Virus record (IMG/VR): IMGVR_UViG_3300045988_128165
Source: a virus
Reading direction: 5' to 3' (one strand)
DNA: 64,000 nucleotides
Below are positions 1 through 64,000 of this stretch, piece by piece; the stretch's first letter is position 1, and each line of letters starts with the position of its first letter. Both the position numbers and the translations under genes were made by a program. The notes under the pieces were generated by a model. The model saw only the letters and a program-made list of their open reading frames with translations. It made no database searches and had not been told where the DNA came from.

Positions 1-91
1 TAAATTGGTATAAAGATATATATCCAAAGGCAGATTTGGAGTGCATTTTCAAACAACTCAACATCATAGAACAAGTGGAGGAGTAAGAAAA

Positions 92-286
92 ATGAGCTTA
101 AAGTGTGTAGATTGTGGTTATCTTGGTGACTGCAAAAGCTTTGGAGAGACCTTTTACAAGAAAAATAAATGTAAAGACACAGAAGTAATAAAGCATTATT
201 ATTGCAACTGTGGCGACTCAAAGTATTATATGCAAGATGTAACTCATATTGAAGTTACTGATTGTGACGCATTTGAAGAGATTTAA
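92..286 (+). CDS. small Cys-rich protein, unknown function
   Basis: ORF track 41..286 trimmed to the ATG behind GGAGGAG; several CxxC pairs. Confidence 0.5.
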   Translation: MSLKCVDCGYLGDCKSFGETFYKKNKCKDTEVIKHYYCNCGDSKYYMQDVTHIEVTDCDAFEEI

Positions 287-340
287 AAAGAAATACATCA
301 TAAAATTATAGCCTTATAAGGCAGAAAGGGAGTTTACATC

Positions 341-799
341 ATGAAAAGAAACGTTATTGTCAACCGCGCAAAATATGACATCGCCCCTGAAAACAAAGAC
401 ATCCACAAAGGAAAAGCGGTCATGTGTATTACGACTGGAGAAGTGTTCAAGTCGGCGCGAGAGGCGGCCAATTATTATGGCATTGGTTATGCATCCCTTA
501 CCAATCAGATTGCTGGAAGACAGAAAACTTGTGGTGGAGCTCCACACAATCACACAGGAAATGGAAAGCAGTTCTGTTACATTTCTGAAATGGGCTATAA
601 TGCAGCCGCTATTTCCGCAAGTATCATTGAAATGAAACGGCACGGCGTGTCCAGAGAAGATTACGATGCTGCCATGATGAGAAATGACGAGCTTGAAACG
701 GAAAAAGCTATGCTTCAGTTCAAAAACAGAGAGCTTCAGGAAGAGCTTAATAGCTATAAAGAAAGATTTGACAGATGCTACAGCGCACTGGTCGGATAA
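341..799 (+). CDS. putative DNA-binding protein (NUMOD1/HTH-like N-terminus, coiled-coil C-terminus)
   Basis: ORF track; segment KAVMCITTGEVFKSAREAANYYGI resembles homing-endonuclease-associated HTH modules. Confidence 0.45.
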   Translation: MKRNVIVNRAKYDIAPENKDIHKGKAVMCITTGEVFKSAREAANYYGIGYASLTNQIAGRQKTCGGAPHNHTGNGKQFCYISEMGYNAAAISASIIEMKRHGVSREDYDAAMMRNDELETEKAMLQFKNRELQEELNSYKERFDRCYSALVG

Positions 800-814
800 A
801 GGAGGCAATAGAAA

Positions 815-1136
815 ATGAAATTTAAAATTGGTGATAGAGTAGTATGTTCATAATTCAAGAGGCTATGAAATTTGTGTCTGTGAAGATTGCAGAGACGAAT
901 ATTATGAGTATTGCGCTGAATGTGGAGAATTTTATCCAAGAGAGTGCATGACTTATATTGAGTCTCAAGATGATTATGTATGTGGTGATTGCCGTGATGA
1001 ATATTATAACTTCTGTGAAGAGTGTGGAGAATACTTCAGAGACAACAATTTGAGAGAACACAAAGGTAAAATCTATTGTGAAGATTGTCTGAGAGAAATT
1101 CTTGAGAATGAAACAGAAGTTGACGAAGCGATTTAA
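815..1136 (+). CDS. duplicated zinc-ribbon protein (C-DCRDEYY-x-C-ECGE repeat), apparently interrupted by a +1 frameshift near 842
   Basis: ATG 815 behind AGGAGG runs 12 codons to TAA 851; frame +1 is open from 843 to 1136 and carries the repeat. Confidence 0.4.
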
Positions 1137-1153
1137 TGGAGGTAAAATAAATT

Positions 1154-2086
1154 ATGAATAAAGAATTTGAAAAAATTTGCAAGATGTCTCAAGCAAGTCT
1201 AAAGAATCATGTGAGACAGAGGTTGCAAAAGACTCATGGAACAATCCTTAATAGAGATGGATATGTATATGCACAAGGGAAATTCCCTGTGCTGTTGGTT
1301 GCACATCTTGACACTGTGCATGAAAAGCTTCCTAATATGTTCATGTATAGCAAAAAGAACAATAGAGTTTCAAGCCCTAACGGAATCGGAGGCGACGATA
1401 GATGTGGCGTTTACATGATTTTCAAGATTCTTGAAAAGTTTAACTGCTCTGTTCTGTTCTGCGAGGACGAAGAGGTTGGTTGCGTAGGCTCAAGTAAGTT
1501 TGCAGACTCTGAGCTGGCAAGAAATCTTGAGTTCAATTACATCATTGAATTTGATCGTGCTAACGCAAATGATGCAGTGTTTTATTCCTGTGCAAACGAT
1601 GAGTTTGAGGACTTTATTACCAAGGAATTTTATAAAACAGCGTATGGATCTTATTCTGATATCTGTGAAATTGCTCCCGCTCTTGGTTGTGCGGCAGTGA
1701 ATCTTTCTTGTGGCTATTACGCAGCACATACAAAAAATGAATACGTCATTCTTTCTGAAATGGAAAGAAGCATCAAGGAAGCGTGCAAGATTCTTGAGCG
1801 CACAACGGAGGCCGACAAGTTTGAGTATGTAGAAGCGCCGAGTCGTTATGGAAGTTTGTACAATTTCAACAATTATGCAGACAGTTATTCCTATGAAGAT
1901 GTTGGATATGATTATGGTTATTATCTCATCGAGTATGTCAATGCAGACGGGGCAACAGAGTGGTATGACACAGACGCATTCACAAAGGAAGAAGCTGTTG
2001 GCAGATTCCTGATGTCGCATCCCGACATTTCATACGGAGATGTTGTTGACGTATGTGTTGACAAAGAAGTGTATAGATATTGTTAA
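1154..2086 (+). CDS. M28/M42-like Zn metallopeptidase-fold protein
   Basis: HLDTV, GGDDRCG, EDEEVG and AAH segments match metal-ligand spacing of this fold. Confidence 0.4.
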   Translation: MNKEFEKICKMSQASLKNHVRQRLQKTHGTILNRDGYVYAQGKFPVLLVAHLDTVHEKLPNMFMYSKKNNRVSSPNGIGGDDRCGVYMIFKILEKFNCSVLFCEDEEVGCVGSSKFADSELARNLEFNYIIEFDRANANDAVFYSCANDEFEDFITKEFYKTAYGSYSDICEIAPALGCAAVNLSCGYYAAHTKNEYVILSEMERSIKEACKILERTTEADKFEYVEAPSRYGSLYNFNNYADSYSYEDVGYDYGYYLIEYVNADGATEWYDTDAFTKEEAVGRFLMSHPDISYGDVVDVCVDKEVYRYC

Positions 2087-2176
2087 AATGCAAAGCAAGA
2101 GTTGAAGAAATAATATAATAATGATAAAATAAATAACGGACAATATATAAGAATTGAAAAATAGGAGGTAAACAAA

Positions 2177-2320
2177 ATGATTGTTCTCTTGCTTATCGTT
2201 ATTGCTTGCGTGCTACTATTCGGAAAGGAAGAAACTAAAAGCGGAATTATTAGCCTGATTGCAGTCCTATTTGTACTTGGGCTTATCGGAATGCTTGCTA
2301 ACGCTTGCGGAATGCTTTAA
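2177..2320 (+). CDS. 47-aa small membrane protein
   Basis: ATG behind AGGAGG; two hydrophobic stretches; below ORF-track cutoff. Confidence 0.45.
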   Translation: MIVLLLIVIACVLLFGKEETKSGIISLIAVLFVLGLIGMLANACGML

Positions 2321-2445
2321 CTAAAAAACGCATATTTATAAGGCAAAAATAAAGCTAACTTTTCGGCAGTATAGTTTGCCCTGTAAAGGAATTGACTATC
2401 AAAAATTGCATAAATAACGGGGCAAATTGATACTAAAACGAGAAG

Positions 2446-2459
2446 CAGTACAAAATTAT
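2446..2459 (+). repeat. ACAATACAAAATTAT-family motif copy (CAGTACAAAATTAT)
   Basis: directly upstream of the RBS of 2476. Confidence 0.7.
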
Positions 2460-2475
2460 AGAGGAGGAAATAATT

Positions 2476-2901
2476 ATGAACGTATCAAGAGAAATTAAAA
2501 AGGAAGAAGCTATAAAACGCATGAAAGCACTTGGGCTTTTTGCTCCATGCATCAAGGCATTTAAGGACAGAGATGAGGTGCAGCTTTCAGAACCGACAGG
2601 AGGTTTGTACGAGTTCAGCGCAGACAAAGAGCTTACCGTAAAGGTAAAAGAGTTTGAGAAAGATTACAGTGCACTCGTGTATCATGTAATTCATAGTCCA
2701 ATTAAAATTGACGGCGAGTTCATGGATATGTATAATTTCTTGTATGTGTCCAATTATAGTGGCGAATGGGAAATGGATAATAGCGACATCAAGGACGGAT
2801 ATTCACTTGTTTATACATGGAATAAGACAATTGATTACTTTAGCGAATTTGGTAGCATTGCAGTTAAGCCAATGTTTGGCGGACTTGTACGAATCGGTTA
2901 A
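2476..2901 (+). CDS. hypothetical protein
   Basis: ORF track; GAGGAGG RBS. Confidence 0.6.
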   Translation: MNVSREIKKEEAIKRMKALGLFAPCIKAFKDRDEVQLSEPTGGLYEFSADKELTVKVKEFEKDYSALVYHVIHSPIKIDGEFMDMYNFLYVSNYSGEWEMDNSDIKDGYSLVYTWNKTIDYFSEFGSIAVKPMFGGLVRIG

Positions 2902-2980
2902 TAAGATTTGTTAATAACGACATATTGAATTTCAAGGCAGAGGTGATATAATAAGAATAAAGAAAAGGGAGTTGATATAA

Positions 2981-3259
2981 ATGGATAAAGACTTACAAGA
3001 TGCAGTAGAGGCGCTAATGCGTGGAATGACTTCAATGGAAGAAAGCATAAACAAAAAATTCGAAGATATAAACAAAAGACTTGACATAATGGAAACCAAG
3101 TTTTCTAAAAGATTTGACGACATGAATGACAGGTTTGACAAACTTGAAGCAAAAGTTGAAGACTTAGAGGAAGCTGTCCTTGACATGGGAATTGTTAAGG
3201 CAACTGTAGATAAGCATGATCATGACATTAAGAGATTAAAACGAAATGCAACAATGTAA
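2981..3259 (+). CDS. coiled-coil protein
   Basis: ORF track; heptad-like charged sequence. Confidence 0.55.
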   Translation: MDKDLQDAVEALMRGMTSMEESINKKFEDINKRLDIMETKFSKRFDDMNDRFDKLEAKVEDLEEAVLDMGIVKATVDKHDHDIKRLKRNATM

Positions 3260-3289
3260 GATAATGGGGCGCTTGTCCCTTGTCTTATG

Positions 3290-3303
3290 CAATACAAAAT
3301 TAT
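3290..3303 (+). repeat. motif copy (dyad GCAATA-N6-TATTGC)
   Basis: GCAATACAAAATTATTGC, 20 nt upstream of ATG 3325. Confidence 0.75.
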
Positions 3304-3324
3304 TGCAAGGAAGGAGGAATATAA

Positions 3325-3434
3325 TGCAATGCATGTATGGGGCAGAAAGTGATAACGTGTGTGCTTATTGCCGTAAGCATAGAAAATGTATGACGGTAAA
3401 GCAGGTAAAAACTAAAGAGTGCTTGCGAAAGTAG
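3325..3434 (+). CDS. small Cys-rich protein; in-frame TAG followed by a 31-codon open extension to 3530
   Basis: ATG behind AAGGAGG; ORF track 3246..3434 trimmed. Confidence 0.5.
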
Positions 3435-3545
3435 TGCTGGTATCTCGTGAAGTACGAAAACCATTCATGGTGGCGACAGCGTGAAATTATGAAAGCGAAA
3501 AGAAAAGCAAGAAAAAATATGTATTGTTAAAAGGAGATTGATATT

Positions 3546-4523
3546 ATGGCACATTGTATTGAAATGAACGATTCTATGTTTTCAGTAAGAGAAAAACCTT
3601 GGCATTATTTGGAAACTCAGGATAGATGTAAAATCCTTGCTGACGCACCTAACAGTGCAGAAGCACTTAAACTTGCAGGACTTGATTGGACTGTTGAACA
3701 GACTCCTGTATATATGGACGACGGAACCGAAATCAAGAACTACAAAGCAAATGTTAGAAGTGACGACAAGACGGTGCTCGGCATTGTAACAAACAGATAT
3801 AAAATTGTACAGAACGTAGATGCATTTTCTTTCACTGATGCAATTGTGGGTGAAACAGAAGACGGAGTGGTTCGTTACGAAACCGCAGGTTCTCTGAACG
3901 GAGGCAAAAGAGTTTGGCTGCTCGCAAAGATGCCTACCAAGAAAGTGCTTGATGATGATGTGGAACCTTATATGGTTTTCTCGAATTCTCATGACGGAAC
4001 CGGTGCAATCAAGATTTGTATGACTCCGATTCGAGTTGTTTGTAATAATACCTTGTCACTTGCCCTTAATACAGCACAGCGTTCTTGGAGTACAAAGCAC
4101 ATCGGAAACCTTGACGAAAAGCTTGCAGAAGCAAGACATTGCCTCGGTATGGCTAATATGTATATGGATGCTCTTAACGAGGAAGCCGACAGACTTGCAA
4201 ATATCAAACTTGATTATGAGCAGATTAATGAAATCCTTGACCAGATGTTCCCTGTAACAGAGAATGATTCCGACCGCAAGAAAGCAAATATTCAGAAAGT
4301 CAAAGATAATTATTCTATCTGCTATTTTATGCCTGATATTGCAAAGTTCAAGGGAACTGCATGGGCTGCTGTGAACGCCATGAGTGATATGATTGGACAC
4401 AGTGCGCCGAACAGAAATACTGCAAACTACGAAGAGAACCGTTGGGGCAAGATTATGGACGGACACGCATGGATGGACGAGTTTGTTAAACTTATTAACG
4501 CAAAGGTAGGGGCTGTGGCTTAA
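3546..4523 (+). CDS. DUF932-like phage/plasmid protein
   Basis: ORF track; overall resemblance to the phage/plasmid DUF932 family, from memory. Confidence 0.5.
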   Translation: MAHCIEMNDSMFSVREKPWHYLETQDRCKILADAPNSAEALKLAGLDWTVEQTPVYMDDGTEIKNYKANVRSDDKTVLGIVTNRYKIVQNVDAFSFTDAIVGETEDGVVRYETAGSLNGGKRVWLLAKMPTKKVLDDDVEPYMVFSNSHDGTGAIKICMTPIRVVCNNTLSLALNTAQRSWSTKHIGNLDEKLAEARHCLGMANMYMDALNEEADRLANIKLDYEQINEILDQMFPVTENDSDRKKANIQKVKDNYSICYFMPDIAKFKGTAWAAVNAMSDMIGHSAPNRNTANYEENRWGKIMDGHAWMDEFVKLINAKVGAVA

Positions 4524-4556
4524 TGCCACAGCCTACCACAAAAGGAGGTAATTAAT

Positions 4557-5174
4557 ATGGGTTGGACTTCTTATCATGTAGACCCAATGTACAAAAATGG
4601 AAAGCCATTTATAGACCGCAAGGCAGAATGTGACAAGCTGTTTAGAACTGACGCAGTATCTTTGAAAGGGAATAAAGTTGTAGGCAAATTTGAACTGCTC
4701 AAGTCTGCTATGGTTGGAAGTGTTCATTATGCAGCAGTAAAGAAGACTATGTTTGCAACAGAAACAGAGCCAGAGCGTAGCAAAGTTTTTGCAGCAATTA
4801 CCCTTACACGAGTAGATAACAAAGGCTATTATAACTTTGCATACAAAGACATGGACGAAAGCATGGGGCCATGCGAAAGTAAATGCCCGAAATCAATTCT
4901 TGATCTGCTAACTTCAACTGAATATGAGTATGCAAAAGAATGGAGAGAGCGTTGCTATGAGAATTTGAACGCAAAGAAAAATCCATACTCACTTGCAAAG
5001 CTCCCAGTTGGAAGCGTAATTAAGTGTGTTTTCAATGGAAGAGAAATTCAGCTTGTCAAGCATCCAGCGGAGTATCAGTTCAAGCGTCCATTCTGGATGT
5101 TTGTAGGAGAACAAAAATATCTTTCTCCTAAACATATTCCTAACAATTATGAAATTATTAAGAGAGGTGCATAA
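4557..5174 (+). CDS. hypothetical protein
   Basis: ORF track; AAGGAGG RBS. Confidence 0.6.
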   Translation: MGWTSYHVDPMYKNGKPFIDRKAECDKLFRTDAVSLKGNKVVGKFELLKSAMVGSVHYAAVKKTMFATETEPERSKVFAAITLTRVDNKGYYNFAYKDMDESMGPCESKCPKSILDLLTSTEYEYAKEWRERCYENLNAKKNPYSLAKLPVGSVIKCVFNGREIQLVKHPAEYQFKRPFWMFVGEQKYLSPKHIPNNYEIIKRGA

Positions 5175-5176
5175 CA

Positions 5177-5722
5177 ATGGCAAATATATGTAGTTTTAGT
5201 ATGTGTGTAAAAGGAAAACATGGAAATATTGAGAGTTTCTATAATGCATTGATTCAGGAAGGCAATGTCTATATGGGCAGAGGAGCCGACGCAGAGATCA
5301 ATTATGACGACGAGGAAGGCAAAGCATTTATTGACGGATGGTGCAAATGGAGTGTCGAGTCTGCACTTATTCGTAACGCGATCTCAATGAGAACGGAGCC
5401 AGATAAATGGTGGTTTGGAGAGGGCTTCGATATGACCAAGATTGAATTTGTTACTCTTTGGGAAGCTTGTGAGAAATGGAACTTGGATATGGAAGTTTAT
5501 TCCGAAGAGTGTGGATGCTGTTTTCAAGAGCATTATGTGTATGTTAATGGAGATGTTGTTTGTGATGAATGCGTTGAGCATTATGAATATTGCATAGGTG
5601 AATTCACCACTAAAAAGGATGCCGAAGATGAATTCGGAATTAAAATCACAGATGAAGAATGGAATAGTGGAGAAGATTTCATTAGTCGTGGCGGTTTTGA
5701 GAACTGGGATTTTGAAATTTAA
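5177..5722 (+). CDS. hypothetical acidic Cys-rich protein
   Basis: ORF track; tight packing. Confidence 0.6.
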   Translation: MANICSFSMCVKGKHGNIESFYNALIQEGNVYMGRGADAEINYDDEEGKAFIDGWCKWSVESALIRNAISMRTEPDKWWFGEGFDMTKIEFVTLWEACEKWNLDMEVYSEECGCCFQEHYVYVNGDVVCDECVEHYEYCIGEFTTKKDAEDEFGIKITDEEWNSGEDFISRGGFENWDFEI

Positions 5723-5749
5723 GACAAAACAAAATTAAAGGAGTAAAAT

Positions 5750-6091
5750 ATGTTGATTAATCGCAACAATAGTGAAACCAGTCATGTCAAATTTATTTCC
5801 TATACAGGCAGGTATCCTAATCTGTGTAGTGGAATTTTGACACTTGAAATTGACGGCGAGATTGCTACGTTTGGCTATGGGTTTAAGTCCAAAGACAAAC
5901 CGAAATATGATAAATTTTGGAGCAGCGGAGGATGCGTGTCTTTTGACGAACATTGGAACGCTAATGTAGATGAAGGGTCGTGGGTAATTGATGTAAACGA
6001 ACTCCCCGAAAAGTACCGTAAATATGCAATGGAAATTAATGAGGTATTCAATGACAATGTTCCGTGGGGATGTTGTGGTGGGTGCCTTTGA
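5750..6091 (+). CDS. hypothetical protein
   Basis: ORF track; AAGGAG RBS. Confidence 0.6.
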   Translation: MLINRNNSETSHVKFISYTGRYPNLCSGILTLEIDGEIATFGYGFKSKDKPKYDKFWSSGGCVSFDEHWNANVDEGSWVIDVNELPEKYRKYAMEINEVFNDNVPWGCCGGCL

Positions 6092-6105
6092 AAGGAGGTT
6101 TGAAA

Positions 6106-6303
6106 ATGAAACTGAATGACACAGAAATTGAAAGACTATGGGACGAACTCGAAGATGTGCCTATTGATGAGGACGAATGCCTCGACGTTGATTGGCATAG
6201 TTGGAGCAAGGGAACTCACAGAGAAGAAATTTGGCATTGGTTTGATGAGCATCACAGTAAGGGTGTTGGTTGGCTAATGAATGAAAGAGAAACAAAATAT
6301 TAA
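6106..6303 (+). CDS. hypothetical acidic protein
   Basis: ORF track 6064..6303 trimmed to the ATG behind AGGAGG. Confidence 0.55.
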   Translation: MKLNDTEIERLWDELEDVPIDEDECLDVDWHSWSKGTHREEIWHWFDEHHSKGVGWLMNERETKY

Positions 6304-6316
6304 GGAGGATTTAAAA

Positions 6317-6418
6317 ATGTTTACAGTATATGATCCTAAAGGGATTCCTTACGCAAGAGTAGGCAATGAGATGGAGGCCGATTACATTGCTTATTGTATT
6401 GGTGGTTACTATAAATAA
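6317..6418 (+). CDS. 33-aa ORF
   Basis: ATG behind AAGGAGG; fills the gap between neighbours. Confidence 0.4.
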   Translation: MFTVYDPKGIPYARVGNEMEADYIAYCIGGYYK

Positions 6419-6433
6419 AGGGAGGGTTTATAT

Positions 6434-6790
6434 ATGAAACAAAGCGAGTGTATGTCTATTATAAATAGGCTATTCAATGAACACATTAAATCAAATGAAC
6501 AAATTTTCAAGAGCTATTGTTATAGCGACAACAGAGCGTGTGATTTGATTGTCAATTTCAAAAAAGATGTTGAGAAGTCTGGATTTAAGTTCTCGAATTG
6601 CTATCATGCAAATGGAATTGGGAACAATAATGATTATACAATCTATCTCGAATCACATGATGATGATGGTTTTGTAATCAAAAAAGAAATTGCAAACTTC
6701 TATTATTGTTACGGAATTTACGGAGGATGTTCAGTATATGTAAAAGACTTGGTAACAGGAAATAGAATTGCAATCAATTATGCAAGATAA
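6434..6790 (+). CDS. hypothetical protein
   Basis: ORF track; GGGAGGG RBS. Confidence 0.6.
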   Translation: MKQSECMSIINRLFNEHIKSNEQIFKSYCYSDNRACDLIVNFKKDVEKSGFKFSNCYHANGIGNNNDYTIYLESHDDDGFVIKKEIANFYYCYGIYGGCSVYVKDLVTGNRIAINYAR

Positions 6791-6805
6791 AAGGAGGATT
6801 TTACT

Positions 6806-7486
6806 ATGGGACTTGACGGTTATCTTAACAGAATGCCTCGTTATAAGAACACTACTGCGAGCGAGGTAAGCGCAATTGAAGGTTATCTTGGTTGGCTGGA
6901 AGCAAAAGCAAACAATGATAAAAATGCAAATTGTACAATGGAAGAATGGTGTGGAGTTAACGAAAGCGAACTTCCAAGTAAGGATGTGATTGAATTTTAC
7001 AAGCCGTTTTATATCAAGCGTTATTCTGTTTGGGATACTGAACACAAATACGGACATAACAGGATCATGGAGCAGGTTGGTTATTGGCGCAAGGCAAACG
7101 CGATCCACGCATGGCTAGTGAATCATGTGCAGGACGGCGAGGACGATTGTACTTACCATCACGAATGCACAAAGGAAATTCTCGAAGAGCTGCTTGATAC
7201 TTGTAAGACGGTGCTTGAGTCGTGTGTCATGACATATGCAAAAATTCAGAATGGAGAGCGACTTATTGACGGGAAATGGGAGCCGATTTATGAGGACGGC
7301 AAGATTGTAATTGATTCATCTGTTGCTGAAGAACTGCTTCCGTCTTGTAGCGGCTTCTTCTTTGGAGGAACTGGCTATGATCAGTGGTATGTCCAAGATA
7401 TCGTAGATACCATCAAAATTGTTGAAAGAGTTCTTGAAACAACGGATTTTGAAACGCAAATGGTGTATTACGTGAGTAGCTGGTAA
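6806..7486 (+). CDS. hypothetical protein
   Basis: ORF track; AAGGAGG RBS. Confidence 0.6.
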   Translation: MGLDGYLNRMPRYKNTTASEVSAIEGYLGWLEAKANNDKNANCTMEEWCGVNESELPSKDVIEFYKPFYIKRYSVWDTEHKYGHNRIMEQVGYWRKANAIHAWLVNHVQDGEDDCTYHHECTKEILEELLDTCKTVLESCVMTYAKIQNGERLIDGKWEPIYEDGKIVIDSSVAEELLPSCSGFFFGGTGYDQWYVQDIVDTIKIVERVLETTDFETQMVYYVSSW

Positions 7487-7501
7487 ACAATACAAAATTA
7501 T
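7487..7501 (+). repeat. motif copy ACAATACAAAATTAT
   Basis: starts at the base after stop codon 7484-7486 and precedes a hairpin. Confidence 0.8.
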
Positions 7502-7505
7502 TATT

Positions 7506-7530
7506 AAGGGGCTTGCATAAAGCCCCTTTA
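7506..7530 (+). terminator. hairpin AAGGGGCTT-loop-AAGCCCCTT
   Basis: 9-bp perfect stem, weak T tract. Confidence 0.5.
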
Positions 7531-7551
7531 AATTAGAAAGGAGAAAATAAA

Positions 7552-7950
7552 ATGAAAACAATTGAAAAGATGACTACCATTTATCAAGCACTTGACGGAA
7601 AGGAATTTGTAAATAAAATTGATTGTGCGAATTATGAGGCAGAAAAGTATAAAGACATTAATATTTGCCACTTTGACTTTAATGTACCATATGGAGATGA
7701 TGGTCTTTTCTTCTGGACTGCTTATAAGGTAAATTCCGAAAACGAATTTAATATGCTTATAACATATCTTTCCTATCATTATGATGATTTGTACGGAATT
7801 GAGAGATATGCAGGAGCTTGTTGGTACGCCGTACAATTTCAGGATGGCGGAGCATGGGCGGATGTAAAAATTCTTAGTCAAGTCGTAAAGGATTTTACAA
7901 ATATGCTTGCAGAACTTGCAGAAAAAACAATGGATTTTGAGGAGGTATAA
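7552..7950 (+). CDS. hypothetical protein
   Basis: ORF track; AGGAG RBS. Confidence 0.6.
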   Translation: MKTIEKMTTIYQALDGKEFVNKIDCANYEAEKYKDINICHFDFNVPYGDDGLFFWTAYKVNSENEFNMLITYLSYHYDDLYGIERYAGACWYAVQFQDGGAWADVKILSQVVKDFTNMLAELAEKTMDFEEV

Positions 7951-7953
7951 AAT

Positions 7954-8175
7954 ATGGGAAACGAATTTCAATATCAAATGCTTGACCGCATGAGGTCAGA
8001 TTGTGAATATTATCTTGGATGTGGAAATAGATGCACAAAGGATTTATGGGGCAAAAGTGTGGATAAGCATATTGAAGCTATGAGACAAATTTGGAATGAA
8101 CTTAAAGAGAAACCTGAGTGGTTGAGCTTGGAACAAATCAATGAGTATGAGAGAAAAATGAAGGAGAAAAATTAA
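7954..8175 (+). CDS. hypothetical protein
   Basis: ORF track; GAGGAGG RBS. Confidence 0.55.
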   Translation: MGNEFQYQMLDRMRSDCEYYLGCGNRCTKDLWGKSVDKHIEAMRQIWNELKEKPEWLSLEQINEYERKMKEKN

Positions 8176-8643
8176 ATGATAACAAGATATTGGGTAAATT
8201 GTTTTGAAAGAGAACTATGTATTGAATGGGACGATGCATACAAGCATCTTGAAAAGGAAATTCTTGATATGCTTGATGGTTACTATTTCGAATGGCATAG
8301 CGTAGAAGAAATTGAAGACCCTGAGTACAGAGCATATGTGGAAGACTCATGTTGCGAAGAATTTATGATGACTCGCCTAAGTGAAACCTACAACATGTGG
8401 GATTCGTGGTGGGTTGAAGGAGATGAAGACGAGAACGGGAATGAAATGCCGACGTACAAAACTCATAATCATGGCTATATTGCGTATAGCAGAGCACTTG
8501 AACTATTGAATAATACAATTAACTATTGTTTCGACAACGGAAATGTAGAACTTGCCGTTGTGCGTAGAGATTTGGATGCCATTGGGTTTACCAATGAAGA
8601 GCTTAAATGGCTTGGATATCATTGGCTTGTGGAGGATATGTAA
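8176..8643 (+). CDS. hypothetical acidic protein
   Basis: ORF track; abuts the upstream stop. Confidence 0.55.
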   Translation: MITRYWVNCFERELCIEWDDAYKHLEKEILDMLDGYYFEWHSVEEIEDPEYRAYVEDSCCEEFMMTRLSETYNMWDSWWVEGDEDENGNEMPTYKTHNHGYIAYSRALELLNNTINYCFDNGNVELAVVRRDLDAIGFTNEELKWLGYHWLVEDM

Positions 8644-8644
8644 A

Positions 8645-8899
8645 ATGAAAGACTATGCTGTTGTATTTACCTATTCGTTCGATACTGACGTTGCCGTGTA
8701 TCTGTTTGATACATTGTTGGAAGCAAGGGAATTTCTGTTCAAGTCGTACAAAGAGGAACTGCGTATTGATACAGAAGAAAATGGATGGAGCTCGGAAGGT
8801 TATATTCAGGAAGACGGAATGTATGCGAAGATTACCAATCATTTTCAGTATGAAGATGATGATGTAACGGAATTTCACATTGCAAATGTTTATTACTAA
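8645..8899 (+). CDS. hypothetical protein
   Basis: ORF track 8552..8899 trimmed to ATG 8645. Confidence 0.5.
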   Translation: MKDYAVVFTYSFDTDVAVYLFDTLLEAREFLFKSYKEELRIDTEENGWSSEGYIQEDGMYAKITNHFQYEDDDVTEFHIANVYY

Positions 8900-8913
8900 T
8901 GGAGGTATATAAA

Positions 8914-9138
8914 ATGAAGACTTGGAAAATCCCTGTATGCTGGACAATGATGGGGACTGTTGAAGTAGAGGCTAGTACATTGGATGAGGCAATTGAAATC
9001 GCAATAGATGACGATGGGGTTATTCCTATTCCAGATGATGGTACATTCATGGATGGTTCTTGGGAAGTAGATTGCTTTGATAAGGATTATCTGCGTGAAT
9101 GGTATAACAGAAATCAGGCAGACGAGGAGGCAAAGTAA
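8914..9138 (+). CDS. hypothetical acidic protein
   Basis: ORF track 8899..9138 trimmed to the ATG behind GGAGG. Confidence 0.55.
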   Translation: MKTWKIPVCWTMMGTVEVEASTLDEAIEIAIDDDGVIPIPDDGTFMDGSWEVDCFDKDYLREWYNRNQADEEAK

Positions 9139-9338
9139 TGGTACATTTCATGGGATATGACAAGGATAATGATGTTTATGATGAATTGAACAAAGGTGAT
9201 AAGCAACAAATAGAATCACTTGCGAAAAGAGTTGCAGAAAAACATAAAGTTACAGAACTCAGAAGCAGTTGTGGAGATCCATATGATTGGTTTGAGTTGT
9301 GGGATGATGAAGATGAAGATTATATTAAATATCTATAA
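9138..9338 (+). CDS. hypothetical acidic protein
   Basis: ORF track; start overlaps the upstream stop. Confidence 0.55.
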   Translation: MVHFMGYDKDNDVYDELNKGDKQQIESLAKRVAEKHKVTELRSSCGDPYDWFELWDDEDEDYIKYL

Positions 9339-9339
9339 T

Positions 9340-9360
9340 GGAGCCGCAGGGCTCCTTTTT
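9340..9360 (+). terminator. intrinsic terminator
   Basis: GGAGCC-GCAG-GGCTCC followed by TTTTT. Confidence 0.7.
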
Positions 9361-9362
9361 AC

Positions 9363-9391
9363 TTGACAAGAATACAAAATTATTGCATAAT
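9363..9391 (+). promoter_or_regulatory. sigma-A-type promoter with motif in the spacer
   Basis: TTGACA, 17 nt containing AATACAAAATTAT, then CATAAT. Confidence 0.65.
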
Positions 9392-9408
9392 AGAAAGGAA
9401 GAAATATT

Positions 9409-10095
9409 ATGACAAAAGAAAAGAAATTCTTGACTAAAGAAGAGTATGTTGATTATCTTGCCAACAAGTCAGATGAAGTGCATCTGAGTACATCAAACAG
9501 AAAGACCGGTGGATGCTGCAATGACTTGGCTTTCCCGACTTGTACGTGCCGTGATGATGCACCTTGCAAGCATGGCGGATGCTATTGTATGAAAGGAACG
9601 CAGCAAATGAGTTCTGTTTTGGCTGCATATACAAGAAATCTCAGACTGTACAATACAGACCCGCAGGATTTTTGGGAACAGGTTGTGTTTAAGGTGAAGC
9701 ATAATCCGCTTCCACTATTTAGATTCTTTGATGCTGGGGATGTACCCGATTATGATTTCTTCTGTGGAATGGTCGAACTTGCAAGGCAATTTCCTGATAT
9801 TAAGTTCATGTCGTTCACGAAAAAATATAACATTGTGAACAAGTGGCTTACTGAGAACGGAGATCTGCCAAACAATCTCAATATTATTTTCTCTGCATGG
9901 CATATTGGATGGAAGGTAGAGAATCCGTTTGGTCTTCCTATTGCATATGTGGATTTTAAAGACAAAACTCTGAATCCTGAATTCCCAAAAGAAATTACTA
10001 GTTGCCCGAATCAAAAGGATAAAACAATCACTTGCAGTAGCTGCCGCAAATGCTGGGACAAGAGAATCAAAGCAGTTAAATTTATTCAGCACTAA
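9409..10095 (+). CDS. Cys-cluster protein, function unknown
   Basis: ORF track; N- and C-terminal Cys clusters. Confidence 0.55.
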   Translation: MTKEKKFLTKEEYVDYLANKSDEVHLSTSNRKTGGCCNDLAFPTCTCRDDAPCKHGGCYCMKGTQQMSSVLAAYTRNLRLYNTDPQDFWEQVVFKVKHNPLPLFRFFDAGDVPDYDFFCGMVELARQFPDIKFMSFTKKYNIVNKWLTENGDLPNNLNIIFSAWHIGWKVENPFGLPIAYVDFKDKTLNPEFPKEITSCPNQKDKTITCSSCRKCWDKRIKAVKFIQH

Positions 10096-10109
10096 CAATA
10101 CAAAATTAT
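10095..10109 (+). repeat. motif copy ACAATACAAAATTAT
   Basis: overlaps the stop codon of 9409..10095. Confidence 0.8.
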
Positions 10110-10118
10110 TTTAAGGGT

Positions 10119-10301
10119 GTGGTATTAGTGATTATTTGTAGAAAATGTCATAAAGCAAATGACACATACAAGGAAGCAGAATTTGATTATTGGCAATGGT
10201 TTGACGCAACAGAGAATTTTGACGATCCACATGGCCGCTTCTGTGATGTATGTGGGAAAGAGTTTGAAGATGGTGAGACAGTAATCCTGGTTAACGAATA
10301 A
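10119..10301 (+). CDS. small zinc-ribbon protein
   Basis: ORF track, GTG start; CxxC ... CxxC. Confidence 0.45.
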   Translation: MVLVIICRKCHKANDTYKEAEFDYWQWFDATENFDDPHGRFCDVCGKEFEDGETVILVNE

Positions 10302-10323
10302 CAGAAAGGAAATGACATAATTT

Positions 10324-10938
10324 ATGGCAACTAAGGATTGGACAGGAAATAGTAAAGCAATTTATTCTTGCCATGGCGCAAGCAATCATAGCGAGACTGA
10401 GCGAGAGGCAAACGACTATTATGCTACGCCACCTAGTGCAGTAGAAATGCTTCTTAAGCTTGAAGATTTTAGTAAAACTATTATGGAGCCCGCTTGTGGG
10501 CAAGGGCATATTGCAGAAGTTCTTAAAGATCATGGACACAGAGTTCTTGCTACGGATTTGATTGATAGAGGATATGGAGTTGGTGGAGTAGATTTCTTTG
10601 AGATGGACAACCCTATGGATGTGGACATTGTTTCCAACCCTCCATATTCCATGGCAAAAGAATTTGTAGAACATGCAATGGATATTGTAACTGACGGACA
10701 TAAGGTAGCTATGTTTCTCAAGCTAACATTCCTCGAAGGTCAAGGACGAAGAGAACTGTTTAAGAAATATCCGCCTAAGACAGTTTATGTTTCTACTTCT
10801 CGTATTGGCTGTGCCAAAAACGGAGAATTTAAAAAGGACAAAAACGGAAACCTCAAAGCTGATTCAGCAGTAGCATATTGTTGGTACATTTGGGAAAAAG
10901 GGTTTGAGGGGAATCCTACAATCAAATGGTTTAATTAA
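10324..10938 (+). CDS. DNA N6-adenine methyltransferase (orphan)
   Basis: EPACGQG (motif I) and NPPY (motif IV); no adjacent restriction gene. Confidence 0.75.
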   Translation: MATKDWTGNSKAIYSCHGASNHSETEREANDYYATPPSAVEMLLKLEDFSKTIMEPACGQGHIAEVLKDHGHRVLATDLIDRGYGVGGVDFFEMDNPMDVDIVSNPPYSMAKEFVEHAMDIVTDGHKVAMFLKLTFLEGQGRRELFKKYPPKTVYVSTSRIGCAKNGEFKKDKNGNLKADSAVAYCWYIWEKGFEGNPTIKWFN

Positions 10939-10950
10939 GGAGGAATATAA

Positions 10951-11178
10951 ATGAATAAATATCAATATTATGTAAATAATAATCCAGTTTCAAGAAAGGA
11001 AATGATGTCAGAGCTTAAGAACAAGTGCTATAAAATTCTACACACTGAATACATTGGTGACATTGGTATCAACACAACAGAAACAGATGAAAAGAAGTTT
11101 AATAGTCTCATGAGGAAGATTGAGAAAGGACATATTGTGCTAATTGGCAATAAGACTTTTCGTAGGAAGAAAATTTAA
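10951..11178 (+). CDS. hypothetical protein
   Basis: ORF track; AGGAGG RBS. Confidence 0.55.
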   Translation: MNKYQYYVNNNPVSRKEMMSELKNKCYKILHTEYIGDIGINTTETDEKKFNSLMRKIEKGHIVLIGNKTFRRKKI

Positions 11179-11195
11179 GAAGGAAGAAGAAAAAA

Positions 11196-11450
11196 ATGAT
11201 TTATGTAAGTGCTGATTTTCAATGTCCTGTTACTGGAGTGCCGGTTATCCTTATATGGAATGAAGATACTTGTGTTGTAACAGCAAAGATTTGTGATTTT
11301 GTATGGACAACATGGAAAGAAGATAATCCGCTAGACAGCAATGAAGATTTAGAAAAGGAAACAAATAAATGGTGTCATCGATTTTATGGATACGCAACCT
11401 CTTTTGAGGAAGCAAATGATATCGCAGAAAAGTATGATTGCTGGTTTTAG
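11196..11450 (+). CDS. hypothetical protein
   Basis: ORF track. Confidence 0.55.
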   Translation: MIYVSADFQCPVTGVPVILIWNEDTCVVTAKICDFVWTTWKEDNPLDSNEDLEKETNKWCHRFYGYATSFEEANDIAEKYDCWF

Positions 11451-11463
11451 TAGAGGTGGAGGG

Positions 11464-11625
11464 ATGGAATATTATATTAAACAAATTGACAAAGCAAAGG
11501 ACATTGATGAACTAATAGAAATTGTCGAAGAACATGCAGCATTTGACGATGGAATCACTAACAAAGAATATTGCGAGATTGTTGAGTACGCCAATATGAA
11601 AATTAGAGCTTGGAGGTATGTATAG
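11464..11625 (+). CDS. hypothetical protein
   Basis: ORF track 11386..11625 trimmed to the ATG behind GGTGGAGGG. Confidence 0.5.
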   Translation: MEYYIKQIDKAKDIDELIEIVEEHAAFDDGITNKEYCEIVEYANMKIRAWRYV

Positions 11626-11698
11626 CTATATGTCAAAAGAATATAATCTTGTTGAAAAGGCAAATGAGCCGCTCCATGTATAGTAAAGGAGGCTAATC

Positions 11699-12067
11699 AT
11701 GAAAAATTGGTGGAGAATTCCGGCAACACAAGATGCAGAGTATGATGAATACGATTACTGTTATACGGAACTTCCGAAAGACGAAGCGAGATGGGAATGG
11801 TATTACAGAAAGTGTGATAGCTGCGGGAAATATCATCGGTTAAATTTCTACTCTAATCAGTGGTTTTATACTATGGATGGTGGAGATTCGCTTGATTATA
11901 CAAGCTGCTGGAAATGTGAGTTTGGTGATATGATTTGTGGCATTAAGAATAAAATTAAAAAAGAAATTGAGGCACATAAACTTGCATTTTCTCTGCTGAA
12001 TAGAAAGCATTCTATTAAGAGAAATATTGAACATTATAAACTTGGGCTTAAGATTGCTAGGAGTTGA
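11699..12067 (+). CDS. hypothetical Cys-rich protein
   Basis: ORF track; AAGGAGG RBS. Confidence 0.55.
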   Translation: MKNWWRIPATQDAEYDEYDYCYTELPKDEARWEWYYRKCDSCGKYHRLNFYSNQWFYTMDGGDSLDYTSCWKCEFGDMICGIKNKIKKEIEAHKLAFSLLNRKHSIKRNIEHYKLGLKIARS

Positions 12068-12096
12068 GGCTCGTAAATAACGGGCCTCTTTTTTTA
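12066..12096 (+). terminator. intrinsic terminator
   Basis: 8-bp stem GAGGCTCG/CGGGCCTC followed by a T8 run. Confidence 0.75.
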
Positions 12097-12112
12097 TTGA
12101 AAGGAGATTAAT

Positions 12113-12340
12113 ATGGAAATACACTATGTAGGTAAAAAAGCTTTTCGACAACGACTTGCAGAATTTACTTATAACGACAAAGAAGAAGATAGATTCTTCG
12201 CGATTGCAAATGCAATGGAAGTGAAAGGATGGAATATTGATGTAGGAGTGCAAAATTGGGCTGCAATTGAAGTTGTTGATCGTAATGAATATGAAGAAGT
12301 AAAGTCAGATTGGATAGATTTAAAAAAAGCAATTAAATAA
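12113..12340 (+). CDS. hypothetical protein
   Basis: ORF track; AAGGAG RBS. Confidence 0.55.
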   Translation: MEIHYVGKKAFRQRLAEFTYNDKEEDRFFAIANAMEVKGWNIDVGVQNWAAIEVVDRNEYEEVKSDWIDLKKAIK

Positions 12341-12387
12341 ATTGACAGAATATTATTTATACACAAAATATATTTTGATGAACAGTC

Positions 12388-12416
12388 TTGACAAAACAAA
12401 ATTATAGCAGTATAAT
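12388..12416 (+). promoter_or_regulatory. sigma-A-type promoter with motif variant in the spacer
   Basis: TTGACA, 17 nt (AAACAAAATTATAGCAG), then TATAAT. Confidence 0.7.
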
Positions 12417-12445
12417 AGCAGTAAAGAAATGATTATAGTATTTGA

Positions 12446-12691
12446 ATGGAGGTATTTCTTATGAACAACCAACGCAGAAAAAAAATAGAAATTCTATCCA
12501 CGGAAATTGAAAAACTTAGTAATCGTATCCAAGATATTTGTGACGAGGAACAAGAATGTTTGGATAATATGCCAGAAAATTTACAAGGAACTGATAGGTA
12601 TAGCAAGGCAGAAGAATGCTGTGAACAGCTTGAAGAATGTATTGATTTGCTTAGTGAAGTGATTGATATCATGGAGGAGGTCGTAACGTAA
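12446..12691 (+). CDS. hypothetical acidic coiled-coil protein
   Basis: ORF track; GGAGG RBS. Confidence 0.55.
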   Translation: MEVFLMNNQRRKKIEILSTEIEKLSNRIQDICDEEQECLDNMPENLQGTDRYSKAEECCEQLEECIDLLSEVIDIMEEVVT

Positions 12692-13174
12692 ATGAATAAT
12701 GGCGTCATGTGTGATTATTTTGAATATAATGGCGTAAGATATTATACGAGCTCAAAATTTAAATGCAATAATTTTGTCAAGACAAACGTTCAACTTTTTC
12801 CAGAAATTGAAGTTACATTTGTCAAGTATAACAAAAAGTCTAATATTTGTCGCATTCGTAGTAATGTTGCTATGTGTGAATTTGAGTTTCCGCTTAGTAC
12901 TTTTACAGACAATATTATTTGCGTTACTTGTCCTAAGACAAAAGAAGTCGTAGATAAAACAAATGAAAAATATGAAAATGACAAACAATATTATCACTGG
13001 GTAGAAGACGGAGAAGATTGCTATAAGGCAAAACCAGATGTTATTGGACTTGGGTGGGTGTGGTACATTTCTCTTATGGCAGTAGCGACGATCTTTAATG
13101 GAGCTATTGGACTCTGGGCTCTTATTACAGTTGGTTTTGTAAAATGGAGAAAAAAGAAAATTAAGGAGGGATAA
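12692..13174 (+). CDS. membrane-anchored protein (C-terminal TM)
   Basis: ORF track; hydrophobic LGWVWYISLMAVATIFNGAIGLWALITVGFV. Confidence 0.55.
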   Translation: MNNGVMCDYFEYNGVRYYTSSKFKCNNFVKTNVQLFPEIEVTFVKYNKKSNICRIRSNVAMCEFEFPLSTFTDNIICVTCPKTKEVVDKTNEKYENDKQYYHWVEDGEDCYKAKPDVIGLGWVWYISLMAVATIFNGAIGLWALITVGFVKWRKKKIKEG

Positions 13175-13176
13175 AA

Positions 13177-14151
13177 ATGACAGGCAGAACTGAAAAAGAA
13201 ATTGCGTCAACTAAAAGAATGCAAGGAAAATTGAAAGAACTTCCTAAAATCTTTTCTGAATTTTATTATTATATGTGTTCAACAAAATCTTATACAACAG
13301 TTGAAAGATATATTGCATATGTAAGGGAATTTGCAGAATTCTTGAATGATGGGGACATTCCAAATAACTTTTACAAGAGAGTTACTCCGCTAGATATTAA
13401 CAAATATTTTGCGGCAATGAAGAATAAAGAAAGCGCACATGGGCATTATAATACAAGTGACAGCATTCGTGCGACAAAATGGTCTGCGCTGAATACTTTC
13501 TTTGGATTTCTTAAGAGTAATAACTATATTGCAAATAATCCAATGGAGAGAACGGAGCGTCCAAAAGTTCAAGATAGACCAGACGTTGCTTATTTGACAG
13601 AAGAAGAAATTCAGGCAATGCTGGACAATGTTAACAAACTTGCAAGCACAAAAATGAAAAACAGAGATCTGGCGATTATTATGCTTGGACTTACAACTGG
13701 ACTTCGTGTCTCAGCCATTACGCAAATTGATATTAGCGATATTGATTTTAAAAATAATACCATTAAGGTAATTGAAAAAAGAGGAAAAACATGCAACATT
13801 CTTATTGGCGACAAGGTAAAAGAACAGATCGAATTGTGGCTTCAAGATAGAAAAAAATATTTTAGCATGACAGATTCCGATGCGCTGTTTATTTCTAGTT
13901 TTAAGAAAAGAATTACTAGAGATGGAATTAGAGTGATCCTAGAGAAGTATAGTAAAGATGTTACAAATAAGCATGTTACTCCACATGTGCTAAGGCATTC
14001 TTGTGCAACAAATCTGTATGAGAAAACAGGAGATATTTATCTTTGTGCGACAGTGCTAAATCATAAAAATATTGCTACTACTATGAGATATGCAAGTATG
14101 TCTAAAGACAAAAAACAGAAAGCAGCGAACATTTTGAATGATATGATTTAA
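13177..14151 (+). CDS. tyrosine recombinase, XerC/D-like
   Basis: TGLRVSA (Arg I), HVLRHSCAT (HxxR), NHKNIATTMRY (His/Tyr). Confidence 0.8.
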   Translation: MTGRTEKEIASTKRMQGKLKELPKIFSEFYYYMCSTKSYTTVERYIAYVREFAEFLNDGDIPNNFYKRVTPLDINKYFAAMKNKESAHGHYNTSDSIRATKWSALNTFFGFLKSNNYIANNPMERTERPKVQDRPDVAYLTEEEIQAMLDNVNKLASTKMKNRDLAIIMLGLTTGLRVSAITQIDISDIDFKNNTIKVIEKRGKTCNILIGDKVKEQIELWLQDRKKYFSMTDSDALFISSFKKRITRDGIRVILEKYSKDVTNKHVTPHVLRHSCATNLYEKTGDIYLCATVLNHKNIATTMRYASMSKDKKQKAANILNDMI

Positions 14152-14157
14152 TAAGAT

Positions 14158-14186
14158 TTGACAATTATAATTTTGTACTGTACAAT
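14158..14186 (+). promoter_or_regulatory. sigma-A-type promoter with inverted motif in the spacer
   Basis: TTGACA, 17 nt containing ATAATTTTGTAC, then TACAAT. Confidence 0.65.
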
Positions 14187-14223
14187 ATAAAAGAAATGAA
14201 AAACTCACAAGGAGTGTGATTAT

Positions 14224-15144
14224 GTGTTCTATAATGAGGAGGTTAAAATACAATTCATAAACGATTATAAGAGAAGTAGAGTCGTTAATGAAACTTCATT
14301 AACTGGAATGTTTAACAAGATATATAAATATGAAATACAAAATAAAAAAGATTGCAATAATTTTGCAATTGAAGAAATACTGGCCATGTATCGTTGCTTC
14401 AAAGCGAAATCTGTGCACGTGCTTGAGAATTACAATGTGTATTTAAAAAGCTATGCAGCGTTTTGTATGCATTATGGTTTTGGCATGGAAAACAATTACT
14501 CAAATATTAGTAAGGCCATGCTGCAAGAATGTCTTGATGAAAATATAATTAAACAAAAGTTCTTGACAAGGGAACAGTTTGACGAGGTAGAAGACGAATT
14601 ATACAACTATACAGACAAGGCGTTGCTGGAGTTACTATGGGAAGGCATTAGTGGAAAAAGCATGGAAGATATTGTTGCGTTAAAGAGAAGTATGATAAGT
14701 GAAGACAAACAATATATTTGTTTTGAAGACGGACGAAAAGTAAAGTTATCTGCAAAATTGTATAATTATTTAGACAAGGCATTTGCAGAAAAAGAATATA
14801 TGTGCTATGGGGTAACTGTTAGAGTTAAACAACTAATTGGAGACGATTGTTTATACAAGGAAATGGATAATGCGTATACAGTAGACTCTGATGATAAGTT
14901 TTTCCGTTGGGTATATAGAAGAATTCAGACATATAGGAAGCACGTAGGATTGCCATTGCTTACTATGAAGACAATTGCGGCGTCAGGGCTTTTATATAAA
15001 ATTAAACAAGCAATGGAAAAGAATAATCTTGGGCTAAGAGAATTTTTATATACAGAGGAAGGCAAAGCATTGGCACAGCAATATGGATACAAGTTAAATT
15101 CATATGTTGATGTTATTGCCAACAAGTTTGCAAGTCTGGTGTAG
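14224..15144 (+). CDS. 306-aa protein adjacent to the recombinase; candidate regulator, function unproven
   Basis: ORF track, GTG start 9 nt after AAGGAG; no catalytic recombinase motifs seen. Confidence 0.5.
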   Translation: MFYNEEVKIQFINDYKRSRVVNETSLTGMFNKIYKYEIQNKKDCNNFAIEEILAMYRCFKAKSVHVLENYNVYLKSYAAFCMHYGFGMENNYSNISKAMLQECLDENIIKQKFLTREQFDEVEDELYNYTDKALLELLWEGISGKSMEDIVALKRSMISEDKQYICFEDGRKVKLSAKLYNYLDKAFAEKEYMCYGVTVRVKQLIGDDCLYKEMDNAYTVDSDDKFFRWVYRRIQTYRKHVGLPLLTMKTIAASGLLYKIKQAMEKNNLGLREFLYTEEGKALAQQYGYKLNSYVDVIANKFASLV

Positions 15145-15176
15145 GCCGTATTATTGCGGTCTATAATTTTCTTTTG
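15143..15176 (+). terminator. intrinsic terminator
   Basis: AGGCCG/CGGTCT stem followed by a T-rich tract. Confidence 0.55.
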
Positions 15177-15180
15177 TTCA

Positions 15181-15195
15181 ACAATACAAAATTAT
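15181..15195 (+). repeat. motif copy ACAATACAAAATTAT
   Basis: between a terminator and the next promoter. Confidence 0.8.
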
Positions 15196-15208
15196 AATTA
15201 AAAAGTAG

Positions 15209-15237
15209 TTGCCGAACATACGTTTTTATTGTATAAT
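15209..15237 (+). promoter_or_regulatory. sigma-A-type promoter
   Basis: TTGCCG, 17 nt, TATAAT. Confidence 0.6.
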
Positions 15238-15299
15238 TTTTGTATAAGAGAGAAGCAAAGGTAAATTATTTTACATTACAAAAGGGGAGACATAATTTT

Positions 15300-15551
15300 A
15301 TGGAAAAGAAAATTGTAAATGACTTACATAATCTAAATGGTAAGAATGGGGAAATAACAATACATCATGATTGGTATGGAAATCAAAAAATTAGGGGAAT
15401 TTTCCATATTATTGATGATGGAGAAAGGATTGGTGTTAAATTGAAAGATAATGAAATCTTTTTATGGAACAATGAAATTACAAACATTGAGGTAAGTGGA
15501 AATTACGCAATGATCAAAGGGGAGTCCATGCAAATTAAAATCGAAATATAA
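15300..15551 (+). CDS. hypothetical protein
   Basis: ORF track 15240..15551 trimmed to the ATG behind GGGGAG. Confidence 0.5.
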   Translation: MEKKIVNDLHNLNGKNGEITIHHDWYGNQKIRGIFHIIDDGERIGVKLKDNEIFLWNNEITNIEVSGNYAMIKGESMQIKIEI

Positions 15552-15576
15552 AATTTTTCGCTCTCTGATAAAAAGC

Positions 15577-15605
15577 TTGACAAGACACAATTATTATGGT
15601 ATAAT
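15577..15605 (+). promoter_or_regulatory. sigma-A-type promoter with motif-like spacer
   Basis: TTGACA, 17 nt (AGACACAATTATTATGG), then TATAAT. Confidence 0.7.
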
Positions 15606-15623
15606 GCAATCGTAATGAGATGT

Positions 15624-15636
15624 AATACAAAATTAT
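15624..15636 (+). repeat. motif copy AATACAAAATTAT in the leader
   Basis: about 19 nt downstream of the -10 box. Confidence 0.75.
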
Positions 15637-15674
15637 AGTCTTTTCAATTGTTAAGAAAGGGGGATGAATAATGA

Positions 15675-15884
15675 ATGAAATCAGAGAGCGTCAATGTTCA
15701 ATGCCAGAAATGTGGAACAATTTTTCAGGTTGATGAACGAAATAATTATATTGAGTATTTATATATACAAGCGAAATGTCCATGCTGTGAGCACGAAAAT
15801 GATATGTTGAATATAGGGAAAGACATTTTAGATAAATACACATATTATAATGTGGTCATGGATGAAAGATATTATAGGTATTAA
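15675..15884 (+). CDS. small zinc-ribbon protein
   Basis: ORF track; CxxC ... CPCC. Confidence 0.55.
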   Translation: MKSESVNVQCQKCGTIFQVDERNNYIEYLYIQAKCPCCEHENDMLNIGKDILDKYTYYNVVMDERYYRY

Positions 15885-15899
15885 TTTTTATTTTATTAA

Positions 15900-15914
15900 A
15901 CAATACAAAATTAT
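15900..15914 (+). repeat. motif copy ACAATACAAAATTAT
   Basis: 22 nt upstream of ATG 15937. Confidence 0.8.
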
Positions 15915-15936
15915 AGGAAAAGGAGACTAATAAGAC

Positions 15937-17010
15937 ATGGCAAACAAACTTTTTGAACTTCCACAAACCAAGGGAACCTTTCAGGTTAGAGGAATTGTAA
16001 GCGGAGTAGAGAAGGATAACTTCTATACAGAAAAGAAGACCAAGACAGGCAAGGATTTCCGTATGGTTAACTTTGGCGTAGAATATGAAGACAAGAAGAC
16101 AATTTATCCTTCGCTTAATGGTATGCCGCGCGATAAGGTATATTTTAGTAAGAAGGATGAAGATGGCAAGACTGACGTTAAGGCCGTTGCTTGGAAGGAT
16201 AGAATTAAGAATGCACCAGAGGGATATCGTATGATTGGTGTACTGACTGGGCTTAAGAAAGTTCCGGGCGATAATGGAAAGCTCAAGAATGACAATCATT
16301 ATAGAACAGAATATGATGCATGTGAATATATTAATGAGAATCTTAATGATGGTGATTCCGTTTTTGTCAAAGGGAATCTAGAATTTGGCAGTTATACTAA
16401 TAAAGATGGAGAAGTCTCTCGTACCACAAAGTTTGTTCCAACACAGGTTTCTCTATGTCAGAAAGATATTGACTTTGATGCGGAGGACTATGCTCCCGCT
16501 CATGATTTTACGCAGACGATTGTTTTTGTTGGTATTGATCAGGAAAGAGAAAACGACAAACCAACCGGTCGATTCGTAGTTGATGCAAAGATTGTAAATT
16601 ATAACTCTATTGAGTCTGCTGAATTTATTATTGAAGATGCAAAGCTCGCAAAGCAGATGCGCAGTGGGCTAAAGCCTTATAATTCCATTCAGGTTCATGG
16701 GCATATCAATGTTGTTAATAATGTTGAAGACGTGAATGATGAGGAAGATGATGATTGCTGGGGCGAATCTAATGATATGGACAATAAGAGAGTTTTTGCA
16801 CAGACTCATCGAGAGCTTATTATTACAGGTGCAAAGCCATCAACTATTGACAAAGACACATATACTGAAAAGGCAATTGATGAGGCAATTAAGAAGGTAA
16901 ATGCATCAAAGAAAGCAGAACAGGATTTCACTGGTAAGACAGAGCCAGCATCCAATGTGGATGATGATTGGGGAGACGATGCATCGGACGATGAAGATGA
17001 GCCATGGTAA
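15937..17010 (+). CDS. ssDNA-binding-like protein with acidic C-terminal tail
   Basis: ORF track; tail DDDWGDDASDDEDEPW; sits in the replication cluster. Confidence 0.5.
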   Translation: MANKLFELPQTKGTFQVRGIVSGVEKDNFYTEKKTKTGKDFRMVNFGVEYEDKKTIYPSLNGMPRDKVYFSKKDEDGKTDVKAVAWKDRIKNAPEGYRMIGVLTGLKKVPGDNGKLKNDNHYRTEYDACEYINENLNDGDSVFVKGNLEFGSYTNKDGEVSRTTKFVPTQVSLCQKDIDFDAEDYAPAHDFTQTIVFVGIDQERENDKPTGRFVVDAKIVNYNSIESAEFIIEDAKLAKQMRSGLKPYNSIQVHGHINVVNNVEDVNDEEDDDCWGESNDMDNKRVFAQTHRELIITGAKPSTIDKDTYTEKAIDEAIKKVNASKKAEQDFTGKTEPASNVDDDWGDDASDDEDEPW

Positions 17011-17020
17011 GAATTCATAA

Positions 17021-17050
17021 GTCTAGGGAAGAATTAAATCTTCCCTAGAC
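17021..17050 (+). terminator. 12-bp perfect hairpin, no T tract
   Basis: GTCTAGGGAAGA-loop-TCTTCCCTAGAC; 3' arm runs into the next motif copy. Confidence 0.45.
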
Positions 17051-17063
17051 AATACTAAATTAT
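17049..17063 (+). repeat. motif variant ACAATACTAAATTAT
   Basis: upstream of the GIY-YIG gene. Confidence 0.7.
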
Positions 17064-17083
17064 AGACAGCGAAGTGATGACAG

Positions 17084-18094
17084 ATGGAAGAATTAAAAGA
17101 AATGAATTCTTCCGTTGATGGGCTACAAGATACAATATATACGGAAGTAAAAGATCCATATGGATTCATTTATATCACAACGAATTTGATTGATGGCAAA
17201 AGATATTTAGGCCAAAGAAAATTCTATGGAAATTGGCAAGAATATCTTGGTAGTGGTGCAGCATTTAAACAAGCAATTGACAAATATGGAAAAGAAAATT
17301 TTGTAAGAAATGTAATTGATATTGCTTATTCTGCAGAAGAATTAAATGAAAAGGAATATAATTATAGTGTTTTCTTTAATGCGGTTGAATCTAACAATTG
17401 GTATAATCTTGTTTATGGTGGAGGAACAACGCAAGGATGGACTCCAAGTAAAGAAACAAGAAAAAAGATATCAAAAGCTGCAAAAGAAAGACTTTCAGAT
17501 CCAAATAATCATCCAATGTATAGAAGAGTAGGATTAGTAGGCGAGAATAATCCCCAGTTTAAAGTTTCTCCAAAAGAACGCATGGATGAAGAAACATATA
17601 AACAATGGTATGAAAAACATAAATTATATTGGGCAAATCCAACAACTAAAGGCAAACATATATGGATAGGAAAACAACATCCCAGTTTAGGTAAAAAATT
17701 GTCAGATGAACAAAAATTGAATCTATCAGAAAAAGCAAAAGAAAGATTTATAAATTCAAGCAATCATCCAATGTACGGAAAACATCACACAGAAGAAGCA
17801 AAGCAAAAGATGAGTGATTCTCGTAAAGGGAGTAATTGGTGGAAGTGTAGAAGAATATATTGTATAGAATTAAATCAAATTTTTTGGGGAGCAAAAGAAG
17901 TACAAAATTTATATGGATTTGATCCAAGCTCTATTACAAAGTGCTGTAGAGGCAAACAAAATTATACACATAAACATCCACAAACAGGCGAGGTATTGCA
18001 TTGGTTGTATGCGGAAGATGCAATCAAAAAAGGATATATCACACAAGAAGAGTTAGATGGATATATAAATAGTTTAAAAGGTAAAGGAGACTGA
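17084..18094 (+). CDS. GIY-YIG homing endonuclease with NUMOD3-like repeats
   Basis: GFIYITTN...YLGQ core; repeated HPMY/NPxF-K motifs. Confidence 0.8.
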   Translation: MEELKEMNSSVDGLQDTIYTEVKDPYGFIYITTNLIDGKRYLGQRKFYGNWQEYLGSGAAFKQAIDKYGKENFVRNVIDIAYSAEELNEKEYNYSVFFNAVESNNWYNLVYGGGTTQGWTPSKETRKKISKAAKERLSDPNNHPMYRRVGLVGENNPQFKVSPKERMDEETYKQWYEKHKLYWANPTTKGKHIWIGKQHPSLGKKLSDEQKLNLSEKAKERFINSSNHPMYGKHHTEEAKQKMSDSRKGSNWWKCRRIYCIELNQIFWGAKEVQNLYGFDPSSITKCCRGKQNYTHKHPQTGEVLHWLYAEDAIKKGYITQEELDGYINSLKGKGD

Positions 18095-18101
18095 TATTAT
18101 T

Positions 18102-19178
18102 ATGGCTTTATGGAAGAAAAATGAGGTAACAGTAGATATTACTAACTATCGCCACTATTGGAGAGCGCCAAAGAAATGGGGCAAAACTACATTGTTTGCA
18201 AATTTAATTAAAGAATTATATGGCGACATGAGTCATGGTCTATTGATTAGCTGTGGAAATGAGAGAGGTTATCTTGCTCTCGACAATCTAATGGTTGCTG
18301 ATTGCCCAGATTGGTCTACATTAATGGAAGTCGTTGACGAACTAGTAGAAAATAAGGACGAAAATTCGTTTTCTATTATTGCATTTGATACTGTTGACGA
18401 ATGGATTTCTATGGCTCAAAAGGAAATTGTGCGTCTTGACTATAAGAAGTCTGGCACCAAGCATGAATTTAATGCGTGTTTTGGAGGTTATGGAGCTGGG
18501 CGTAGAAAAGTGGATGAGCTAATTAATTCTGTTATTACCAGACTAGAATCCAGTGGGTACTGCTTAGTATTTATTGGCCACACTAAGATTAAGGACATTA
18601 AAGAGAAAAATGGCGATGAATATCAGATGCTTACATCTAATCTTTCAACAGATTATGATTCAATTTTTGCTAACAAGGCAGATATTTGTATGATGGGTGT
18701 TATTGAAAGAGAAATTACTGATGGACATGTAGATGGTGTTAGCAGATGGATGTACTTTCGTGGAAATGGATATATTGATGCAGGTGGTAGATTTGAAGAT
18801 ATTGCTGACAGAGTAGAAGTTTCTGCAAAGAATTATATTGATACTGTCAAGGATGCAATTAAGAATTCTATTAAGTCTCATGACGCAACAGACGAATATA
18901 TTGAGAGCAAATCAAAGCAAGAGAAAAAAGAAAAGGAAGACTATTATAATTCACATAAAGAGGATCTAATGGAAACAGACGAGTTGGATGTGGAAATTAG
19001 AAAAGACGAAGAATGCAAGAACCTTAAGGCAGAAATTAAGGGAGTTCTGTCATCTCTTTCTCCTGAAGACAAGAAAGCCAAACGTGCTGCCCTAAAGGAA
19101 GCAGGTCTTCCAGACCAGTTCGCCAAGGTTACAGACATTGCTATTCTAAACCAGATTCTTGAAGTAGTTTCACAGTAA
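18102..19178 (+). CDS. RecA-fold ATPase, Sak4/AAA_24-like
   Basis: Walker A PKKWGKTT; sits in the replication cluster. Confidence 0.55.
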   Translation: MALWKKNEVTVDITNYRHYWRAPKKWGKTTLFANLIKELYGDMSHGLLISCGNERGYLALDNLMVADCPDWSTLMEVVDELVENKDENSFSIIAFDTVDEWISMAQKEIVRLDYKKSGTKHEFNACFGGYGAGRRKVDELINSVITRLESSGYCLVFIGHTKIKDIKEKNGDEYQMLTSNLSTDYDSIFANKADICMMGVIEREITDGHVDGVSRWMYFRGNGYIDAGGRFEDIADRVEVSAKNYIDTVKDAIKNSIKSHDATDEYIESKSKQEKKEKEDYYNSHKEDLMETDELDVEIRKDEECKNLKAEIKGVLSSLSPEDKKAKRAALKEAGLPDQFAKVTDIAILNQILEVVSQ

Positions 19179-19191
19179 GGAGACATAACAA

Positions 19192-19857
19192 ATGAACGCC
19201 ACTTTAATTAGAAAATGCGCGTTCTGTGGGGAAGATATTGTTTTGACAAAGAATGATATGCATATGGTTTCTTACAAAAAGAAAAGCTATCATACTGAAT
19301 GTTTTAAAACAATGTGTAATGGGCGAGTACTAAAAAACAACAGGTACTCGTCCATTTATTCAGATGCCTTACAGAATTTAGATCAACTAGAATCAGAAGC
19401 AAAAAAGAAATTAATGCATCGTTTTGTGCAAGACGAATTTAATGAGTATTTGATTGTACATTATGATGTTGGGGCATTAAGTCGTCGTTTTTGGTCAATT
19501 ATTGCAGATATTCAATCTGGAAAATATAATGGAAGACGGTGCAAGCCAATTGAATTAGAAACATTGTTTGATATGTGGAAGGACTATCAGAAAGAACTAG
19601 ACAAAACGAATGCATGGAACAAGCATCATGGCAAGGTGATTGACGGAGAGGTAAGAGTTAACTATGATCTTGCTATTTTAATGAGCAATTATGTAAAATA
19701 TTCAAAAGCCAAGGAAAAAGCAAAGAAAGAAGCAGAAGAGAAAGAGAAACAAAATCGCGTTAAAAAGAGTGTAAACATTGATTATAGTAAAATTAAAGCA
19801 GTTGAACAGAATGATGGATTAGGGGATATTAGCGATCTTTTGGAAGACTTAATTTGA
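19192..19857 (+). CDS. zinc-finger / basic coiled-coil protein (possible helicase-loading role, by position only)
   Basis: ORF track; CAFCG...HTEC. Confidence 0.4.
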   Translation: MNATLIRKCAFCGEDIVLTKNDMHMVSYKKKSYHTECFKTMCNGRVLKNNRYSSIYSDALQNLDQLESEAKKKLMHRFVQDEFNEYLIVHYDVGALSRRFWSIIADIQSGKYNGRRCKPIELETLFDMWKDYQKELDKTNAWNKHHGKVIDGEVRVNYDLAILMSNYVKYSKAKEKAKKEAEEKEKQNRVKKSVNIDYSKIKAVEQNDGLGDISDLLEDLI

Positions 19858-19871
19858 TAGGAAGTGAAAAT

Positions 19872-21401
19872 ATGGAACTTGAATTAACTAATAGCCAGTC
19901 CGAAATGCTGGTAGTTGGATCATTTTATAAAGAGCCAACATTATATCTAACATATGGAACCTCAATTGTCCCAAAATATGATTTTTCGGACAAGGCATGT
20001 GAGTTTTTTTATCAGTTATTTTCTGATTATTATGTTTCATATTCTGAAGATTTTACCGAATTGAAAATTAATACGTTCTGTAGCATGTCTAAAGAGCGTT
20101 TTAAACAATATAGACAGTATGGTGGATATAAGACAATTAAAGAATTAATGGCAATGAGCGACCCTCATGATATTAAGAATTATCTTTCAATATTTAAAAA
20201 GTTTTCATTGCTAAGGGCTTTTAATGAGACTGGATATGATGTATCAAAAATTTTGGCAATTAAGAATTTCAATGCATTAACGCCAGATGATATTTGTAGA
20301 ATTGTTCGTGGCCGAATTGATAAGGTAGCTAATAAAGTACAAGCAATTGATGAACCTGTTGTTCTTACAGAAAACGCAGTTTCATGTATTGATCAATTCC
20401 TATGCATGCCATCTATGGGCGTTGCTGGGCCATGGCCATATCTTCAGAAGTATTATAGAGGATTGCTTCCCGGAAACGTTTTGATGACAGGAGCTTTGAG
20501 CAATAGCGGTAAGGGTAGAAATCTCGTTTATCTTATCGCATATCTAGTCCTTGTTCAAAAGCAAAAAATTCTATTGCTTGCAAACGAAATGTCGGCAGAG
20601 AGCATTAAATTGAATTTCTTAGTTACATGCATTAATTCTCCAGAGATTCAAGAGCTACATGGAATTAAAGATATTTATAAACCAGAAAGAGAAATTGCAC
20701 TCGGATCATATAAAGATGATAACGGAAAGTACATCTATAGACAAATGGATGATAATGGTGTGTATACAGAAGATGAAGAGTCTTATAAAAAGAGAATTTA
20801 TGAAACCTCTTCTGAATATCGTAAGGTGCAACGAATTATGCAATGGGTTGAATCTGAAAGTAGTGGCAAATTCTTGTTTAAGAACATCGGCTCTTGCTAT
20901 GAAGATGAAGTACTTGAAATGGAAATTAAAAAAGCCAATACAATTTACAAATGTGATGGTGTAGCATACGATACACTCAAATGTTCTGGACTTGAGGATT
21001 TTGCCAAGTTAGCCGCAACTGCTACAAAAATTACAGAGTGGATCCATGAAACAAAGATGTATTGTATTTGCACCTTCCAGCTTACAGATTCGGCGCATGA
21101 TATCCCTATTGAAAACCTAAATTCTCAGGAGATTGCAAGTTCAAAGAGAATGATGCATGTTACTGACCAAATGCAAATGTGGAAGCATTTATCAGCAGAT
21201 GATAAGCAAAACTATATATATGTCTGTGAAGATGATACTTGGGGAGAACCAATAGAACATGATTTAAGATATGATAAAAATTATGTTGGATTAAGAATTG
21301 TAAAGAACAGAGTTGGTTCTAAGAATGATTTGATCTGCTTTGAAGTAGATATGGACGGAAATGTTTGGAAAGAAATTGGTGTGCTTAAGAAGAAAATGTA
21401 A
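19872..21401 (+). CDS. DnaB-like replicative helicase
   Basis: N-terminal QSEMLVVGSF, P-loop GALSNSGKGRN; ORF track 19854 trimmed to ATG. Confidence 0.6.
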   Translation: MELELTNSQSEMLVVGSFYKEPTLYLTYGTSIVPKYDFSDKACEFFYQLFSDYYVSYSEDFTELKINTFCSMSKERFKQYRQYGGYKTIKELMAMSDPHDIKNYLSIFKKFSLLRAFNETGYDVSKILAIKNFNALTPDDICRIVRGRIDKVANKVQAIDEPVVLTENAVSCIDQFLCMPSMGVAGPWPYLQKYYRGLLPGNVLMTGALSNSGKGRNLVYLIAYLVLVQKQKILLLANEMSAESIKLNFLVTCINSPEIQELHGIKDIYKPEREIALGSYKDDNGKYIYRQMDDNGVYTEDEESYKKRIYETSSEYRKVQRIMQWVESESSGKFLFKNIGSCYEDEVLEMEIKKANTIYKCDGVAYDTLKCSGLEDFAKLAATATKITEWIHETKMYCICTFQLTDSAHDIPIENLNSQEIASSKRMMHVTDQMQMWKHLSADDKQNYIYVCEDDTWGEPIEHDLRYDKNYVGLRIVKNRVGSKNDLICFEVDMDGNVWKEIGVLKKKM

Positions 21402-21492
21402 AGCCAACAAAGGTGAGATTCTTGGACGTAGTCTTAAGATTGATAGTATTAATTAAATAATATTTAGCAATGCATTGATTTAATTATACATA

Positions 21493-21526
21493 AACTCCCA
21501 CCTATATAGTGGGAGTTATTTTTTTA
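21493..21526 (+). terminator. intrinsic terminator
   Basis: 9-bp stem AACTCCCAC/GTGGGAGTT followed by a T7 run. Confidence 0.8.
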
Positions 21527-21573
21527 TATAAAAGTCGCCAAATTATTAACTGTAGTTTGTACAACTTGCTATA

Positions 21574-21601
21574 TTGACAAACCGTAGAAATGCGATATAC
21601 T
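21574..21601 (+). promoter_or_regulatory. sigma-A-type promoter
   Basis: TTGACA, 16 nt, TATACT. Confidence 0.65.
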
Positions 21602-21608
21602 GGCTATA

Positions 21609-21620
21609 GTACAAAATTAT
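21609..21620 (+). repeat. motif copy GTACAAAATTAT in the leader
   Basis: 8 nt downstream of the -10 box. Confidence 0.75.
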
Positions 21621-21661
21621 AGTACATTAAGGCAACAAATTTATAAAGGAGCAATCAACAA

Positions 21662-22006
21662 ATGTCAAATGAATATAAGGATTGGCTCAACGATCAAAAA
21701 GGGCAAAATAAAGTAATTTTTAATCAGCTTCGAAGTGGAAAACATCCATTTGTTAGTTTGGAAGAACTAGAATTTTTTATCCATTGTATTAACGATTTTG
21801 GTATTAATGGGTTGATTATTCAGCAAAGTCATGTTAATAATGGATTTTATCTTGGTGTTGATGACGCAACTATTAATAAGTGGATGGAAAAAGATTCGAT
21901 GAATATTAGAGATTGCCACAAATGTGTCTATGAAGTCGGATGCAATGGCGATCCAGTAAGATGCACATCTTATAAGAGAGATGCGCCAGATGGAGGATGT
22001 TATTAA
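21662..22006 (+). CDS. hypothetical protein
   Basis: ORF track; AAGGAG RBS. Confidence 0.6.
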   Translation: MSNEYKDWLNDQKGQNKVIFNQLRSGKHPFVSLEELEFFIHCINDFGINGLIIQQSHVNNGFYLGVDDATINKWMEKDSMNIRDCHKCVYEVGCNGDPVRCTSYKRDAPDGGCY

Positions 22007-22007
22007 A

Positions 22008-22175
22008 ATGAGTTTTGATAATCGGGTTGTGATTGTAAGTAATTATGCAACTGAAGCACTTAATAATGAACTGGACTATTGGGGTGATCGTGGATTCAGG
22101 TTAGTTTCTACTGAAATGGCAGAGAATATATATGGCGTTACAGTTATGTATCTATTTTTTACAAAAGAGGCATAA
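22008..22175 (+). CDS. 55-aa protein, paralog of 28636..28839
   Basis: shared SNYAT...LVST-MA-N-YGV-VMYLFFT. Confidence 0.55.
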   Translation: MSFDNRVVIVSNYATEALNNELDYWGDRGFRLVSTEMAENIYGVTVMYLFFTKEA

Positions 22176-22180
22176 GATAA

Positions 22181-22381
22181 ATGGACAAATGCGGGACATG
22201 CAAGCATTATATTGGTTGTGGAGATTGGAATTTATGCTGTGATATTCCACATCCGACCCATAAAGAAAAAGAAATGGGGATGACTTTTATATTTGGGCAT
22301 TTGTGTTATGAGGACACAAGTGCTTGTGACATGTACGAGCCGAAAGGAGCAAACTATGTTAATGAAAATTGCACATCATAA
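22181..22381 (+). CDS. small Cys-rich protein
   Basis: ORF track. Confidence 0.55.
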   Translation: MDKCGTCKHYIGCGDWNLCCDIPHPTHKEKEMGMTFIFGHLCYEDTSACDMYEPKGANYVNENCTS

Positions 22382-22625
22382 TGATGGAAAGGAAAAGTTT
22401 CAATCACATACTTGTTATTTATTTAATGATGTTGATAGATATCATAATTTTGACTTAACAAATATTTATGGATATGGCGAAACAAAAGAAGAAGCTATAG
22501 AAAACTTAAAGAAAAAACTCGCATATTATTTTGACGAGCTTCATGCGCTAGAAGAGATGCTTTATGAAACAGGTGTGCTCGACAACGATATTGTTGAAGT
22601 TGATTGTTTAGGAAGAAAGATTTGA
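22356..22625 (+). CDS. hypothetical protein
   Basis: ORF track 22293 trimmed to the ATG behind AAGGAG. Confidence 0.5.
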   Translation: MLMKIAHHNDGKEKFQSHTCYLFNDVDRYHNFDLTNIYGYGETKEEAIENLKKKLAYYFDELHALEEMLYETGVLDNDIVEVDCLGRKI

Positions 22626-22639
22626 GGAGGATTAAACAA

Positions 22640-22915
22640 ATGAGGCCAATTGATGCTGATATGGTCAATGAAGTAATTATATTTGATAAAGATAATGAAA
22701 ATATCAACGTTGCTGCTGTCAGAGAATACTGCCTCAAGCAGAAAGCGTTTCTTGATAAGTTTCCTACAATAGAGGCCATCCCTGTCTCTGAACTTGAAGC
22801 ACTACGTGATTTCCTTTATGAAAACGATTTAATTTTTAAGAAGGGATTAAGTAAATTAAACGAACTAATAGAAAAATATGAGATAAAGGGGTATAATGAA
22901 AATGATGATATGTGA
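22640..22915 (+). CDS. hypothetical protein (MRPIDAD N-terminus)
   Basis: ORF track 22604 trimmed to the ATG behind GAGGAGG. Confidence 0.55.
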   Translation: MRPIDADMVNEVIIFDKDNENINVAAVREYCLKQKAFLDKFPTIEAIPVSELEALRDFLYENDLIFKKGLSKLNELIEKYEIKGYNENDDM

Positions 22916-23177
22916 AGAAGGTAGACATTGCGCTCTTTGTGATGATAGTTGTCCTTCATATATTGAAGTAGTTCCAGTAAAAGAACTTAAAAAAACCAAA
23001 GAAGCAATAAGCGATCTTATTTATAAGGCATTCGATAATATTTATTGTGATAATTGTAGATATGATGATATGGATAATTTTTATTATCATTGCGACGATT
23101 GCCATAGAAAATATGTTAATTGGGCTGTGTCGCGTTATGATTGTGATTTGCTTGCCGAAAGGATTTTGAGTGAATAA
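22896..23177 (+). CDS. Cys-rich protein
   Basis: ORF track. Confidence 0.55.
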   Translation: MKMMICEEGRHCALCDDSCPSYIEVVPVKELKKTKEAISDLIYKAFDNIYCDNCRYDDMDNFYYHCDDCHRKYVNWAVSRYDCDLLAERILSE

Positions 23178-23178
23178 A

Positions 23179-23568
23179 ATGAAATATTGGATTGATGAAC
23201 AAACAGGATGTAAAATGTGTGAGCCAAATTGCGTAGATGAATGGTTACAATTTATATGGGACATCGGTTGCGATTATGATGGGTATAGTGATGCGAATAA
23301 CCTAAAACAGCTTATTGATGAGTTGGTCAATGCATCTATTCAAGCGAGAGAGTGCTTGCATAAAGGAGAATTGTTTGCGAAAGAAATGATGACTGAACAT
23401 ATTAATAAAGAAAAATGCGCCAAATGTACATATCATGATGCTTTTTGGGATGGTTCAGAATGTAACTTGCTAAATAATATGGAGCCTTGTAAGTTTGAAC
23501 CAAAGGATCATTCAGATGGATCATTACTATTTGCAGGTTTGGAGGAGATTATAGATGCGGCTGATTGA
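23179..23568 (+). CDS. Cys-rich protein
   Basis: ORF track 23170 (GTG) or ATG 23179. Confidence 0.5.
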   Translation: MKYWIDEQTGCKMCEPNCVDEWLQFIWDIGCDYDGYSDANNLKQLIDELVNASIQARECLHKGELFAKEMMTEHINKEKCAKCTYHDAFWDGSECNLLNNMEPCKFEPKDHSDGSLLFAGLEEIIDAAD

Positions 23569-23812
23569 TGCTGACGAGACTCTAAGTAGTTTATCGAATG
23601 ATCTGCCATACAAAGGCAGTGTCAGGCGAGTGTTGATGCAAGCGCCAACTGTAGATGGAGTGCATGCACATTGGATTCATCACCCGGACAATCTATTTCC
23701 GACAGAAAGTACAATGGAATGTTCACATTGTCATGAAGAGGAAACTGTTTTTATCTCGAATGATAATTATTGTCCAAATTGTGGAGCCAAGATGGATGAA
23801 TTTGATACTTGA
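23555..23812 (+). CDS. zinc-ribbon protein (MRLIDAD N-terminus)
   Basis: ORF track; CSHC...CPNC. Confidence 0.55.
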   Translation: MRLIDADETLSSLSNDLPYKGSVRRVLMQAPTVDGVHAHWIHHPDNLFPTESTMECSHCHEEETVFISNDNYCPNCGAKMDEFDT

Positions 23813-23837
23813 CAAACAGCAATTCTTGTGATATAAT
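23809..23837 (+). promoter_or_regulatory. consensus sigma-A promoter P1
   Basis: TTGACA, 17 nt, TATAAT. Confidence 0.75.
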
Positions 23838-23889
23838 CCAAGCATAGTTGAAAGAAGTCAATATGTGATTCAAAAAACGAAAAAAGCTA

Positions 23890-23918
23890 TTGACAAACAG
23901 AAAAACATATGGTATAAT
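23890..23918 (+). promoter_or_regulatory. consensus sigma-A promoter P2
   Basis: TTGACA, 17 nt, TATAAT; leader similar to P1. Confidence 0.75.
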
Positions 23919-23936
23919 TCAAGCATAAGTCAAAAG

Positions 23937-23951
23937 ACAATACAAAATTAT
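23937..23951 (+). repeat. motif copy ACAATACAAAATTAT in the P2 leader
   Basis: 19 nt downstream of the -10 box. Confidence 0.8.
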
Positions 23952-23977
23952 TTAAAAAAGAAAGGACAAAAGAAAAA

Positions 23978-24322
23978 ATGGCTATTCAGTATTATAGCAA
24001 CCCAAACACGAAGGAAACGTTCGCCGTTCTAAGAGGAACTGAGCTTGATGCAATTAATAAGATTGATAAGTTTCTCAATGAGTTTGACTGTTATATGATT
24101 CGTGAGAAGTACATGATGCCTAAGCAGTTTAAGGTTAAGGTCAAGCTTGCGAAAGGTGATGTGTACGACGAGGAGAAGGGCAAGATGCTTGCAAAGGAAA
24201 AGCTTATGAAGAAGTATTATAGTGCTTTTGATAAGCGAATTGATATGTTTAGAGCAGATCTGATTGCACTAAACAGTCGTGTATTTGAAACTCCAGTAGA
24301 AATTCTTGAAAATACCCCTTGA
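23978..24322 (+). CDS. hypothetical protein, probably highly expressed
   Basis: ORF track; AAG/GAG-biased codons; two consensus promoters upstream. Confidence 0.6.
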   Translation: MAIQYYSNPNTKETFAVLRGTELDAINKIDKFLNEFDCYMIREKYMMPKQFKVKVKLAKGDVYDEEKGKMLAKEKLMKKYYSAFDKRIDMFRADLIALNSRVFETPVEILENTP

Positions 24323-24347
24323 CAATATGAAATTATTGTGGTATAAT
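24319..24347 (+). promoter_or_regulatory. consensus sigma-A promoter P3 with motif variant in the spacer
   Basis: TTGACA, ATATGAAATTATTGTGG, TATAAT. Confidence 0.75.
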
Positions 24348-24426
24348 CCAGAATGTAGTCAAGAGAGAGCCAACTTGATTGATTGAGCCGATTGAATACA
24401 TAAAAAGAAAAAACCACAAGATGCAC

Positions 24427-24455
24427 TTGACATATGACAAGTAATGTGGTAATAT
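24427..24455 (+). promoter_or_regulatory. sigma-A promoter P4
   Basis: TTGACA, 17 nt, TAATAT. Confidence 0.7.
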
Positions 24456-24468
24456 GTAAGCACGCTAG

Positions 24469-24483
24469 ACAGTACAAAATTAT
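24469..24483 (+). repeat. motif copy ACAGTACAAAATTAT in the P4 leader
   Basis: 14 nt downstream of the -10 box. Confidence 0.8.
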
Positions 24484-24522
24484 AGTTAATAATTAAAAAT
24501 CACTAAAAGGAGATTATGAATT

Positions 24523-25179
24523 ATGGCAACGAAGGAACAGATGACAGTCCACAAGGCGCTTGCAGAGCTTAAGGTTATTGATTCACGTATCAATAATGCG
24601 ATTTGTTCTGGTACGTTTGTGATTGCGAATAAGCATTCCAATGAGAAGATTCATGGAGTGACTATTAATGAGTTCAAGAACAGCATGAAGTCAGATTTCC
24701 AGAAGGTGTCTGATCTGATTGCAAGACGTAATGCAATCAAGAAGGCAGTTGTTGCATCTAATGCAGTAACGAAGGTTAAGGTTGGTGACACTGAATACAC
24801 AGTTGCTACCGCAATTGAGATGAAGAACCATGGAATGGAGTTCAAGAACACATTCAAGAAGCGTCTTGAATCTCAGTATGCTGTAGCAAAGAATGAGCTT
24901 GATAAGAACAGTGGTGATCCTCTTGAGAAGAGAGCAGAGAATTATGTTCTTAGTGTCATTCAGGCACAGCCGAAGGATTCTAAGATGGCTGTTGATTCGG
25001 AAGCGATGAAGAATCTTCGCGTTCAGTACATCAAGGATAACACTTATGACATCATTGATCCTATTGGCGTCAAGGATGCAATTGAGCAGCTTGACAACGA
25101 GATTTCTAGTTTTATTACAGAAGTTGATGCGGCACTTTCGGTTAGTAACGCACTAACTGTGCTTGATATCGAGTATTAA
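24523..25179 (+). CDS. 218-aa protein, probably abundant, function unknown
   Basis: ORF track; AAGGAG RBS; strong AAG/GAG/CTT codon bias compared with neighbours. Confidence 0.6.
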   Translation: MATKEQMTVHKALAELKVIDSRINNAICSGTFVIANKHSNEKIHGVTINEFKNSMKSDFQKVSDLIARRNAIKKAVVASNAVTKVKVGDTEYTVATAIEMKNHGMEFKNTFKKRLESQYAVAKNELDKNSGDPLEKRAENYVLSVIQAQPKDSKMAVDSEAMKNLRVQYIKDNTYDIIDPIGVKDAIEQLDNEISSFITEVDAALSVSNALTVLDIEY

Positions 25180-25660
25180 GCAGCTAACTTGCTGCCATTC
25201 GAAAACCTAGAACGGACTTGCTTCGATGGTTTTGACCGATACATTGATGTGAAATAATAAAAAAATTGGTCTTCAACAATATTTTTACTAATTCTAATAG
25301 TACAGTAAAAAAGATCTAATATATGGATTGACTTAAAATTAAGATGTACATATATTTTTCAACTGTAAAGATTAAAGTTTAAATATCAATGTTCAGAGAT
25401 CAATGCTCAAAGATTATTTTTTCGTCAAAGTTTAAGTCTTAAAGTTGTAAAGAGGGCTTTTAGATAATTATTAATTAAAATTGTGTGCCCACAAAGTTTT
25501 ACAAAATCCTTGAGCAATGGTTTGGTTTCAAGTTCAATGGCCATAGGTTATCCACAAGGCTGAATGGTAGCAATACTTGTACGAAAATAGGCTAATGTGA
25601 AATAGACAGACTTTTGAGTACTAGCAGAGCTGGGTATCTCTGAAAACTGCCTGTAAATAT

Positions 25661-25749
25661 GGCGGAGTATCCGAATGGCACAGGAAATTGACTTAAAATC
25701 AATCGGCAATTAAGTTTGCTTGCGAGTTCAAATCTCGTCTCCGCTACCA
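25661..25749 (+). tRNA. tRNA-Leu(UAA), type II
   Basis: acceptor GGCGGAG/CTCCGCT, loop CTTAAAA, long variable arm, T-loop TTCAAAT, encoded CCA. Confidence 0.8.
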
Positions 25750-25830
25750 ACTCGCTAACGTTTCTTTTGTATTTCTTTCATTCAGAGTACAACGAAGACA
25801 AGAAATATAGATAAAATGGTTTTATAATAT

Positions 25831-25906
25831 GTCCAAGTAACTCAGCGCATAGAGTATGCGGCTACGAACCACAAAGTCGGGAGTTGGGATCTCCCCTTGG
25901 ATGCCA
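25831..25906 (+). tRNA. tRNA-Arg(ACG) with non-canonical T-loop
   Basis: acceptor GTCCAAG/CTTGGAT, loop CTACGAA, T-loop TTGGGAT, CCA. Confidence 0.65.
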
Positions 25907-25940
25907 ACACATTAATGAATAACACTATTTATCAATTGAG

Positions 25941-26711
25941 ATGATGCCAAATATGTATAGAAGAGAAAAGATTAAAGGGTATGAGCGCTATGAAGTTGAT
26001 ACTAATGGCGTTGTATATAGTCAAAAAGGAAATCCTTTAAAATTTCACGTCAACCATAATGGATATTGTATGGTATGTCTGTGCACGAATGGAGAAATAA
26101 AAGGATTTGGAATACATCAGCTTGTAGCAAGACAATTTATTGAGAATGATGATCCTTTGAATAAAACGCAAGTTAATCATAAAGATGGCAATAAACAGAA
26201 CAATCATGTTGAAAATTTAGAATGGGCAACAGCAAAAGAGAATATGCGCCATTCTGTTGATATCCTCGGCAATTATTTAGAAGACAAAAATGCCAATGCT
26301 CGTACTATTTACGGAGTTGATATAAAAACCCATGAGGTTAAATATAGATTCACAAGTTTGATTGGCGCAGCTAGGTTTTTTGCTGATGATAAAAATAAAG
26401 AAAGACATATACAAGCAACGTTATGGAGAGTCTTAAATCATTATGAAGCGTCACGTTCATATAGAAGTTGTTTATGGTTTTATGAAGACGAATGCCCTTA
26501 TGAAATAAATGATGTAGTTAATTTGTCAGATAACTATATCCCAGATCGTGGGTTCAGAAAACTTTCAGACGATGATGTTAAATGGATTCGCACACATTAT
26601 ATTCCATACGATAATGAGTTTGGAACACGAGGAGTTGCTAGAAGATTTCACATAGATAATAGCACAGTATCAGATATTGTAAATTATAAAACATATACAG
26701 ATATATGCTAA
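25941..26711 (+). CDS. HNH homing endonuclease (NUMOD4 + HNH_3 type)
   Basis: YERYEVDTNGVVYS; NHKDGNKQNNHVENLEW. Confidence 0.85.
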   Translation: MMPNMYRREKIKGYERYEVDTNGVVYSQKGNPLKFHVNHNGYCMVCLCTNGEIKGFGIHQLVARQFIENDDPLNKTQVNHKDGNKQNNHVENLEWATAKENMRHSVDILGNYLEDKNANARTIYGVDIKTHEVKYRFTSLIGAARFFADDKNKERHIQATLWRVLNHYEASRSYRSCLWFYEDECPYEINDVVNLSDNYIPDRGFRKLSDDDVKWIRTHYIPYDNEFGTRGVARRFHIDNSTVSDIVNYKTYTDIC

Positions 26712-26751
26712 CACCATTGACCTTGGCAAGTCATTAAACTACCATCTATAT

Positions 26752-26836
26752 GGGGGTATGGCGTAACTAGCAACCGCGCAAGTCTCAAAAACTTGTGGAG
26801 AAATCCGTCCGGGCGCACATCCCGGTACCCCTACCA
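26752..26836 (+). tRNA. tRNA-Leu(CAA), type II, non-canonical T-loop
   Basis: acceptor GGGGGTA/TACCCCT, loop CTCAAAA, T-arm CCGGG-CGCACAT-CCCGG, CCA. Confidence 0.7.
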
Positions 26837-26839
26837 CAT

Positions 26840-26932
26840 CCTCCTTTAGTGTAATGGTAGCACGGCGCACGCAAGGCGCTAGAGCGGTTCAACTCCGTAA
26901 TGTGTTAGAGCGGTTCAATTCCGCAAGGAGGT
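26840..26932 (+). tRNA. tRNA-Cys(GCA)-like with a 26-nt tandem duplication of the T-arm
   Basis: acceptor CCTCCTT/AAGGAGG; TAGAGCGGTTCAACTCCG then TAGAGCGGTTCAATTCCG. Confidence 0.5.
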
Positions 26933-27116
26933 CGTCTGGCACGGACGAAGTGCGCTGTGGTCATACAGTAAAATGACAAAGCTCATGGCCGATATGGATG
27001 GCGACAAATATGAGCGAGGCAGAACAATTAAATCTTGGGTCTGCAAGTAAGCCTGTCGGCAACAGAGGAGAGCCTTATGCTTGCTAGGTGTTCTAGATGC
27101 CTTTCTCCTCATAAAT

Positions 27117-27215
27117 GGGAACTTGGTCAAGTAGCTAAGACACTGGCGGGGACAGAATAGTGCAAACATTAAGAGCACACTGCCGGAGACACGAGTTCGA
27201 ATCTCGTAGTTCCCA
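27117..27215 (+). tRNA. 99-nt tRNA-like gene with no normal anticodon arm
   Basis: acceptor GGGAACT/AGTTCCC, type II D-arm, canonical T-arm ACGAG-TTCGAAT-CTCGT; centre is a 7-bp stem around 30 nt. Confidence 0.45.
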
Positions 27216-27224
27216 ACTTAATAT

Positions 27225-27309
27225 GGGTCAGTAGCGAATCGGCAAACGCAGCAGACTGTAAATCTGCCTCCTTCGGGAATAGGTGGATCGACACCACCCT
27301 GACCCACCA
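27225..27309 (+). tRNA. tRNA-Tyr(GUA), type II
   Basis: acceptor GGGTCAG/CTGACCC, loop CTGTAAA, T-loop ATCGACA, CCA. Confidence 0.8.
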
Positions 27310-27558
27310 AATGGTAGTAAGTAGTGCAAATTTTATATCAGATAACCAGTAAGGATAAAAGCCGTTGCAGGATTTGCTCCCTGTATCGAGAAAGATTAAA
27401 TTTGAACTCGCTGAAAGTAGCTGGTGAATGGGTATAAAATGGAGTCATGCACGGCTCCGCTTGCTATCATTACCAAGGGATAAGTTGCTTAAACTGTTCG
27501 AACGAACCCTACAAATCGGCAGAAACGGTGACAGCTCGGAAAGACGGCAAATTAATAT

Positions 27559-27710
27559 GCTCCGCTAGCTCAATTGGTCAGAGCACCCGACTTCGCTGCA
27601 TGGTGTAATAGCAACACTGCTTAACCGCGGATTAAGAGATGTAAGGGCAGGACTTACTGCAGCGGCCAATAATCGGGAGGTTCCAAGTTCGATGCTTGGG
27701 CGGAGCACCA
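27559..27710 (+). tRNA. tRNA-Ile(UAU) interrupted in the anticodon loop by a 75-nt tRNA-like insert
   Basis: halves 27559-27593 and 27669-27710 give a canonical 77-nt cloverleaf with loop CTT|ATAA and CCA. Confidence 0.75.
27594..27668 (+). tRNA. nested tRNA-like unit (nominal anticodon GCG) with encoded CCA
   Basis: acceptor CGCTGCA/TGCAGCG, D GTGT/ACAC, anticodon arm CTTAA-CCGCGGA-TTAAG, T-arm GTAAG-GGCAGGA-CTTAC. Confidence 0.65.
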
Positions 27711-27715
27711 AATAT

Positions 27716-27786
27716 TATCGTATAGCTTAATGGGAAAGCGCCCTCACTATCAGAGGGAGATACTTGTTCGATTCAAGTTGCGTTAG
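27716..27786 (+). tRNA. tRNA-like gene with atypical anticodon loop ACTATCA
   Basis: weak acceptor TATCGTA/TGCGTTA, D GCTT/AAGC, stem CCCTC/GAGGG, canonical T-arm; C at positions 33 and 37. Confidence 0.45.
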
Positions 27787-27864
27787 AAAAATGTGGTTGC
27801 TATGCACGTCGCGCGTCGCCACCAAACAAAGCATAGTTGGCGCTGTGGAAAGACACAGAGATCT

Positions 27865-27949
27865 GCAGGAGTCCCATAGTGGTCGATTGGAGCGGTTTTG
27901 TAAGCCGCCAGCTTTGCTCACGTCGGTTCGAATCCGACCTCCTGCTCCA
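27865..27949 (+). tRNA. type II tRNA body with loop TTTGTAA (nominal UGU)
   Basis: acceptor GCAGGAG/CTCCTGC, 3-bp D-stem, 13-nt variable arm, T-arm GTCGG-TTCGAAT-CCGAC, CCA. Confidence 0.6.
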
Positions 27950-27957
27950 CATTATAT

Positions 27958-28073
27958 GCAAGTAAGGAAGAATTGGTCTTCTCTCATTTAACAAAGCTGA
28001 GATACAAAAAGATCGCTACTTTGGAAACGTTCGCTTTGGGGAAATGTGTGTTCGAATCACACTACTTGCTCCA
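27958..28073 (+). tRNA. 116-nt tRNA-like gene with about 40 extra central nt
   Basis: acceptor GCAAGTA/TACTTGC, D GAAG/CTTC, T-arm GTGTG-TTCGAAT-CACAC, CCA; centre does not fold as a standard arm. Confidence 0.45.
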
Positions 28074-28197
28074 GCGAGGTAACGTCACTTCCATCACGTA
28101 GCACAGCGGATAGCAAATAGTAAAAGAGATATGTGCACCTAGGCTCTTGTTTGAACTATTTGGTTATGATAAAGAAGGATTGGAATCCTCGCTTTAT

Positions 28198-28287
28198 GAG
28201 AGCGTAACTCAGTTGGTAGAGTTTTATAGCGTGAAGGGATATGCTATTGAATGCCCTTAGTCGCCAGTTCGAATCTGGCCGCTCTCA
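28198..28287 (+). tRNA. 90-nt tRNA-like gene with expanded anticodon region
   Basis: acceptor GAGAGCG/CGCTCTC, D ACTC-AGTTGGTA-GAGT, T-arm GCCAG-TTCGAAT-CTGGC; interleaved stems ATAGC/GCTAT and AAGGG/CCCTT. Confidence 0.45.
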
Positions 28288-28314
28288 TTAAAATATATAT
28301 TAGGAGAAATAGTT

Positions 28315-28554
28315 ATGGCAATTAAAATAATTAATAAAGGAAAAGATCTTGATAATCCTATATTTACACAGCGATGCCCTAATTGCGATTGCGTTTTTAC
28401 CTATCAGAATGAAGATGCTTATAGAAAGCCTACTGGTAGATATTATAGAGACTTTGACATTTGTTTTATGGACGATTACAAACAAGAAATTACAGTATCT
28501 ATTGAATGTCCTTGGTGCCACAAAAAAATTCATGTAAAAGACGAATATATATAA
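28315..28554 (+). CDS. zinc-ribbon protein
   Basis: ORF track; CPNCDC...CPWCH; AGGAG RBS. Confidence 0.55.
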   Translation: MAIKIINKGKDLDNPIFTQRCPNCDCVFTYQNEDAYRKPTGRYYRDFDICFMDDYKQEITVSIECPWCHKKIHVKDEYI

Positions 28555-28577
28555 CTCGAATCCTTCTTGTCGCGCCA
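28555..28577 (+). pseudogene. isolated 3' third of a tRNA (T-loop to CCA)
   Basis: CTCGAAT-CCTTC-TTGTCGC-G-CCA begins at the base after the stop codon; no 5' partner nearby. Confidence 0.55.
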
Positions 28578-28635
28578 GATTAAAAATTGTTAAGAGTGTG
28601 GTTCTCTTTGTGCAATGATATAATGGAGGAATAAG

Positions 28636-28839
28636 ATGAAAATTGAAAACAAGGTTTTTCTATGTTCTAATTATGCAACCCCAGTGCTAGAAGAGGCACT
28701 TGATGCATTTTCTAACGAAGGTTATAAATTGGTTTCTACCCAGATGGCAAAGAATCTCTATGGGGTCGAAGTAATGTATTTGTTTTTTACGAGGAAAGTA
28801 AAAAATAAAAAGCGAAAATCAGACTCGCAAGGAACGTGA
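28636..28839 (+). CDS. 67-aa protein, paralog of 22008..22175
   Basis: ORF track; GGAGG RBS. Confidence 0.55.
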   Translation: MKIENKVFLCSNYATPVLEEALDAFSNEGYKLVSTQMAKNLYGVEVMYLFFTRKVKNKKRKSDSQGT

Positions 28840-28846
28840 TATTAAT

Positions 28847-29014
28847 ATGCGACCATTTATGGAAAATATCTGTATGCATCCTCATTGCATGAATCCAATG
28901 TGTGAAGAATGTAGTTTCTTTACTCCCAGAGTTTTCGGTATTAGAGTGCCTAAGAGCTTGGGGTTGGCACTTTTTAAACTGGAAGGATTACTTAACACGA
29001 TGATTCGTTTTTAA
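28847..29014 (+). CDS. 55-aa Cys-rich ORF
   Basis: open frame filling a gap; weak RBS. Confidence 0.35.
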   Translation: MRPFMENICMHPHCMNPMCEECSFFTPRVFGIRVPKSLGLALFKLEGLLNTMIRF

Positions 29015-29021
29015 CTAGTAT

Positions 29022-29096
29022 GGGTCTGTAATTCAATAGTAGAATATACGCCTTTTAAGCGTACTACGGACGGAGCGTAACCGCCCAGACCCACCA
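29022..29096 (+). tRNA. tRNA-Lys(UUU) with non-canonical T-loop
   Basis: acceptor GGGTCTG/CAGACCC, loop CTTTTAA, T-loop AGCGTAA, CCA. Confidence 0.75.
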
Positions 29097-29192
29097 TTTA
29101 TTCTCTGTAATTTAGTCCACTTGACTCCGGTATAATCTTCTGCTCTGTTACCTGTTTGTGCAGGTTAGATGAATAAAGACAGAGTTATTTAT

Positions 29193-29268
29193 GGCTGGCG
29201 GGAGGTTGGCATCTCAACTTGGCTCATAATCAAGCTCAATTCAGTTCGATTCTGAAGCTCAGCAACCA
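29193..29268 (+). tRNA. tRNA-Met/Ile2(CAU)-like with imperfect acceptor stem
   Basis: arm CTTGG-CTCATAA-TCAAG, T-arm TTCAG-TTCGATT-CTGAA; only 5 of 7 acceptor pairs. Confidence 0.45.
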
Positions 29269-29271
29269 AAT

Positions 29272-29345
29272 AGCGGATTAGTGTAATAGTAGCACGACAG
29301 ACTTTGAATCTGTAGGTAGGGGAGCATAGCCTCTATCCGCTGCCA
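29272..29345 (+). tRNA. tRNA-Gln(UUG) with non-canonical T-loop
   Basis: acceptor AGCGGAT/ATCCGCT, loop CTTTGAA, T-loop AGCATAG, CCA. Confidence 0.75.
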
Positions 29346-29376
29346 TGTAAATATTAATTTTTAGGAGGAATATATT

Positions 29377-29484
29377 ATGAACACAAGGACTGCACTACAT
29401 TATGAGAATCGTATTGCGAAGCTAAAGGCCAAGAGTGAAGTTGTAAATGCAAACCTGATCAACAAAGCACAGAGGGAGCTTAAT
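29377..29484 (+). CDS. 35-aa ORF
   Basis: ATG behind AGGAGG, between two tRNAs. Confidence 0.35.
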
Positions 29485-29509
29485 AAGCTGACACAGAAGT
29501 AAGAATATG

Positions 29510-29584
29510 CGGTAGTAGCTCAATGGTAGAGCATCAGATTTCCAATCTGATTGTTGCGAGATCGTGCCTCGTCTACCGCTCCAT
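29510..29584 (+). tRNA. tRNA-Gly(UCC) with non-canonical T-loop
   Basis: acceptor GCGGTAG/CTACCGC, loop TTTCCAA, T-loop ATCGTGC, CCA. Confidence 0.75.
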
Positions 29585-29616
29585 TGGCGTTGACCATTAT
29601 TGGCAGCGACCACAGG

Positions 29617-29649
29617 GGGGTCTAGAGCTTTCTAGGCTCCCATTTTTTT
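29617..29649 (+). terminator. intrinsic terminator ending the tRNA array
   Basis: 9-bp stem (2 GU pairs) followed by ATTTTTTT. Confidence 0.7.
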
Positions 29650-29705
29650 GTGCAATTTGTACAATTGACAAAATGAAAATATATGATATGATAACGATAG
29701 ATTGA

Positions 29706-29720
29706 ACAATACAAAATTAT
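29706..29720 (+). repeat. motif copy ACAATACAAAATTAT
   Basis: 15 nt upstream of ATG 29735; TTGACA at 29665 upstream. Confidence 0.8.
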
Positions 29721-29734
29721 TGCGAGGTAAAAAA

Positions 29735-30385
29735 ATGAATAATATTAAAAAATTACTTATCATTGTTGGCCTTATTATTTTAATTTTATTTTCAATTTCG
29801 ATTAATGATGGTAAGAATATGAACGGCAAACAACCTTTGAAAGAAATCCCCATAGAGTGTACGGAGACACCGGCACTAGAAGAAATGCCAGCTATGGATC
29901 CAGAGGATGAACTTATTACATATGAAGAAGTTGCAGAAGTGGTTGCTGAAGATCAACCAGATATGTTTGCCGCACCACAGCCACAATATTCTGAAAGTGA
30001 TTTGATGCTTTTAGCAAAAGTAATATATGCAGAGGCAGGAAGTGATTTTTTGTCAGATGAGTGGAAGATGTGTGTTGGCGAGGTTGTGTTAAATCGTGTT
30101 GCATCTCCTGAGTTTCCTAATACGATTACTGATGTTGTTTATCAGCCCGGACAATATCATGGGGCACGAAGTGGATATATTGCAAGTCTAATTCCGAGTG
30201 AGCGATGCATTGATGCTGCAAAAAGGCTATTGAATGGAGAACGAATTATGGAGCCTTCGGTTGTTTTTCAAGCGAATTTTAAACAGGGCAGTGGAGTTTA
30301 TAAGGCGCTATATGATAGCCGTCTTGGGTGGACATATTTCTGTTATTCCACAAACATGAGTCTTTACGGAGGTGCATTTAATTGA
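29735..30385 (+). CDS. SleB-type cell-wall hydrolase with N-terminal TM
   Basis: LLAKVIYAEAG...VVLNRV...PGQY; ORF track 29702 trimmed past the motif. Confidence 0.65.
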   Translation: MNNIKKLLIIVGLIILILFSISINDGKNMNGKQPLKEIPIECTETPALEEMPAMDPEDELITYEEVAEVVAEDQPDMFAAPQPQYSESDLMLLAKVIYAEAGSDFLSDEWKMCVGEVVLNRVASPEFPNTITDVVYQPGQYHGARSGYIASLIPSERCIDAAKRLLNGERIMEPSVVFQANFKQGSGVYKALYDSRLGWTYFCYSTNMSLYGGAFN

Positions 30386-30567
30386 AATATATGAAAATAA
30401 GTACTTTTGCAGAAAAGCTAAATGCACGAAATGGTGATCAAATTAGTAAAAATCTAGTTGATTTCTGGTTTGATATATATGGATATGATATTAACCATGA
30501 GCCAACAAATGAAGATAAAAATGCCAAAAACAAAAATAATAATGAAGGAGAAAATGAAAATGGCTAA
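30382..30567 (+). CDS. hypothetical protein
   Basis: ORF track, TTG start after GGAGGTG. Confidence 0.45.
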   Translation: MKYMKISTFAEKLNARNGDQISKNLVDFWFDIYGYDINHEPTNEDKNAKNKNNNEGENENG

Positions 30568-30949
30568 CATTGTAACGGATCTTATTGAACAGGCAGAAGA
30601 CATTAAGCGTAGAAAGTGGTGCTCTGATAAGGATTGTACAAAGGGCAAAAAGTCTTGGTGCAAACTGTGTCACACACTGAGGGCAGCGGCAGAGCAGCTT
30701 ACTGTAGCAGACAAAACATATGCCTACGTTTATAACGAGTTCAATAAGAGAATAGACGAAGAACGTAAAATTGCAGATGCACTTAGAGAAGATATTGCAG
30801 ACCTTGCACACGACCTACAGCTTGGACATGTTTGTGAAACCTGTAGTCGAAAGGGCAAGTGTCTCAAGGGGTCTACTGGATGGATGGCAAATAAGCAGTG
30901 CGTTGATTGGGAATATAAGAAGTTTGTTACTGATGTGGTGGACAATTGA
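30560..30949 (+). CDS. Cys-rich protein
   Basis: ORF track 30458 trimmed to the ATG behind AAGGAG. Confidence 0.5.
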   Translation: MANIVTDLIEQAEDIKRRKWCSDKDCTKGKKSWCKLCHTLRAAAEQLTVADKTYAYVYNEFNKRIDEERKIADALREDIADLAHDLQLGHVCETCSRKGKCLKGSTGWMANKQCVDWEYKKFVTDVVDN

Positions 30950-30950
30950 G

Positions 30951-31115
30951 ATGGATGAGCTAAAACCCTGTCCTTTTTGTGGGAATGCGCCCAATATGCG
31001 AATTACTGGATATGGAGCAGTATATGTGAGATGTCCTAACTGCGGAGTTGAAACACCTTATTATCAGAATGTTGAACTCGCAACACTTAAATGGAATATG
31101 AGAATTGAGTGTTGA
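30951..31115 (+). CDS. Lar-like restriction-alleviation protein
   Basis: MDELKPCPFCG...RCPNCG zinc ribbon; ORF track 30771 trimmed. Confidence 0.55.
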   Translation: MDELKPCPFCGNAPNMRITGYGAVYVRCPNCGVETPYYQNVELATLKWNMRIEC

Positions 31116-31140
31116 CAATACGAAATTATAGTGTTACAAT
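31112..31140 (+). promoter_or_regulatory. sigma-A-type promoter with motif in the spacer
   Basis: TTGACA, ATACGAAATTATAGTGT, TACAAT. Confidence 0.7.
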
Positions 31141-31175
31141 TGCTTATGATAAAACAAGTAAGGAGTTGTAACACT

Positions 31176-31337
31176 ATGAAAATGAAAAAATACATAATTA
31201 TATACAAGGATAGAGGAAAACACAAATGGGCTGAATCAGACAGCTTAGAGATACTACAAAGCATTTTTAGTAAATGTAGTTGGATTAAAGAATACAAAAT
31301 TATTGACACATCAAATTTTAAGGAGGCAATGGATTAA
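31176..31337 (+). CDS. 53-aa protein
   Basis: ATG behind TAAGGAG; contains motif copy 31291-31303. Confidence 0.5.
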   Translation: MKMKKYIIIYKDRGKHKWAESDSLEILQSIFSKCSWIKEYKIIDTSNFKEAMD

Positions 31338-31339
31338 AA

Positions 31340-31558
31340 ATGGATTACAATAATCTAGATAGACAGTCCTATGAAAAGGGCTATAACGATGGTAAGCAAG
31401 ATGCAGCATATGAGATTATCACTAAGATGAGATATCTTAATTATAATATTATTGGCTCACTTGGATATGAAAATGTAGAAGATTATCCTGATTATTTGAT
31501 GGTGTTTCTTGACGGCATTGCAAAAGAATATGATGTAGAAGAAGACGAGGTGCATTAA
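31340..31558 (+). CDS. hypothetical acidic protein
   Basis: ORF track. Confidence 0.55.
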   Translation: MDYNNLDRQSYEKGYNDGKQDAAYEIITKMRYLNYNIIGSLGYENVEDYPDYLMVFLDGIAKEYDVEEDEVH

Positions 31559-31560
31559 TT

Positions 31561-32664
31561 ATGATTTACCTAGATAACGCTGCTACATCTCCAATTTGTG
31601 AAGCCGCAAAGAATATTATCCTTGACAATCTTGACGAATATTACAATCCAAACAGTTCATATGAGGATGCTCGTGGAGTAAAGATTAAGGTCGAGGAAGC
31701 ACGTGAAAAGATTGCGGCACTAATTGGAGCACAACCTGACGAGATTTACTTTACTTCTGGTGGATCTGAAGCAAATTCATGGGTTTCAAATCATGATTTT
31801 ACACTAGCATCTAACATTGAGCATCATTCTATTGATCCAGACTATAAATTCAAGGTCGATTATAGAGGAATGGTTGATATAGAGAAATTTGAAAAAAGAG
31901 TAAATGAATTGCAGAATAATTATTTCGGTATTAGTCCGGGTATTGCTTCATGTATGATGGTAAATAATGAACTTGGAGTTATTGAGCCAATTGAAGAACT
32001 AGCAAAGATTGCTCATGATAATCATATGTTGTTCCATACAGATGCAGTTCAGGCATTCCCTCATATGAAAATTAATGTAGAAGAGCTTGGCGTAGATATG
32101 TTGTCATGCTCTGCTCATAAGTTTGGTGGGATTAAAGGATGCGGATTCCTTTATATCAAAGATGGAATTCATATTCATCCTTTAATTAATGGTGGAAGCC
32201 AAGAAAGAGGAATCAGAGGTGGCACAACTAATGTCCTTGGTGTCTTGGCTATGGCTGCTGCGCTAGAAGATACGACAACCCATATGAATGGAAATAATGC
32301 AAAAATTGCACGTTTATCCAATAAGATTAAAGATAATTTATTGAATGTAAAAGGTGTCACAATTAATGGGGCAACAGATAAAAAGCAGCATTTAGACAGT
32401 ATTTTGAACTTTAGAATTGATGGTGTACATGGTTCAGATGTTGTTGCGATGGCTGACGAATTTGGGATTGCTATTAGTGCTGGTTCAGCTTGCAATGAAG
32501 GTGATGCCATTCCATCTCATGTGCTAAAAGCAATTGGTTTGTCTGACGAAGAGGCACTAAGTAGCATTCGTGTATCTCTTGGAAGATATAATACAGAAGA
32601 AGAAATTGATTATGCTTGTGTGATTCTTCCAAAGGTCATTGAAAGATTGAGATCACTTAATTGA
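31561..32664 (+). CDS. cysteine desulfurase (NifS/IscS-like, class V PLP enzyme)
   Basis: SAHKFGG (PLP lysine) and SAGSACN (active-site Cys loop). Confidence 0.8.
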   Translation: MIYLDNAATSPICEAAKNIILDNLDEYYNPNSSYEDARGVKIKVEEAREKIAALIGAQPDEIYFTSGGSEANSWVSNHDFTLASNIEHHSIDPDYKFKVDYRGMVDIEKFEKRVNELQNNYFGISPGIASCMMVNNELGVIEPIEELAKIAHDNHMLFHTDAVQAFPHMKINVEELGVDMLSCSAHKFGGIKGCGFLYIKDGIHIHPLINGGSQERGIRGGTTNVLGVLAMAAALEDTTTHMNGNNAKIARLSNKIKDNLLNVKGVTINGATDKKQHLDSILNFRIDGVHGSDVVAMADEFGIAISAGSACNEGDAIPSHVLKAIGLSDEEALSSIRVSLGRYNTEEEIDYACVILPKVIERLRSLN

Positions 32665-32666
32665 TA

Positions 32667-32678
32667 GTACAAAATTAT
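32667..32678 (+). repeat. motif copy GTACAAAATTAT
   Basis: 16 nt upstream of ATG 32695. Confidence 0.75.
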
Positions 32679-32694
32679 AGAAAGGATTTAATAA

Positions 32695-33858
32695 ATGATT
32701 ATCAATAATAAAAGAGCGCTTGCATACATCCAGCATGTAACCAACATTCGTCCTATTGATGGTGCAGATAATATTGAACAGTGTAATGTACTTGGATGGA
32801 ATCTCATTTGTAAGAAGGGTGAATTCCATGAAGGCGATCCTTGTGTTTATATTGAGATTGACTCAAAAGTCCCTGAGAGAGAGGAATTTGAATTCCTTCG
32901 TGCAAAAGGCTTTAAGGTCAAGACAATGAAGCTTGGTAAGTTTAATTGTATCAGTCAGGGCCTTGCCATGCCACAGTCTGCATTTAAAGAGTTGGTAGGG
33001 CTTTCAGAGGGGACTGATGTAACCGATATTCTTGGAATTAAGTATTCCGTACAAGAGGATAATGCTCGTAAGAGCAATGGCGATCCTAATGCAAAATATA
33101 AATCTATGGCCGCTCGTCACCAGAAAATCTTTAAAAAGAAGTGGGCACGTTGGATGATGCGTCGTTCTTGGGGGCGTAAGGTTATGTTTTTCTTCTTCGG
33201 CAAGAAGAAAGATAACCCTCGTGGTTTTCCTTCATTTGTTTCAAAGACAGACGAAGAGCGTGTAGAAAATCAGCCTTGGCGTATTAGTGATGGCAAGACT
33301 TATATCGCTACAGAAAAGCTAGATGGCACTTCTTGTACTTATGCACTTGAACGAACAGGTCGTAATAAGTTTGAGTTTTATGTTTGTTCTCGTAATGTAA
33401 GACAGCAGGACGAGAAACAAGAGTGTTATCATGACCATAACATCTATTGGGATTTGGCGTTTAAGTACAATATCGAACAGCATTTGAAGGATATCCTAAA
33501 TCAATTTCCTAAGCTTAAATGGGTATGCATTCAAGGCGAGGGCGTAGGTTCTGTTCAGGGCAATCCTCTGAAGCTCAAGGAAGATGATTTATATGTTTTT
33601 AATTTTAAAGATTCTGAAAGGGGAAGATATAATTCTATCATTGGTAGAGCGATTATTGAAAAGATGGGCATGAAATGGGTTCCCATTCTTGGAAAAGTTC
33701 AAATGCCAGACACTATGGAGGAACTTAAGGCGCTTGCAACTGGCAAGTCCAAGGTGAATCCAGATGTAATGCGTGAAGGTATTGTGTACCGTTCTTTGGA
33801 TGGTAGTGATAGTTTCAAAAATGTCAGCCGCGAGTATTTGCTAAAACATAATAATTAA
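32695..33858 (+). CDS. ATP-dependent RNA ligase (N-terminal OB-like domain + KxDG nucleotidyltransferase; DraRnl/Rnl5-like)
   Basis: ATEKLDGTS motif I; N-terminus IRPIDGADNIE...GW..ICKKGEF..GD. Confidence 0.6.
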   Translation: MIINNKRALAYIQHVTNIRPIDGADNIEQCNVLGWNLICKKGEFHEGDPCVYIEIDSKVPEREEFEFLRAKGFKVKTMKLGKFNCISQGLAMPQSAFKELVGLSEGTDVTDILGIKYSVQEDNARKSNGDPNAKYKSMAARHQKIFKKKWARWMMRRSWGRKVMFFFFGKKKDNPRGFPSFVSKTDEERVENQPWRISDGKTYIATEKLDGTSCTYALERTGRNKFEFYVCSRNVRQQDEKQECYHDHNIYWDLAFKYNIEQHLKDILNQFPKLKWVCIQGEGVGSVQGNPLKLKEDDLYVFNFKDSERGRYNSIIGRAIIEKMGMKWVPILGKVQMPDTMEELKALATGKSKVNPDVMREGIVYRSLDGSDSFKNVSREYLLKHNN

Positions 33859-33877
33859 AGGAGAATGAGATGAAAGA

Positions 33878-34717
33878 ATGAACTATCATTCAGATAAATA
33901 CATAATGGACGGTGTTCGAGAGCATTATAACGAAGCTCTCGAATACTTTCCAGAGGATAGAATTGTGGGCATCTTCTATCAAGGTAGTGGCAATTATGGA
34001 CTTGATTATGAGGGTTCTGACGTTGATACAAAGTTGATTGTAACTCCAACTCTTGATGATATAATTTTCACTCACAAACCTGTAAGCACCACTCATATTA
34101 GAAATAACGATGAGCATACTGATTGGAAAGACATCAGACTTATGCTTCAAACATTCAGAAAATGTAATTTGAATTTTACAGAAATTCTTTTTACTAAATA
34201 CAAAATTGTTAATTCTCTATATATGAAACAGTGGGATAGAGTCGTTGATAACAACGAACTTATTGCGAGATATAATGAAGTTGCAGCAGTAAGGACAATG
34301 AAGGGCATTGCTATGGAAAAATATCATGCAATGGAACATAAATATCCTTCTAAAATTGAGATTATTGATAAATATGGATTTGATGGGAAGCAAGTTCATC
34401 ACTTATTTAGGGTAGAAGAATATTTACAAAGATATATTAATGGCGAATCTTATGCAGACTGTTTAATTTCAAAGCAAGCAGAATATCTTAAAAATGTTAA
34501 GACTTGTGGTTATCTTTCTCTCGAAGAAGCAAGAGTTTTAGCAAAAGAGTCTTTAAACAGAATATGTATAATGGCTGACAAGTTCCGCGCAGAGCATATA
34601 GAAGAATCTAATCCAAATGTTGATAATCTTTTAGACGATGTTCAACGAGAAATTATGCTAATCGCTATTAAGAGAGAAATTAACGATTATAGGATACAAA
34701 ACAATGTAAATTTATAA
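33878..34717 (+). CDS. Pol-beta-superfamily nucleotidyltransferase
   Basis: GSGNYGLDYEGSDVD signature (GS...DxD). Confidence 0.6.
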   Translation: MNYHSDKYIMDGVREHYNEALEYFPEDRIVGIFYQGSGNYGLDYEGSDVDTKLIVTPTLDDIIFTHKPVSTTHIRNNDEHTDWKDIRLMLQTFRKCNLNFTEILFTKYKIVNSLYMKQWDRVVDNNELIARYNEVAAVRTMKGIAMEKYHAMEHKYPSKIEIIDKYGFDGKQVHHLFRVEEYLQRYINGESYADCLISKQAEYLKNVKTCGYLSLEEARVLAKESLNRICIMADKFRAEHIEESNPNVDNLLDDVQREIMLIAIKREINDYRIQNNVNL

Positions 34718-34777
34718 TAAGGAGGGCTAATAAATAATGTAAAAGATACAATAAAATTCAATTATTTACAAAAAAAT

Positions 34778-35440
34778 ATGGGTTATATTTATAAAATTAC
34801 TAATAATATCAATAACAAATGTTATATTGGGAAAACAGAAAGAACTATTCAAGTCAGATGGTCAGAACATATCCGTTCAAGTAAATGTAAGCCAGATTTA
34901 CCATTATATCGAGCGTTCTTAAAATATGGCATAGATAATTTTTCAATTGAAGAAATAGAAGAATGTGATAATGCTATTTTAGATGAACGAGAAATTTATT
35001 GGATTGATTATTTTAATGCCTACAGAGAAGGATATAATTGCACGGCTGGTGGAGAAGGTGGAATAAAAACATATGAAGAAAATATTGATATTATTATTGA
35101 ACGCTATCAACAAGGAGAAAGGTTAGATCGTTTATGTAAAGAATATCATTATGATTACGCATGTATTAGACCTAAACTTGAAGCAAAAGGTCTCATTATT
35201 AATACAACGGCTGGGCCAGAAAAATTAAGCAAGAAAATATATGCAGTAGACCCAATTACATTACAAGTTGTTGCAGAATATGAATCTATTTCTGCCGCTG
35301 GTAGAGCTTTATGTAAAGATAGTAAAAATCCTAGAGCAATAGCAAACCATATTGTTAAACAAAAAGATACTGAACATGTATCTCATGGATTTTTATGGCG
35401 TACCACTGAAACTATACGAGATTATGAAGATTGCAATTAA
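34778..35440 (+). CDS. GIY-YIG homing endonuclease
   Basis: GYIYKITN...CYIGKT...R..EH...N. Confidence 0.85.
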   Translation: MGYIYKITNNINNKCYIGKTERTIQVRWSEHIRSSKCKPDLPLYRAFLKYGIDNFSIEEIEECDNAILDEREIYWIDYFNAYREGYNCTAGGEGGIKTYEENIDIIIERYQQGERLDRLCKEYHYDYACIRPKLEAKGLIINTTAGPEKLSKKIYAVDPITLQVVAEYESISAAGRALCKDSKNPRAIANHIVKQKDTEHVSHGFLWRTTETIRDYEDCN

Positions 35441-35459
35441 GAAAGAGATTAGTGATTAA

Positions 35460-35864
35460 ATGATCAACCTTCGTCAAGATTTAATTCAAAAAGAACTTTA
35501 TGGGACGTGCCAAGATGAGCTTACATATCGGAAATTAAAGCCTAGCAACAGCTTTATTAATAAACTTTTCAATCATTACTATGTTGTTGAGCACACGGAA
35601 CACTTTTATGATTCTGTGTCGCACGGGATTGAGTTTAATAACTGGATAGAAGTTTATTCTAATGGTGTTTTTGGCATGTCGCAGAAAGATGTTGATAAAA
35701 TTAGTAGGGAACATCTTAAGAATATCAAAAGATGTGGCGTTAGTTATAATGGTAGACTTTATATTGCAGAAAAAGAAGATTCAATTTTCATTTACTACTA
35801 TGGAAGAGATTTTGCGCTAGTAGATTATTTGTGGATTTTTAAGAGGAAAGAAAGAGATCGGTGA
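35460..35864 (+). CDS. hypothetical protein
   Basis: ORF track. Confidence 0.55.
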   Translation: MINLRQDLIQKELYGTCQDELTYRKLKPSNSFINKLFNHYYVVEHTEHFYDSVSHGIEFNNWIEVYSNGVFGMSQKDVDKISREHLKNIKRCGVSYNGRLYIAEKEDSIFIYYYGRDFALVDYLWIFKRKERDR

Positions 35865-35868
35865 TGAA

Positions 35869-36786
35869 ATGACTAAATTCTTTATGATGATTGGTTTGGC
35901 TGGCAGCGGCAAGAGTGAACAGGCCAAGAAACTTGCAGCAAAATATGATGCAGAAATTTTTTCTAGTGACTCACTTCGAGAGGAAATGTTCGGAGATGTG
36001 AACCATCAGACGGATAATGATGTTTTGTTTAAAGAGCTCCACAAGCGTATTAGAGGATGCCTGACTTATGGAAAGAGCGCCATTTATGATGCTTGTAATA
36101 TTAGCTATAAGCGTCGCATGGAGTTTCTTAAGTCTCTCAATAAAATCCCTTGTGAGAAGATTGCAGTTCTTATGGCAACGCCTTATGAAGTTTGTCTTGA
36201 ACGCAATTCACAGCGTGAGCGGGAAGTGCCAGAGCATGTAATTAAACGTATGTATATGAACTTTAACGTACCTTTTTGGTACGAAGGTTGGGATGATATT
36301 GATGTTGTTTATTCTGAAGATGCGATGGACTATAAAGGATGGGATAGAGATTGGATCGAATCAGTGAAAGATTTTAACCAAGACAATTCTCATCATGCCT
36401 TATCTCTTGGAGACCATTGTTGGAATGCTGTAAAATATATTGATAGTAACACACCATCTTTGCATTCAACGTCCACTGAACTTAGACATGCAGCAATGCT
36501 ACATGACGAGGGAAAAATCTTTACGAAAAGCTTTTATGATGCAAGAGGGAATCCTTCAGAAGATGCGCATTATTATTCCCATGAGCGTTGTGGGGCATAC
36601 AATAGCTTATTCTACGAAATGCCCTGCGAACATCTTTATGTAGCACAGCTTATTCAGTGGCATATGCGACCTTATCTCGCATGGGAGCAATCTGACAAAG
36701 CTATGCAGAAAGATAGGAAACTTCTTGGTGAACCTTTATTTAACGATATTTGTCTATTGCATGCTGCCGATGTGTCAGCGCATTGA
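35869..36786 (+). CDS. P-loop polynucleotide-kinase-like domain fused to an HD phosphohydrolase domain
   Basis: GLAGSGKS Walker A; C-terminal H...LHDEGK...H. Confidence 0.6.
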   Translation: MTKFFMMIGLAGSGKSEQAKKLAAKYDAEIFSSDSLREEMFGDVNHQTDNDVLFKELHKRIRGCLTYGKSAIYDACNISYKRRMEFLKSLNKIPCEKIAVLMATPYEVCLERNSQREREVPEHVIKRMYMNFNVPFWYEGWDDIDVVYSEDAMDYKGWDRDWIESVKDFNQDNSHHALSLGDHCWNAVKYIDSNTPSLHSTSTELRHAAMLHDEGKIFTKSFYDARGNPSEDAHYYSHERCGAYNSLFYEMPCEHLYVAQLIQWHMRPYLAWEQSDKAMQKDRKLLGEPLFNDICLLHAADVSAH

Positions 36787-36806
36787 TAAAATATTAAATT
36801 AACCTC

Positions 36807-36835
36807 TTGACAATACAAAATTATTGACATATAAT
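36807..36835 (+). promoter_or_regulatory. consensus sigma-A promoter with motif in the spacer
   Basis: TTGACA, ATACAAAATTATTGACA, TATAAT. Confidence 0.8.
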
Positions 36836-36863
36836 GTCCACATAGGAAGGAGAGTGAATATTT

Positions 36864-37892
36864 GTGGATGTACAATCTTTAAAAGAATATATATTAGACA
36901 ATGAAAAATTGCCAGAGATTCTTCAGGAGATTGGATGCCACAGTATTCATGACCATGGTGGATATATTACATGCGGAAATAAAACTGGAGATAATAAATC
37001 AGCAATTGTTATTTATTTAAATGAAAATTTAACTGTTGTAAATTACACTCGTACAATGACGAGCAGTAAAAGAACAACAGATATCTTTGATTTGATTTGT
37101 TATAACGAAGACTATTCTTTTCCTGAAGCTCTTAAGTTCTGTTGCAATTTATTTGGGCTAGATTATTATCAAGAGCCAGAAGAAGTTCCAGAATCCCTTC
37201 AAATCCTTAAAATGTTACAGCAAATGGCGACAGAAGAAGACGACTTTGATGACACTCCGTTAAAGCCTATTTCAGAAAAAATTCTATCTTATTATCTCCC
37301 TTACGGCAATAAGCAGTTTGAACAAGATGGAATTAGTCTAAGAACTCAAAGATTATTTGAAGTATCTTTTGACCCAATGACAAACTCAATTGCGATTCCA
37401 ATTAGAGATGAAATTGGGACATTGGTTGGGATTAAAGCAAGAAGAATGGAATATGACCCGGATAGTGGAATGTCTAAATATTTTTTTCTCGAACCATGTG
37501 CAAAGTCAAGAATCTTGTATGGTCTATTTCAAAATATAAAATTAATTCAACATACAGGGACAGTATGGGTCGGTGAAAGTGAAAAATTTGTGCAGCAATT
37601 GTACGACATGGGGTATTATGGTGTAAGTACTGGTGGCACAAAGATCTCAAAAATTCAGGTTGAGATGCTAACAAGATTAAATGTCAAGATTGTTTTTTGT
37701 TACGATGAAGATGTTGATGAAGAACAATTAAAAAACATTTCAAATATGTTCTTAAATGGGATCCCAGTATATGCAATTATTGATAAAGATCATATTCTTG
37801 ACAATAAAGAATCTCCTAGTGACAATCCCGAAAAATTTAAATATCTAATTAAAAATAATATATATAGTTTGCGTGAGGATAATGACGAATAA
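36864..37892 (+). CDS. Toprim-domain DNA primase
   Basis: VGESEKF...CYDEDVD Toprim acidic motifs. Confidence 0.6.
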   Translation: MDVQSLKEYILDNEKLPEILQEIGCHSIHDHGGYITCGNKTGDNKSAIVIYLNENLTVVNYTRTMTSSKRTTDIFDLICYNEDYSFPEALKFCCNLFGLDYYQEPEEVPESLQILKMLQQMATEEDDFDDTPLKPISEKILSYYLPYGNKQFEQDGISLRTQRLFEVSFDPMTNSIAIPIRDEIGTLVGIKARRMEYDPDSGMSKYFFLEPCAKSRILYGLFQNIKLIQHTGTVWVGESEKFVQQLYDMGYYGVSTGGTKISKIQVEMLTRLNVKIVFCYDEDVDEEQLKNISNMFLNGIPVYAIIDKDHILDNKESPSDNPEKFKYLIKNNIYSLREDNDE

Positions 37893-38316
37893 ACAGAGAA
37901 AATTTTTTAAACATGCAAAAGCCGCTTCTGAAATGAGCAGTTTTCCAAGAGTACATATTGGTGCAATTGTCACATGTGGCAATAAAGTTGTAGGTGTAGG
38001 CTTTAATAGCAGAAAGAGTTCACCGATTCAAAAGAAATATAATAAATATAGAAATTTTGATTGTTCTGCAACAAATACAGAGCCTCTTCATTTGACACAT
38101 GCGGAAGTTGCTGCACTTGGGCAGTTGAAATATATGGATATTGATGTTAGCAAATGTGAAGTATGGACATATAGAGAGAATCTAAATCATGAGCTTTCCC
38201 CATCTCGTCCATGCGCTGCATGCATGAATTATCTCAAAGACCTTGGTATTAAAAAAATACATTATACAACTGATGGCGGATACGCCGACGAAGAAATTGT
38301 GATTAAGGAGAGTTAA
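37882..38316 (+). CDS. dCMP/CMP deaminase
   Basis: HAEVAAL and PCAACMNYL zinc motifs. Confidence 0.75.
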   Translation: MTNKQRKFFKHAKAASEMSSFPRVHIGAIVTCGNKVVGVGFNSRKSSPIQKKYNKYRNFDCSATNTEPLHLTHAEVAALGQLKYMDIDVSKCEVWTYRENLNHELSPSRPCAACMNYLKDLGIKKIHYTTDGGYADEEIVIKES

Positions 38317-38318
38317 AA

Positions 38319-38498
38319 GTGTATAAAAGAAATTGTGTTGAAGTTAGTGAGGATCTCTGTAAAAAATGTTTTATTAAGATCGCTAAGCCGAGCAAGAAAG
38401 AGATTAAGCATATTGTACTAACAGACTATAATGCGACATGTGACAATTGCGGGCGAAAGGGGCCAATTGTTGATTATATTAATGATGAAGATTATTGA
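38319..38498 (+). CDS. 59-aa zinc-ribbon ORF
   Basis: GTG behind AAGGAG; CKKC...CDNC. Confidence 0.4.
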   Translation: MYKRNCVEVSEDLCKKCFIKIAKPSKKEIKHIVLTDYNATCDNCGRKGPIVDYINDEDY

Positions 38499-38567
38499 TC
38501 ATTTTCGTATTTAAAATGAGGATAAAAATAGTAGACGAATACTCTTATAAAAATAAGATGGAGGGTA

Positions 38568-39350
38568 ATGATGACAGACAAAATTAAGATTGCAGTATTT
38601 AAAAAGCTACTAGACGAATTTGAAACAGATGAAATGCGTTTATATTGTGAAGATATGATTAAGCAAATTCCTGATTACATCTTTGAAATGCCTAGTAGTA
38701 CGACAGGGAAATATCATAATAAAACGCAATGTCTCCCTCATGGGCAAATTTATCACATTATTATGTTTGGAGCAATTCTTAATTATAGACTTAGTTTAAA
38801 GTGCAATCAAGAAAAATTTAAGTTTCCAGAACAAAGAGACGCTATGAGATGCGTTCCAATTTTCCATGATGCGTTAAAGTGCGGTTGGGATGGTGGCGCT
38901 TATACAGTTCATGAGCATCCTATTCTCGCGGCAGAATGGGTCAAAACGGCAAAAGTAGAACATGATATTAGTAAGAAAATTAAAGAAGCTATTGCAGATA
39001 TGTGTGCTGCACACAGTGGGCAATGGACAACATCAAATAAGAGTAAAACAGTTCTTCCAGAGCCAAGCAATGCCATGGAGGTTGTAATTCATGAATGTGA
39101 TTATCTAAGTAGTCGTGTGGATATTGATATGGCTATTCCTAAATATTTGAATGATATTTTTGTTGATGAACCAGTAAAGTTTGATCCAGATTATGTCCTA
39201 TCTTTTGGAAAGTATTCTGGAAGAAAACTTGTAGACGTATATAAAAAGCATCCAGATTATGTGGATTGGATGGAAGAAAATATTTATCGAAAAGATGTGC
39301 TAAATCAAATTAAAGTAATGAAGGAGAACCTAAAGAAAAATGAAGATTGA
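38568..39350 (+). CDS. HD-superfamily hydrolase with FGKYSGRKL C-terminal module
   Basis: YH...IFHDALK...H pattern. Confidence 0.45.
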   Translation: MMTDKIKIAVFKKLLDEFETDEMRLYCEDMIKQIPDYIFEMPSSTTGKYHNKTQCLPHGQIYHIIMFGAILNYRLSLKCNQEKFKFPEQRDAMRCVPIFHDALKCGWDGGAYTVHEHPILAAEWVKTAKVEHDISKKIKEAIADMCAAHSGQWTTSNKSKTVLPEPSNAMEVVIHECDYLSSRVDIDMAIPKYLNDIFVDEPVKFDPDYVLSFGKYSGRKLVDVYKKHPDYVDWMEENIYRKDVLNQIKVMKENLKKNED

Positions 39351-39750
39351 GATCCTTGCTGGTGGTAATATTGAAAAAGCATTTAAAGAACTTAATGTAG
39401 AATTTGCTATAAAATATTCTGGTGATCAATATAAAGTATGTGAAATTGATAAGAAAGACATGAAACGCATGGAAGATTATGAAGGAGAATGGCCTGACGA
39501 TTGGGGCTGGTGGAGCTTTACTAAAGGATCCAACATGGGAACTCCTTATAATTTTATTAAGATTAATGGTCGTGATATTATTTGTTGGGAGGGCGATGAT
39601 CATTGCAACGATGAATATAATACTCTTCTAGACTATATGAGTAAAGCAATTGGTGCGTCACAGCCAAGAAATGTATGTGCTCTGGCAGTTGATCTTGCTC
39701 GTGCAAATGGCATGTCTATGTCAGAACTGTTTAAAATCTATCAAAGATAA
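39340..39750 (+). CDS. hypothetical protein
   Basis: ORF track. Confidence 0.55.
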   Translation: MKIEILAGGNIEKAFKELNVEFAIKYSGDQYKVCEIDKKDMKRMEDYEGEWPDDWGWWSFTKGSNMGTPYNFIKINGRDIICWEGDDHCNDEYNTLLDYMSKAIGASQPRNVCALAVDLARANGMSMSELFKIYQR

Positions 39751-39790
39751 TACATTTCATATAAAAACACAATAGTATATCAAAAAAATA

Positions 39791-39818
39791 TGGCTCCTAG
39801 GCAACTGGGAGCCATTTT
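39791..39818 (+). terminator. intrinsic terminator
   Basis: TGGCTCC/GGAGCCA stem followed by TTTT. Confidence 0.7.
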
Positions 39819-39823
39819 GTTAC

Positions 39824-39852
39824 TTGACAATACCAAATTATTGTGATATAGT
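39824..39852 (+). promoter_or_regulatory. sigma-A-type promoter with motif variant in the spacer
   Basis: TTGACA, ATACCAAATTATTGTGA, TATAGT. Confidence 0.7.
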
Positions 39853-39873
39853 GGTATCACAAAGAAAGGGTGC

Positions 39874-41589
39874 ATGCATTTGAAATATAAATTAATAGGC
39901 AATAATGATACTACAAATATTTTAAAAACAGTATTAAATAATAGAGGAATTGAAAATTATAATAAATACCTAGCATTGTGTGACAATTGCTCCGACGATT
40001 GGAATAATTTAGATAATGTAGATGATGCAGTGACATATTTCAATTACCACCTCTCTAATCATCATTCTATTGCAATCTTACAGGATACAGATCCAGATGG
40101 AGTATGTAGTTCGACAATTATGTATCAATATATTAAACTAATGGATGCAGACTATCCAGTATCAATTGTTGTGCATAAGCAGAACAAGTCACACGGCCTA
40201 GCATTTTGGGACTTTGATATTCCAGACAACACAAAATTATTGATTATTCCCGATGCAGGAAGTAATGATGTGGATGAATGTAAAAAGTTAATCAACGATG
40301 GTATTGGAGTAATTGTTCTTGATCACCATCAGGTGTCAACAGACAAATTAAATCCTGCTGTTGTAGTAAATAACCAAACATCTAATGGGTATCCAAATAA
40401 GGAAGCATGTGGCGCTCATGTTACATATAATTTTCTGCAAGCATTAGATGATTATTATTGGAATGATTTTTGTGAAGAGTATTTTACTGATCTAGTAGCA
40501 TTAGCAGACATTTCAGATGTAATGTCAATGAAATCATTTAATACTCGTGCGATGGTTAATTATGGGATAGATAATATCAACAATAAAATGTTTAAAGAGA
40601 TTCTTAATGCTCAGGAATTTTCTACAAAATGTATCGTGTCTCCATTTACAATTGCATTCTACGTTACTCCTTTGATTAATGCATTTTTAAGAAGTGCAAC
40701 TTATGAAGAGCGTCAAATTCTTGCAAGAGCTTTTTATGAGGACGAATCTGAATTTTTTGAATATACAAAACGTGGTGATGATTTTCCGACAGCAGAAAAT
40801 ATCTATCAGCATTGTGTTAGACTTATGAAATCCTATAAGGGCAAACAAGACCGCGCTAGAGACAAAGCATATAAAACATTTATAAGTCAAAATAGTGATT
40901 CAGATGATAAAATAGCAATTATTGATGCGACTGGAGTGCTAGATTCTGCATATACGGGGCTTGTGGCGATCAAGCTCTCAGAAGCGCTTAATAAGCCTGT
41001 ACTTCTTGTGAGAAAAGTGGATGATGGATTCGCTGGTAGTGGTAGATCATTTGATTATTGCCCAATTGAAGACTTTAGAGCGATGACAGAATCATGCCCT
41101 GAAACAGTATTTGCACAAGGACATCCTAGTGCCTATGGCGTTGAATTAAAGGATATTAATAAGGCACGAGAATGGTTTAATGAAAATCTTAAAGACGTAT
41201 CTTTTGAAAAAATATATGTAGTAGATTTCATTGTTGATGCAGAAGATGTATCAATTTCGTGGTGTCAAGAACTTGATAAATATAAATCAACTTTTGCACA
41301 TGGAGTAGACGAACCATTGTGGTTGATTAAAGATTTATATATATCTAATGATAATGCTAAAATTGTCGGCAAGAACGATGATACAATTCAAATTTATGAC
41401 GAGGACACGAATATCAAATATGTTATGTTCAAATGCGATGAATCAAATGAAGTGTCTGATTGGATGAATAATAATTTTGCAGGAGAAGAGACATATATTA
41501 ATGTAATTGGTACATTGGGTATTAACGTATATAATGGACAAGTTTCTCCACAAGTATTAATTAAAGAATGTGAGATTAGAAAGGATTAA
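39874..41589 (+). CDS. DHH-family phosphoesterase, RecJ-like
   Basis: DTDPDG and VLDHHQ motifs; internal motif copy at 40226-40240. Confidence 0.65.
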   Translation: MHLKYKLIGNNDTTNILKTVLNNRGIENYNKYLALCDNCSDDWNNLDNVDDAVTYFNYHLSNHHSIAILQDTDPDGVCSSTIMYQYIKLMDADYPVSIVVHKQNKSHGLAFWDFDIPDNTKLLIIPDAGSNDVDECKKLINDGIGVIVLDHHQVSTDKLNPAVVVNNQTSNGYPNKEACGAHVTYNFLQALDDYYWNDFCEEYFTDLVALADISDVMSMKSFNTRAMVNYGIDNINNKMFKEILNAQEFSTKCIVSPFTIAFYVTPLINAFLRSATYEERQILARAFYEDESEFFEYTKRGDDFPTAENIYQHCVRLMKSYKGKQDRARDKAYKTFISQNSDSDDKIAIIDATGVLDSAYTGLVAIKLSEALNKPVLLVRKVDDGFAGSGRSFDYCPIEDFRAMTESCPETVFAQGHPSAYGVELKDINKAREWFNENLKDVSFEKIYVVDFIVDAEDVSISWCQELDKYKSTFAHGVDEPLWLIKDLYISNDNAKIVGKNDDTIQIYDEDTNIKYVMFKCDESNEVSDWMNNNFAGEETYINVIGTLGINVYNGQVSPQVLIKECEIRKD

Positions 41590-41594
41590 TCGCA

Positions 41595-41813
41595 ATGGGA
41601 TGGAATAGTACAAAAGATAAACTCCCTCCAGACATGGTAGATGTTCTTGGCTATACAGATGCAGATAAATTCAAAGTCGTATCCATTAAGAATGGAGTTT
41701 GGAACACATATATGAATGTACTTTATTGGATGTGGCTTCCTGATAAACCAGATATTAAGTCAGAAGAGCCACCAAAAAGACGTGGTAGAAAGAAGGCGAC
41801 AGATAAAATATGA
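41595..41813 (+). CDS. hypothetical protein (DUF551-like)
   Basis: ORF track; W...LPDKP tail. Confidence 0.45.
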   Translation: MGWNSTKDKLPPDMVDVLGYTDADKFKVVSIKNGVWNTYMNVLYWMWLPDKPDIKSEEPPKRRGRKKATDKI

Positions 41814-42097
41814 CAAAAGTTGATCAATATAAATGTGATTATTGTGGAGAAGTTTTCAATGATTATGACAAGTGCCTTGCACATGAATATGAGCATCAGA
41901 ATGACGATGTGTCTAGAGCAAAATATTTAATCAAATATAATCTAAGAAAAAATATTTGTGACTATTGTGAGCATAGTTACTTTGTATATGGGTGCGAGAT
42001 TGATTGCCAGTTTAAGAAAAACTGCAATTACAAAAACAATTATGAATTATTTGCGCCAGTGAAACCATTCCATGACAAAAGTATTCAAGGTTATTAA
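41810..42097 (+). CDS. Cys/His-rich protein
   Basis: ORF track. Confidence 0.55.
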   Translation: MTKVDQYKCDYCGEVFNDYDKCLAHEYEHQNDDVSRAKYLIKYNLRKNICDYCEHSYFVYGCEIDCQFKKNCNYKNNYELFAPVKPFHDKSIQGY

Positions 42098-42111
42098 GAA
42101 AGGATAATGCA

Positions 42112-42846
42112 ATGAGTTATTGGGATTATGAAGAACCTATGTGGGAACCGTCTGAAGCAGATGAATTATTTGATGAAATAAAATCAAAGCTTATTGATGC
42201 AGCTAAAGACTCTTTGAAGAGTGACATGGAATCGCTTAAAAGACGCAATGAGTATCTTGAGAAGCGCAATAAAGAGCTTGAAGACAAATCACTAGAAGTA
42301 TCAAGAAAAGAAAGTGATCTGGAATATAAATCACGAAATCTTCGTAGAGAAGTAGAAAAAGAATTTTATAAGACTGCTATTGACGATATCTTTAAGGATG
42401 CGCTTGAAAAATCTCAGCTTTGGATTGCATATAATAAACCACATGAAAAGCCTAAGTGCGACAAATGCGACGAAAATAGGAAGTGGGTTTTGACTTGGCC
42501 TGATGAGACAACCACGAGCAAGAGTTGCACATGTTCACAGCCAGATTATTGGTATGAACCGGAAGAGACATGGATTGAGTCATTGAGATATAGAGTTAAT
42601 GACGCAAATTATCCATCGGAAAGATATTATCGTCTCGATAAAAGTTATCAATGCACTGGTGACAGCAGATGGAATGATTATTCTTATAAAGATTTTGGGA
42701 TCCAGTTTGTATATGATAAGTTCTGTGATGATGTTATTGAAAAGCGAGATCAACTCACATATGGTAAAAATATTGGGTTTACATCAAAAGAAGAATGTCA
42801 AAAGTATTGTGATTGGTTGAATAAAAGGAGAACAAGTAATGAATAG
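42112..42846 (+). CDS. coiled-coil / Cys-rich protein
   Basis: ORF track. Confidence 0.55.
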   Translation: MSYWDYEEPMWEPSEADELFDEIKSKLIDAAKDSLKSDMESLKRRNEYLEKRNKELEDKSLEVSRKESDLEYKSRNLRREVEKEFYKTAIDDIFKDALEKSQLWIAYNKPHEKPKCDKCDENRKWVLTWPDETTTSKSCTCSQPDYWYEPEETWIESLRYRVNDANYPSERYYRLDKSYQCTGDSRWNDYSYKDFGIQFVYDKFCDDVIEKRDQLTYGKNIGFTSKEECQKYCDWLNKRRTSNE

Positions 42847-43177
42847 TAATGTAATTATTGATAGCCATATTACCCCAACTGACGTAAAGATTTATGTTGA
42901 AAATGGCACTCCTTATCTTGATTATACAGGGATATGCTATGCGAGTAACGGCGACAAAATTAAAGTTCATTTTCCAAAAATTGATCTTACACTTACTAAT
43001 ATAACACAAGAAAAAGATGAAGAGTGGAAGTATCAGTGGGGCTCAAGAAAAATACTTACAAAATTTAATGTTTGCGCGTCAAATGACAAATGGGCTACAT
43101 TTGAAGTTGTTGAACGAGAAGTGTCAAAGAAACAGCTCGAAAAGGAGCTTGGTTATAAGTTGAATATTAAGGAGTAA
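42839..43177 (+). CDS. hypothetical protein
   Basis: ORF track. Confidence 0.55.
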   Translation: MNSNVIIDSHITPTDVKIYVENGTPYLDYTGICYASNGDKIKVHFPKIDLTLTNITQEKDEEWKYQWGSRKILTKFNVCASNDKWATFEVVEREVSKKQLEKELGYKLNIKE

Positions 43178-43180
43178 TTT

Positions 43181-43465
43181 ATGGCAATTTATCCTCTTAC
43201 AATACGTCCGAGATGCGACACAGAAAATGAATGGATTAAATATAATCCTATATTAAAATACAGAGAGTTTGTAGTTTCTGTTGATAAAAATGGGGCAAGA
43301 TATAAAATTGGAGATGGAATATCTAAGTATGATAAACTGCAATTTGTATCACTGGAAATGGCCATAACAAATGGAATTATATACTGCACTGGTGGCCAAT
43401 ATAGCCATGTAAAGATTGAACTAATAGATCCAAGAAAAATTGAGGAGGCAAACAATGATCTCTAA
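43181..43465 (+). CDS. hypothetical protein
   Basis: ORF track. Confidence 0.5.
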   Translation: MAIYPLTIRPRCDTENEWIKYNPILKYREFVVSVDKNGARYKIGDGISKYDKLQFVSLEMAITNGIIYCTGGQYSHVKIELIDPRKIEEANNDL

Positions 43466-43790
43466 GGAAGCTTTTATTAATACTATGAAGCATCTTGAAA
43501 ATCTGGATACGAAAATGGCAAGAGTTGATAGTGCTCTAAAAGATCTTTGCGAAGACTTTTGTGGATTTTATATTACAGATATTTTTGATATTGTTATTAA
43601 TTTGCTCGAAGAAGTGTTCCATGACCAAGAAGAATGGATTGGTTACTTTGTATTTGAAGAGGATTGGTTGCATGGATTTAAAATTGGAGATGTCATTGTT
43701 AACGATGTACCGGTTATTATTGATGATTGGGGAGACGTTTATGATTTCTTGATTGTTAATATGGAGAAAGAAAATGAAAAAACAACTTAA
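43455..43790 (+). CDS. hypothetical acidic protein
   Basis: ORF track 43440 trimmed to the ATG behind GAGGAGG. Confidence 0.5.
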   Translation: MISKEAFINTMKHLENLDTKMARVDSALKDLCEDFCGFYITDIFDIVINLLEEVFHDQEEWIGYFVFEEDWLHGFKIGDVIVNDVPVIIDDWGDVYDFLIVNMEKENEKTT

Positions 43791-44073
43791 AACAATTATT
43801 TGCCTTGTTGCTTTGACGATCTCTTTTCTATGTCTAGCAGGATGTGCCTCAACCGGGTCTAAGGATTATATAAAGGATACTAATGGTCGCTTGAGACCAA
43901 CAGCTATGCAAGACCTATATTATGATACGAATACCAAAATCGTGTATATACTTTTTAATGAATGCACTGGATATTCTAGACGCGGCTATATGTCTCCTTA
44001 TTATGCGCCGAATGGAATGCCTTATACTTATGATGCGTCAACTAATACTTTGAAAGAAATTGAAAGGAATTAA
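43774..44073 (+). CDS. lipoprotein
   Basis: signal peptide with lipobox LAGC; ORF track 43753 trimmed. Confidence 0.6.
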   Translation: MKKQLKTIICLVALTISFLCLAGCASTGSKDYIKDTNGRLRPTAMQDLYYDTNTKIVYILFNECTGYSRRGYMSPYYAPNGMPYTYDASTNTLKEIERN

Positions 44074-44076
44074 CTT

Positions 44077-44916
44077 ATGGACAAGACTACACTTGGTGAT
44101 AGAATGAAAAACAACTACGAGAATATTAGCAGATATTATCTAACTCGTAGAATGCCAATAATTACCCGCATTGACGGGAAGAGCTTCCACACTTTTACAA
44201 AGGGTTTTAAAAAGCCCTTTGATGACATCCTTATAAAGACTATGCAGGAAACTATGAAGTATCTCTGTGAGAACATTCAGGGCTGTGTCCTTGGCTATAC
44301 TCAGAGTGATGAGATTTCTCTAGTCCTTGTTGACTATGCAGAGCTTACTACAGATGCTTGGTTTGGAAACAATCTACAGAAGATGTGTAGCGTTTCTGCA
44401 AGCATGGCTACTCTCGCGTTTAATAAAGCTTTTACTCGTAATATTTCAAAACAATCTAAACGACTTTATACAGAACACCTTGAGGAAAAAGATGCTTCTT
44501 ATATTGAAACTCTTGAAATTGCAATGAACAAAGGTGCAATGTTTGATTCTCGAGTCTTTACAATTCCAAAGGAAGAGGTTTGCAATTATATGCTATGGCG
44601 GCAACAAGACGCTACTCGCAATTCCATCCTGTCTGTAGGTCAGGCCAACTTTAGTCATAAGGATCTTCATGGCAAGTCTTGCAACAACATTCAGGACATG
44701 CTTATGACCCAGAAGGGCATTAATTGGAACGATTATGCTACAACTTTAAAGCGTGGTAGTTGCTGCATTAAGGTTGATGATGGTCTTGCCCAGTACGATG
44801 AAGCAGGAAATATTTGTGGTTATACACAGAGAAGCCAGTGGATAATTGATAATGAAATTCCTATCTTCTCACAGGATAGAAATTATATTGAACGACTTAT
44901 TAATGTAGGAGGTTAA
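44077..44916 (+). CDS. Thg1-like protein (tRNA-His guanylyltransferase family, 3'-5' polymerase)
   Basis: LGDRMKNNYE...RIDGKSFHTFTKGF.KPFD...YTQSDEISLVL. Confidence 0.7.
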   Translation: MDKTTLGDRMKNNYENISRYYLTRRMPIITRIDGKSFHTFTKGFKKPFDDILIKTMQETMKYLCENIQGCVLGYTQSDEISLVLVDYAELTTDAWFGNNLQKMCSVSASMATLAFNKAFTRNISKQSKRLYTEHLEEKDASYIETLEIAMNKGAMFDSRVFTIPKEEVCNYMLWRQQDATRNSILSVGQANFSHKDLHGKSCNNIQDMLMTQKGINWNDYATTLKRGSCCIKVDDGLAQYDEAGNICGYTQRSQWIIDNEIPIFSQDRNYIERLINVGG

Positions 44917-44920
44917 AAAA

Positions 44921-45061
44921 ATGATTAACGATCTAATTAATAGACTACAGAAGTGTCCTGAATATTCGTGCTCTAGATGCACTTATTATGGAACTCCTGC
45001 TTGTGCAATCAAGGAAGCAATTGTTGAACTACGCCATTATGAGCAGGTTATTTCTAAGTAA
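44921..45061 (+). CDS. 46-aa Cys-rich ORF
   Basis: ATG behind AGGAGG. Confidence 0.4.
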   Translation: MINDLINRLQKCPEYSCSRCTYYGTPACAIKEAIVELRHYEQVISK

Positions 45062-45074
45062 CGAGGTATAAATT

Positions 45075-45281
45075 ATGAAAATTTTAGTAGATGAGATGCC
45101 ATCGCACCAAATGGATTGCCCCCATGCAGAACTGAGTGGGAATATAGAATATAAATGGTGGCATTGTAATTATGGAGGTTGTGGATGTCAAAACACAAAT
45201 AGCTGTCCATTCTTTATTAGCTTTGAAGACTATAAAAATCGAACATATGAACGTAATCGTTTTACACCAATCATGGACTAG
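45075..45281 (+). CDS. Cys-rich protein
   Basis: ORF track. Confidence 0.5.
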   Translation: MKILVDEMPSHQMDCPHAELSGNIEYKWWHCNYGGCGCQNTNSCPFFISFEDYKNRTYERNRFTPIMD

Positions 45282-45365
45282 GAGTATGAAAGCATATTAT
45301 TGCTTCTGTATTGACCATTGTTGTATTCTGCCGTAGAAATAAAACAAAATTTTAGGAGGAATATT

Positions 45366-45596
45366 ATGATCCAATGTTGTGAATATGCTTGTCCATATAG
45401 AAATTCGTCTTCTGGATATTGTAGTCTAACTGCTTGTTATGAGCAGCCAATTGTGCGAAAGTATGAAAACATGTTAATTTTTCCTCATACTATAGGCAAT
45501 ATTACATATTACAATAAAGAAGAATTAATTAAATGGGTTGAAGACCAGCAGAAATTTAATAAAGATACCAATTATGGAGTAGGAAATTGGTGTTAA
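45366..45596 (+). CDS. Cys-rich protein
   Basis: ORF track 45318 trimmed to the ATG behind AGGAGG. Confidence 0.5.
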   Translation: MIQCCEYACPYRNSSSGYCSLTACYEQPIVRKYENMLIFPHTIGNITYYNKEELIKWVEDQQKFNKDTNYGVGNWC

Positions 45597-45630
45597 GTAA
45601 CAAATAAAAATATATTTTTAAGGTGAATGT

Positions 45631-45954
45631 ATGGGATTGTTAAAAAAAGAATTTAGAAAGAATGTGGTGACTCTTCAAAAGTTTAAACCTGTTTTTACTA
45701 CTGTAGACGGTCATAAGCATACTGGTTGTGAATATAATTATGGAATTGTAGAAAAATTGCGGTGTAGTGTTCCAGAATATATGATGATTGATATTAAAAG
45801 GGATGGTTACTTAGAAGATAATTATGGGGTAATGTACCCGCTGGCAAATATTGTGTCGATTGATTGGCAACTGGTAGACGAAAAAAAAGTAGAGGATAAA
45901 TTTGGAGCATATCAAATTTTTGTAACAACAAAAGATGTAGAATCAATATGCTAA
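45631..45954 (+). CDS. hypothetical protein
   Basis: ORF track. Confidence 0.55.
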   Translation: MGLLKKEFRKNVVTLQKFKPVFTTVDGHKHTGCEYNYGIVEKLRCSVPEYMMIDIKRDGYLEDNYGVMYPLANIVSIDWQLVDEKKVEDKFGAYQIFVTTKDVESIC

Positions 45955-45972
45955 ATATATGTGGGTGAGTAT

Positions 45973-46194
45973 ATGAAAAATATAACTTTTGAAGAAATGT
46001 TAAATATGGAAGTGCAAGACTTGTTACATGGTTATCCGTCAGGCGGTTATACATATTATTATAAAGATGGTGATGGCGGATATCATGAAATTGTTGAATT
46101 GGATCTGTTGCGTGGTAGATTTGTGACAGATGACGGTGATTTCTCAGAGTTTGAATGGGAACTTAAAGAGAGTCATATTTACATAGATGAATGA
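45973..46194 (+). CDS. hypothetical protein
   Basis: ORF track 45961 trimmed to ATG. Confidence 0.5.
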   Translation: MKNITFEEMLNMEVQDLLHGYPSGGYTYYYKDGDGGYHEIVELDLLRGRFVTDDGDFSEFEWELKESHIYIDE

Positions 46195-46229
46195 TAAAAA
46201 TTACATTTTAATATAAGGAGTGAAGGTAT

Positions 46230-46532
46230 ATGAATAAGAGTGCATGGTGGGCATGGGCAATCGGAAATAGTGTATGTGTAATTTGCTGGACTACTCTTGC
46301 GATTGTTTTCAACAAGTGGTGGATATGTCTTTTCTCCATGCTATTTCTTTGTTTCCTTCAAACTGAAACTGTAAAAAAACATTATAGAATTTGCGATAAA
46401 TGCGGCAAGCATAGTGAATATGCAGATAGCTACAATGAAGCATTAGACAAGGCGAAGAAAGCAGGATGGATTCATTATGCAGATGGCAATAAAGATTATT
46501 GCCCAGAGTGTAAGGATAAATTAGACGAATAA
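46230..46532 (+). CDS. membrane protein with C-terminal zinc ribbon
   Basis: two hydrophobic segments; CDKCG...CPEC. Confidence 0.55.
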   Translation: MNKSAWWAWAIGNSVCVICWTTLAIVFNKWWICLFSMLFLCFLQTETVKKHYRICDKCGKHSEYADSYNEALDKAKKAGWIHYADGNKDYCPECKDKLDE

Positions 46533-46542
46533 GGAGTAACTT

Positions 46543-46731
46543 ATGGATCTTAAAAATTATTTTGTGCAAGCAGTTGAAGAGTACAATATGACCAAGCCTT
46601 TAGAAATTCTTAATTGGTATCGTAATCTTTATTATAAAGAAGAAGCGCATACCGAGCACAGAATCATGGCAGAGGCCATCAATAATTTGTTTATGGAATA
46701 TAAGGACGTATTTTGCGACGACAAGGAGTAA
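46543..46731 (+). CDS. hypothetical protein
   Basis: ORF track. Confidence 0.5.
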   Translation: MDLKNYFVQAVEEYNMTKPLEILNWYRNLYYKEEAHTEHRIMAEAINNLFMEYKDVFCDDKE

Positions 46732-46735
46732 AGTT

Positions 46736-46903
46736 ATGACAGACAATAAAGAATTTGCAACATGTAGCTGTTGTGAAAAAACTGTTAAAAAAGGTGATAT
46801 GTATTTTGAGGCATGATTTTTTGACAGATATGAAATTGTAGATAGCGAATATGTATATAAAGGATACGCGGTTTGTGAAGATTGCCATAATAACGGCAAG
46901 TAA
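46736..46903 (+). CDS. 55-codon zinc-ribbon ORF with in-frame TGA at 46814-46816
   Basis: ATG behind AAGGAG; CSCC before the stop and CEDC after it. Confidence 0.4.
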
Positions 46904-46931
46904 AAAATAGAATTTATGGAGAAAAAATTGT

Positions 46932-47276
46932 ATGGATTATGAATTTCATGTAGGAGATTATGTTGAAACAAAGGATGGCACCATTGGTTATATCAGCTCT
47001 GTACGTGCCACTGGTGATGTATTGTGGATGTGTACTAGCGATGGCCATGGTTATCATGCAGGTCAAGAATATGGAATTATGCATAATGTTGATTTTCATT
47101 ATTTCTATAACCGTATTGGCCAGTATACTTTTACATACCAATATAAAAAGCTTAAAAAGTTGACAAGTTATAGTTGGAATATGGGCGTATCTGGCGACGA
47201 TCTTATTTCAAAAATCAACGAGCTTGTAGATGCTGTAAATGAATTGAGGGAGAAAAATGGCAAGCAAGAAAAATAA
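46932..47276 (+). CDS. hypothetical protein
   Basis: ORF track. Confidence 0.55.
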   Translation: MDYEFHVGDYVETKDGTIGYISSVRATGDVLWMCTSDGHGYHAGQEYGIMHNVDFHYFYNRIGQYTFTYQYKKLKKLTSYSWNMGVSGDDLISKINELVDAVNELREKNGKQEK

Positions 47277-47397
47277 GTTTAATAGATATGCACTTATATA
47301 CTGTCTAATACGCTCCAAGCATCCAAATTGGAGCCATGGACAGATTAAATATTGTACTATATATGCTTGGAGAAGGACACAACATGACAAGAAGTGA
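47257..47397 (+). CDS. 46-aa basic ORF
   Basis: ATG behind GAGGGAG. Confidence 0.35.
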   Translation: MASKKNKFNRYALIYCLIRSKHPNWSHGQIKYCTIYAWRRTQHDKK

Positions 47398-47479
47398 ATA
47401 TGATCAGCTTCATAAACTGTCGCACAAATTGCATACAGAGGCTCCTTGTCATAATAGATCTTGTAAATACTGTAAATAA
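47384..47479 (+). CDS. 31-aa ORF
   Basis: ATG behind GGAGAAGG. Confidence 0.3.
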   Translation: MTRSEYDQLHKLSHKLHTEAPCHNRSCKYCK

Positions 47480-47494
47480 ATGGAGGAATAAATA

Positions 47495-47686
47495 ATGGGT
47501 ATTTATTATTTCGCAAGACCTAATCAGATGGTTGGGCATAGGTTTACTGATGATGTCGCCGTTGTATATGCAATAAGCAAGGGATCTGCAATCAAGAAGT
47601 TCTCTGTATTATATAAAGATGTGCAGGATAATGAAGTTAAGAAGATTAGTTTCTGGAATAGAGCCATAGTTTTAACAGACTACTAA
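47495..47686 (+). CDS. hypothetical protein
   Basis: ORF track; GGAGG RBS. Confidence 0.55.
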   Translation: MGIYYFARPNQMVGHRFTDDVAVVYAISKGSAIKKFSVLYKDVQDNEVKKISFWNRAIVLTDY

Positions 47687-47718
47687 AATAAACAAAAAAA
47701 TAAGCTAGGAGATAAAAT

Positions 47719-47955
47719 ATGGAATCAGTATGCAGAAATTGTGATTTAGAATTAAAGCGCTCAGAATGTACTGACAAAGAACATACTGAATGTGAATGTC
47801 GCAAATGGATGATTAAAGAAATTAATCAAACTACTTTATTAGGTTTGATGTATCTTTTAGATGAAGTTCTTGAAACAGTTTCTAAGAACAAAAATGATTT
47901 ACGAAACAATAAAGCTAGAATGATCGAATTTCTGAGTAGAGGGATGATTGAGTGA
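47719..47955 (+). CDS. hypothetical protein
   Basis: ORF track; AGGAG RBS. Confidence 0.55.
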   Translation: MESVCRNCDLELKRSECTDKEHTECECRKWMIKEINQTTLLGLMYLLDEVLETVSKNKNDLRNNKARMIEFLSRGMIE

Positions 47956-49883
47956 ATAAAATTGAAACTATTAAAAATTTAACGGCAAAACTTTTGCAGT
48001 ATTGCGATGAATATTATAATTTAGACCGTCCGACTATCTCTGACACAGAATATGATAAGAAGTTTGACGAACTTAAATCACTTGAGGATCAAACAGGATT
48101 TTGGCTTGCCAATTCTCCTACTCGTAAGGTGCAGGGGCAAGTGCTTGATTGTTTTACGAAAGTTAAGCATAGTAAACCAATGCTTTCTGCAGCAAAGACT
48201 AAAGATGCTAATGAAATTAAAAGATTTATTGGCAATCAGCCATTTTATTGTAGCTACAAGTTAGATGGGCTTACACTTGTGGTTCGCTACGAAAATGGAG
48301 AATTTGTTCAGGCTGTGACTCGTGGCAATGGTGAAATTGGTGAAGATGTAACCGCTCAGGCAAGGATGATTACCAATCTTCCAATGCATATTGATTACAA
48401 CGATAAACTTGAACTTCGCGGTGAATGTGTGATTTCTTGGAAGAATTTTCACAAGATTAATGAGTCTCTTGATGAGCCTTATAGTCATCCTCGCAACTTA
48501 GCCGCGGGGAGTCTCCGTCAGCTTGATACAAATATTACAAAGCAGCGTAATCTTTCTTATGTGGTTTTTGAGTGTGTATCAAATCTATATGATAACAATG
48601 CACTATTTGATTCTAAATTGGACGAACTCGGATATCTAGATTGCCTTGGATTTGAAACTGTTGGTCGATGTACTGGGAATATTGATGACTGTATCGAAGG
48701 TATGCAACCAGAGTGGTATCAATATCCTTGTGATGGCTTAATCTTTGAAATGTGTATGAAATCATATTCCAAGACACTACCAGTTACCGCACATCATGAG
48801 GGATGTCGTATGGCTCTTAAGTGGGCTGATGAAATGTATGAGACAATTCTTCGAGATGTAGAGTGGAATCCAACAAGAAGCGGATTAATCGCACCTGTCG
48901 CAATCTTTGATGAAATAGATTTAGATGGGGCATTAACTACAAGAGCAACACTCCATAATCTTTCTATCATTGAGCAGCTTGAGCTTGGAATTGGTGATGT
49001 TATTACGGTATACCGAAGCAATATGGTGGTTCCTAAAGTTTATGACAATCTAACTCGTAGCAATACACTAACAATTCCAACTACGTGTCCTTGTTGCGGA
49101 GATCCTACTGAAATTAAATATACGGATAATAGTAAAGTTCTCATGTGTACTAATCTAAATTGTGCAGCAAAGAAGTTGGCACAGTTTACGCATTTTGTAA
49201 GTCGTAAATGTATGAACATCGACGGATTGTCGGAAAAGACGCTTGAGCTTCTAATTTCACATGGTTTTTTGCATAACTATAAAGACATTTATCACTTGAA
49301 AAAATATAGAGATAGACTTATACTCCTAGATGGCTTAGGTGTAAAATCTGTGGATAAATTGCTAGATTCTATTGAAAAATCAAGAGATGTAACGCTCGAC
49401 AGATTTATCACTGCTCTTGGCATTCCTAATGTGGGCTCGTCTGCAGCAAAAGCGATTAGTAAGCAATTTGACGGAGATCATTATAAATTCGTGATGGCAT
49501 TGTCTAATGGTTATGATTTTACACAGATTTCAGACTTTGGAGAGATTACAAATAAGTCTTTACATGATTGGTGGGATAGCAAAGACGAAATGGTAGAGTT
49601 GCTTCCTATGGAGATGAATTTTATTGTCGAAGAAGAAACAACAGTATCTGATAATCCTTTTGTCGGCAAAACGCTTGTTGTAACTGGGAAGCTTAATCAC
49701 TTCACAAGAGATTTTATTAATGAGAAAATTGCTTCACTTGGCGCAAAAGCGGCGGGATCTGTTTCCAAGAAAACTGATTTCTTGATTACGAATGAAGCAT
49801 CAGGAAGCTCTAAGTACAAGAAGGCTGTTGAGCTTGGGGTTCCTGTTATTAGTGAAGAAGAATTTTTAAATATGATAGGCTAA
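47952..49883 (+). CDS. ligA: NAD-dependent DNA ligase
   Basis: YKLDGL adenylation lysine, TRGNGEIGEDVT, Cys4 zinc finger, C-terminal BRCT-like region. Confidence 0.9.
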   Translation: MNKIETIKNLTAKLLQYCDEYYNLDRPTISDTEYDKKFDELKSLEDQTGFWLANSPTRKVQGQVLDCFTKVKHSKPMLSAAKTKDANEIKRFIGNQPFYCSYKLDGLTLVVRYENGEFVQAVTRGNGEIGEDVTAQARMITNLPMHIDYNDKLELRGECVISWKNFHKINESLDEPYSHPRNLAAGSLRQLDTNITKQRNLSYVVFECVSNLYDNNALFDSKLDELGYLDCLGFETVGRCTGNIDDCIEGMQPEWYQYPCDGLIFEMCMKSYSKTLPVTAHHEGCRMALKWADEMYETILRDVEWNPTRSGLIAPVAIFDEIDLDGALTTRATLHNLSIIEQLELGIGDVITVYRSNMVVPKVYDNLTRSNTLTIPTTCPCCGDPTEIKYTDNSKVLMCTNLNCAAKKLAQFTHFVSRKCMNIDGLSEKTLELLISHGFLHNYKDIYHLKKYRDRLILLDGLGVKSVDKLLDSIEKSRDVTLDRFITALGIPNVGSSAAKAISKQFDGDHYKFVMALSNGYDFTQISDFGEITNKSLHDWWDSKDEMVELLPMEMNFIVEEETTVSDNPFVGKTLVVTGKLNHFTRDFINEKIASLGAKAAGSVSKKTDFLITNEASGSSKYKKAVELGVPVISEEEFLNMIG

Positions 49884-49891
49884 TTGATTAT

Positions 49892-49920
49892 GGGGAGAGA
49901 ATTTTTTCTCCCCATTTTTT
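49892..49920 (+). terminator. intrinsic terminator
   Basis: GGGGAGAGA/TTTCTCCCC stem followed by a T6 run. Confidence 0.8.
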
Positions 49921-49931
49921 AATTCTCCCTC

Positions 49932-49960
49932 TTGACAATACGAAATTATCGTGCTATTAT
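49932..49960 (+). promoter_or_regulatory. sigma-A-type promoter with motif in the spacer
   Basis: TTGACA, ATACGAAATTATCGTGC, TATTAT. Confidence 0.7.
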
Positions 49961-50003
49961 AACAATGCAAACAGTACAAGATTATAGTTTTGGGGTGATG
50001 TGT

Positions 50004-50171
50004 ATGATTGAAGCGGATAACTGTTGTGTCGCATGTGGTGAAATTATTCCTGAAGGAAGACAGGTTTGCCCATTGTGCGAGAGGAAATATGAACTTAAAG
50101 ATAATACGACTGATAATATTCAGAAAAAACAAAACACATTTGTAAATTACATTAAAAAATATTTTATTTAA
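50004..50171 (+). CDS. 55-aa zinc-ribbon protein
   Basis: ORF track 49932 trimmed past the promoter to ATG 50004. Confidence 0.5.
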   Translation: MIEADNCCVACGEIIPEGRQVCPLCERKYELKDNTTDNIQKKQNTFVNYIKKYFI

Positions 50172-50187
50172 GAAAGGATTTTACATT

Positions 50188-50430
50188 ATGGAGAAGAACA
50201 ACATGAACAATCAGAACGCGACGCTAATGGTTACTAGTCTAGAGGATAATGGCGACTATATCCTCTCGTATATTCCGCTGTCTATTGACATGGATCTGCT
50301 TCAGCATATTCTAGCTGAGGGCAAGAGCACTAATAGCGAAGTCGTGCAGTACGTGCTAGATTGTGACGAAAAGACTTATTGGAAGGATATGTGGGAGAGT
50401 TTCAAGGAGGAGCCAGAGAATGACGCATAA
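50188..50430 (+). CDS. hypothetical acidic protein
   Basis: ORF track. Confidence 0.55.
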   Translation: MEKNNMNNQNATLMVTSLEDNGDYILSYIPLSIDMDLLQHILAEGKSTNSEVVQYVLDCDEKTYWKDMWESFKEEPENDA

Positions 50431-50665
50431 GCTTTATTTTTATAATAGTTATCACGAGGCACGAGAGCTTGCTACATTTGAGGATGGCCTAACTGACGAA
50501 GAAGTGCGTAAGGCTGCGTATAAAGAAATTACAAAGTTTTGCAATGAACGTTACTTCGCAATTTATTATACGAGAATGTGGAATGCCGCAGGAGATACTA
50601 TTATTGACGTAGGAAGCCATACCGAATTCTTTCACATTTCTCCTGCAGTGAGTATTGCCGAGTAA
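50420..50665 (+). CDS. hypothetical protein
   Basis: ORF track 50363 trimmed to the ATG behind AAGGAGG. Confidence 0.5.
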   Translation: MTHKLYFYNSYHEARELATFEDGLTDEEVRKAAYKEITKFCNERYFAIYYTRMWNAAGDTIIDVGSHTEFFHISPAVSIAE

Positions 50666-50668
50666 TAT

Positions 50669-50683
50669 ACAATACAAAATTAT
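50669..50683 (+). repeat. motif copy ACAATACAAAATTAT
   Basis: 16 nt upstream of ATG 50700. Confidence 0.8.
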
Positions 50684-50699
50684 ATAGGAGGTTGGTTGA

Positions 50700-50885
50700 A
50701 TGAGTAAAAAGTGTACGTGCGCTTATTGTAAGTGCAAGCTGAATAAAGAAGATGCGTTCGTAAAGCATGCTGGTAAACATAATACATATTATTGCTCGGA
50801 AGAGCACTATAAATATGCAGTAGATCGCAAGAAGAAAAGAGAGGAATTTAAGAAAAGACAGGCTATGAAAAGTGGTGAGGTTTAA
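50700..50885 (+). CDS. small Cys-rich basic protein
   Basis: ORF track. Confidence 0.55.
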   Translation: MSKKCTCAYCKCKLNKEDAFVKHAGKHNTYYCSEEHYKYAVDRKKKREEFKKRQAMKSGEV

Positions 50886-52028
50886 TTGGAGCTAACAGAT
50901 GGACAGAAGAAAGGACTAGAGGTAGCTTGCCAGCGGTATAAAGAACATAAGCCATATACTGTTATTGCAGGGTATGCTGGCTCTGGAAAAAGTTTCTTAG
51001 TACAATATATTATTAAAGAACTAAAGTTAAAAGATAATGAAGTCATCTTTGTTGCGTTTACAGGAAAAGCGTCGTTGGTTCTCAAAGAAAAGGGCAATAA
51101 AAATACAATGACGGCTCACAAGCTGTTATATCACTCAGAAGAGCAAGAAGATGGCACATATATTCATACTCCGAAGACCAAACTTGACCATAAATACAAG
51201 CTTATTGTCGTTGACGAGGCGAGTATGTTGCCGCAGGAAATGATTGATTTGTTGCTGTCTCATCATGTATACACCATTTTCCTTGGTGATCCAGCGCAGC
51301 TTCCACCAATCTCTGGAGAGCAAACTATTTTGAGCAATCCACACGTTTTTCTTGATGAAATTGTGCGACAGGCTATTGATAATCCGATTATTAAACTTTC
51401 TATGGATATTCGGCATGGAATGAAGCTGCATTATACTGCAGAGGATAAACGATGCCGTGTTCTTCCTAGAAGTAAAGTGTCAGATAAAATGCTGCTTGGT
51501 GCAGATCAGATTCTTTGTGGGAAAAATAAAACTCGGAATGAGCTTAACTACTACATGAGAAAACTAATTCTCGGAGACAACTATAGCGACGAGCCAGTAG
51601 AAGGAGATAAAGTAATTTGCCTTAAAAATAGCTGGAATAAAATTAATAACGTCGGTAACGAGCTTGTTAATGGTACTATCGGTACGTTGCAAAATATTCG
51701 CATTATGGAATCAAACTTTTATTGGAAAGTGATTTATGCTACATTCGCTTCTAATGATGGTGGAATCTACAAAGACCTTATGATTGACTATCAGTTGCTT
51801 ACTACTGGCAAGCCGACTGTGAATGCTGATAATTGGAAGCAATTCGCGGGGATTGAGAAGCCACTACAGTTTGCTTTCGGCTATGTGTGCACCGTACATA
51901 AATACCAAGGCTCAGAGGCTGACAGAGTTGTAGTTTTTGACGAGGCGTTTGGCAACGCGGACGAACAAAGAAAATGGCGATACACAGCTTGCACAAGAGC
52001 GGCGAAACAATTGGTATTAGTGGAATAA
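50886..52028 (+). CDS. RecD-like SF1 DNA helicase
   Basis: GYAGSGKS, VDEASML, TVHKYQGSE. Confidence 0.75.
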   Translation: MELTDGQKKGLEVACQRYKEHKPYTVIAGYAGSGKSFLVQYIIKELKLKDNEVIFVAFTGKASLVLKEKGNKNTMTAHKLLYHSEEQEDGTYIHTPKTKLDHKYKLIVVDEASMLPQEMIDLLLSHHVYTIFLGDPAQLPPISGEQTILSNPHVFLDEIVRQAIDNPIIKLSMDIRHGMKLHYTAEDKRCRVLPRSKVSDKMLLGADQILCGKNKTRNELNYYMRKLILGDNYSDEPVEGDKVICLKNSWNKINNVGNELVNGTIGTLQNIRIMESNFYWKVIYATFASNDGGIYKDLMIDYQLLTTGKPTVNADNWKQFAGIEKPLQFAFGYVCTVHKYQGSEADRVVVFDEAFGNADEQRKWRYTACTRAAKQLVLVE

Positions 52029-52042
52029 CAATACAAAATTAT
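52028..52042 (+). repeat. motif copy ACAATACAAAATTAT
   Basis: overlaps the last base of the helicase stop codon; 22 nt upstream of the dnaE ATG. Confidence 0.8.
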
Positions 52043-52064
52043 TTAAAGAAGGAGGCGTTTGTAT

Positions 52065-55000
52065 ATGAGTTACAGCAGTCTTCATAACCATAGCATGTAC
52101 AGTTTACTTGATGGCTATGCAACATGCGAAGAATATCTTAACCGTGCGAAAGAAATTGGTCTGAAAGCATTTTGCATAACTGAACATGGGAACGCATATT
52201 CATGGTGTTATTTTGATAAACTTAAAAAAGATTATCCAGAGATTAAAATGCTATATGGTGTAGAATTTTATGAATGTTTTGACCGTAATGAAAAGAATAA
52301 AGACAGTAAATACTTTCATTTAATTGCAATTTGCATGAATGAACGCGGACGTATAGCTTTAAATGAGCTAATAACTTTATCAGAGCTTCACGGAAAGTAT
52401 TATCGTCCTCGTGTGACTATTTATGATATGGAACCTTATGCTAATGATTTAATCGTTAGTTCTGCTTGTTTGGCTTCCAAACTCTCAAAAGAGCAAGATT
52501 ATAACAAGTGTGTAGGATATGTTAACGAGTATAAGTCTATTTTTCCTCATTTTTATCTAGAGATACAGGCGCATGGAAACAATCCAGATCAAGAAGCTTA
52601 CAACAAAAAGATTCTACAACTTGCTAAAGATACTGATACAAAGTGGATTATCACAACAGACTCTCACGCGGCAACTAAAGATGATTTGTATTATCAGGGA
52701 CGTTTAGTACAGATAGCACATGACACAGAAACAATGTCAGAAAGTTATAATGATTGTTATCTTATGTCAGAATCAGAGATTCATAATGTTCTTGACGAAC
52801 AAATTGGCATTGAAGCAGTTAACGTTGGTCTGGAAAATACAAATGAAATTGCCGACATGTGTGACATAGTCAATATGCCATTTCAGGCACCGAAGTTACC
52901 TACATTTCCACTCCCGGAAGGATTTTCAGACAATTACGAGTATCTAAAACATTCTATTAAAGAAGGATGGTATCGACATCATTTTGATGAATTTAGTGCT
53001 GAAAAAAAACAACAATATAAAGAGCGTCTTGAATATGAGCTCGGTATAATTCATCAAATGGGGTTTGACGGTTACTTTCTAATTGTGGCAGACTTTATCA
53101 AATGGTGCAAAGAGAATAATAACAAAGTTGGTGTTGGCAGAGGTAGCTGTGCTGGCAGTCTTACATGTTATACAATTGAGATTACAGATATTGATCCTAT
53201 GAAATACGGGCTAATCTTTGAAAGATTTTTGAACCCAGAACGTGTTTCTATGCCTGATACTGATACAGATGTATTTGACAGAACTTCTGTTATTAATTAT
53301 TTGGTAGAAAAATATGGAGAAGATAGAGTTTGTCAAATTATTAATTTCTCATTTATTACTCCTGTTGTATCATTGAAGGATACAGGAAAGATTTTAGGGT
53401 TTTCATATAAAGAAATGGATAAACTAAGCAAGGGGTTTGTTTATCCAACATTTGAAGAGTGTTTAGCAAACAATAAAGAAGCTGCAAATAATCCGAAATA
53501 TACTGAATTGTTTGACATTGCTTCGCATCTATCTGGAAGGGTGAAAACAACATCCATACATGCTGGAGGCGTTGGTATTGTAGATGGAAAAGTGTCTGAT
53601 TTTATGCCGATGAAACTTGGCCCAGATGGAGAGCATGTTATTCAAGTTGACAAAAGAATTGTAGAAGAAATTTCGATCATAAAATATGATATTTTGGGTG
53701 TGTCATCTCTTGGATTAGTACAACAGGCACAGCTTATGGCGGGAGTTTCAGATTGGGAAATTAATATTAATAATCCAGAATTCGAATTTGATACTGCTTC
53801 TTATGAGTTGCTTAGTAGTGCTATGACAAATGGAGTGTTTCAGGTAGAATCGCAGGGTATGAAAGATTTACTTGTTAGATTGCATCCTACTGAGCTTTCT
53901 CAAATTTCCGCTGTGCTCGCATTGTACAGACCAGACTCAATGGGAGCACTTGAAGAGTATATTGAATGTAGTAAGCACCCAGAAAAAGTCACATATATTC
54001 ATCCAGATATGGAGCCCATTTTAAAAGAGACCTTCGGTTGCATGATTTATCAGGAACAACTTTTGGATATTGTTAGAAAATTTGGCGGAAGAAGCTATGG
54101 AGGTGCTGACCTTTTTAGAAAGGCTATTGGCAAAAAGAATGTTGAACTTGTTAAACAAGAGTCTGCAAAATTATATCAAGAAATTATTGATAATGGATAT
54201 AGTAAAGAGTTGGCTAAACAAATTAGTGATGATTTGTCAACAAAAGGTGGTTATCTTTTTAACAAATCGCATTCTTATAGCTATGCTGTACTATGTTTAC
54301 AAACCGCATATTTAAAATGTCACTACAGCAAATATTTTTTTTGCGCATTGTTCAATATGAATAAAAACAAACCGGGAATGATTAATAAACACATTCTTGA
54401 TGCAAGACAATTTAATGTAGACATTTTGCCACCAGATATCAATAAATCAGAAATGAACTTCTCAGTTGTTGATGGTAAAATACTGTTTGGTTATTCTGCG
54501 ATCTCTGGTATAGGTGAAACCTTAGCAGCTAGTATTATTAACGAGCGTAACACTAATGGTAAATTCACAAACTTTAACGATTTTGTAGAACGAGTACAGC
54601 CAACCAAATCACAAATCATTTCTCTTGTTAAATCAGGAGCGATTCCTACTAAAAACAAAAAGAAATTTCTTATAAACTACTTCAAATCTCAATACGAGCA
54701 AAAGGAATACAAGCCTGTCTCTTCACTACCATCTAAAATGAAACTTCTTGTTGAGTGGAATATTGATACGTCAGAATATATGATTGGTAAAAAAATGAAC
54801 AAAGAACGAGTGCTTGCTGTCTACAACGATAAACGAAAAGTTCAGTTTGATGAAGAACAAAAAAATAAATATCAATCTTACATTGACGAGTGTACCGAAA
54901 AATACCTTAAGGATGAAGATTTTTGGGAGTTTGAAACTCTACAAATTTTCCTGACAGACGAGAATCCATTTACAGAAGCGTACAAATTAATAGACGATTT

Positions 55001-55301
55001 TGAAAACATAGACATTGGCGACAAATGTGTAACAGTTGGCGTTATTTCCAAGATCCAAAAGAAAAAAACTAAGAAGGGTCAGCAATTTGCTTTTGCTAAT
55101 TTATATTCAGGGAATGGCTTAATCGAACTGACAATTTGGCCTGACGCTTTACAAAAATTTCAAGATTTAATTGTAAAAGGACAGCAGGTAGCAGTGCTTG
55201 GGAAAAAGGAAGCAGACGATAAAGTTATCGTAGATCGAATGAAACCCTACACCGTTTGGCTCTCATCAATTAAACGACTACGTGCCAAAAAGACCTCTTG
55301 A
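52065..55301 (+). CDS. dnaE: DNA polymerase III alpha subunit
   Basis: PHP motif SLHNHSMYSLLDG, length about 1080 aa; start moved to the ATG behind AAGGAGG. Confidence 0.9.
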   Translation: MSYSSLHNHSMYSLLDGYATCEEYLNRAKEIGLKAFCITEHGNAYSWCYFDKLKKDYPEIKMLYGVEFYECFDRNEKNKDSKYFHLIAICMNERGRIALNELITLSELHGKYYRPRVTIYDMEPYANDLIVSSACLASKLSKEQDYNKCVGYVNEYKSIFPHFYLEIQAHGNNPDQEAYNKKILQLAKDTDTKWIITTDSHAATKDDLYYQGRLVQIAHDTETMSESYNDCYLMSESEIHNVLDEQIGIEAVNVGLENTNEIADMCDIVNMPFQAPKLPTFPLPEGFSDNYEYLKHSIKEGWYRHHFDEFSAEKKQQYKERLEYELGIIHQMGFDGYFLIVADFIKWCKENNNKVGVGRGSCAGSLTCYTIEITDIDPMKYGLIFERFLNPERVSMPDTDTDVFDRTSVINYLVEKYGEDRVCQIINFSFITPVVSLKDTGKILGFSYKEMDKLSKGFVYPTFEECLANNKEAANNPKYTELFDIASHLSGRVKTTSIHAGGVGIVDGKVSDFMPMKLGPDGEHVIQVDKRIVEEISIIKYDILGVSSLGLVQQAQLMAGVSDWEININNPEFEFDTASYELLSSAMTNGVFQVESQGMKDLLVRLHPTELSQISAVLALYRPDSMGALEEYIECSKHPEKVTYIHPDMEPILKETFGCMIYQEQLLDIVRKFGGRSYGGADLFRKAIGKKNVELVKQESAKLYQEIIDNGYSKELAKQISDDLSTKGGYLFNKSHSYSYAVLCLQTAYLKCHYSKYFFCALFNMNKNKPGMINKHILDARQFNVDILPPDINKSEMNFSVVDGKILFGYSAISGIGETLAASIINERNTNGKFTNFNDFVERVQPTKSQIISLVKSGAIPTKNKKKFLINYFKSQYEQKEYKPVSSLPSKMKLLVEWNIDTSEYMIGKKMNKERVLAVYNDKRKVQFDEEQKNKYQSYIDECTEKYLKDEDFWEFETLQIFLTDENPFTEAYKLIDDFENIDIGDKCVTVGVISKIQKKKTKKGQQFAFANLYSGNGLIELTIWPDALQKFQDLIVKGQQVAVLGKKEADDKVIVDRMKPYTVWLSSIKRLRAKKTS

Positions 55302-55325
55302 CAACACAAAATTATTGTGCTATAA
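55297..55325 (+). promoter_or_regulatory. consensus sigma-A promoter with motif in the spacer
   Basis: TTGACA, ACACAAAATTATTGTGC, TATAAT; overlaps the dnaE stop. Confidence 0.75.
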
Positions 55326-55359
55326 TCGCATTACAAACTAGAAAAAGGAGTGATTCAAC

Positions 55360-55725
55360 ATGGATGAAAATGAAAACTATGAACAGCCAGAGAGCGTTGA
55401 AAGCGTAGAAGAAGCAGACGAGCAAGCCACGCCAGCATCTGAACTAGCAAACGATGAGCTCAAGGAGGCAATTACTACACAGATGAAGAAGGTACAGATG
55501 GCGGCTTTGCTCAGTGGATCGAAAGCAATTTGTGGCGTTGTGCTTCAGTACATTGCGGAGTTCAAGCGCCAACCGGGCAAGAAGTCGGCAAATGATTACA
55601 AGCGACTAATTAAGAAGATTGAACATTTTTGCTCAATTAGTCTGAGCAAGGACATTAACGAGAATGGCGATATTGTTGATGTCAAGAAGGAAGAAGAGAA
55701 TACTTCCGAACCAGAGCAGGATTAA
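55360..55725 (+). CDS. hypothetical acidic protein
   Basis: ORF track. Confidence 0.55.
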   Translation: MDENENYEQPESVESVEEADEQATPASELANDELKEAITTQMKKVQMAALLSGSKAICGVVLQYIAEFKRQPGKKSANDYKRLIKKIEHFCSISLSKDINENGDIVDVKKEEENTSEPEQD

Positions 55726-55739
55726 CAATACAAAATTAT
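55725..55739 (+). repeat. motif copy ACAATACAAAATTAT
   Basis: 11 nt upstream of ATG 55751. Confidence 0.8.
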
Positions 55740-55750
55740 TGGAGGCAACT

Positions 55751-56341
55751 ATGCAGAAGTTTACTGTTGCTCTAGATTGTGATGAGGTGCTTAATAATCT
55801 CATTGAGAAAACGCTAGAGCTATATAACACGAGACATGGCACAGAACTAACGACAGAGATTTTCACGCAATATGACTTTTACAAATGCCTTCCATTTGAA
55901 ATTGCAGAAGAGCTAACTTCTATCTTCATGGAGAAAGAGCTGTGGGATTCACTATCCCCAGCTCCTGACTCTCAGTGGGGAGTTAAGAAGCTAATTGATA
56001 ATGGGTATGATGTCTACGTTGCAACAGCAACGCATTATTCAAATTTTGCGTGGAAAGTTGATTGGTTCGCCAAGAACTTCCCATTTATTGACCAGAAACA
56101 TATTATCTGTATTCAAAACAAGTCGCTATTGCATGTAGATGTACTTGTTGATGATTGTGCAGAGAATTTAATGGCTACAAATTATGCAGTTGATAGAGTG
56201 CTTCTTGATAAGCCATGGAATCGAAACGTACATGACGATGTGTATGGAATTTATAGAGCTAATAACTGGGAAGAAATTGTAGCGTATGTGAATGAACTAT
56301 ATAAAGATGCCAAAGGGCTTTATTTGATGGAGGGATGCTAA
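55751..56341 (+). CDS. 5'(3')-deoxyribonucleotidase (HAD family)
   Basis: VALDCDEVL DxDxV motif; ORF track 55664 trimmed to the ATG behind GGAGG. Confidence 0.6.
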   Translation: MQKFTVALDCDEVLNNLIEKTLELYNTRHGTELTTEIFTQYDFYKCLPFEIAEELTSIFMEKELWDSLSPAPDSQWGVKKLIDNGYDVYVATATHYSNFAWKVDWFAKNFPFIDQKHIICIQNKSLLHVDVLVDDCAENLMATNYAVDRVLLDKPWNRNVHDDVYGIYRANNWEEIVAYVNELYKDAKGLYLMEGC

Positions 56342-58579
56342 TTGATTGTAACGAAGCGTGACGGACGAAAGGTAGAATTTGATAAAACAAAGATCGAGAA
56401 CGCGATTTTAAAAGCACATAAAAGTATTTATCATGGAGATAATTTTGAAGATATTCAAGATTTCGCTGTAAAGGTTGCTTCCGACATCGAGTCAAGCAAT
56501 TCTGCTTCCGAACTTTCCGTTGAAGACATTCAGGATATGGTTGAACGAAAGCTGATGGCATCTCGGTTCAAAACAACTGCACGAGCATATGTGAACTATC
56601 GTTTTTTGCATGAAATGGCAAGAAATCAGTATCAAGAACTCATGCAAGCAGTTTCGGAAAAACTAACAGCGAATAATATCCAAAACCAAAATGCGAACGT
56701 TGATGAGGCTTCATTCGGTGGGCGTATCGGAGAGGCGAGTGATGTTGTTACAAGACGTTACGCGCTGGAATATCTCGTTTCTCCAATGGCAAAGGCCAAC
56801 CATGAAAATAATGAAATTTATATCCATGATCTTAATGCTTATGCAGTCGGGTCTCACAACTGTTTAAGTATTCCGTTTGATGATTTGCTTGCAAATGGAT
56901 TTAATACTAGGCAGACGGATGTACGTCCAGCACAAAGTATCAATACAGCGTTTCAGCTTGTAGCAGTTATTTTTCAGTTGCAGAGTCTACAGCAATTTGG
57001 TGGGGTAAGCGCGACACATCTTGATTGGACAATGGTGCCATATGTCAGAAAAAGTTTCAGAAAACATTATCTCGATGGGCTTAAATATGTTGGAGATATC
57101 AAAAATTATCCAGCAGAGCATATTCCTATTGACGCGGGGATAGAAGACGCAGAATATAAAATCTATCCTAATGTTTATAAATATGCTATGGACATGACAA
57201 CAAAAGAATGTTATCAGGCAGTTGAGGGGATGTATCATAATTTAAATACACTCCAAAGCAGGTCAGGGAATCAATTGCCATTTACGTCAATCAATTATGG
57301 CACTTGCACACTTCCAGAAGGTCGCATGGTAACAAAGGCGCTACTTGATGTTTCAATTAAAGGAATTGGAAGACTTCATCGCACTAGCATTTTCCCATGT
57401 GGAATTTTTCAATGCATGAAAGGTGTAAATAGAAAGCCCGAAGATCCAAACTATGACTTGTTTAAATTAGCACTTAAATCCACAAGCCTTCGACTTTATC
57501 CGAACTATGCAAATGTAGATTGGAGCAATAATGCCGGATATGACATCAACGATCCTAGAACATTCTTTAGCACAATGGGATGTAGAACAGCGAATGGGTA
57601 TGATATCAACGGTTTAGGCCAGCTTAAGGACGGCAGAGGAAACATCTGCCCTACAACAATTATTATGCCAACATTGGCGATGGAAGCAAAAGAATATGTA
57701 ATGAATAATTCGGAGCCATTTAGCGAAAATCTTGAAGGAGACACAGTAGACAAATTCTTAGAAATTCTTGACCAAAAAATCCATGAAGCAAAAGATATGC
57801 TTCTTGAACGTTTTGATTGGATTTGTTCTCAGTCGCCGGAAGCAGCAAAGTTTATGTATGAAAACAATGTTATGGCTGGGTATGTTCCAGAAGAAGGCAT
57901 TCGCTCCGCTCTAAAACATGGGACAATCGTGATCGGTCAACTTGGCCTTGCAGAAACTCTTCAAATTCTTATCGGGTGTGATCATACAGATCCTTGTGGG
58001 ATGGAGCTCGCAAAACGCATTGAACAGTTGTTTAAAGACAGATGTGCAGAATTCAAACAAGAATACAAGCTAAATTTTGGAGTTTACTATACTCCTGCGG
58101 AAAATCTTTGTTACACTGCTATGCGTAAGTTTAAACAGAAGTATGGCGAAATTCCAAACGTATCCGACAAAGACTTCTTTACTAATTCAATCCATGTCCC
58201 TGTTTGGAAGGAACTTAATCCTTTTGAAAAGATTGATATTGAGTCTCAATTGACTGGATATTCAAATGCTGGATGTATTACATATATTGAGTTGGAAAGC
58301 AGTTGCAAAAACAATCTTAAGGCACTTGAGGCTATTGTTAACTATGCAATGGACAAAGACATCCCTTATTTTGCAATTAATGTTCCCAACGACCAATGTA
58401 TGAACTGCGGGCATTGCGATGAAATGACAGACACATGCCCAGAATGCGGAAGTGATGATATTAAGAGATTACGCCGTGTAACTGGATATCTTACTAATGA
58501 TTATAAAACAGCATTCAATAAAGGGAAGCAACAGGAAGTCGAAATGCGCGTTAAACACGATAAAATTGTTAGCAGGTGA
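56342..58579 (+). CDS. nrdD: anaerobic ribonucleoside-triphosphate reductase
   Basis: ATP-cone N-terminus, C-terminal Cys4 ribbon and glycyl-radical RRVTGYL; TTG start. Confidence 0.9.
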   Translation: MIVTKRDGRKVEFDKTKIENAILKAHKSIYHGDNFEDIQDFAVKVASDIESSNSASELSVEDIQDMVERKLMASRFKTTARAYVNYRFLHEMARNQYQELMQAVSEKLTANNIQNQNANVDEASFGGRIGEASDVVTRRYALEYLVSPMAKANHENNEIYIHDLNAYAVGSHNCLSIPFDDLLANGFNTRQTDVRPAQSINTAFQLVAVIFQLQSLQQFGGVSATHLDWTMVPYVRKSFRKHYLDGLKYVGDIKNYPAEHIPIDAGIEDAEYKIYPNVYKYAMDMTTKECYQAVEGMYHNLNTLQSRSGNQLPFTSINYGTCTLPEGRMVTKALLDVSIKGIGRLHRTSIFPCGIFQCMKGVNRKPEDPNYDLFKLALKSTSLRLYPNYANVDWSNNAGYDINDPRTFFSTMGCRTANGYDINGLGQLKDGRGNICPTTIIMPTLAMEAKEYVMNNSEPFSENLEGDTVDKFLEILDQKIHEAKDMLLERFDWICSQSPEAAKFMYENNVMAGYVPEEGIRSALKHGTIVIGQLGLAETLQILIGCDHTDPCGMELAKRIEQLFKDRCAEFKQEYKLNFGVYYTPAENLCYTAMRKFKQKYGEIPNVSDKDFFTNSIHVPVWKELNPFEKIDIESQLTGYSNAGCITYIELESSCKNNLKALEAIVNYAMDKDIPYFAINVPNDQCMNCGHCDEMTDTCPECGSDDIKRLRRVTGYLTNDYKTAFNKGKQQEVEMRVKHDKIVSR

Positions 58580-58586
58580 TTAACGT

Positions 58587-59126
58587 ATGAACTATTTAGG
58601 AATTAGTAAATGCTCGATTGCAGATGGCACCGGAGTACGTTGTATACTCTGGTGCTCTGGGTGTACAATGCATTGTTATAACTGCCAAAATCCACAGACA
58701 TGGGATTTTAATGCAGGAGCTGTATTTGACAGTGCAGCGAAAGAACGTCTATTTGAGGCGTTGAATCATCCATACATTCAAGGGCTAACTCTTAGTGGTG
58801 GGCATCCTCTAGAATATGAGAACCTTCAAACTGTATATGATATTATTAAAGAGTTTAAAGAAAAATTTCCAGACAAAGATGTCTGGCTCTATACTGGATA
58901 TACTTTAAAAATTAATGATTTTGATACAGCAGTTGATGTCGGTTGGGACAATGGCCTACTAAGAAATTACATCCTAGCAATGTGTGATGTCGTGGTGGAT
59001 GGAAACTATGTAGACTCTTTGAGAGACTTAACATTGCCATTCAGGGGAAGCTCAAATCAACGACTTATTGACGTTAACGAGACAATTAAACAAGGACAAA
59101 TTGTTCTATACAACACAAAATTATAA
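58587..59126 (+). CDS. nrdG: anaerobic RNR activating enzyme (radical SAM)
   Basis: CSGCTMHCYNCQN cluster; follows nrdD. Confidence 0.85.
   Translation: MNYLGISKCSIADGTGVRCILWCSGCTMHCYNCQNPQTWDFNAGAVFDSAAKERLFEALNHPYIQGLTLSGGHPLEYENLQTVYDIIKEFKEKFPDKDVWLYTGYTLKINDFDTAVDVGWDNGLLRNYILAMCDVVVDGNYVDSLRDLTLPFRGSSNQRLIDVNETIKQGQIVLYNTKL
59110..59124 (+). repeat. motif variant ACAACACAAAATTAT
   Basis: overlaps the last codons of nrdG, upstream of 59151. Confidence 0.7.
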
Positions 59127-59150
59127 ATTTCAACAAAGGAGTAATGAATT

Positions 59151-59459
59151 ATGGAAGACTACGGTACGAGAGAGAAGACAATTGAAGAACTAGAGGAAGA
59201 GCTAAAGGCGGCTTCCGAAAATTATAAGCGACTTAATGATCTTGTTAAGCAGAAGAAGGACGCAGAAGAGAAGAAGCGCAATCAGAAGATTGAGGCCGAA
59301 AAGAAGGAGCGCATGAAACACATTGATGAAAGCCTTAGTGCTGTTAATGACGAGATCAAGCAGTACCTAAACGATTATGGTGTTCTACGACTAAACAAGC
59401 GCTATTATTACCTAAATTATGTATTCAATGGCACCAGCCCGTTCTGGATTGATTTTTAA
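59151..59459 (+). CDS. coiled-coil protein
   Basis: ORF track. Confidence 0.55.
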   Translation: MEDYGTREKTIEELEEELKAASENYKRLNDLVKQKKDAEEKKRNQKIEAEKKERMKHIDESLSAVNDEIKQYLNDYGVLRLNKRYYYLNYVFNGTSPFWIDF

Positions 59460-59476
59460 TCTTGGAGGTTGTTAAC

Positions 59477-59962
59477 ATGAATATTAAGTTTGCTAAGACA
59501 CGACCAGATGCCAAGATTCCGACAAAGCGACAGGGAGATGGATGTTACGACCTTTACGTTTGCTTCGACGAAGAGTTTGTAACAATTCCACCTCATTCTG
59601 TTAAGCTAGTGCCGACAGGGCTATGTAGCACTTTTGATAGCAATTATCGCATTGGCTTTAGAGAGCGGGGTAGCAACACAAAGTCCGCCTTGCTCGTAAT
59701 GGCTGGGCAAATTGATTCCAATTTTACTGGGGAGTGGTTCGTGGCCTTGTACAATGGTAACGACATCCCAATTGAGATCACAAAGAATGTATCGGAAGTT
59801 ATGAAGGAAGAAGATTTTATTCGTGTTCCGTACTGCAAGGCCGTTGCACAGTTTGCTGTAGAGGAAGTTCCTCAAGTAACTATTGAAGAAGTTGATGCTG
59901 ATTATATTATGAATCTTAAAACCGAGCGCGGCGCGGGCATGCTTGGGAGTAGCAATAAGTGA
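59477..59962 (+). CDS. dut: dUTP diphosphatase
   Basis: AGQIDSNFTGEW motif; ATG behind GGAGG. Confidence 0.75.
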   Translation: MNIKFAKTRPDAKIPTKRQGDGCYDLYVCFDEEFVTIPPHSVKLVPTGLCSTFDSNYRIGFRERGSNTKSALLVMAGQIDSNFTGEWFVALYNGNDIPIEITKNVSEVMKEEDFIRVPYCKAVAQFAVEEVPQVTIEEVDADYIMNLKTERGAGMLGSSNK

Positions 59963-60006
59963 ACATTGGACAAATAATGACTGAAAAGATAATACGGAGG
60001 CGGAAT

Positions 60007-60597
60007 ATGAAGAAAAAACCACTTGGATACCTTGGGGGCGACATTATGAGTTTCGGCTCGAATCTCGCTAGACAGTATGAATATGATAAGTTCAAGGAGA
60101 TGAATCTTCCAGTAGATGTATACTCGCCGATTCAGAACAAGTCTATCAATGATAAATCTAATATGACAGAGGAAGAGAATAATTGTCTTGCAGAGAAGAT
60201 TACCGCTGCAGATATTGAGCGTCTTTGGAATAGCGACTTTGTTGTAATGTGCCCTGAGCAAAGTGCAATCGGTTCAATGTGTGAAACAGGATGCCTCTTC
60301 GGATGGAAGTACATGGCCGAAAAACTTATGGACATCATTGAGGCGTGTGAAGACAATCACGCTCCTGCGGAGGGGACACTGGCTTGTTTGAAGAGAGAAA
60401 TTAATCGCATGGCTAATAAACAGAACTACTTCCACTACTTTGATATCCGAACAAATCATTTAAATGAAAAAGATTGGCGTAGAAGTTTCTCCATCAATCA
60501 ACTACTATATGGAATGATTCTATATACTGCCAAGTATGGAGATATTGAAACATTTGACGAGATTATGAAGCATTTGGAGGAAGAGTATGGAGAGTAA
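60007..60597 (+). CDS. nucleoside 2-deoxyribosyltransferase-like protein
   Basis: GYLGGDI N-terminus and SDFVVMCPEQ..GSMCETG resemble the NDT fold. Confidence 0.5.
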   Translation: MKKKPLGYLGGDIMSFGSNLARQYEYDKFKEMNLPVDVYSPIQNKSINDKSNMTEEENNCLAEKITAADIERLWNSDFVVMCPEQSAIGSMCETGCLFGWKYMAEKLMDIIEACEDNHAPAEGTLACLKREINRMANKQNYFHYFDIRTNHLNEKDWRRSFSINQLLYGMILYTAKYGDIETFDEIMKHLEEEYGE

Positions 60598-61837
60598 TAT
60601 GATTTATGGAATTGGAGACAAGCCGCCGTCTGGCAAAATGCTTCTTTTTGGTGTACAGATGGTACTTTCTGTCTTTGTCGCAACCGTCTTGATTGCAAAT
60701 ATTTGTGGGGTAGCGACATCAGGAGCTCTTGTTGGTGCAGCGCTTTCAACATTGAGTTATATTCTAATCACTAAAAGGCAGTCGCCAATGTTTCTAAGTA
60801 ATAGCGGAGCATTCGTTGCACCAGTAATGTTTGCACTAGGCATTGCTGGATACTCTGGGGTAGCTGTTGGTGGCCTTACGGCTTGTATCGTTTATTGCAT
60901 CTTGGGACTAATTTTTACAAAGATTCCTTACCAGTCAATTTATAAGGTGTTCCCTGCATCTCTAATTGGATCGGTTACGTGTGTTATTGGAGTAAATTTA
61001 TTTAGTTTCATCCCCGGATATATTGGAGAAACTGGTCAGTGGGGAGTCGCCATTGCAATGATTACAATGCTTTCTATTGCGCTAATTTCTCATTATGCAA
61101 AAGGTATCGCTCGTATTCTGCCATTTTTGCTTGGAATTTTGATTGGTTATGCGGCTGCCGTTATTCTTACTATTACTGGGACATGTAATCTAGTAGACTT
61201 TTCTGTGTTTGAAAATCTTAAAATTATTCAAATGCCTGACTTCGCGTTCACGCACTGGGAGACAACTGAATGGGGCAACATTGTTCCAATTGTGATCATG
61301 TTTGTAGCATACACTATCTCAGCCAGCATGGAAGCATTGAGTGATCACGCAGCATTAGGTGGAATTATCGGAGTAGATCTTTACGCAAAGCCCGGACTTA
61401 ATAAGATATTTTTCGGTGAAGGTTTTGGCAATTTGATTAGCGTATGTTTTGGTGGCCTTGGCTCCTGTAGTTATGGAGAGTCGGTGGCAGAAATTGGATT
61501 TAGTCGGGTTGCATCGGTATCTGTTACAGCAACAGCCGCAATTATTCTTGGCCTTTTAGGATTTATCGCTCCAGTTCAGGCATTTATTGTATCAATTCCT
61601 AGTTGTGTCTTTGCCGGAGCTGCTATTATCCTTTACGGTTTCATTGCTTGTTCTGGCGTAAAAATGCTACAAAAAGTAGACCTAAATGTGCAGAAAAATC
61701 TCATTATTGTATCTGCGGTTCTATCAATTGGAATTAGCGGTATTGCGATTGGCGGTGCTACAATTTCTCTATCAACAACAGCACTCGCTCTTATTGTTGG
61801 GATCATTCTCAATCTAATTCTTCGTGTTAAGGAGTGA
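60587..61837 (+). CDS. NCS2-family nucleobase (uracil/xanthine-type) permease
   Basis: 416 aa, about 12 hydrophobic segments, N-terminal LLFGVQMVLSVF. Confidence 0.6.
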   Translation: MESNMIYGIGDKPPSGKMLLFGVQMVLSVFVATVLIANICGVATSGALVGAALSTLSYILITKRQSPMFLSNSGAFVAPVMFALGIAGYSGVAVGGLTACIVYCILGLIFTKIPYQSIYKVFPASLIGSVTCVIGVNLFSFIPGYIGETGQWGVAIAMITMLSIALISHYAKGIARILPFLLGILIGYAAAVILTITGTCNLVDFSVFENLKIIQMPDFAFTHWETTEWGNIVPIVIMFVAYTISASMEALSDHAALGGIIGVDLYAKPGLNKIFFGEGFGNLISVCFGGLGSCSYGESVAEIGFSRVASVSVTATAAIILGLLGFIAPVQAFIVSIPSCVFAGAAIILYGFIACSGVKMLQKVDLNVQKNLIIVSAVLSIGISGIAIGGATISLSTTALALIVGIILNLILRVKE

Positions 61838-61842
61838 TAACT

Positions 61843-62391
61843 ATGCACACGGTATTCCTAATTGTTGGGAAAAGTTCTTCTGGAAAGGACTCACTTGTAA
61901 ACAAGCTATGCAACGAGCACGGATATCGACAGTTAAAATCATATGCGACTCGTCCTCGCAGAAAAGACGAAGGAGACACTCATACTTTTATTACAAAGGA
62001 CGAAGTTGCTCAATATCAAGGTCAAATGATTGCTTATACGCAAATTGGAGACGCAATTTATTTTGCGACAAAAGACCAGCTTATGGAATCGGATCTGTAT
62101 TGCATTGACTATCGTGGTATTGAGTATATGCATTCACTTTCGCTTGATCTTTCTGATGTTCGCTTCGTAACAATTTACATTCATGTGCCAGATGATATTC
62201 GTGAAGAGCGAGCTATCAATGGCAGAAAAGACGATGCACTTACGTTTTACAAACGCTGTTTCAATGAGAACGAGCAGTTTTCGGAGATGATTATGCGAGA
62301 CGATTTTGACTATGCAATTTCAAATATTGATTTTAACAAAGCGTATAAAATTTTTGAAACAATTATTGAGGAGGAACTAAAAGATGATTAA
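61843..62391 (+). CDS. guanylate-kinase-like (d)NMP kinase
   Basis: VGKSSSGKDSL P-loop, SYATRPRR segment. Confidence 0.5.
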   Translation: MHTVFLIVGKSSSGKDSLVNKLCNEHGYRQLKSYATRPRRKDEGDTHTFITKDEVAQYQGQMIAYTQIGDAIYFATKDQLMESDLYCIDYRGIEYMHSLSLDLSDVRFVTIYIHVPDDIREERAINGRKDDALTFYKRCFNENEQFSEMIMRDDFDYAISNIDFNKAYKIFETIIEEELKDD

Positions 62392-62569
62392 GCGTGACAT
62401 TACAGAAACTATTTACGAATATGATAAGACCGGCAATCTTGTTCAGAAGACTGTCACAGAGACTCATGAAGTAGACGATGAGACAAGATATCCTCCAGTC
62501 AATTGGGCTTCTACTACATACGTAGGAGATACAACAGCGCACAATTGCACGTGTAGTAGCCATTCTTGA
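62384..62569 (+). CDS. hypothetical protein
   Basis: ORF track. Confidence 0.5.
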   Translation: MIKRDITETIYEYDKTGNLVQKTVTETHEVDDETRYPPVNWASTTYVGDTTAHNCTCSSHS

Positions 62570-62610
62570 CTCAAAAAATGCGTATAAATGCGCAAAACTG
62601 AATAGCAATA

Positions 62611-62652
62611 TGTCGGTAGTGTAATTTCTCACATTACCGGCATATTTATTTA
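62611..62652 (+). terminator. intrinsic terminator
   Basis: TGTCGGTAGTGTAA/TCACATTACCGGCA stem followed by a T-rich tract. Confidence 0.6.
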
Positions 62653-62707
62653 TCAAAATGCAATGATATAATATAAAATATAGCAAATATAATAGGAGAG
62701 TGATAAT

Positions 62708-62902
62708 ATGAAATACATAACAGTAAAACAATTATATGAAAAATTAAATGCAGAGCATCCGGGACTAATTGGAATTAATAGTGTCTATGAGCTTGTCAAA
62801 CGTAAAGACTTCCCGTCAATTAGAAATGGGCGTAAATTCCTTATCATTGAGGACAAAGTTGATGAATGGTTTGAAAAGAAAAGTTTGGCTTATAAAAGAT
62901 AG
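62708..62902 (+). CDS. excisionase-family HTH DNA-binding protein
   Basis: 64 aa with HTH-like VYELVKRKDFPSIRNGRKFLI; sits next to the int module. Confidence 0.6.
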   Translation: MKYITVKQLYEKLNAEHPGLIGINSVYELVKRKDFPSIRNGRKFLIIEDKVDEWFEKKSLAYKR

Positions 62903-62917
62903 ATAAACTATATTGAA

Positions 62918-63240
62918 TTGTGGTCAAAAGATGTGGTACAATAAAATTGTGGTAAATGATGTGGTCATTCAGCAAAAACATATCACTTAAATCTAGGAGA
63001 ATCAATGACTTGAGTTGTTTTTATTTATGGACACTTATGGTTCATATAGCCTGAGAAACAGCCATAAAAACATAATAGAACAGCTATTCACAAACACAAG
63101 TCTAAAGCATTGGAGCTAGAATATATGCTGGTTTAAGCTTGCTTTGGAAGAAAATTGTATTCACTCGATATCACCAATAATCTTGTACTATTATGATAAA
63201 TAATCAAAAAATTGTGGTATTATTGTGGTACGATTGTGAC
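62918..63240 (+). repeat. seven direct (A/T)TGTGGT(A/C) repeats in two clusters (candidate integrase arm sites)
   Basis: copies near 62919, 62932, 62948, 62960 and 63212, 63223, 63234. Confidence 0.65.
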
Positions 63241-63252
63241 TAAAAATTGCCA

Positions 63253-63281
63253 TTGACCATATTGTTTTCATCAAATATAAT
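63253..63281 (+). promoter_or_regulatory. sigma-A-type promoter of int
   Basis: TTGACC, 17 nt, TATAAT. Confidence 0.65.
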
Positions 63282-63294
63282 AATGATATGAACT

Positions 63295-63309
63295 ATAATT
63301 TTGTATTGT
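63295..63309 (-). repeat. inverted motif copy (ATAATTTTGTATTGT)
   Basis: in the int leader. Confidence 0.75.
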
Positions 63310-63331
63310 TAGAAAATGGAGGAATATATTT

Positions 63332-64000
63332 ATGGCAAAGAAAAGAAGTAATGGGGAAGGATCGTGGACGCAAAGAGACAATGGCACTTGGAAATTGTCT
63401 GTAGCTTATAAAGGAATAGGAAGAAAATATTTTTACGGGGACAAGCAAACTTGTTTAAAGAAAAAACGTGAATTTGAAGTATTACTTAATAAAAATATCG
63501 TTGGGGATAAGGATATATTATTTGAAGATTTTATTCATTCTTGGCTTTTCACAGTCAAACAGCCAACATTGAAACCTTCATCATTTGATAGAATGGAACG
63601 TGTATTAAAAGAAAAACATGTGACAAGATTATATAATTTAGAAATGAAACAAATAGATGGACATTTAATTCAAACTTTTATTATTAATAAAATGAAAGAC
63701 GATGGGCTCGCATATGAAACAATTAAGAAAACATGTTCTGCATTAGGAGAGATATTCAATTATGCATTACTACGAGAAAAGATTGACAGAAACCCGATGG
63801 GGGAAGTTAGACTACCAAAAAAGTCGCTATTTGTACAAAAAGAAAGAAGATATTTGTCTCAACAAGAAAGAGAAAAATTAATACAAACATGCTATTCTAG
63901 GCATAAAAATGGAGTGCGTATTTATAAGAATGGCGCTTTGTATGTATTTTTACTATATACTGGATGCAGAGTTGGAGAAGCTTTAGCTTTAAGGTGGAGC
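63332..64000 (+). CDS. tyrosine integrase (5' part; runs off the window)
   Basis: N-terminus KRSNGEGSW..RDNGTWK and box I TGCRVGEALALRW; ATG behind GGAGG. Confidence 0.8.
   Translation, partial: MAKKRSNGEGSWTQRDNGTWKLSVAYKGIGRKYFYGDKQTCLKKKREFEVLLNKNIVGDKDILFEDFIHSWLFTVKQPTLKPSSFDRMERVLKEKHVTRLYNLEMKQIDGHLIQTFIINKMKDDGLAYETIKKTCSALGEIFNYALLREKIDRNPMGEVRLPKKSLFVQKERRYLSQQEREKLIQTCYSRHKNGVRIYKNGALYVFLLYTGCRVGEALALRWS

Follow-up and report, generated by a model that had tools for sequence, protein, structure and literature searches.

What is the function of a 15-nt sequence that recurs throughout a window of 64,000 nt of viral DNA (the whole stretch that was analysed), and which the initial annotation took for a DNA operator of one global regulator? 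The sequence ACAATACAAAATTAT was found 35 times with at most two mismatches, against 0.95 matches expected from 100 dinucleotide-preserving shuffles, the largest shuffle value being 3. A scan with a 17-nt weight matrix yielded 32 strong copies, defined as copies that score at least as high as the highest score among 30 shuffled windows. The conserved unit consists of ACAATACAAAATTAT plus a W, after which 16 of 24 copies have a G, and no conservation was found past this unit in the aligned copies, which gives a conserved length of 15-17 nt. All 29 copy positions listed earlier were recovered with an offset of 0-3 nt, shifts being limited to copies with a degenerate 5' end (for example, 2445 versus 2446 and 12391 versus 12394), and four copies (5724, 15163 on the minus strand, 15580 and 49971) are additional to that list.

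Strand and placement follow the genes, as had been claimed: 29 of the 32 strong copies lie on the plus (gene) strand (binomial p = 2.6e-6) and 28 are located in non-coding DNA (p = 1.5e-21), which makes up 12.6% of the window (coding fraction 87%). The claim that many copies extend to a dyad was overstated, as the full CAATA-N6-TATTG is present in only 6 of the 32. The description of the element as punctuating transcription units is half right, in that about half of the copies reside inside operons and only some six follow a terminator-like hairpin.

The three contexts that had been distinguished (promoter spacer, downstream of a -10 box, no promoter) were all observed, with 9, 6 and about 15 copies, respectively (Table 1). 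Among the 15 strong sigma-A-like promoters that are intergenic and on the plus strand, 14 carry a copy of the element; the lone promoter without an intact copy, at 23809, has a decayed one, which is intact in the close relative L009. Among the nine copies in the spacers of TTGACA-17-TATAAT-like promoters, seven share one register, in which motif position 1 coincides with -35 position 4, while the remaining two are shifted by 3 nt (9369) or degenerate (15580). The context downstream of the -10 box is equally real, at distances of 4-18 nt, although only four of its six copies had been named. The presence of the element inside promoter DNA argues for a function at the DNA level. The copies without a recognisable promoter, about half of the total, are found in the gap that separates a stop codon from the RBS of the following gene, and classical operator logic has no need of them.

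Table 1. Copies of the repeated element and associated features in the window
Feature	Coordinates	Strand	Remarks
Promoterless copy	2445..2459	+	start codon 2476, 16 nt on
Promoterless copy	3289..3303	+	start 3324, 20 nt on
Promoterless copy, degenerate	5724..5738	+	stop 5722 1 nt before; start 5750 11 nt on
Promoterless copy	7487..7501	+	abuts stop 7486; GC-rich hairpin next
Spacer copy	9369..9383	+	TTGACA(9363)-17-CATAAT; register off by 3 nt
Promoterless copy	10095..10109	+	overlaps stop 10095
Spacer copy	12391..12405	+	promoter 12388, TTGACA-17-TATAAT
Tyrosine recombinase gene	13177..14151	+	directly 5' of repressor gene; YopP/SroD position of SPbeta
Repressor-gene promoter	14158..14186	+	TTGACA-17-TACAAT, inverted element in spacer
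Inverted copy ACAGTACAAAATTAT	14167..14181	-	spacer of repressor gene's promoter
MrpR/SroF-family gene, proposed element binder	14224..15144	+	306 aa, GTG start
Inverted degenerate copy	15163..15177	-	past terminator-like hairpin 3' of repressor gene; divergent pair with 15181
Direct copy	15181..15195	+	between repressor gene and SOS-like-box promoter
SOS-like-box promoter	15209..15237	+	TTGCCG-17-TATAAT; LexA-like box GAACATACGTTT (15214-15225) in spacer
83-aa ORF	15300..15551	+	downstream of SOS-box promoter
Spacer copy, degenerate	15580..15594	+	promoter 15577
Post -10 copy	15622..15636	+	16 nt past -10 box, promoter 15577
Promoterless copy	15900..15914	+	YorF-like gene 15937, 22 nt on
Promoterless copy	17049..17063	+	upstream of GIY-YIG endonuclease gene 17084
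Post -10 copy	21606..21620	+	4 nt past -10 of TTGACA-16-TATACT
Post -10 copy	23937..23951	+	18 nt past -10 box, promoter 23890
Spacer copy	24322..24336	+	promoter 24319
Post -10 copy	24469..24483	+	13 nt past -10 box, promoter 24427
Post -10 copy	29706..29720	+	13 nt past -10 box, promoter 29665
Spacer copy	31115..31129	+	promoter 31112
Promoterless copy	31289..31303	+	start 31340, 36 nt on
Promoterless copy	32664..32678	+	overlaps stop 32664; RNA ligase gene 16 nt on
Spacer copy	36810..36824	+	promoter 36807
Spacer copy	39827..39841	+	promoter 39824, upstream of RecJ-like gene
Intragenic copy, sole clear one	40226..40240	+	within RecJ-like gene
Spacer copy	49935..49949	+	promoter 49932
Post -10 copy	49971..49985	+	promoter 49932 (its 2nd copy), 10 nt past -10
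Promoterless copy	50669..50683	+	start 50700, 16 nt on
Promoterless copy	52028..52042	+	overlaps stop 52028; DNA polymerase III alpha gene 16 nt on
Spacer copy	55301..55315	+	promoter 55298, immediately 3' of polymerase gene
Promoterless copy	55725..55739	+	overlaps stop 55725; NT5C-like gene ~11 nt on
Promoterless copy	59110..59124	+	last codons of gene ending 59126; start 59151, 26 nt on
Inverted perfect copy	63295..63309	-	11 nt past -10 of TTGACC(63253)-17-TATAAT; integrase start 63323, 13 nt on

The gene 14224..15144, one of the candidate regulators proposed initially, encodes a member of the MrpR/SroF family, to which the recombinase-fold master repressors of SPbeta and phi3T belong. Pfam, a profile search of the PDB and Foldseek all support the candidate. 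The protein matches MrpR_N_CB (6.7e-11) and MrpR_C_cat (1.1e-5), its family profile retrieves 9rd5 (the phi3T SroF-DNA complex; E = 4.5e-24) and 8a0a (MrpR; E = 9e-21), and the same two structures are the top Foldseek matches of its AF2 model (pLDDT 83; 6.7e-12 and 2.5e-11), whereas bona fide recombinases reach 8e-5 at best. Neither of the two catalytic Arg positions holds an Arg, and the identity to SroF and MrpR is 22-25%. Homology and the co-occurrence of gene and element suggest that this protein is the binder of the element. Two other candidates found no support in that role: 341-799 gave no informative match, and 13177-14151 looks like an intact tyrosine recombinase (Pfam Phage_integrase, 4e-36; R...HxxR...H...Y motifs present) with a weak BLASTP match to YopP (5e-5).

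In all probability the element is the operator of the phage's MrpR/SroF-type master repressor, and as such the counterpart of SPBRE and of the SroF box. The earlier reading as an operator for one global regulator is thus supported, both by the presence of the family gene and by contexts like those in SPbeta and phi3T. Both ChAP-seq and EMSA showed that MrpR binds the 15-bp SPBRE, and PaimR and PyosX are repressed by it (PMC10516654), which confirms the earlier comparison with a repeated SPbeta element and its recombinase-fold repressor. The SroF protein of phi3T binds as a monomer to a 26-bp asymmetric A-tract box, of which it reads 24 bp (bioRxiv 10.1101/2025.11.27.690993). Such a mode of binding explains why the element is oriented and non-palindromic; since the published binding is monomeric a dyad is needless, in line with the minority of copies that have one.

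For comparison, SPBRE was derived from the SPbeta genome and the copies of the phi3T box were located. The three cores are related (ATACAAAATTAnTG in the window, ATACAAA-N5-TG in SPbeta and ATAAAATTAcTG in phi3T). Like SPBRE, with which it has ATACAAA...TG in common, the element recurs in many asymmetric copies that are A-rich on the coding strand and co-oriented with early-region genes, and it is located in the 17-nt sigma-A spacer, past the -10 box or directly 5' of the RBS. The repressor shares with MrpR/YopR/SroF a recombinase fold that lacks the full catalytic set, and in both phages the repressor gene has a tyrosine-recombinase gene just on its 5' side and an SOS box on its 3' side. There are also differences from SPbeta. 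Besides the low identity of the repressors, the elements themselves differ (ACAATACAAAATTAT versus CAAATACAAATAATATGTAT), and the copies are about 5 times denser here (32 strong copies per 64 kb versus about 14 per 134 kb). Here the repressor gene is preceded by a promoter of its own, which carries an inverted copy, whereas that of SPbeta ends the six-gene sro operon. The window yielded no homologue of SroE/YopQ (the second SPbeta repressor) or AimR. Unlike the Bacillus host of SPbeta, the host here is probably, as slight indications suggest, a gut member of the Clostridia.

The SroF box of phi3T is likewise asymmetric and occurs about every 2 kb, at a similar density and co-oriented with the genes; its copies are A-rich on the coding strand and situated in spacers, past the -10 box and, in many cases, immediately 5' of or over the RBS. 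The 3' parts of the two elements are related (AAAATTAcTG versus AAAATTAtTG), and 9rd5 is the best match of the window protein by structure as well as by profile. The conserved 15-17 nt contrast with the 26 nt stated for phi3T. The system would be a clear but expected further example of a kind known from SPbeta and phi3T.

A search of related phage genomes showed that the core ACAATACAAAATTA is kept in all seven further lineages, in which the repressor is 43-61% identical; these have many co-oriented copies in the same three contexts, with different flanks. In six of eight lineages the repressor promoter contains an inverted copy. A SOS-like box 3' of the repressor gene was observed in three, matching the published sroF-sar arrangement, and L010 and L012 have a perfect GAAC-N4-GTTC in the equivalent place. 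At the positions that align with helix alpha-13 of SroF, a base-reading helix, F227, Y231 and R232 are conserved across the lineages, and F227, R228, Y231 and R232 are invariant in an alignment of 12 sequences. Opposite Y26, another residue that reads bases, the lineages have T, S or N with elements ending in TTAT and Y with those ending in TTAAT, but this co-variation could be plain phylogenetic inertia instead.

By analogy with the solved relative, a single molecule of the 306-aa protein would wrap around an A-tract-rich site that is asymmetric and has the core ACAATACAAAATTAT(W)(G). In the lysogen, the spacer and post -10 copies would then prevent transcription from being initiated or the promoter from being cleared, and the promoterless copies in the long co-directional early operons may provide extra anchoring or a roadblock against read-through. 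The inverted copies at the repressor and integrase promoters could serve autoregulation and the control of integration functions. The SOS-like-box promoter right after the repressor gene suggests a LexA-controlled induction route, which would act via a small protein, as in phi3T and SPbeta. By its position, which matches the published sar/yopT arrangement, the 83-aa ORF is a candidate for this SOS-controlled antirepressor. Its AF2 model is all-beta (pLDDT 87), a fold different from that of the phi3T protein, and matches to Sar or YopT (Foldseek) and to PHROG and Pfam families were absent.

A DNA operator could also be read by another binder, the MrpR-like protein then having a different target; candidates are the SroD/YopP-like recombinase (13177-14151), a small regulator without annotation and a factor of the host. 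Repression in the SPbeta family, as Brady et al. (2023) reportedly found, needs several proteins, namely SroD, SroE and SroF. The EMSA specificity of MrpR alone was modest (PMC10516654). We nevertheless consider another binder very unlikely, as ChAP-seq and a co-crystal structure tie the repeated element of the family to MrpR/SroF, conservation of the core is paralleled by conservation of the residues at DNA-reading positions, and known host boxes give only a half-match (CodY, by eye).

The near-total co-orientation with the genes is equally expected of a special promoter or of an RNA-level signal. As a promoter or module for a phage sigma factor, an activator or a YonO-type RNA polymerase, every copy would start a transcript before the RBS. 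Nearly all copies are indeed found 0-50 nt 5' of start codons, promoterless copies would yield short RBS-bearing leaders, and the 3' part AATTAT weakly resembles a -10 box. This is very unlikely, because the copies within complete consensus sigma-A spacers and those at variable positions past the -10 box leave no fixed start-site geometry, inverted copies reside within promoters that fire opposite to the element, the RBS begins 0-3 nt past several copies, which leaves no room for a start site, and the homologous elements of SPbeta and phi3T are experimentally repressor sites. A role at the mRNA level, whether as an unstructured, A-rich leader or between cistrons (to enhance translation, for instance, or to be bound by an RNA-binding protein or cut by a ribonuclease), would suit the strand bias, the about 21 copies that would be transcribed directly 5' of an RBS and the A/U-rich composition of the element, which is mostly unpaired in predicted folds. 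It is highly improbable in view of the spacer copies, which are outside the transcript of their own promoter, yet seven of which hold the fixed -35 register, and of the conserved inverted copies in the repressor promoter. Excess structure is absent (mean z = -0.34), with a weak hairpin in only 6 of 32 copies, and an Rfam scan returned tRNAs only. Neither of these two functions, which the initial annotation had left possible, found support.

It is scarcely credible that the recombinase 13177-14151, or homologous recombination, uses the copies as recombination sites or as boundaries of cassettes (integron-like or mosaic-joint): an intact-looking recombinase gene adjoins the repressor gene, the copies are co-oriented at gene boundaries, six have a short dyad and L008, a relative, is missing precisely the 2.6 kb that separates copies 7487 and 10095, but ordinary recombination can be expected to produce one deletion between direct repeats, and the majority of insertions and deletions have their ends at copy-free junctions. 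Core sites typically have two inverted arms flanking a 6-8-bp overlap, which are absent from the element. Of 82 breakpoint clusters in 34 related loci, the 10 that fall within 25 nt of a copy are no excess, because about a quarter of the gene junctions carry a copy.

Operation by a master repressor through many dispersed sites has a parallel in coliphage P1, where one monomeric repressor, C1, controls many transcription units through many dispersed asymmetric 17-bp operators. The putative operators described here are similarly asymmetric and scattered over a large phage genome, whereas protein fold, operator sequence and phage lineage are all unrelated. As with lambda CI/Cro, the sites overlap early promoters and the promoter of the repressor itself. 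The lambda operators are palindromic, dimer-bound and clustered at two loci, unlike the sites here, which are asymmetric, number more than 30 and extend over about 70 kb.

Finally, about 33 copies of the element are found in the early-gene half of this large gut phage. Beyond the window, no copies were found in 7.8 kb of late tail genes; upstream, a divergent promoter on the minus strand has a copy in that same orientation.

The element is strongly over-represented in the window. At no more than two mismatches, ACAATACAAAATTAT matched 35 times where 0.95 matches were expected from dinucleotide-preserving shuffles (largest shuffled count: 3), and in a scan with a 17-nt weight matrix 32 copies scored at least as high as the top hit in 30 shuffled windows, so that the proposed repeat is a real enrichment. 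All 29 positions listed in the initial annotation were found again within 0-3 nt; that list omitted four copies, at 5724, 15163 (minus strand), 15580 and 49971. Alignment of the best copies gave a conserved unit, consisting of ACAATACAAAATTAT, then W, then (in 16 of 24 copies) G, with sharp boundaries and no conservation outside it. The orientation along the gene strand and the intergenic placement noted before were both recovered: 29 of the 32 strong copies lie on the plus strand (p = 2.6e-6), and 28 lie in non-coding DNA, which makes up only 12.6% of the window (p = 1.5e-21). The sole clearly intragenic copy is found within a RecJ-like gene. The dyad that had been described as a frequent extension does not hold as a general feature, being complete in only 6 of the 32 copies, and a palindromic reading of the element was dropped; since the protein proposed here to bind it would be monomeric, a dyad is not needed. 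All six copies that read ACAGTAC (G at position 4) carry A at position 16 (TATAG), and ACAATAC copies mostly continue as TATTG. This association is weak (one-sided Fisher p ~0.014, computed by hand) and hints at two sub-types of site.

A consensus scan identified 15 strong intergenic sigma-A-like promoters on the plus strand, 14 of which carry a copy of the element (see the table). Seven spacer copies share a single register, in which motif position 1 coincides with position 4 of the -35 box: TTGACA is fused to the element, the remainder of which fills the spacer. The only promoter without a copy has a decayed version, which is intact in L009, a close relative. About 15 further copies have no promoter; in many cases they begin no more than one nucleotide from the preceding stop codon and finish 9-50 nt ahead of the next start codon. 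A terminator-like hairpin was seen at most 70 nt upstream of only about six copies, a weak association. All three contexts described earlier (spacer, after a -10 box, promoterless) were thus seen in the window scan. The view that the element punctuates transcription units is right in that most promoters are marked by it, yet about half of the copies are located inside operons. That the element is itself a special type of promoter is unlikely, in view of its variable distances to the -10 box and the RBS and of the copies that abut the RBS. A fixed promoter geometry was likewise rejected: the gap between -10 box and element is 4-18 nt in the window and 1-18 nt in relatives.

Location of element copies and other features in the window
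Feature	Position	Strand	Remarks
Spacer copies, fixed register	12391, 24322, 31115, 36810, 39827, 49935, 55301	+	promoter consensus scan
Spacer copy shifted by 3 nt	9369	+	
Degenerate spacer copy	15580	+	
Copies 4-18 nt past a -10 box (n = 6)	15622, 21606, 23937, 24469, 29706, 49971	+	
Intragenic copy	40226		in RecJ-like gene
Promoter with decayed copy	23809	+	
Inverted copy 1	promoter at 14158	- relative to gene strand	spacer of the repressor gene's own promoter, TTGACA-17-TACAAT
Inverted copy 2, degenerate	15163	-	after terminator-like hairpin of repressor gene
Inverted copy 3, perfect	promoter at 63253	-	11 nt past -10 box of integrase promoter
Phage_integrase-family ORF	13177-14151		
Repressor ORF	14224-15144	+	306 aa
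SOS-box promoter plus ORF	15209-15551		
SOS (LexA)-like box	15214-15225		GAACATACGTTT
TATAATTTTTGTATAAG	15232-15247		overlaps -10 box of SOS-box promoter
ORF behind SOS-like box	15300-15551		83 aa
GIY-YIG endonuclease gene plus its element copy	17049-18094		
tRNA cluster	25661-29583		10 tRNAs
Auxiliary nucleotide-metabolism genes	55360-62391		
TGTGGT(A/C) repeats	62910-62970, 63205-63240		two clusters
Integrase gene	from 63323		cut by window end

The ORF between inverted copies 1 and 2, already named as a candidate regulator in the initial annotation, belongs to the MrpR/SroF family, with CB and CAT domains and a recombinase fold. Pfam assigns MrpR_N_CB (6.7e-11) and MrpR_C_cat (1.1e-5), and a profile built from the protein and 11 homologues matches PDB entries 9rd5 (phi3T SroF on DNA, E = 4.5e-24) and 8a0a (SPbeta MrpR, E = 9e-21). 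Its AlphaFold model (pLDDT 83) retrieves 9rd5, 8a0a, 8bj6 and 9rgl as the top Foldseek hits (E = 7e-12 to 1.5e-8), with true recombinases at 8e-5 or worse. Catalytic positions were mapped via alignments to MrpR and its published residue table, without structural superposition; they place I142/S143 at Arg-I, K249 at His-II and A252/A253 at Arg-II, and none of the eight aligned lineages (the window and seven others) has an Arg at either catalytic Arg position. The alignment suggests that the repressor has lost the tyrosine-recombinase catalytic residues. The ORF preceding it encodes an ordinary Phage_integrase-family protein in which the R, HxxR, H and Y motifs are present, and which weakly matches SPbeta YopP.

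MrpR (YopR, SroF) is the master repressor of SPbeta. Its ChAP-seq profile has ten peaks, every one at an SPBRE-carrying promoter, and the 15-bp motif deduced from the peaks is the SPBRE (PMC10516654). Rederived from the SPbeta genome at the ten ChAP-seq targets, the SPBRE reads roughly (T)AGACAAATACAAA(T/A)AATATGTATATAAT and is laid out as a -35-like GACA, a conserved 17-nt spacer and a -10 box; other SPbeta copies follow a promoter or lie directly ahead of an RBS, and all of the approximately 14 copies are co-oriented with the downstream genes. SroF of phi3T binds as a monomer to a 26-bp asymmetric, A-tract-rich box, nearly encircling the DNA and reading 24 bp, and the repressor-motif pair is specific to each phage (bioRxiv 10.1101/2025.11.27.690993). 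A search of 41 kb of phi3T for the core of the published box gave 24 copies in gene orientation and 3 in the opposite one (2.5 expected). The A-rich strand of the box coincides with the coding strand, and many of its copies directly precede or overlap an RBS. The window element shares the layout of the SPBRE and the phi3T box at similar density, and the cores may be related: ATACAAAATTAnTG in the window, ATACAAA-N5-TG in SPbeta and ATAAAATTAcTG in phi3T, with ATACAAA...TG in common with SPbeta and AAAATTAnTG with phi3T. The window motif itself has no copy at up to one mismatch in the SPbeta genome. Both the MrpR literature and these layouts agree with the comparison to the SPBRE and its recombinase-fold repressor that had been made in the initial annotation.

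The element is best explained as the putative operator of the MrpR/SroF-family repressor. Bound to it, the repressor would control essentially every strong early promoter and, in addition, the intra-operon sites, where we infer that the copies would act as transcriptional roadblocks. The roughly 15 promoterless copies, which lie exactly between stop codons and ribosome-binding sites, may constitute a genome-wide roadblock array through which a recombinase-fold repressor, acting as a monomer, silences a co-directional gene block of 70 kb.

Three copies in the window are inverted; 6 of the 8 lineages share the one in the repressor promoter. An orientation-dependent outcome, either autoregulation or sparing of the lysogeny genes, may follow from the conserved inverted copies at the promoters of repressor and integrase. 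Their conservation also speaks against a signal acting at the RNA level. Such a signal is unlikely on further grounds: the spacer copies lie outside the transcript of their own promoter, yet their register is fixed; predicted folds of 60-nt contexts contain no excess structure (mean z = -0.34); and Rfam at gathering thresholds gave only tRNAs. In the clade of L011 and L013, two related contigs with a 47% identical repressor, a 13-bp perfect palindrome (TTCCAACATTTGT...ACAAATGTTGGAA, about 9910-9960) replaces the inverted element in the repressor promoter. A minus-strand promoter in the DNA that precedes the window has a copy in minus orientation; 7.8 kb of late tail genes contain no copies. 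This promoter is located in some 2.2 kb without called genes (1695-3945 on contig L138), which separates divergent minus-strand YonV_C-like genes from the start of the plus-strand early block.

Directly 3' of the repressor gene lies a TTGCCG-17-TATAAT promoter with an SOS-like box in its spacer, followed by an ORF of 83 aa. A perfect GAAC-N4-GTTC occupies the same place in the related contigs L010 and L012, and a SOS box after the repressor gene is absent from L011 and L013. In position and SOS box this matches the published sroF-sar arrangement, in which induction proceeds via a small antirepressor, Sar (the YopT of SPbeta), whose gene adjoins that of the repressor and is controlled by a LexA box (bioRxiv 10.1101/2025.11.27.690993). 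The 83-aa protein has only six homologues; a sequence or family match was not found, and BLASTP against YopT gave E = 0.15. Its AF2 model (pLDDT 87) is all-beta; no PDB match fell below E = 0.02, and 2DLB and 9rgl were not matched. Identity with Sar/YopT, whose fold is that of a DNA-mimicking dimer, was not supported, as both fold and sequence matches are absent; should the protein be an antirepressor, it would not be a homologue of Sar, and it possibly represents a new antirepressor type. Induction may run via an SOS-controlled all-beta protein unrelated to the Sar antirepressor fold. The -10 box of the SOS-box promoter is overlapped by TATAATTTTTGTATAAG, which looks like an inverted copy lengthened by a single T; this promoter, too, may therefore be under the control of the repressor.

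Repressor homologues were found at identities between 98% and 43%, many of them on contigs of 160-170 kb, and seven lineages besides the window were compared. Element and repressor co-occur throughout: arrays of ACAATACAAAATTA were found in all seven, and this core is invariant, with many co-oriented copies, in 8/8 sampled lineages (43-100% repressor identity). The relatives show the same three contexts at equivalent junctions, with differing flanks. The 3' end of the element is TTAT(T/A)G in lineages with a repressor at least 55% identical, of mixed TTAT type in L135 (44%), TTAAT in L011 and L013 (47%) and mostly TTAA(T) in L012 (45%). F234, H237 and R238 of the base-reading helix alpha-13 of SroF align with F227, Y231 and R232, which are kept across the sampled lineages; in an alignment of 12 repressor sequences F227, R228, Y231 and R232 are invariant. 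At the position aligned with the base-reading Y26 in the CB domain of SroF, the TTAT lineages have T, T, S, S or N, and the three TTAAT lineages all have Y. This co-variation with the 3' end of the element is suggestive, although phylogeny alone could explain it.

One relative, L008, lacks exactly the 2.6 kb between copies 7487 and 10095 (window 7487-10109; L008 5560-5650). The junction falls inside the shared 17 nt, which implies deletion or insertion between direct repeats. This one clean deletion favours the idea that the copies are recombination sites or integron-like cassette boundaries; however, over 34 related loci 10 of 82 breakpoint clusters lay within 25 nt of a copy, which is not above the gene-junction expectation, and the idea is not borne out. 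A host CodY box was discarded, as by eye it matched in a half-site only. A GIY-YIG homing endonuclease gene in the window has its own element copy. In the related contig L007 a second, paralogous endonuclease (11677-12706) is inserted just past the copy equivalent to 15900, separating it from the YorF-like gene.

The putative repressor-operator pair reveals no new principle; rather, it widens the range of recombinase-fold master repressors with a dispersed operator array beyond the Bacillus arbitrium phages, to an abundant, so far uncharacterised family of ~155-kb phages in many gut metagenomes. New are the presence of the system in such a family, with no arbitrium or SroE genes detected in the window, the high density of the element, the conserved inverted copy in the repressor promoter and the non-Sar candidate gene behind the SOS-like box. 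We consider it possible, though rather unlikely, that the roadblock array, the orientation-dependent inverted copies and the non-Sar inducer together constitute a distinct SroF variant of gut Clostridia phages without arbitrium. From the analysis come an operator consensus, a complete map of the sites and a naturally occurring set of repressor and operator variants, in which one residue is a candidate determinant of specificity; they could serve to test how a monomeric integrase-like protein reads DNA. In the predicted lysogeny and induction circuitry, the repressor promoter is autoregulated, a downstream gene stands behind an SOS-like box, and the early promoters are under operator control.

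SPbeta-like arbitrium phages possess AimR-AimP-AimX and the sroA-F operon. AimR, SroE/YopQ and the six-gene sro operon were not found in the window by tblastn of all its proteins against SPbeta, the sensitivity of which is limited, with about 90 kb of the phage lying outside the window, and there is no ORF of ~380 or ~460 aa near the repressor gene. The only SPbeta genes matched by window proteins (tblastn, E <= 1e-4) are yorI, yorJ, yorK, yorL, yorS and an HNH gene; the first four are in the same order as in SPbeta. The SPbeta families YorF and YorH and an AAA_24 protein are also represented. Searched by megablast against 50,697 phage records, 8 kb of the window gave no match; the same sequence occurs on contigs of about 154-156 kb in many metagenomes. 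A species-level genome collection contained a single relative, a 162-kb contig assigned to the bin of a Faecalimonas MAG, weak evidence that the host is probably a member of the gut Clostridia. The R. gnavus phages described in one published paper are small and unrelated.

All window genes of real length are on the plus strand, and their content is one of replication and nucleotide metabolism: DNA polymerase III alpha, a DnaB-like helicase, a RecJ-like nuclease and an NAD-dependent ligase, along with an anaerobic ribonucleotide reductase and an RNA ligase. In the flanking DNA, the plus-strand early block begins ~4.9 kb before the window; it ends with the integrase gene, and minus-strand structural genes flank it on both sides. 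Within it lies a cluster of tRNAs (Leu x2, Arg, Tyr, Ile, Thr, Phe, Met, Gln, Gly), which is split by a 256-aa ORF that has an HNH-like match. The auxiliary nucleotide-metabolism genes encode NrdD and its activase, a dUTPase, an NT5C nucleotidase, a xanthine/uracil permease and a guanylate kinase; an anaerobic reductase is consistent with a host that lives without oxygen. About seven short TGTGGT(A/C) repeats precede the integrase gene; they could be arm-type integrase sites, iterons or sites of another regulator.

Follow-up and report, generated by a model that had tools for sequence, protein, structure and literature searches.

A gut-phage tRNA array with covarying non-canonical elbows and a tRNA-Ile gene split by a tRNA-shaped insert

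A phage tRNA array in which many units depart from the standard form raises the question of whether the abnormalities reflect gene decay, a redesign against host defence, or working RNAs of unusual construction. The window analyzed here, a stretch of 64,000 nucleotides, derives from an uncultured human-gut phage of ~150 kb. Its array occupies positions 25661–29583 on the + strand, as do all features described below, and comprises 15 tRNA or tRNA-like units plus a 16th nested inside the unit at 27559, in agreement with the roughly 16 units counted in an earlier sequence-only reading. That reading had divided the abnormal units into one class with odd T-loops and another with aberrant anticodon regions; the array and the odd T-loops were borne out, whereas the second class did not hold as a single class, nor its member at 27865 as aberrant. 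Judged from sequence, we hold it probable, with room for doubt, that the region houses a functioning cluster of tRNA and tRNA-like genes in which the odd elbows are functional and the split tRNA-Ile is excised and re-joined as proposed below. An assembly artefact was ruled out, since dozens of human-gut contigs, assembled independently, contain the same units.

ARAGORN detected 10 units in the array, and 10 units exceeded 29 bits, the gathering score of the Rfam tRNA covariance model RF00005. One further segment (27125–27207) reached only 23 bits with this model, below the gathering score, and units 26840, 27559, 27958, and 29194 were not detected in the covariance model search of the array. 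The class II tRNA-Leu(UAA) (25661–25749; ARAGORN; 52.3 bits) has a canonical elbow, with T-loop TTCAAAT and GG in the D-loop, and encodes CCA. An HNH homing-endonuclease ORF lies within the array (25941–26711; Pfam HNH_3, 2.3e-9), present in some relatives and absent from others. At the array end, a terminator-like hairpin with a T-run (29616–29651) is a consensus match only, such hairpins being no commoner in the region than in shuffles. The relatives' loci were examined as 20-kb contig pieces, among which array composition is mosaic.

Six units carry the non-canonical T-loops, all of which had been read correctly from the sequence: tRNA-Arg(ACG) (25831–25906; TTGGGAT; D-loop AGCGCATA; 44.0 bits), tRNA-Leu(CAA) (26752–26836; CGCACAT; D-loop AACTAGCAA; 41.4 bits), the class II tRNA-Tyr(GUA) (27225–27309; ATCGACA, with A54 and A58; 49.0 bits), tRNA-Lys(UUU) (29022–29096; AGCGTAA; D-loop AATAGTA; 47.7 bits), tRNA-Gln(UUG) (29272–29345; AGCATAG; D-loop AATAGTA; 53.7 bits), and tRNA-Gly(UCC) (29509–29583; ATCGTGC; 65.1 bits). 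GG is missing from the D-loop in four of the six (Arg, Leu-CAA, Lys, and Gln), consistent with the earlier statement that most lack it, and is present in Tyr and, in a normal D-loop, in Gly. All six exceed the Rfam threshold, including Lys(UUU), which ARAGORN did not call and whose T-stem, in a unit 99.78% conserved, contains one A·C mismatch.

The sequence-only reading had proposed searching related arrays for compensatory changes, and the tertiary pairs between D-loop and T-loop were found to covary. G55 is accompanied by a GG-less D-loop containing AG (A18 G19) in 13/13 distinct sequences, as in Leu(CAA) and Lys(UUU), where A18 is matched with G55. The tertiary pair G19:C56 is swapped to C19:G56 in Arg(ACG), and G56 occurs with D-loop AGCGCATA in 6/6 distinct sequences, all variants of one Arg-ACG gene. 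U56 is accompanied by a GG-less D-loop containing GA (G18 A19) in five of seven, and the canonical TTCRA T-loop by GG in 277 of 281. Because the pairs A18/G55 and C19/G56 covary, the elbow appears rebuilt rather than broken. Gly(UCC) has an A54:U58 swap, and its ATCRT loop type is found in 29 distinct tRNAs among relatives; the NTCGRCA type of Tyr recurs in the relatives' Tyr, Ser, Glu, and Gly genes. We propose that these six tRNAs would be functional decoders whose elbows have been rebuilt by compensating tertiary-pair changes. Near-identical sister phages carry canonical-elbow alleles in the same isoacceptor slot, for example an Arg-ACG with D-loop AGTTGGATA and T-loop TTCAAAT, which indicates that the remodelled elbow is interchangeable, not obligatory.

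The unit at 27559–27710 is a tRNA-Ile(UAU) gene with its anticodon broken after U34 (U34|A35) by a 75-nt tRNA-shaped insert ending in CCA. The 5′ exon (27559–27593) supplies the acceptor 5′ strand, D-arm, anticodon-stem 5′ strand, and C32 U33 U34; the 3′ exon (27669–27710) supplies A35 U36 A37 A38, the anticodon-stem 3′ strand, variable loop, T-arm (TTCGATG), and acceptor 3′ strand, followed by ACCA. Removal of the insert in silico from the 152-nt precursor yields the loop CUUAUAA, with the predicted junction CCCGACUU|AUAAUCGGG, and ARAGORN then calls tRNA-Ile(tat). The insert (27594–27668) pairs as a cloverleaf: a 7-bp acceptor (CGCTGCA/TGCAGCG), discriminator G and CCA, a D-arm (GTGT-AATAGCA-ACAC), an anticodon-like arm (CTTAA-CCGCGGA-TTAAG), and a T-arm (GTAAG-GGCAGGA-CTTAC). 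Its anticodon-like loop, of 7 or 8 nt in relatives, is unusable (C33). Neither ARAGORN nor RF00005 matches the insert as a tRNA, a search against Rfam gave 0 matches at E<=10, and no homologues were found outside the nested context. The interrupted anticodon had been read as a possible evasion edit; it is not one, the interruption being an entire tRNA-shaped insert that must be taken out. We found no report of this proposed intron type, a tRNA-shaped intron in a tRNA anticodon. Of the Ile codons in genes of the window, only 8% are AUA; the need for tRNA-Ile(UAU) is thus modest, which counts against the proposed reading.

A disruptive insertion, with the outer gene inactivated by a tRNA or tRNA-like gene that had entered its anticodon loop, would leave the insert as the only part that matters, if anything does, and the outer halves as relics or as leader and trailer. 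The failure of the covariance model to detect the window's outer tRNA is consistent with this. The variation is not: across six variants, the exons vary in 0/77 columns and the insert in 12/76. Among five diverged split Ile genes, all 105/105 cells are paired with eight compensatory pairs, the spliced loop is invariant, and five of the eight pairs link a 5′-exon base to a 3′-exon base across the insert. By this pattern, the outer tRNA-Ile appears to be selected as a single molecule. The insert's own cloverleaf is paired in 147/147 cells with five compensatory pairs, values reached by 0–1 of 500 shuffles.

Nested inserts of 12 types were found in human-gut phage relatives, hosted by Ile, Gln, Lys, Leu, Asn, and Thr genes. 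Excision of the segment defined by a 7-bp acceptor, discriminator, and CCA gave an ARAGORN-valid tRNA in 7/7 first cases. An unbiased scan of all loci returned 14 distinct outer/inner pairs, with further ones in ligase-centred loci, and its control with non-CCA triplets merely returned 1-nt-shifted copies of the same loci. The junctions all lie at 34|35, 35|36, or 36|37, always preceded by U (N(-1)), and in all 12 types excision at the insert's boundaries leaves exactly 7 loop nt, U33, and a purine at 37. Gln(UUG), intact in the window, has a homologue in the related locus L005 holding a 71-nt nested insert; once spliced, this outer gene matches the uninterrupted L012 gene, which lies at the same locus, with 100% identity. 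This exact empty-site allele indicates that insertion or loss was precise. Intact and split copies of one isoacceptor never occur together, the split copy being the sole one in its locus: split only, intact only, and both were counted at 23, 18, and 0 for Ile-UAU, 4, 47, and 0 for Gln, 3, 18, and 0 for Lys, and 1, 41, and 0 for Leu-UAA, among genomes that are phylogenetically non-independent.

Some relatives' inserts are genuine tRNAs (Asn-GUU, or a CUA suppressor), and four exceed the RF00005 threshold (L026, 63.6; L022, 54.6; L029, 51.0; L107, 48.0 bits). Good tRNAs in their own right, such as those in L026 and L022, are consistent with a disruptive insertion; if they are excised, one gene would give two tRNAs. 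The restored loops in 12/12 types, the solitary split copies, and the unusable anticodon loop of the window's insert all speak against that explanation, which we regard as highly improbable.

For the preferred reading, in which excision of the insert is followed by exon joining, we propose that the host tRNA end-processing machinery handles the insert as a tRNA. RNase P would cleave at its 5′ end (27593|27594), leaving a 3′-OH on the 5′ exon; its recognition of the window's insert by shape is an assumption. An endonuclease would then cut directly 3′ of the insert's CCA, as Thermotoga RNase Z does, leaving a 5′-phosphate on the 3′ exon. The outer acceptor and anticodon stems would keep both exons together until an ATP-dependent 3′-OH/5′-PO4 RNA ligase sealed them into a 77-nt tRNA-Ile with loop CUUAUAA. 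Encoded CCA inhibits RNase Z in many bacteria, where CCA-bearing precursors are trimmed by exonucleases; such trimming would destroy the 3′ exon and counts against the model, and to cut precisely after CCA a host would have to possess a suitable endonuclease. We infer excision and ligation, and likewise aminoacylation, for the split and odd tRNAs.

RNA-repair genes lie 3–7 kb downstream of the array. The first, at 3 kb, encodes an ATP-dependent RNA ligase of the DraRnl/NgrRnl (Rnl5) type (32695–33858; Pfam RNA_ligase 7.8e-18; PHA02142 OB domain 1.6e-25; PDB 5cot, E=5e-42; TIGR02306 match), for which close relatives have an allele in the same slot. This class joins 3′-OH to 5′-PO4 ends, and the ligase is the most economical candidate for the exon sealer. 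The characterized Rnl5 enzymes NgrRnl and DraRnl seal duplex nicks, and a broken anticodon loop is classically a substrate for T4 Rnl1 rather than for Rnl5, which counts against sealing by this enzyme. The ligase gene is followed by a putative Pol-beta-type, RlaP-like nucleotidyltransferase (33878–34717; Pfam RlaP, a weak E=0.008, below the curated cut-off), of a family that is RNA-ligase-associated (PMC12776372, PMC7824862), and by a P-loop kinase akin to the bacterial Pnkp kinase domain and PSTK (35869–36786; Pfam AAA_33 2.8e-23; TIGR04075 4.5e-16 and TIGR03574 3.4e-15, both far below curated cut-offs). Farther away lies a Thg1-like 3′-5′ nucleotidyltransferase of the tRNA 5′-end repair family (44077–44916; Pfam Thg1 3.6e-31).

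Other splicing enzymes might instead remove the insert and join the exons by another chemistry: a metal-independent endonuclease could, for instance, generate a 2′,3′-cyclic phosphate and a 5′-OH, with host RtcB or kinase/phosphatase healing thereafter. The Pnkp-like kinase, superfluous for RNase P/RNase Z ends, would fit such a route, as would the preference of Rnl5 enzymes for duplex nicks (PMC4408790). Conversely, the boundaries of 12/12 insert types coincide with tRNA 5′ and CCA-3′ ends, and together with the constant U(-1) they indicate tRNA end-processing enzymes. No bulge-helix-bulge motif was seen by inspection, and the Rfam search gave no ribozyme or group I match. We consider this route quite unlikely.

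Could the remodelled elbows and anticodon regions serve instead to escape host tRNA nucleases or modification and processing enzymes? The split tRNAs (Lys-UUU, Gln-UUG, Asn-GUU, Ile, and Leu) presumably overlap known anticodon-nuclease targets, and G55 and A54 variants would, we assume, lack pseudouridine-55 and m5U54. The several RNA repair genes of this phage belong to a group linked to anticodon-nuclease conflicts (PMC7824862). Set against this, mature decoding tRNAs have canonical anticodon loops, sister phages exchange alleles of either type, canonical or not, for one and the same isoacceptor, and no sequence feature links the variants to any defence system. We also know of no nuclease that reads positions 18/55 or 19/56. 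Such an arms race appears unlikely, and of the earlier interpretation the view of the abnormalities as systematic, and not as decay, was sustained, whereas a redesign for nuclease evasion was not.

Most units of the second class are indeed odd, in different ways: 27559 is nested, 27958 has an elongated arm, 28198 may be pseudoknotted, 27716 has a C33/C37 loop, and 27117 is rearranged. tRNA-Thr(UGU) (27865–27949; ARAGORN; 50.3 bits; 99.72% conserved) has a normal anticodon arm (UUUGUAA) with G1:C72 and C2:G71, its extra length being an unusual 13-nt variable arm. The unit at 27716–27787 (44.1 bits), beginning 5 nt past the split tRNA, combines a canonical elbow with loop ACUAUCA (C33, C37) and no CCA; in L005 its anticodon stem changes from CCCTC/GAGGG to the compensatory CCATC/GATGG, and it is 99.35% conserved versus 94.8% in the next spacer. 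The 116-nt RNA at 27958–28073, detected by neither ARAGORN nor RF00005, has CCA and a normal acceptor, D-arm, and T-arm, but in place of the anticodon arm stands a 63-nt central domain for which folding predicts a long irregular hairpin; the unit is 99.67% conserved versus 94.8–96.2% in the flanking spacers, and no alleles of other length occur among relatives. At 28198–28287 (44.4 bits, 35 nt unaligned), a unit without CCA and with a D-arm resembling tRNA-Phe has its anticodon domain replaced by two interleaved helices, ATAGC/GCTAT and AAGGG/CCCTT. In L009 and L086, covariation is seen in the T-stem as well as in each of these helices. The minimum-energy structure contains one helix and the centroid structure the other; the pair may represent either a pseudoknot or two alternative folds. 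From their sequences, 27958, 28198, and 27716 appear to be conserved tRNA-shaped RNAs incapable of normal decoding.

Decay would make the abnormal units pseudogenes gathering damage in a redundant array, as the mosaic composition between relatives might suggest. As a general account it is very unlikely: each of the six tRNAs with odd elbows passes the tRNA model, and their tertiary pairs covary; compensatory changes were seen in the insert and the split tRNA as well as in 27716 and 28198; and 27716, 27865, 27958, and Lys 29022 are 99.3–99.8% conserved, versus 94.8–96.6% in the spacers between them, which are never identical. Decay is the best reading for two units only. The unit at 26840–26935, probably a damaged copy, contains a 26-nt tandem T-arm duplication (direct repeat 26870–26895/26896–26921), and L001 and L004 have a 68-nt form without it. 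That at 27117–27215, probably a rearranged remnant, has a 34-nt "anticodon loop", no CCA, a score of 23 bits, and an imperfect internal direct repeat identified by eye (CACTGGCGGGGACA/CACTGCCGGAGACA); few relatives carry it, L032 has it fused to unit 26840, and its conservation does not exceed that of its flanks.

Two abnormal units, 26840 and 29194, had been absent from the earlier list. The latter, a tRNA(CAU) (Met-CAU; 29194–29266) called by ARAGORN only, has a normal anticodon loop (CUCAUAA) and T-loop and a bulged or mismatched acceptor stem, the bulge being kept in variants.

All long ORFs of the window lie on the + strand, at a G+C content of about 36%, and the gene content (PolIII-alpha, NrdD, an NAD-dependent ligase, RecJ, homing endonucleases and recombinases) looks like that of a piece of a large phage genome. 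Its relatives are contigs of 130-170 kb from human-gut metagenomes; cultured phages reach at most 34% identity in PolIII-alpha, so none is close, and GenBank phages included no close annotated relative, the single DNA-level match being to an HNH ORF (77%). The tRNA array at 25661-29583 comprises 15 units on the + strand, tRNAs or tRNA-like, and a sixteenth is enclosed in one of them. A terminator-like hairpin lies 3' of it at 29616-29641, and a promoter scan returned a count not above that of shuffles.

ARAGORN called 10 units in the array. Scores at or above the 29-bit gathering threshold of the Rfam tRNA model RF00005 were obtained for the units starting at 25661, 25831, 26752, 27225, 27716, 27865, 28198, 29022, 29272 and 29509 (41.4-65.1 bits). 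Within unit 27117, the segment 27125-27207 reached 23 bits, below threshold, and units 26840, 27559, 27958 and 29194 were undetected; in Rfam, the odd units matched nothing except tRNA at E<=10. The sequence-only reading had envisaged that covariance models might score the standard tRNAs alone, which is not the case: tRNAs with odd elbows are among the 10 that pass. In the Leu, Arg, Leu, Tyr, Thr, Lys, Met, Gln and Gly units the anticodon loop is 7 nt long and has U33 and, at 37, a purine; 27716 (ACUAUCA), 27117, 27958, 28198 and the insert of unit 27559 (CCGCGGA) lack such a loop. That reading had also gathered the units with an abnormal anticodon region into one class. Abnormal units do exist, but they are a mixture of different things rather than one coherent class: 27865, listed among them, combines a normal anticodon arm with a long variable arm, and the list lacked 26840, in which the T-arm is tandemly duplicated, and 29194, whose acceptor stem is bulged. 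Its observation was largely correct, and the arms-race interpretation attached to it is unproven.

Unit 27559-27710, read by eye and then folded, is a tRNA-Ile(UAU) gene split by a 75-nt insert at 27594-27668. The 5' exon reads GCTCCGC TA GCTC AATTGGTCA GAGC A CCCGA CTT, the insert CGCTGCA TG GTGT AATAGCA ACAC TG CTTAA CCGCGGA TTAAG AGAT GTAAG GGCAGGA CTTAC TGCAGCG G CCA, and the 3' exon ATAA TCGGG AGGTT CCAAG TTCGATG CTTGG GCGGAGC ACCA. Exon meets insert at ...CGACTT/CGCTGCATGG and ...GCAGCGGCCA/ATAATCGG, and splicing in silico gives the exon-exon junction GAGCACCCGACTT/ATAATCGGGAGG. The insert folds as a separate cloverleaf that has its own 7-bp acceptor stem, discriminator and CCA. Exact deletion of the 75 nt left a 77-nt sequence that ARAGORN called tRNA-Ile(UAU), with the loop CUUAUAA; solely after this removal does the unit have a 7-nt loop with U33 and a purine at 37. 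Run with its intron option on the unit, ARAGORN mis-called it as Arg-TCG. The "anticodon" loop of the window-type insert carries C33, and its length in relatives is 7 or 8 nt; the covariance model does not score this insert as a bona fide tRNA.

Comparison among relatives demonstrated that both parts of this gene keep their structure. Across seven window-type insert variants, 147 of 147 cells were paired and five compensatory pairs were found, values that were reached in 0-1 of 500 shuffles; slid controls were 23-58% paired. One of the seven (L164) has a wholly different acceptor stem, CTCCTCA/TGAGGAG. Six close variants are identical at all 77 exon columns but differ at 12 of 76 insert columns. 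When five diverged split Ile genes were spliced in silico, 105 of 105 cells were paired, the loop was invariant and there were eight compensatory pairs, five of which link a 5'-exon base to a 3'-exon base (four in the acceptor stem, one in the anticodon stem). Three unrelated inserts are found in this same outer tRNA-Ile, and between them they occupy two positions. These substitution patterns indicate selection on both the insert and the outer tRNA. Compensatory changes, which the sequence-only reading had proposed to seek in related arrays, were indeed found there, in elbow pairs, the insert, the split tRNA, unit 28198 and the 27716 stem. Because the same structures recur in many independent assemblies, we rejected an assembly artefact.

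We then performed an unbiased scan for 60-100-nt segments that have a 7-bp acceptor stem, allowing no more than one mismatch, followed by one nucleotide and CCA. Segments were accepted if their removal left a sequence that ARAGORN recognised as a tRNA and if the junction fell within an anticodon loop of 7 nt. The first 153 loci of related contigs yielded 66 sites representing 14 distinct outer/inner pairs, and more were found in 54 ligase-centred loci; with other triplets substituted for CCA, the scan returned nothing but 1-nt-shifted versions of the same sites. In total, 12 insert types of 66-85 nt interrupt genes for tRNA-Ile(UAU), Gln(UUG), Lys(UUU), Leu(UAA), Asn(GUU) and Thr(UGU). Junctions fall at 34/35, 35/36 or 36/37 only, and U precedes every one, for which the chance expectation is about 0.5 to the power 12 if junctions fell anywhere in U-rich loops. 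Bacterial RNase P prefers U at -1. All 12 types combine this U at -1 with a 7-bp acceptor stem stacked on a 5-bp T-arm and a single-stranded NCCA 3' end.

By covariance model, some inserts are bona fide tRNAs: the RF00005 scores were 63.6 bits for a tRNA-Asn(GUU) in L026, 54.6 bits for a tRNA(CUA) in L022, and 51.0 and 48.0 bits for the tRNA-like inserts of L029 and L107. In the loci examined there were no free-standing insert copies, insert homologues being nested only, and the nested Lys/Asn unit of L026 matched nothing but separate tRNAs in GenBank phages. A CUA (amber-suppressor) loop occurs in the inserts at L022 12304-12378, L165 1520-1596, L005 13855-13925 and L107 2305-2388, where the loop is conserved while the stems change, which hints at TAG read-through or recoding in these four phages. 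A search of the window prompted by these inserts found no ORFs that merge with TAG or TGA read as sense.

Uninterrupted alleles were also recovered. The spliced tRNA-Gln of L005 is identical over 74 nt (100%) to its uninterrupted counterpart in L012, which occupies the same locus, 8 nt downstream of tRNA-Met; the Gln exons of L022 share 98.6% identity with an uninterrupted gene in L092; and the Ile exons have uninterrupted homologues in L100 and in a contig binned with Waltera intestinalis. The empty-site comparison showed no target-site duplication, and we therefore rejected integrase-type insertion or a transposon as the origin; insert gain or loss was precise. A reverse transcriptase, as a route of intron gain, was absent among window ORFs of at least 150 aa. 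Counted over loci of at least 15 kb, which are not phylogenetically independent, split and intact genes were mutually exclusive: Ile(UAU) was split only in 23 and intact only in 18, Gln in 4 and 47, Lys in 3 and 18, and Leu(UAA) in 1 and 41, with both forms in 0 loci for each. Such uniform exclusivity is hard to reconcile with dead genes. The Waltera intestinalis-binned contig (L208) carries two uninterrupted homologues of the outer tRNA-Ile(UAU), at 4712-4788 and 7540-7616, in a phage-like tRNA array; as a Lachnospiraceae-binned contig it provides a weak hint of the host group.

Two known intron types were considered for the insert and rejected. A group I intron requires a core (P3-P9) of at least about 200 nt, against 75 nt here, and 27594-27668 had no Rfam match at E<=10. 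The motif of a bulge-helix-bulge intron, two 3-nt bulges with a 4-bp helix between them, was absent on inspection of the predicted folds and of the junctions, CUU/CGCUGCA and GGCCA/AUAAUCGGG; the insert ends instead pair together as the 7-bp acceptor stem. As judged from its sequence, the insert appears to have every feature of a substrate for RNase P and 3'-end processing. A cut by RNase P at the 5' end of the insert would leave an upstream 3'-OH, and an RNase Z-type cut after CCA would leave a downstream 5'-phosphate. These would be the ends that ATP-dependent RNA ligases need, with no healing step, and a phage RNA-repair ligase could then reseal the anticodon loop.

A candidate ligase is encoded in the cluster of enzymes 3-7 kb downstream of the array, at 32695-33858 on the + strand. 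Its N-terminal OB domain (PHA02142, residues 9-93) and C-terminal adenylyltransferase domain (RNA_ligase, 202-375) assign it to the Rnl5 (DraRnl/NgrRnl) ligases. The KLDG sequence of its KxDG motif is invariant in the alignment; it matches NgrRnl (5cot) at E=5e-42 and has a Pfam match as well, and its TIGR02306 score of 109 bits is below the curated 151. NgrRnl is described in PMC4408790 as sealing 3'-OH/5'-PO4 RNA ends at duplex nicks. The cluster at 31561-36786 comprises a cysteine desulfurase, the Rnl5 ligase, an RlaP-like nucleotidyltransferase (a weak match, E=0.008, below the cut-off), a GIY-YIG endonuclease and a Pnkp-like kinase, which matches the Pnkp kinase domain at 4.5e-16 and in which no phosphatase domain was found. 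A Thg1-like enzyme lies 7 kb beyond it, at 44077-44916. Ligase/RlaP/kinase modules are phage RNA-repair systems (PMC7824862, PMC12776372). Relatives have a ligase in the corresponding slot, in three divergent alleles (62% identity; a 449-aa form), and in L194, a contig of another metagenome, nested tRNAs adjoin a ligase of only 45% identity. Upstream of the array, at 13177-15144 and 17084-18094, two adjacent tyrosine-recombinase genes and a SegE-like GIY-YIG/NUMOD3 endonuclease suggest a region rich in mobile elements.

The nested architecture is the chief feature of the region and is solid at the sequence and comparative level; that the repair modules serve programmed splicing, and the splicing mechanism itself, we infer. 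We see about an even chance that these genes represent an undescribed class of gut-phage intron, in which a tRNA-shaped insert, sometimes a working Asn-GUU or CUA-suppressor tRNA, sits in the anticodon of another tRNA, is excised by the usual tRNA end-processing enzymes of the cell, RNase P and a 3' endonuclease, after which the phage RNA-repair ligase reseals the loop, so that the repair modules would also serve for splicing and one gene could give two tRNAs. Encoded CCA inhibits RNase Z in many bacteria, which counts against the proposed 3' cut. Rnl5 enzymes have been characterised on duplex nicks, and by that analogy the sealing of an anticodon loop would be a weak point of the scheme. A literature search of incomplete coverage found no tRNA nested in a tRNA and no protein-dependent tRNA intron in phages, and an earlier description is possible. 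Self-splicing group I introns are the only introns known in bacterial and phage tRNA genes. If spliced as proposed, the insert would represent the first tRNA intron in the bacterial and phage world that depends on proteins, and the first intron of any kind whose defining property is that it is a tRNA. The ligase/RlaP/kinase modules would gain a housekeeping substrate beside their assumed role against anticodon nucleases, a repair pathway would be seen to license a new type of mobile or neutral insertion, and nature would offer a compact design for co-expressing two tRNAs, suppressors included. Whatever the mechanism, standard tRNA finders miss or mis-call nested genes, and phage tRNA repertoires, along with inferences on codon usage and recoding, are therefore incomplete.

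Several known systems share parts of this arrangement. Archaeal and eukaryal protein-dependent splicing, by the bulge-helix-bulge endonuclease and RtcB or Trl1, likewise involves a short insert in the anticodon-loop region, removal by proteins, joining by a ligase and exons held by the tRNA body. There, however, the junction is 37/38, whereas here it lies in the anticodon itself (34/35 to 36/37), the intron is a CCA-ended cloverleaf lacking a bulge-helix-bulge, cleavage is predicted to be by RNase P and a 3'-end endonuclease, and the setting is a phage. Group I introns of bacteria and phages also occupy anticodon-loop sites of bacterial tRNA genes, with presence/absence polymorphism, exact empty-site alleles and, often, accompanying homing endonucleases, but the inserts here, at 66-85 nt, fold as tRNAs and are too short for the core. 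As in T4 tRNA repair (PrrC versus Pnkp and Rnl1) and related Rnl-RlaP-Pnk systems, genes for a phage ligase and for a putative kinase and nucleotidyltransferase adjoin phage tRNA genes here, and the proposed step is the sealing of a broken anticodon loop; in T4 a host nuclease breaks a host tRNA and the ligase is Rnl1, whereas here the break would be programmed in the phage's own gene and the ligase is Rnl5-type. In tRNA punctuation (mitochondrial transcripts, plant t-elements, MALAT1 mascRNA), an embedded tRNA fold directs RNase P and RNase Z cuts, but the flanks are separate, un-religated products, whereas here they are the halves of a single tRNA. Split and permuted tRNA genes of Nanoarchaeum, Caldivirga and Cyanidioschyzon also yield a mature tRNA from non-contiguous pieces, but they use bulge-helix-bulge machinery on trans- or circular precursors and enclose no second tRNA.

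The tRNAs with non-canonical T-loops form a different case. All six T-loop strings quoted in the earlier reading are correct, and the D-loop GG that it reported missing from most of these tRNAs is missing from four of six. Canonical G18:U55 and G19:C56 pairs are replaced by C19/G56 in Arg and by A18/G55 in Leu-CAA, Lys, Gln and the insert. We parsed the D- and T-loops of 355 distinct tRNAs that ARAGORN had called in the window and in 115 related loci. With a canonical TTCRA T-loop, the D-loop has GG in 277 of 281 distinct sequences. With G55 (Leu-CAA, Gln, Lys and Met), it has AG (A18 G19) and no GG in 13 of 13; the A18/G55 combination also occurs in the window's Lys and in nested inserts. With G56 (Arg-ACG), the D-loop is AGCGCATA (G18 C19) in 6 of 6, and with U56 (TTTGA), it has GA (G18 A19) and no GG in 5 of 7. 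ATCRT loops, in which U54:A58 is reversed to A54:U58, retain GG in 29 of 29, across eight isoacceptors. Since the non-canonical partners at 18/55 and 19/56 covary, these tRNAs probably still form an elbow, as expected of folded, selected tRNAs and not of pseudogenes. The Lys unit at 29022 is 99.78% conserved, against 96.6% for the adjoining spacer. In near-identical sister phages, canonical-elbow alleles occupy the same slots; the remodelled elbow is thus tolerated and interchangeable, and it is not demonstrably an adaptation. The A18/G55, C19/G56 and A19/U56 combinations constitute a natural mutational scan of the tRNA elbow, useful for orthogonal tRNA design. An HNH homing-endonuclease ORF at 25941-26711, between tRNA-Arg and tRNA-Leu(CAA), is variably present in relatives and travels with an alternative Leu-UAA, Arg, Leu-CAA allele cassette whose T-loops differ (canonical versus non-canonical).

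Gene decay, the alternative raised by the sequence-only reading, is refuted for most units; 27117 and 26840 do look damaged. Trying every possible deletion with ARAGORN gave no single removable segment for 27117 or 28198 and, for 27958, one weak solution (41 nt removed, loop TTAACAA) that we disbelieve; no alleles of other length were found for 27117, 27716, 27865 or 27958. Unit 28198, which lacks CCA, keeps a tRNA-Phe-like D-arm, a T-arm and an acceptor stem. Two interleaved helices make up its central 39 nt and covary in L009 and L086 (ATAGC/GCTAT to TTATC/GATAA; AAGGG/CCCTT to AAGGA/TCCTT), pairs read by eye because MAFFT leaves them unaligned, and its T-stem also covaries. U, A or C follows its putative GAA triplet, so decoding is unlikely. 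Unit 27958 has normal arms, CCA and a 63-nt centre predicted as a long irregular hairpin, and is 99.67% conserved, against 94.8-96.2% for its spacers; TCTCA/TGAGA as its anticodon stem is broken by three single substitutions in relatives, and the long-hairpin fold fits better. Unit 27716 shows a compensatory change in its anticodon stem. Units 28198, 27958 and 27716 are conserved, structured, non-standard tRNA-like RNAs, possibly serving as a decoy or processing signal. T4 species 1 and 2 RNAs are non-decoding, tRNA-like stable RNAs in a phage tRNA cluster. They resemble these three units in tRNA shape and in having no evident decoding role, but there is no sequence relationship, and the elongated arm and pseudoknotted anticodon domain are distinct here.

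In 26840-26935, the 3' acceptor strand AAGGAGG is a perfect Shine-Dalgarno sequence, probably by coincidence, since no start codon lies at a suitable distance. Related loci carry tRNA(UAU)-like genes of 95-96 nt (L023 12609-12704, L027 12963-13058, L033 6513-6607, L034 6223-6318). Their variable arm is long, and distant relatives share its conserved hairpin loop, CCAGAUUAG. Distant relatives also have drum RNA (RF02958, 81 and 72 bits) inside their tRNA arrays (L104 8584-8695, L024 7524-7634), absent from the window, and a phage-encoded tmRNA adjoining the array (L034 4418-4827, L035 7957-8366). Four small ORFs of 41-79 aa lie among the window's tRNAs, at 28315-28554, 28636-28839, 28847-29014 and 29377-29502. 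Two are Cys-rich, with CxxC pairs, and most relatives carry the ORF at 28315-28554, with an identity of about 87%.
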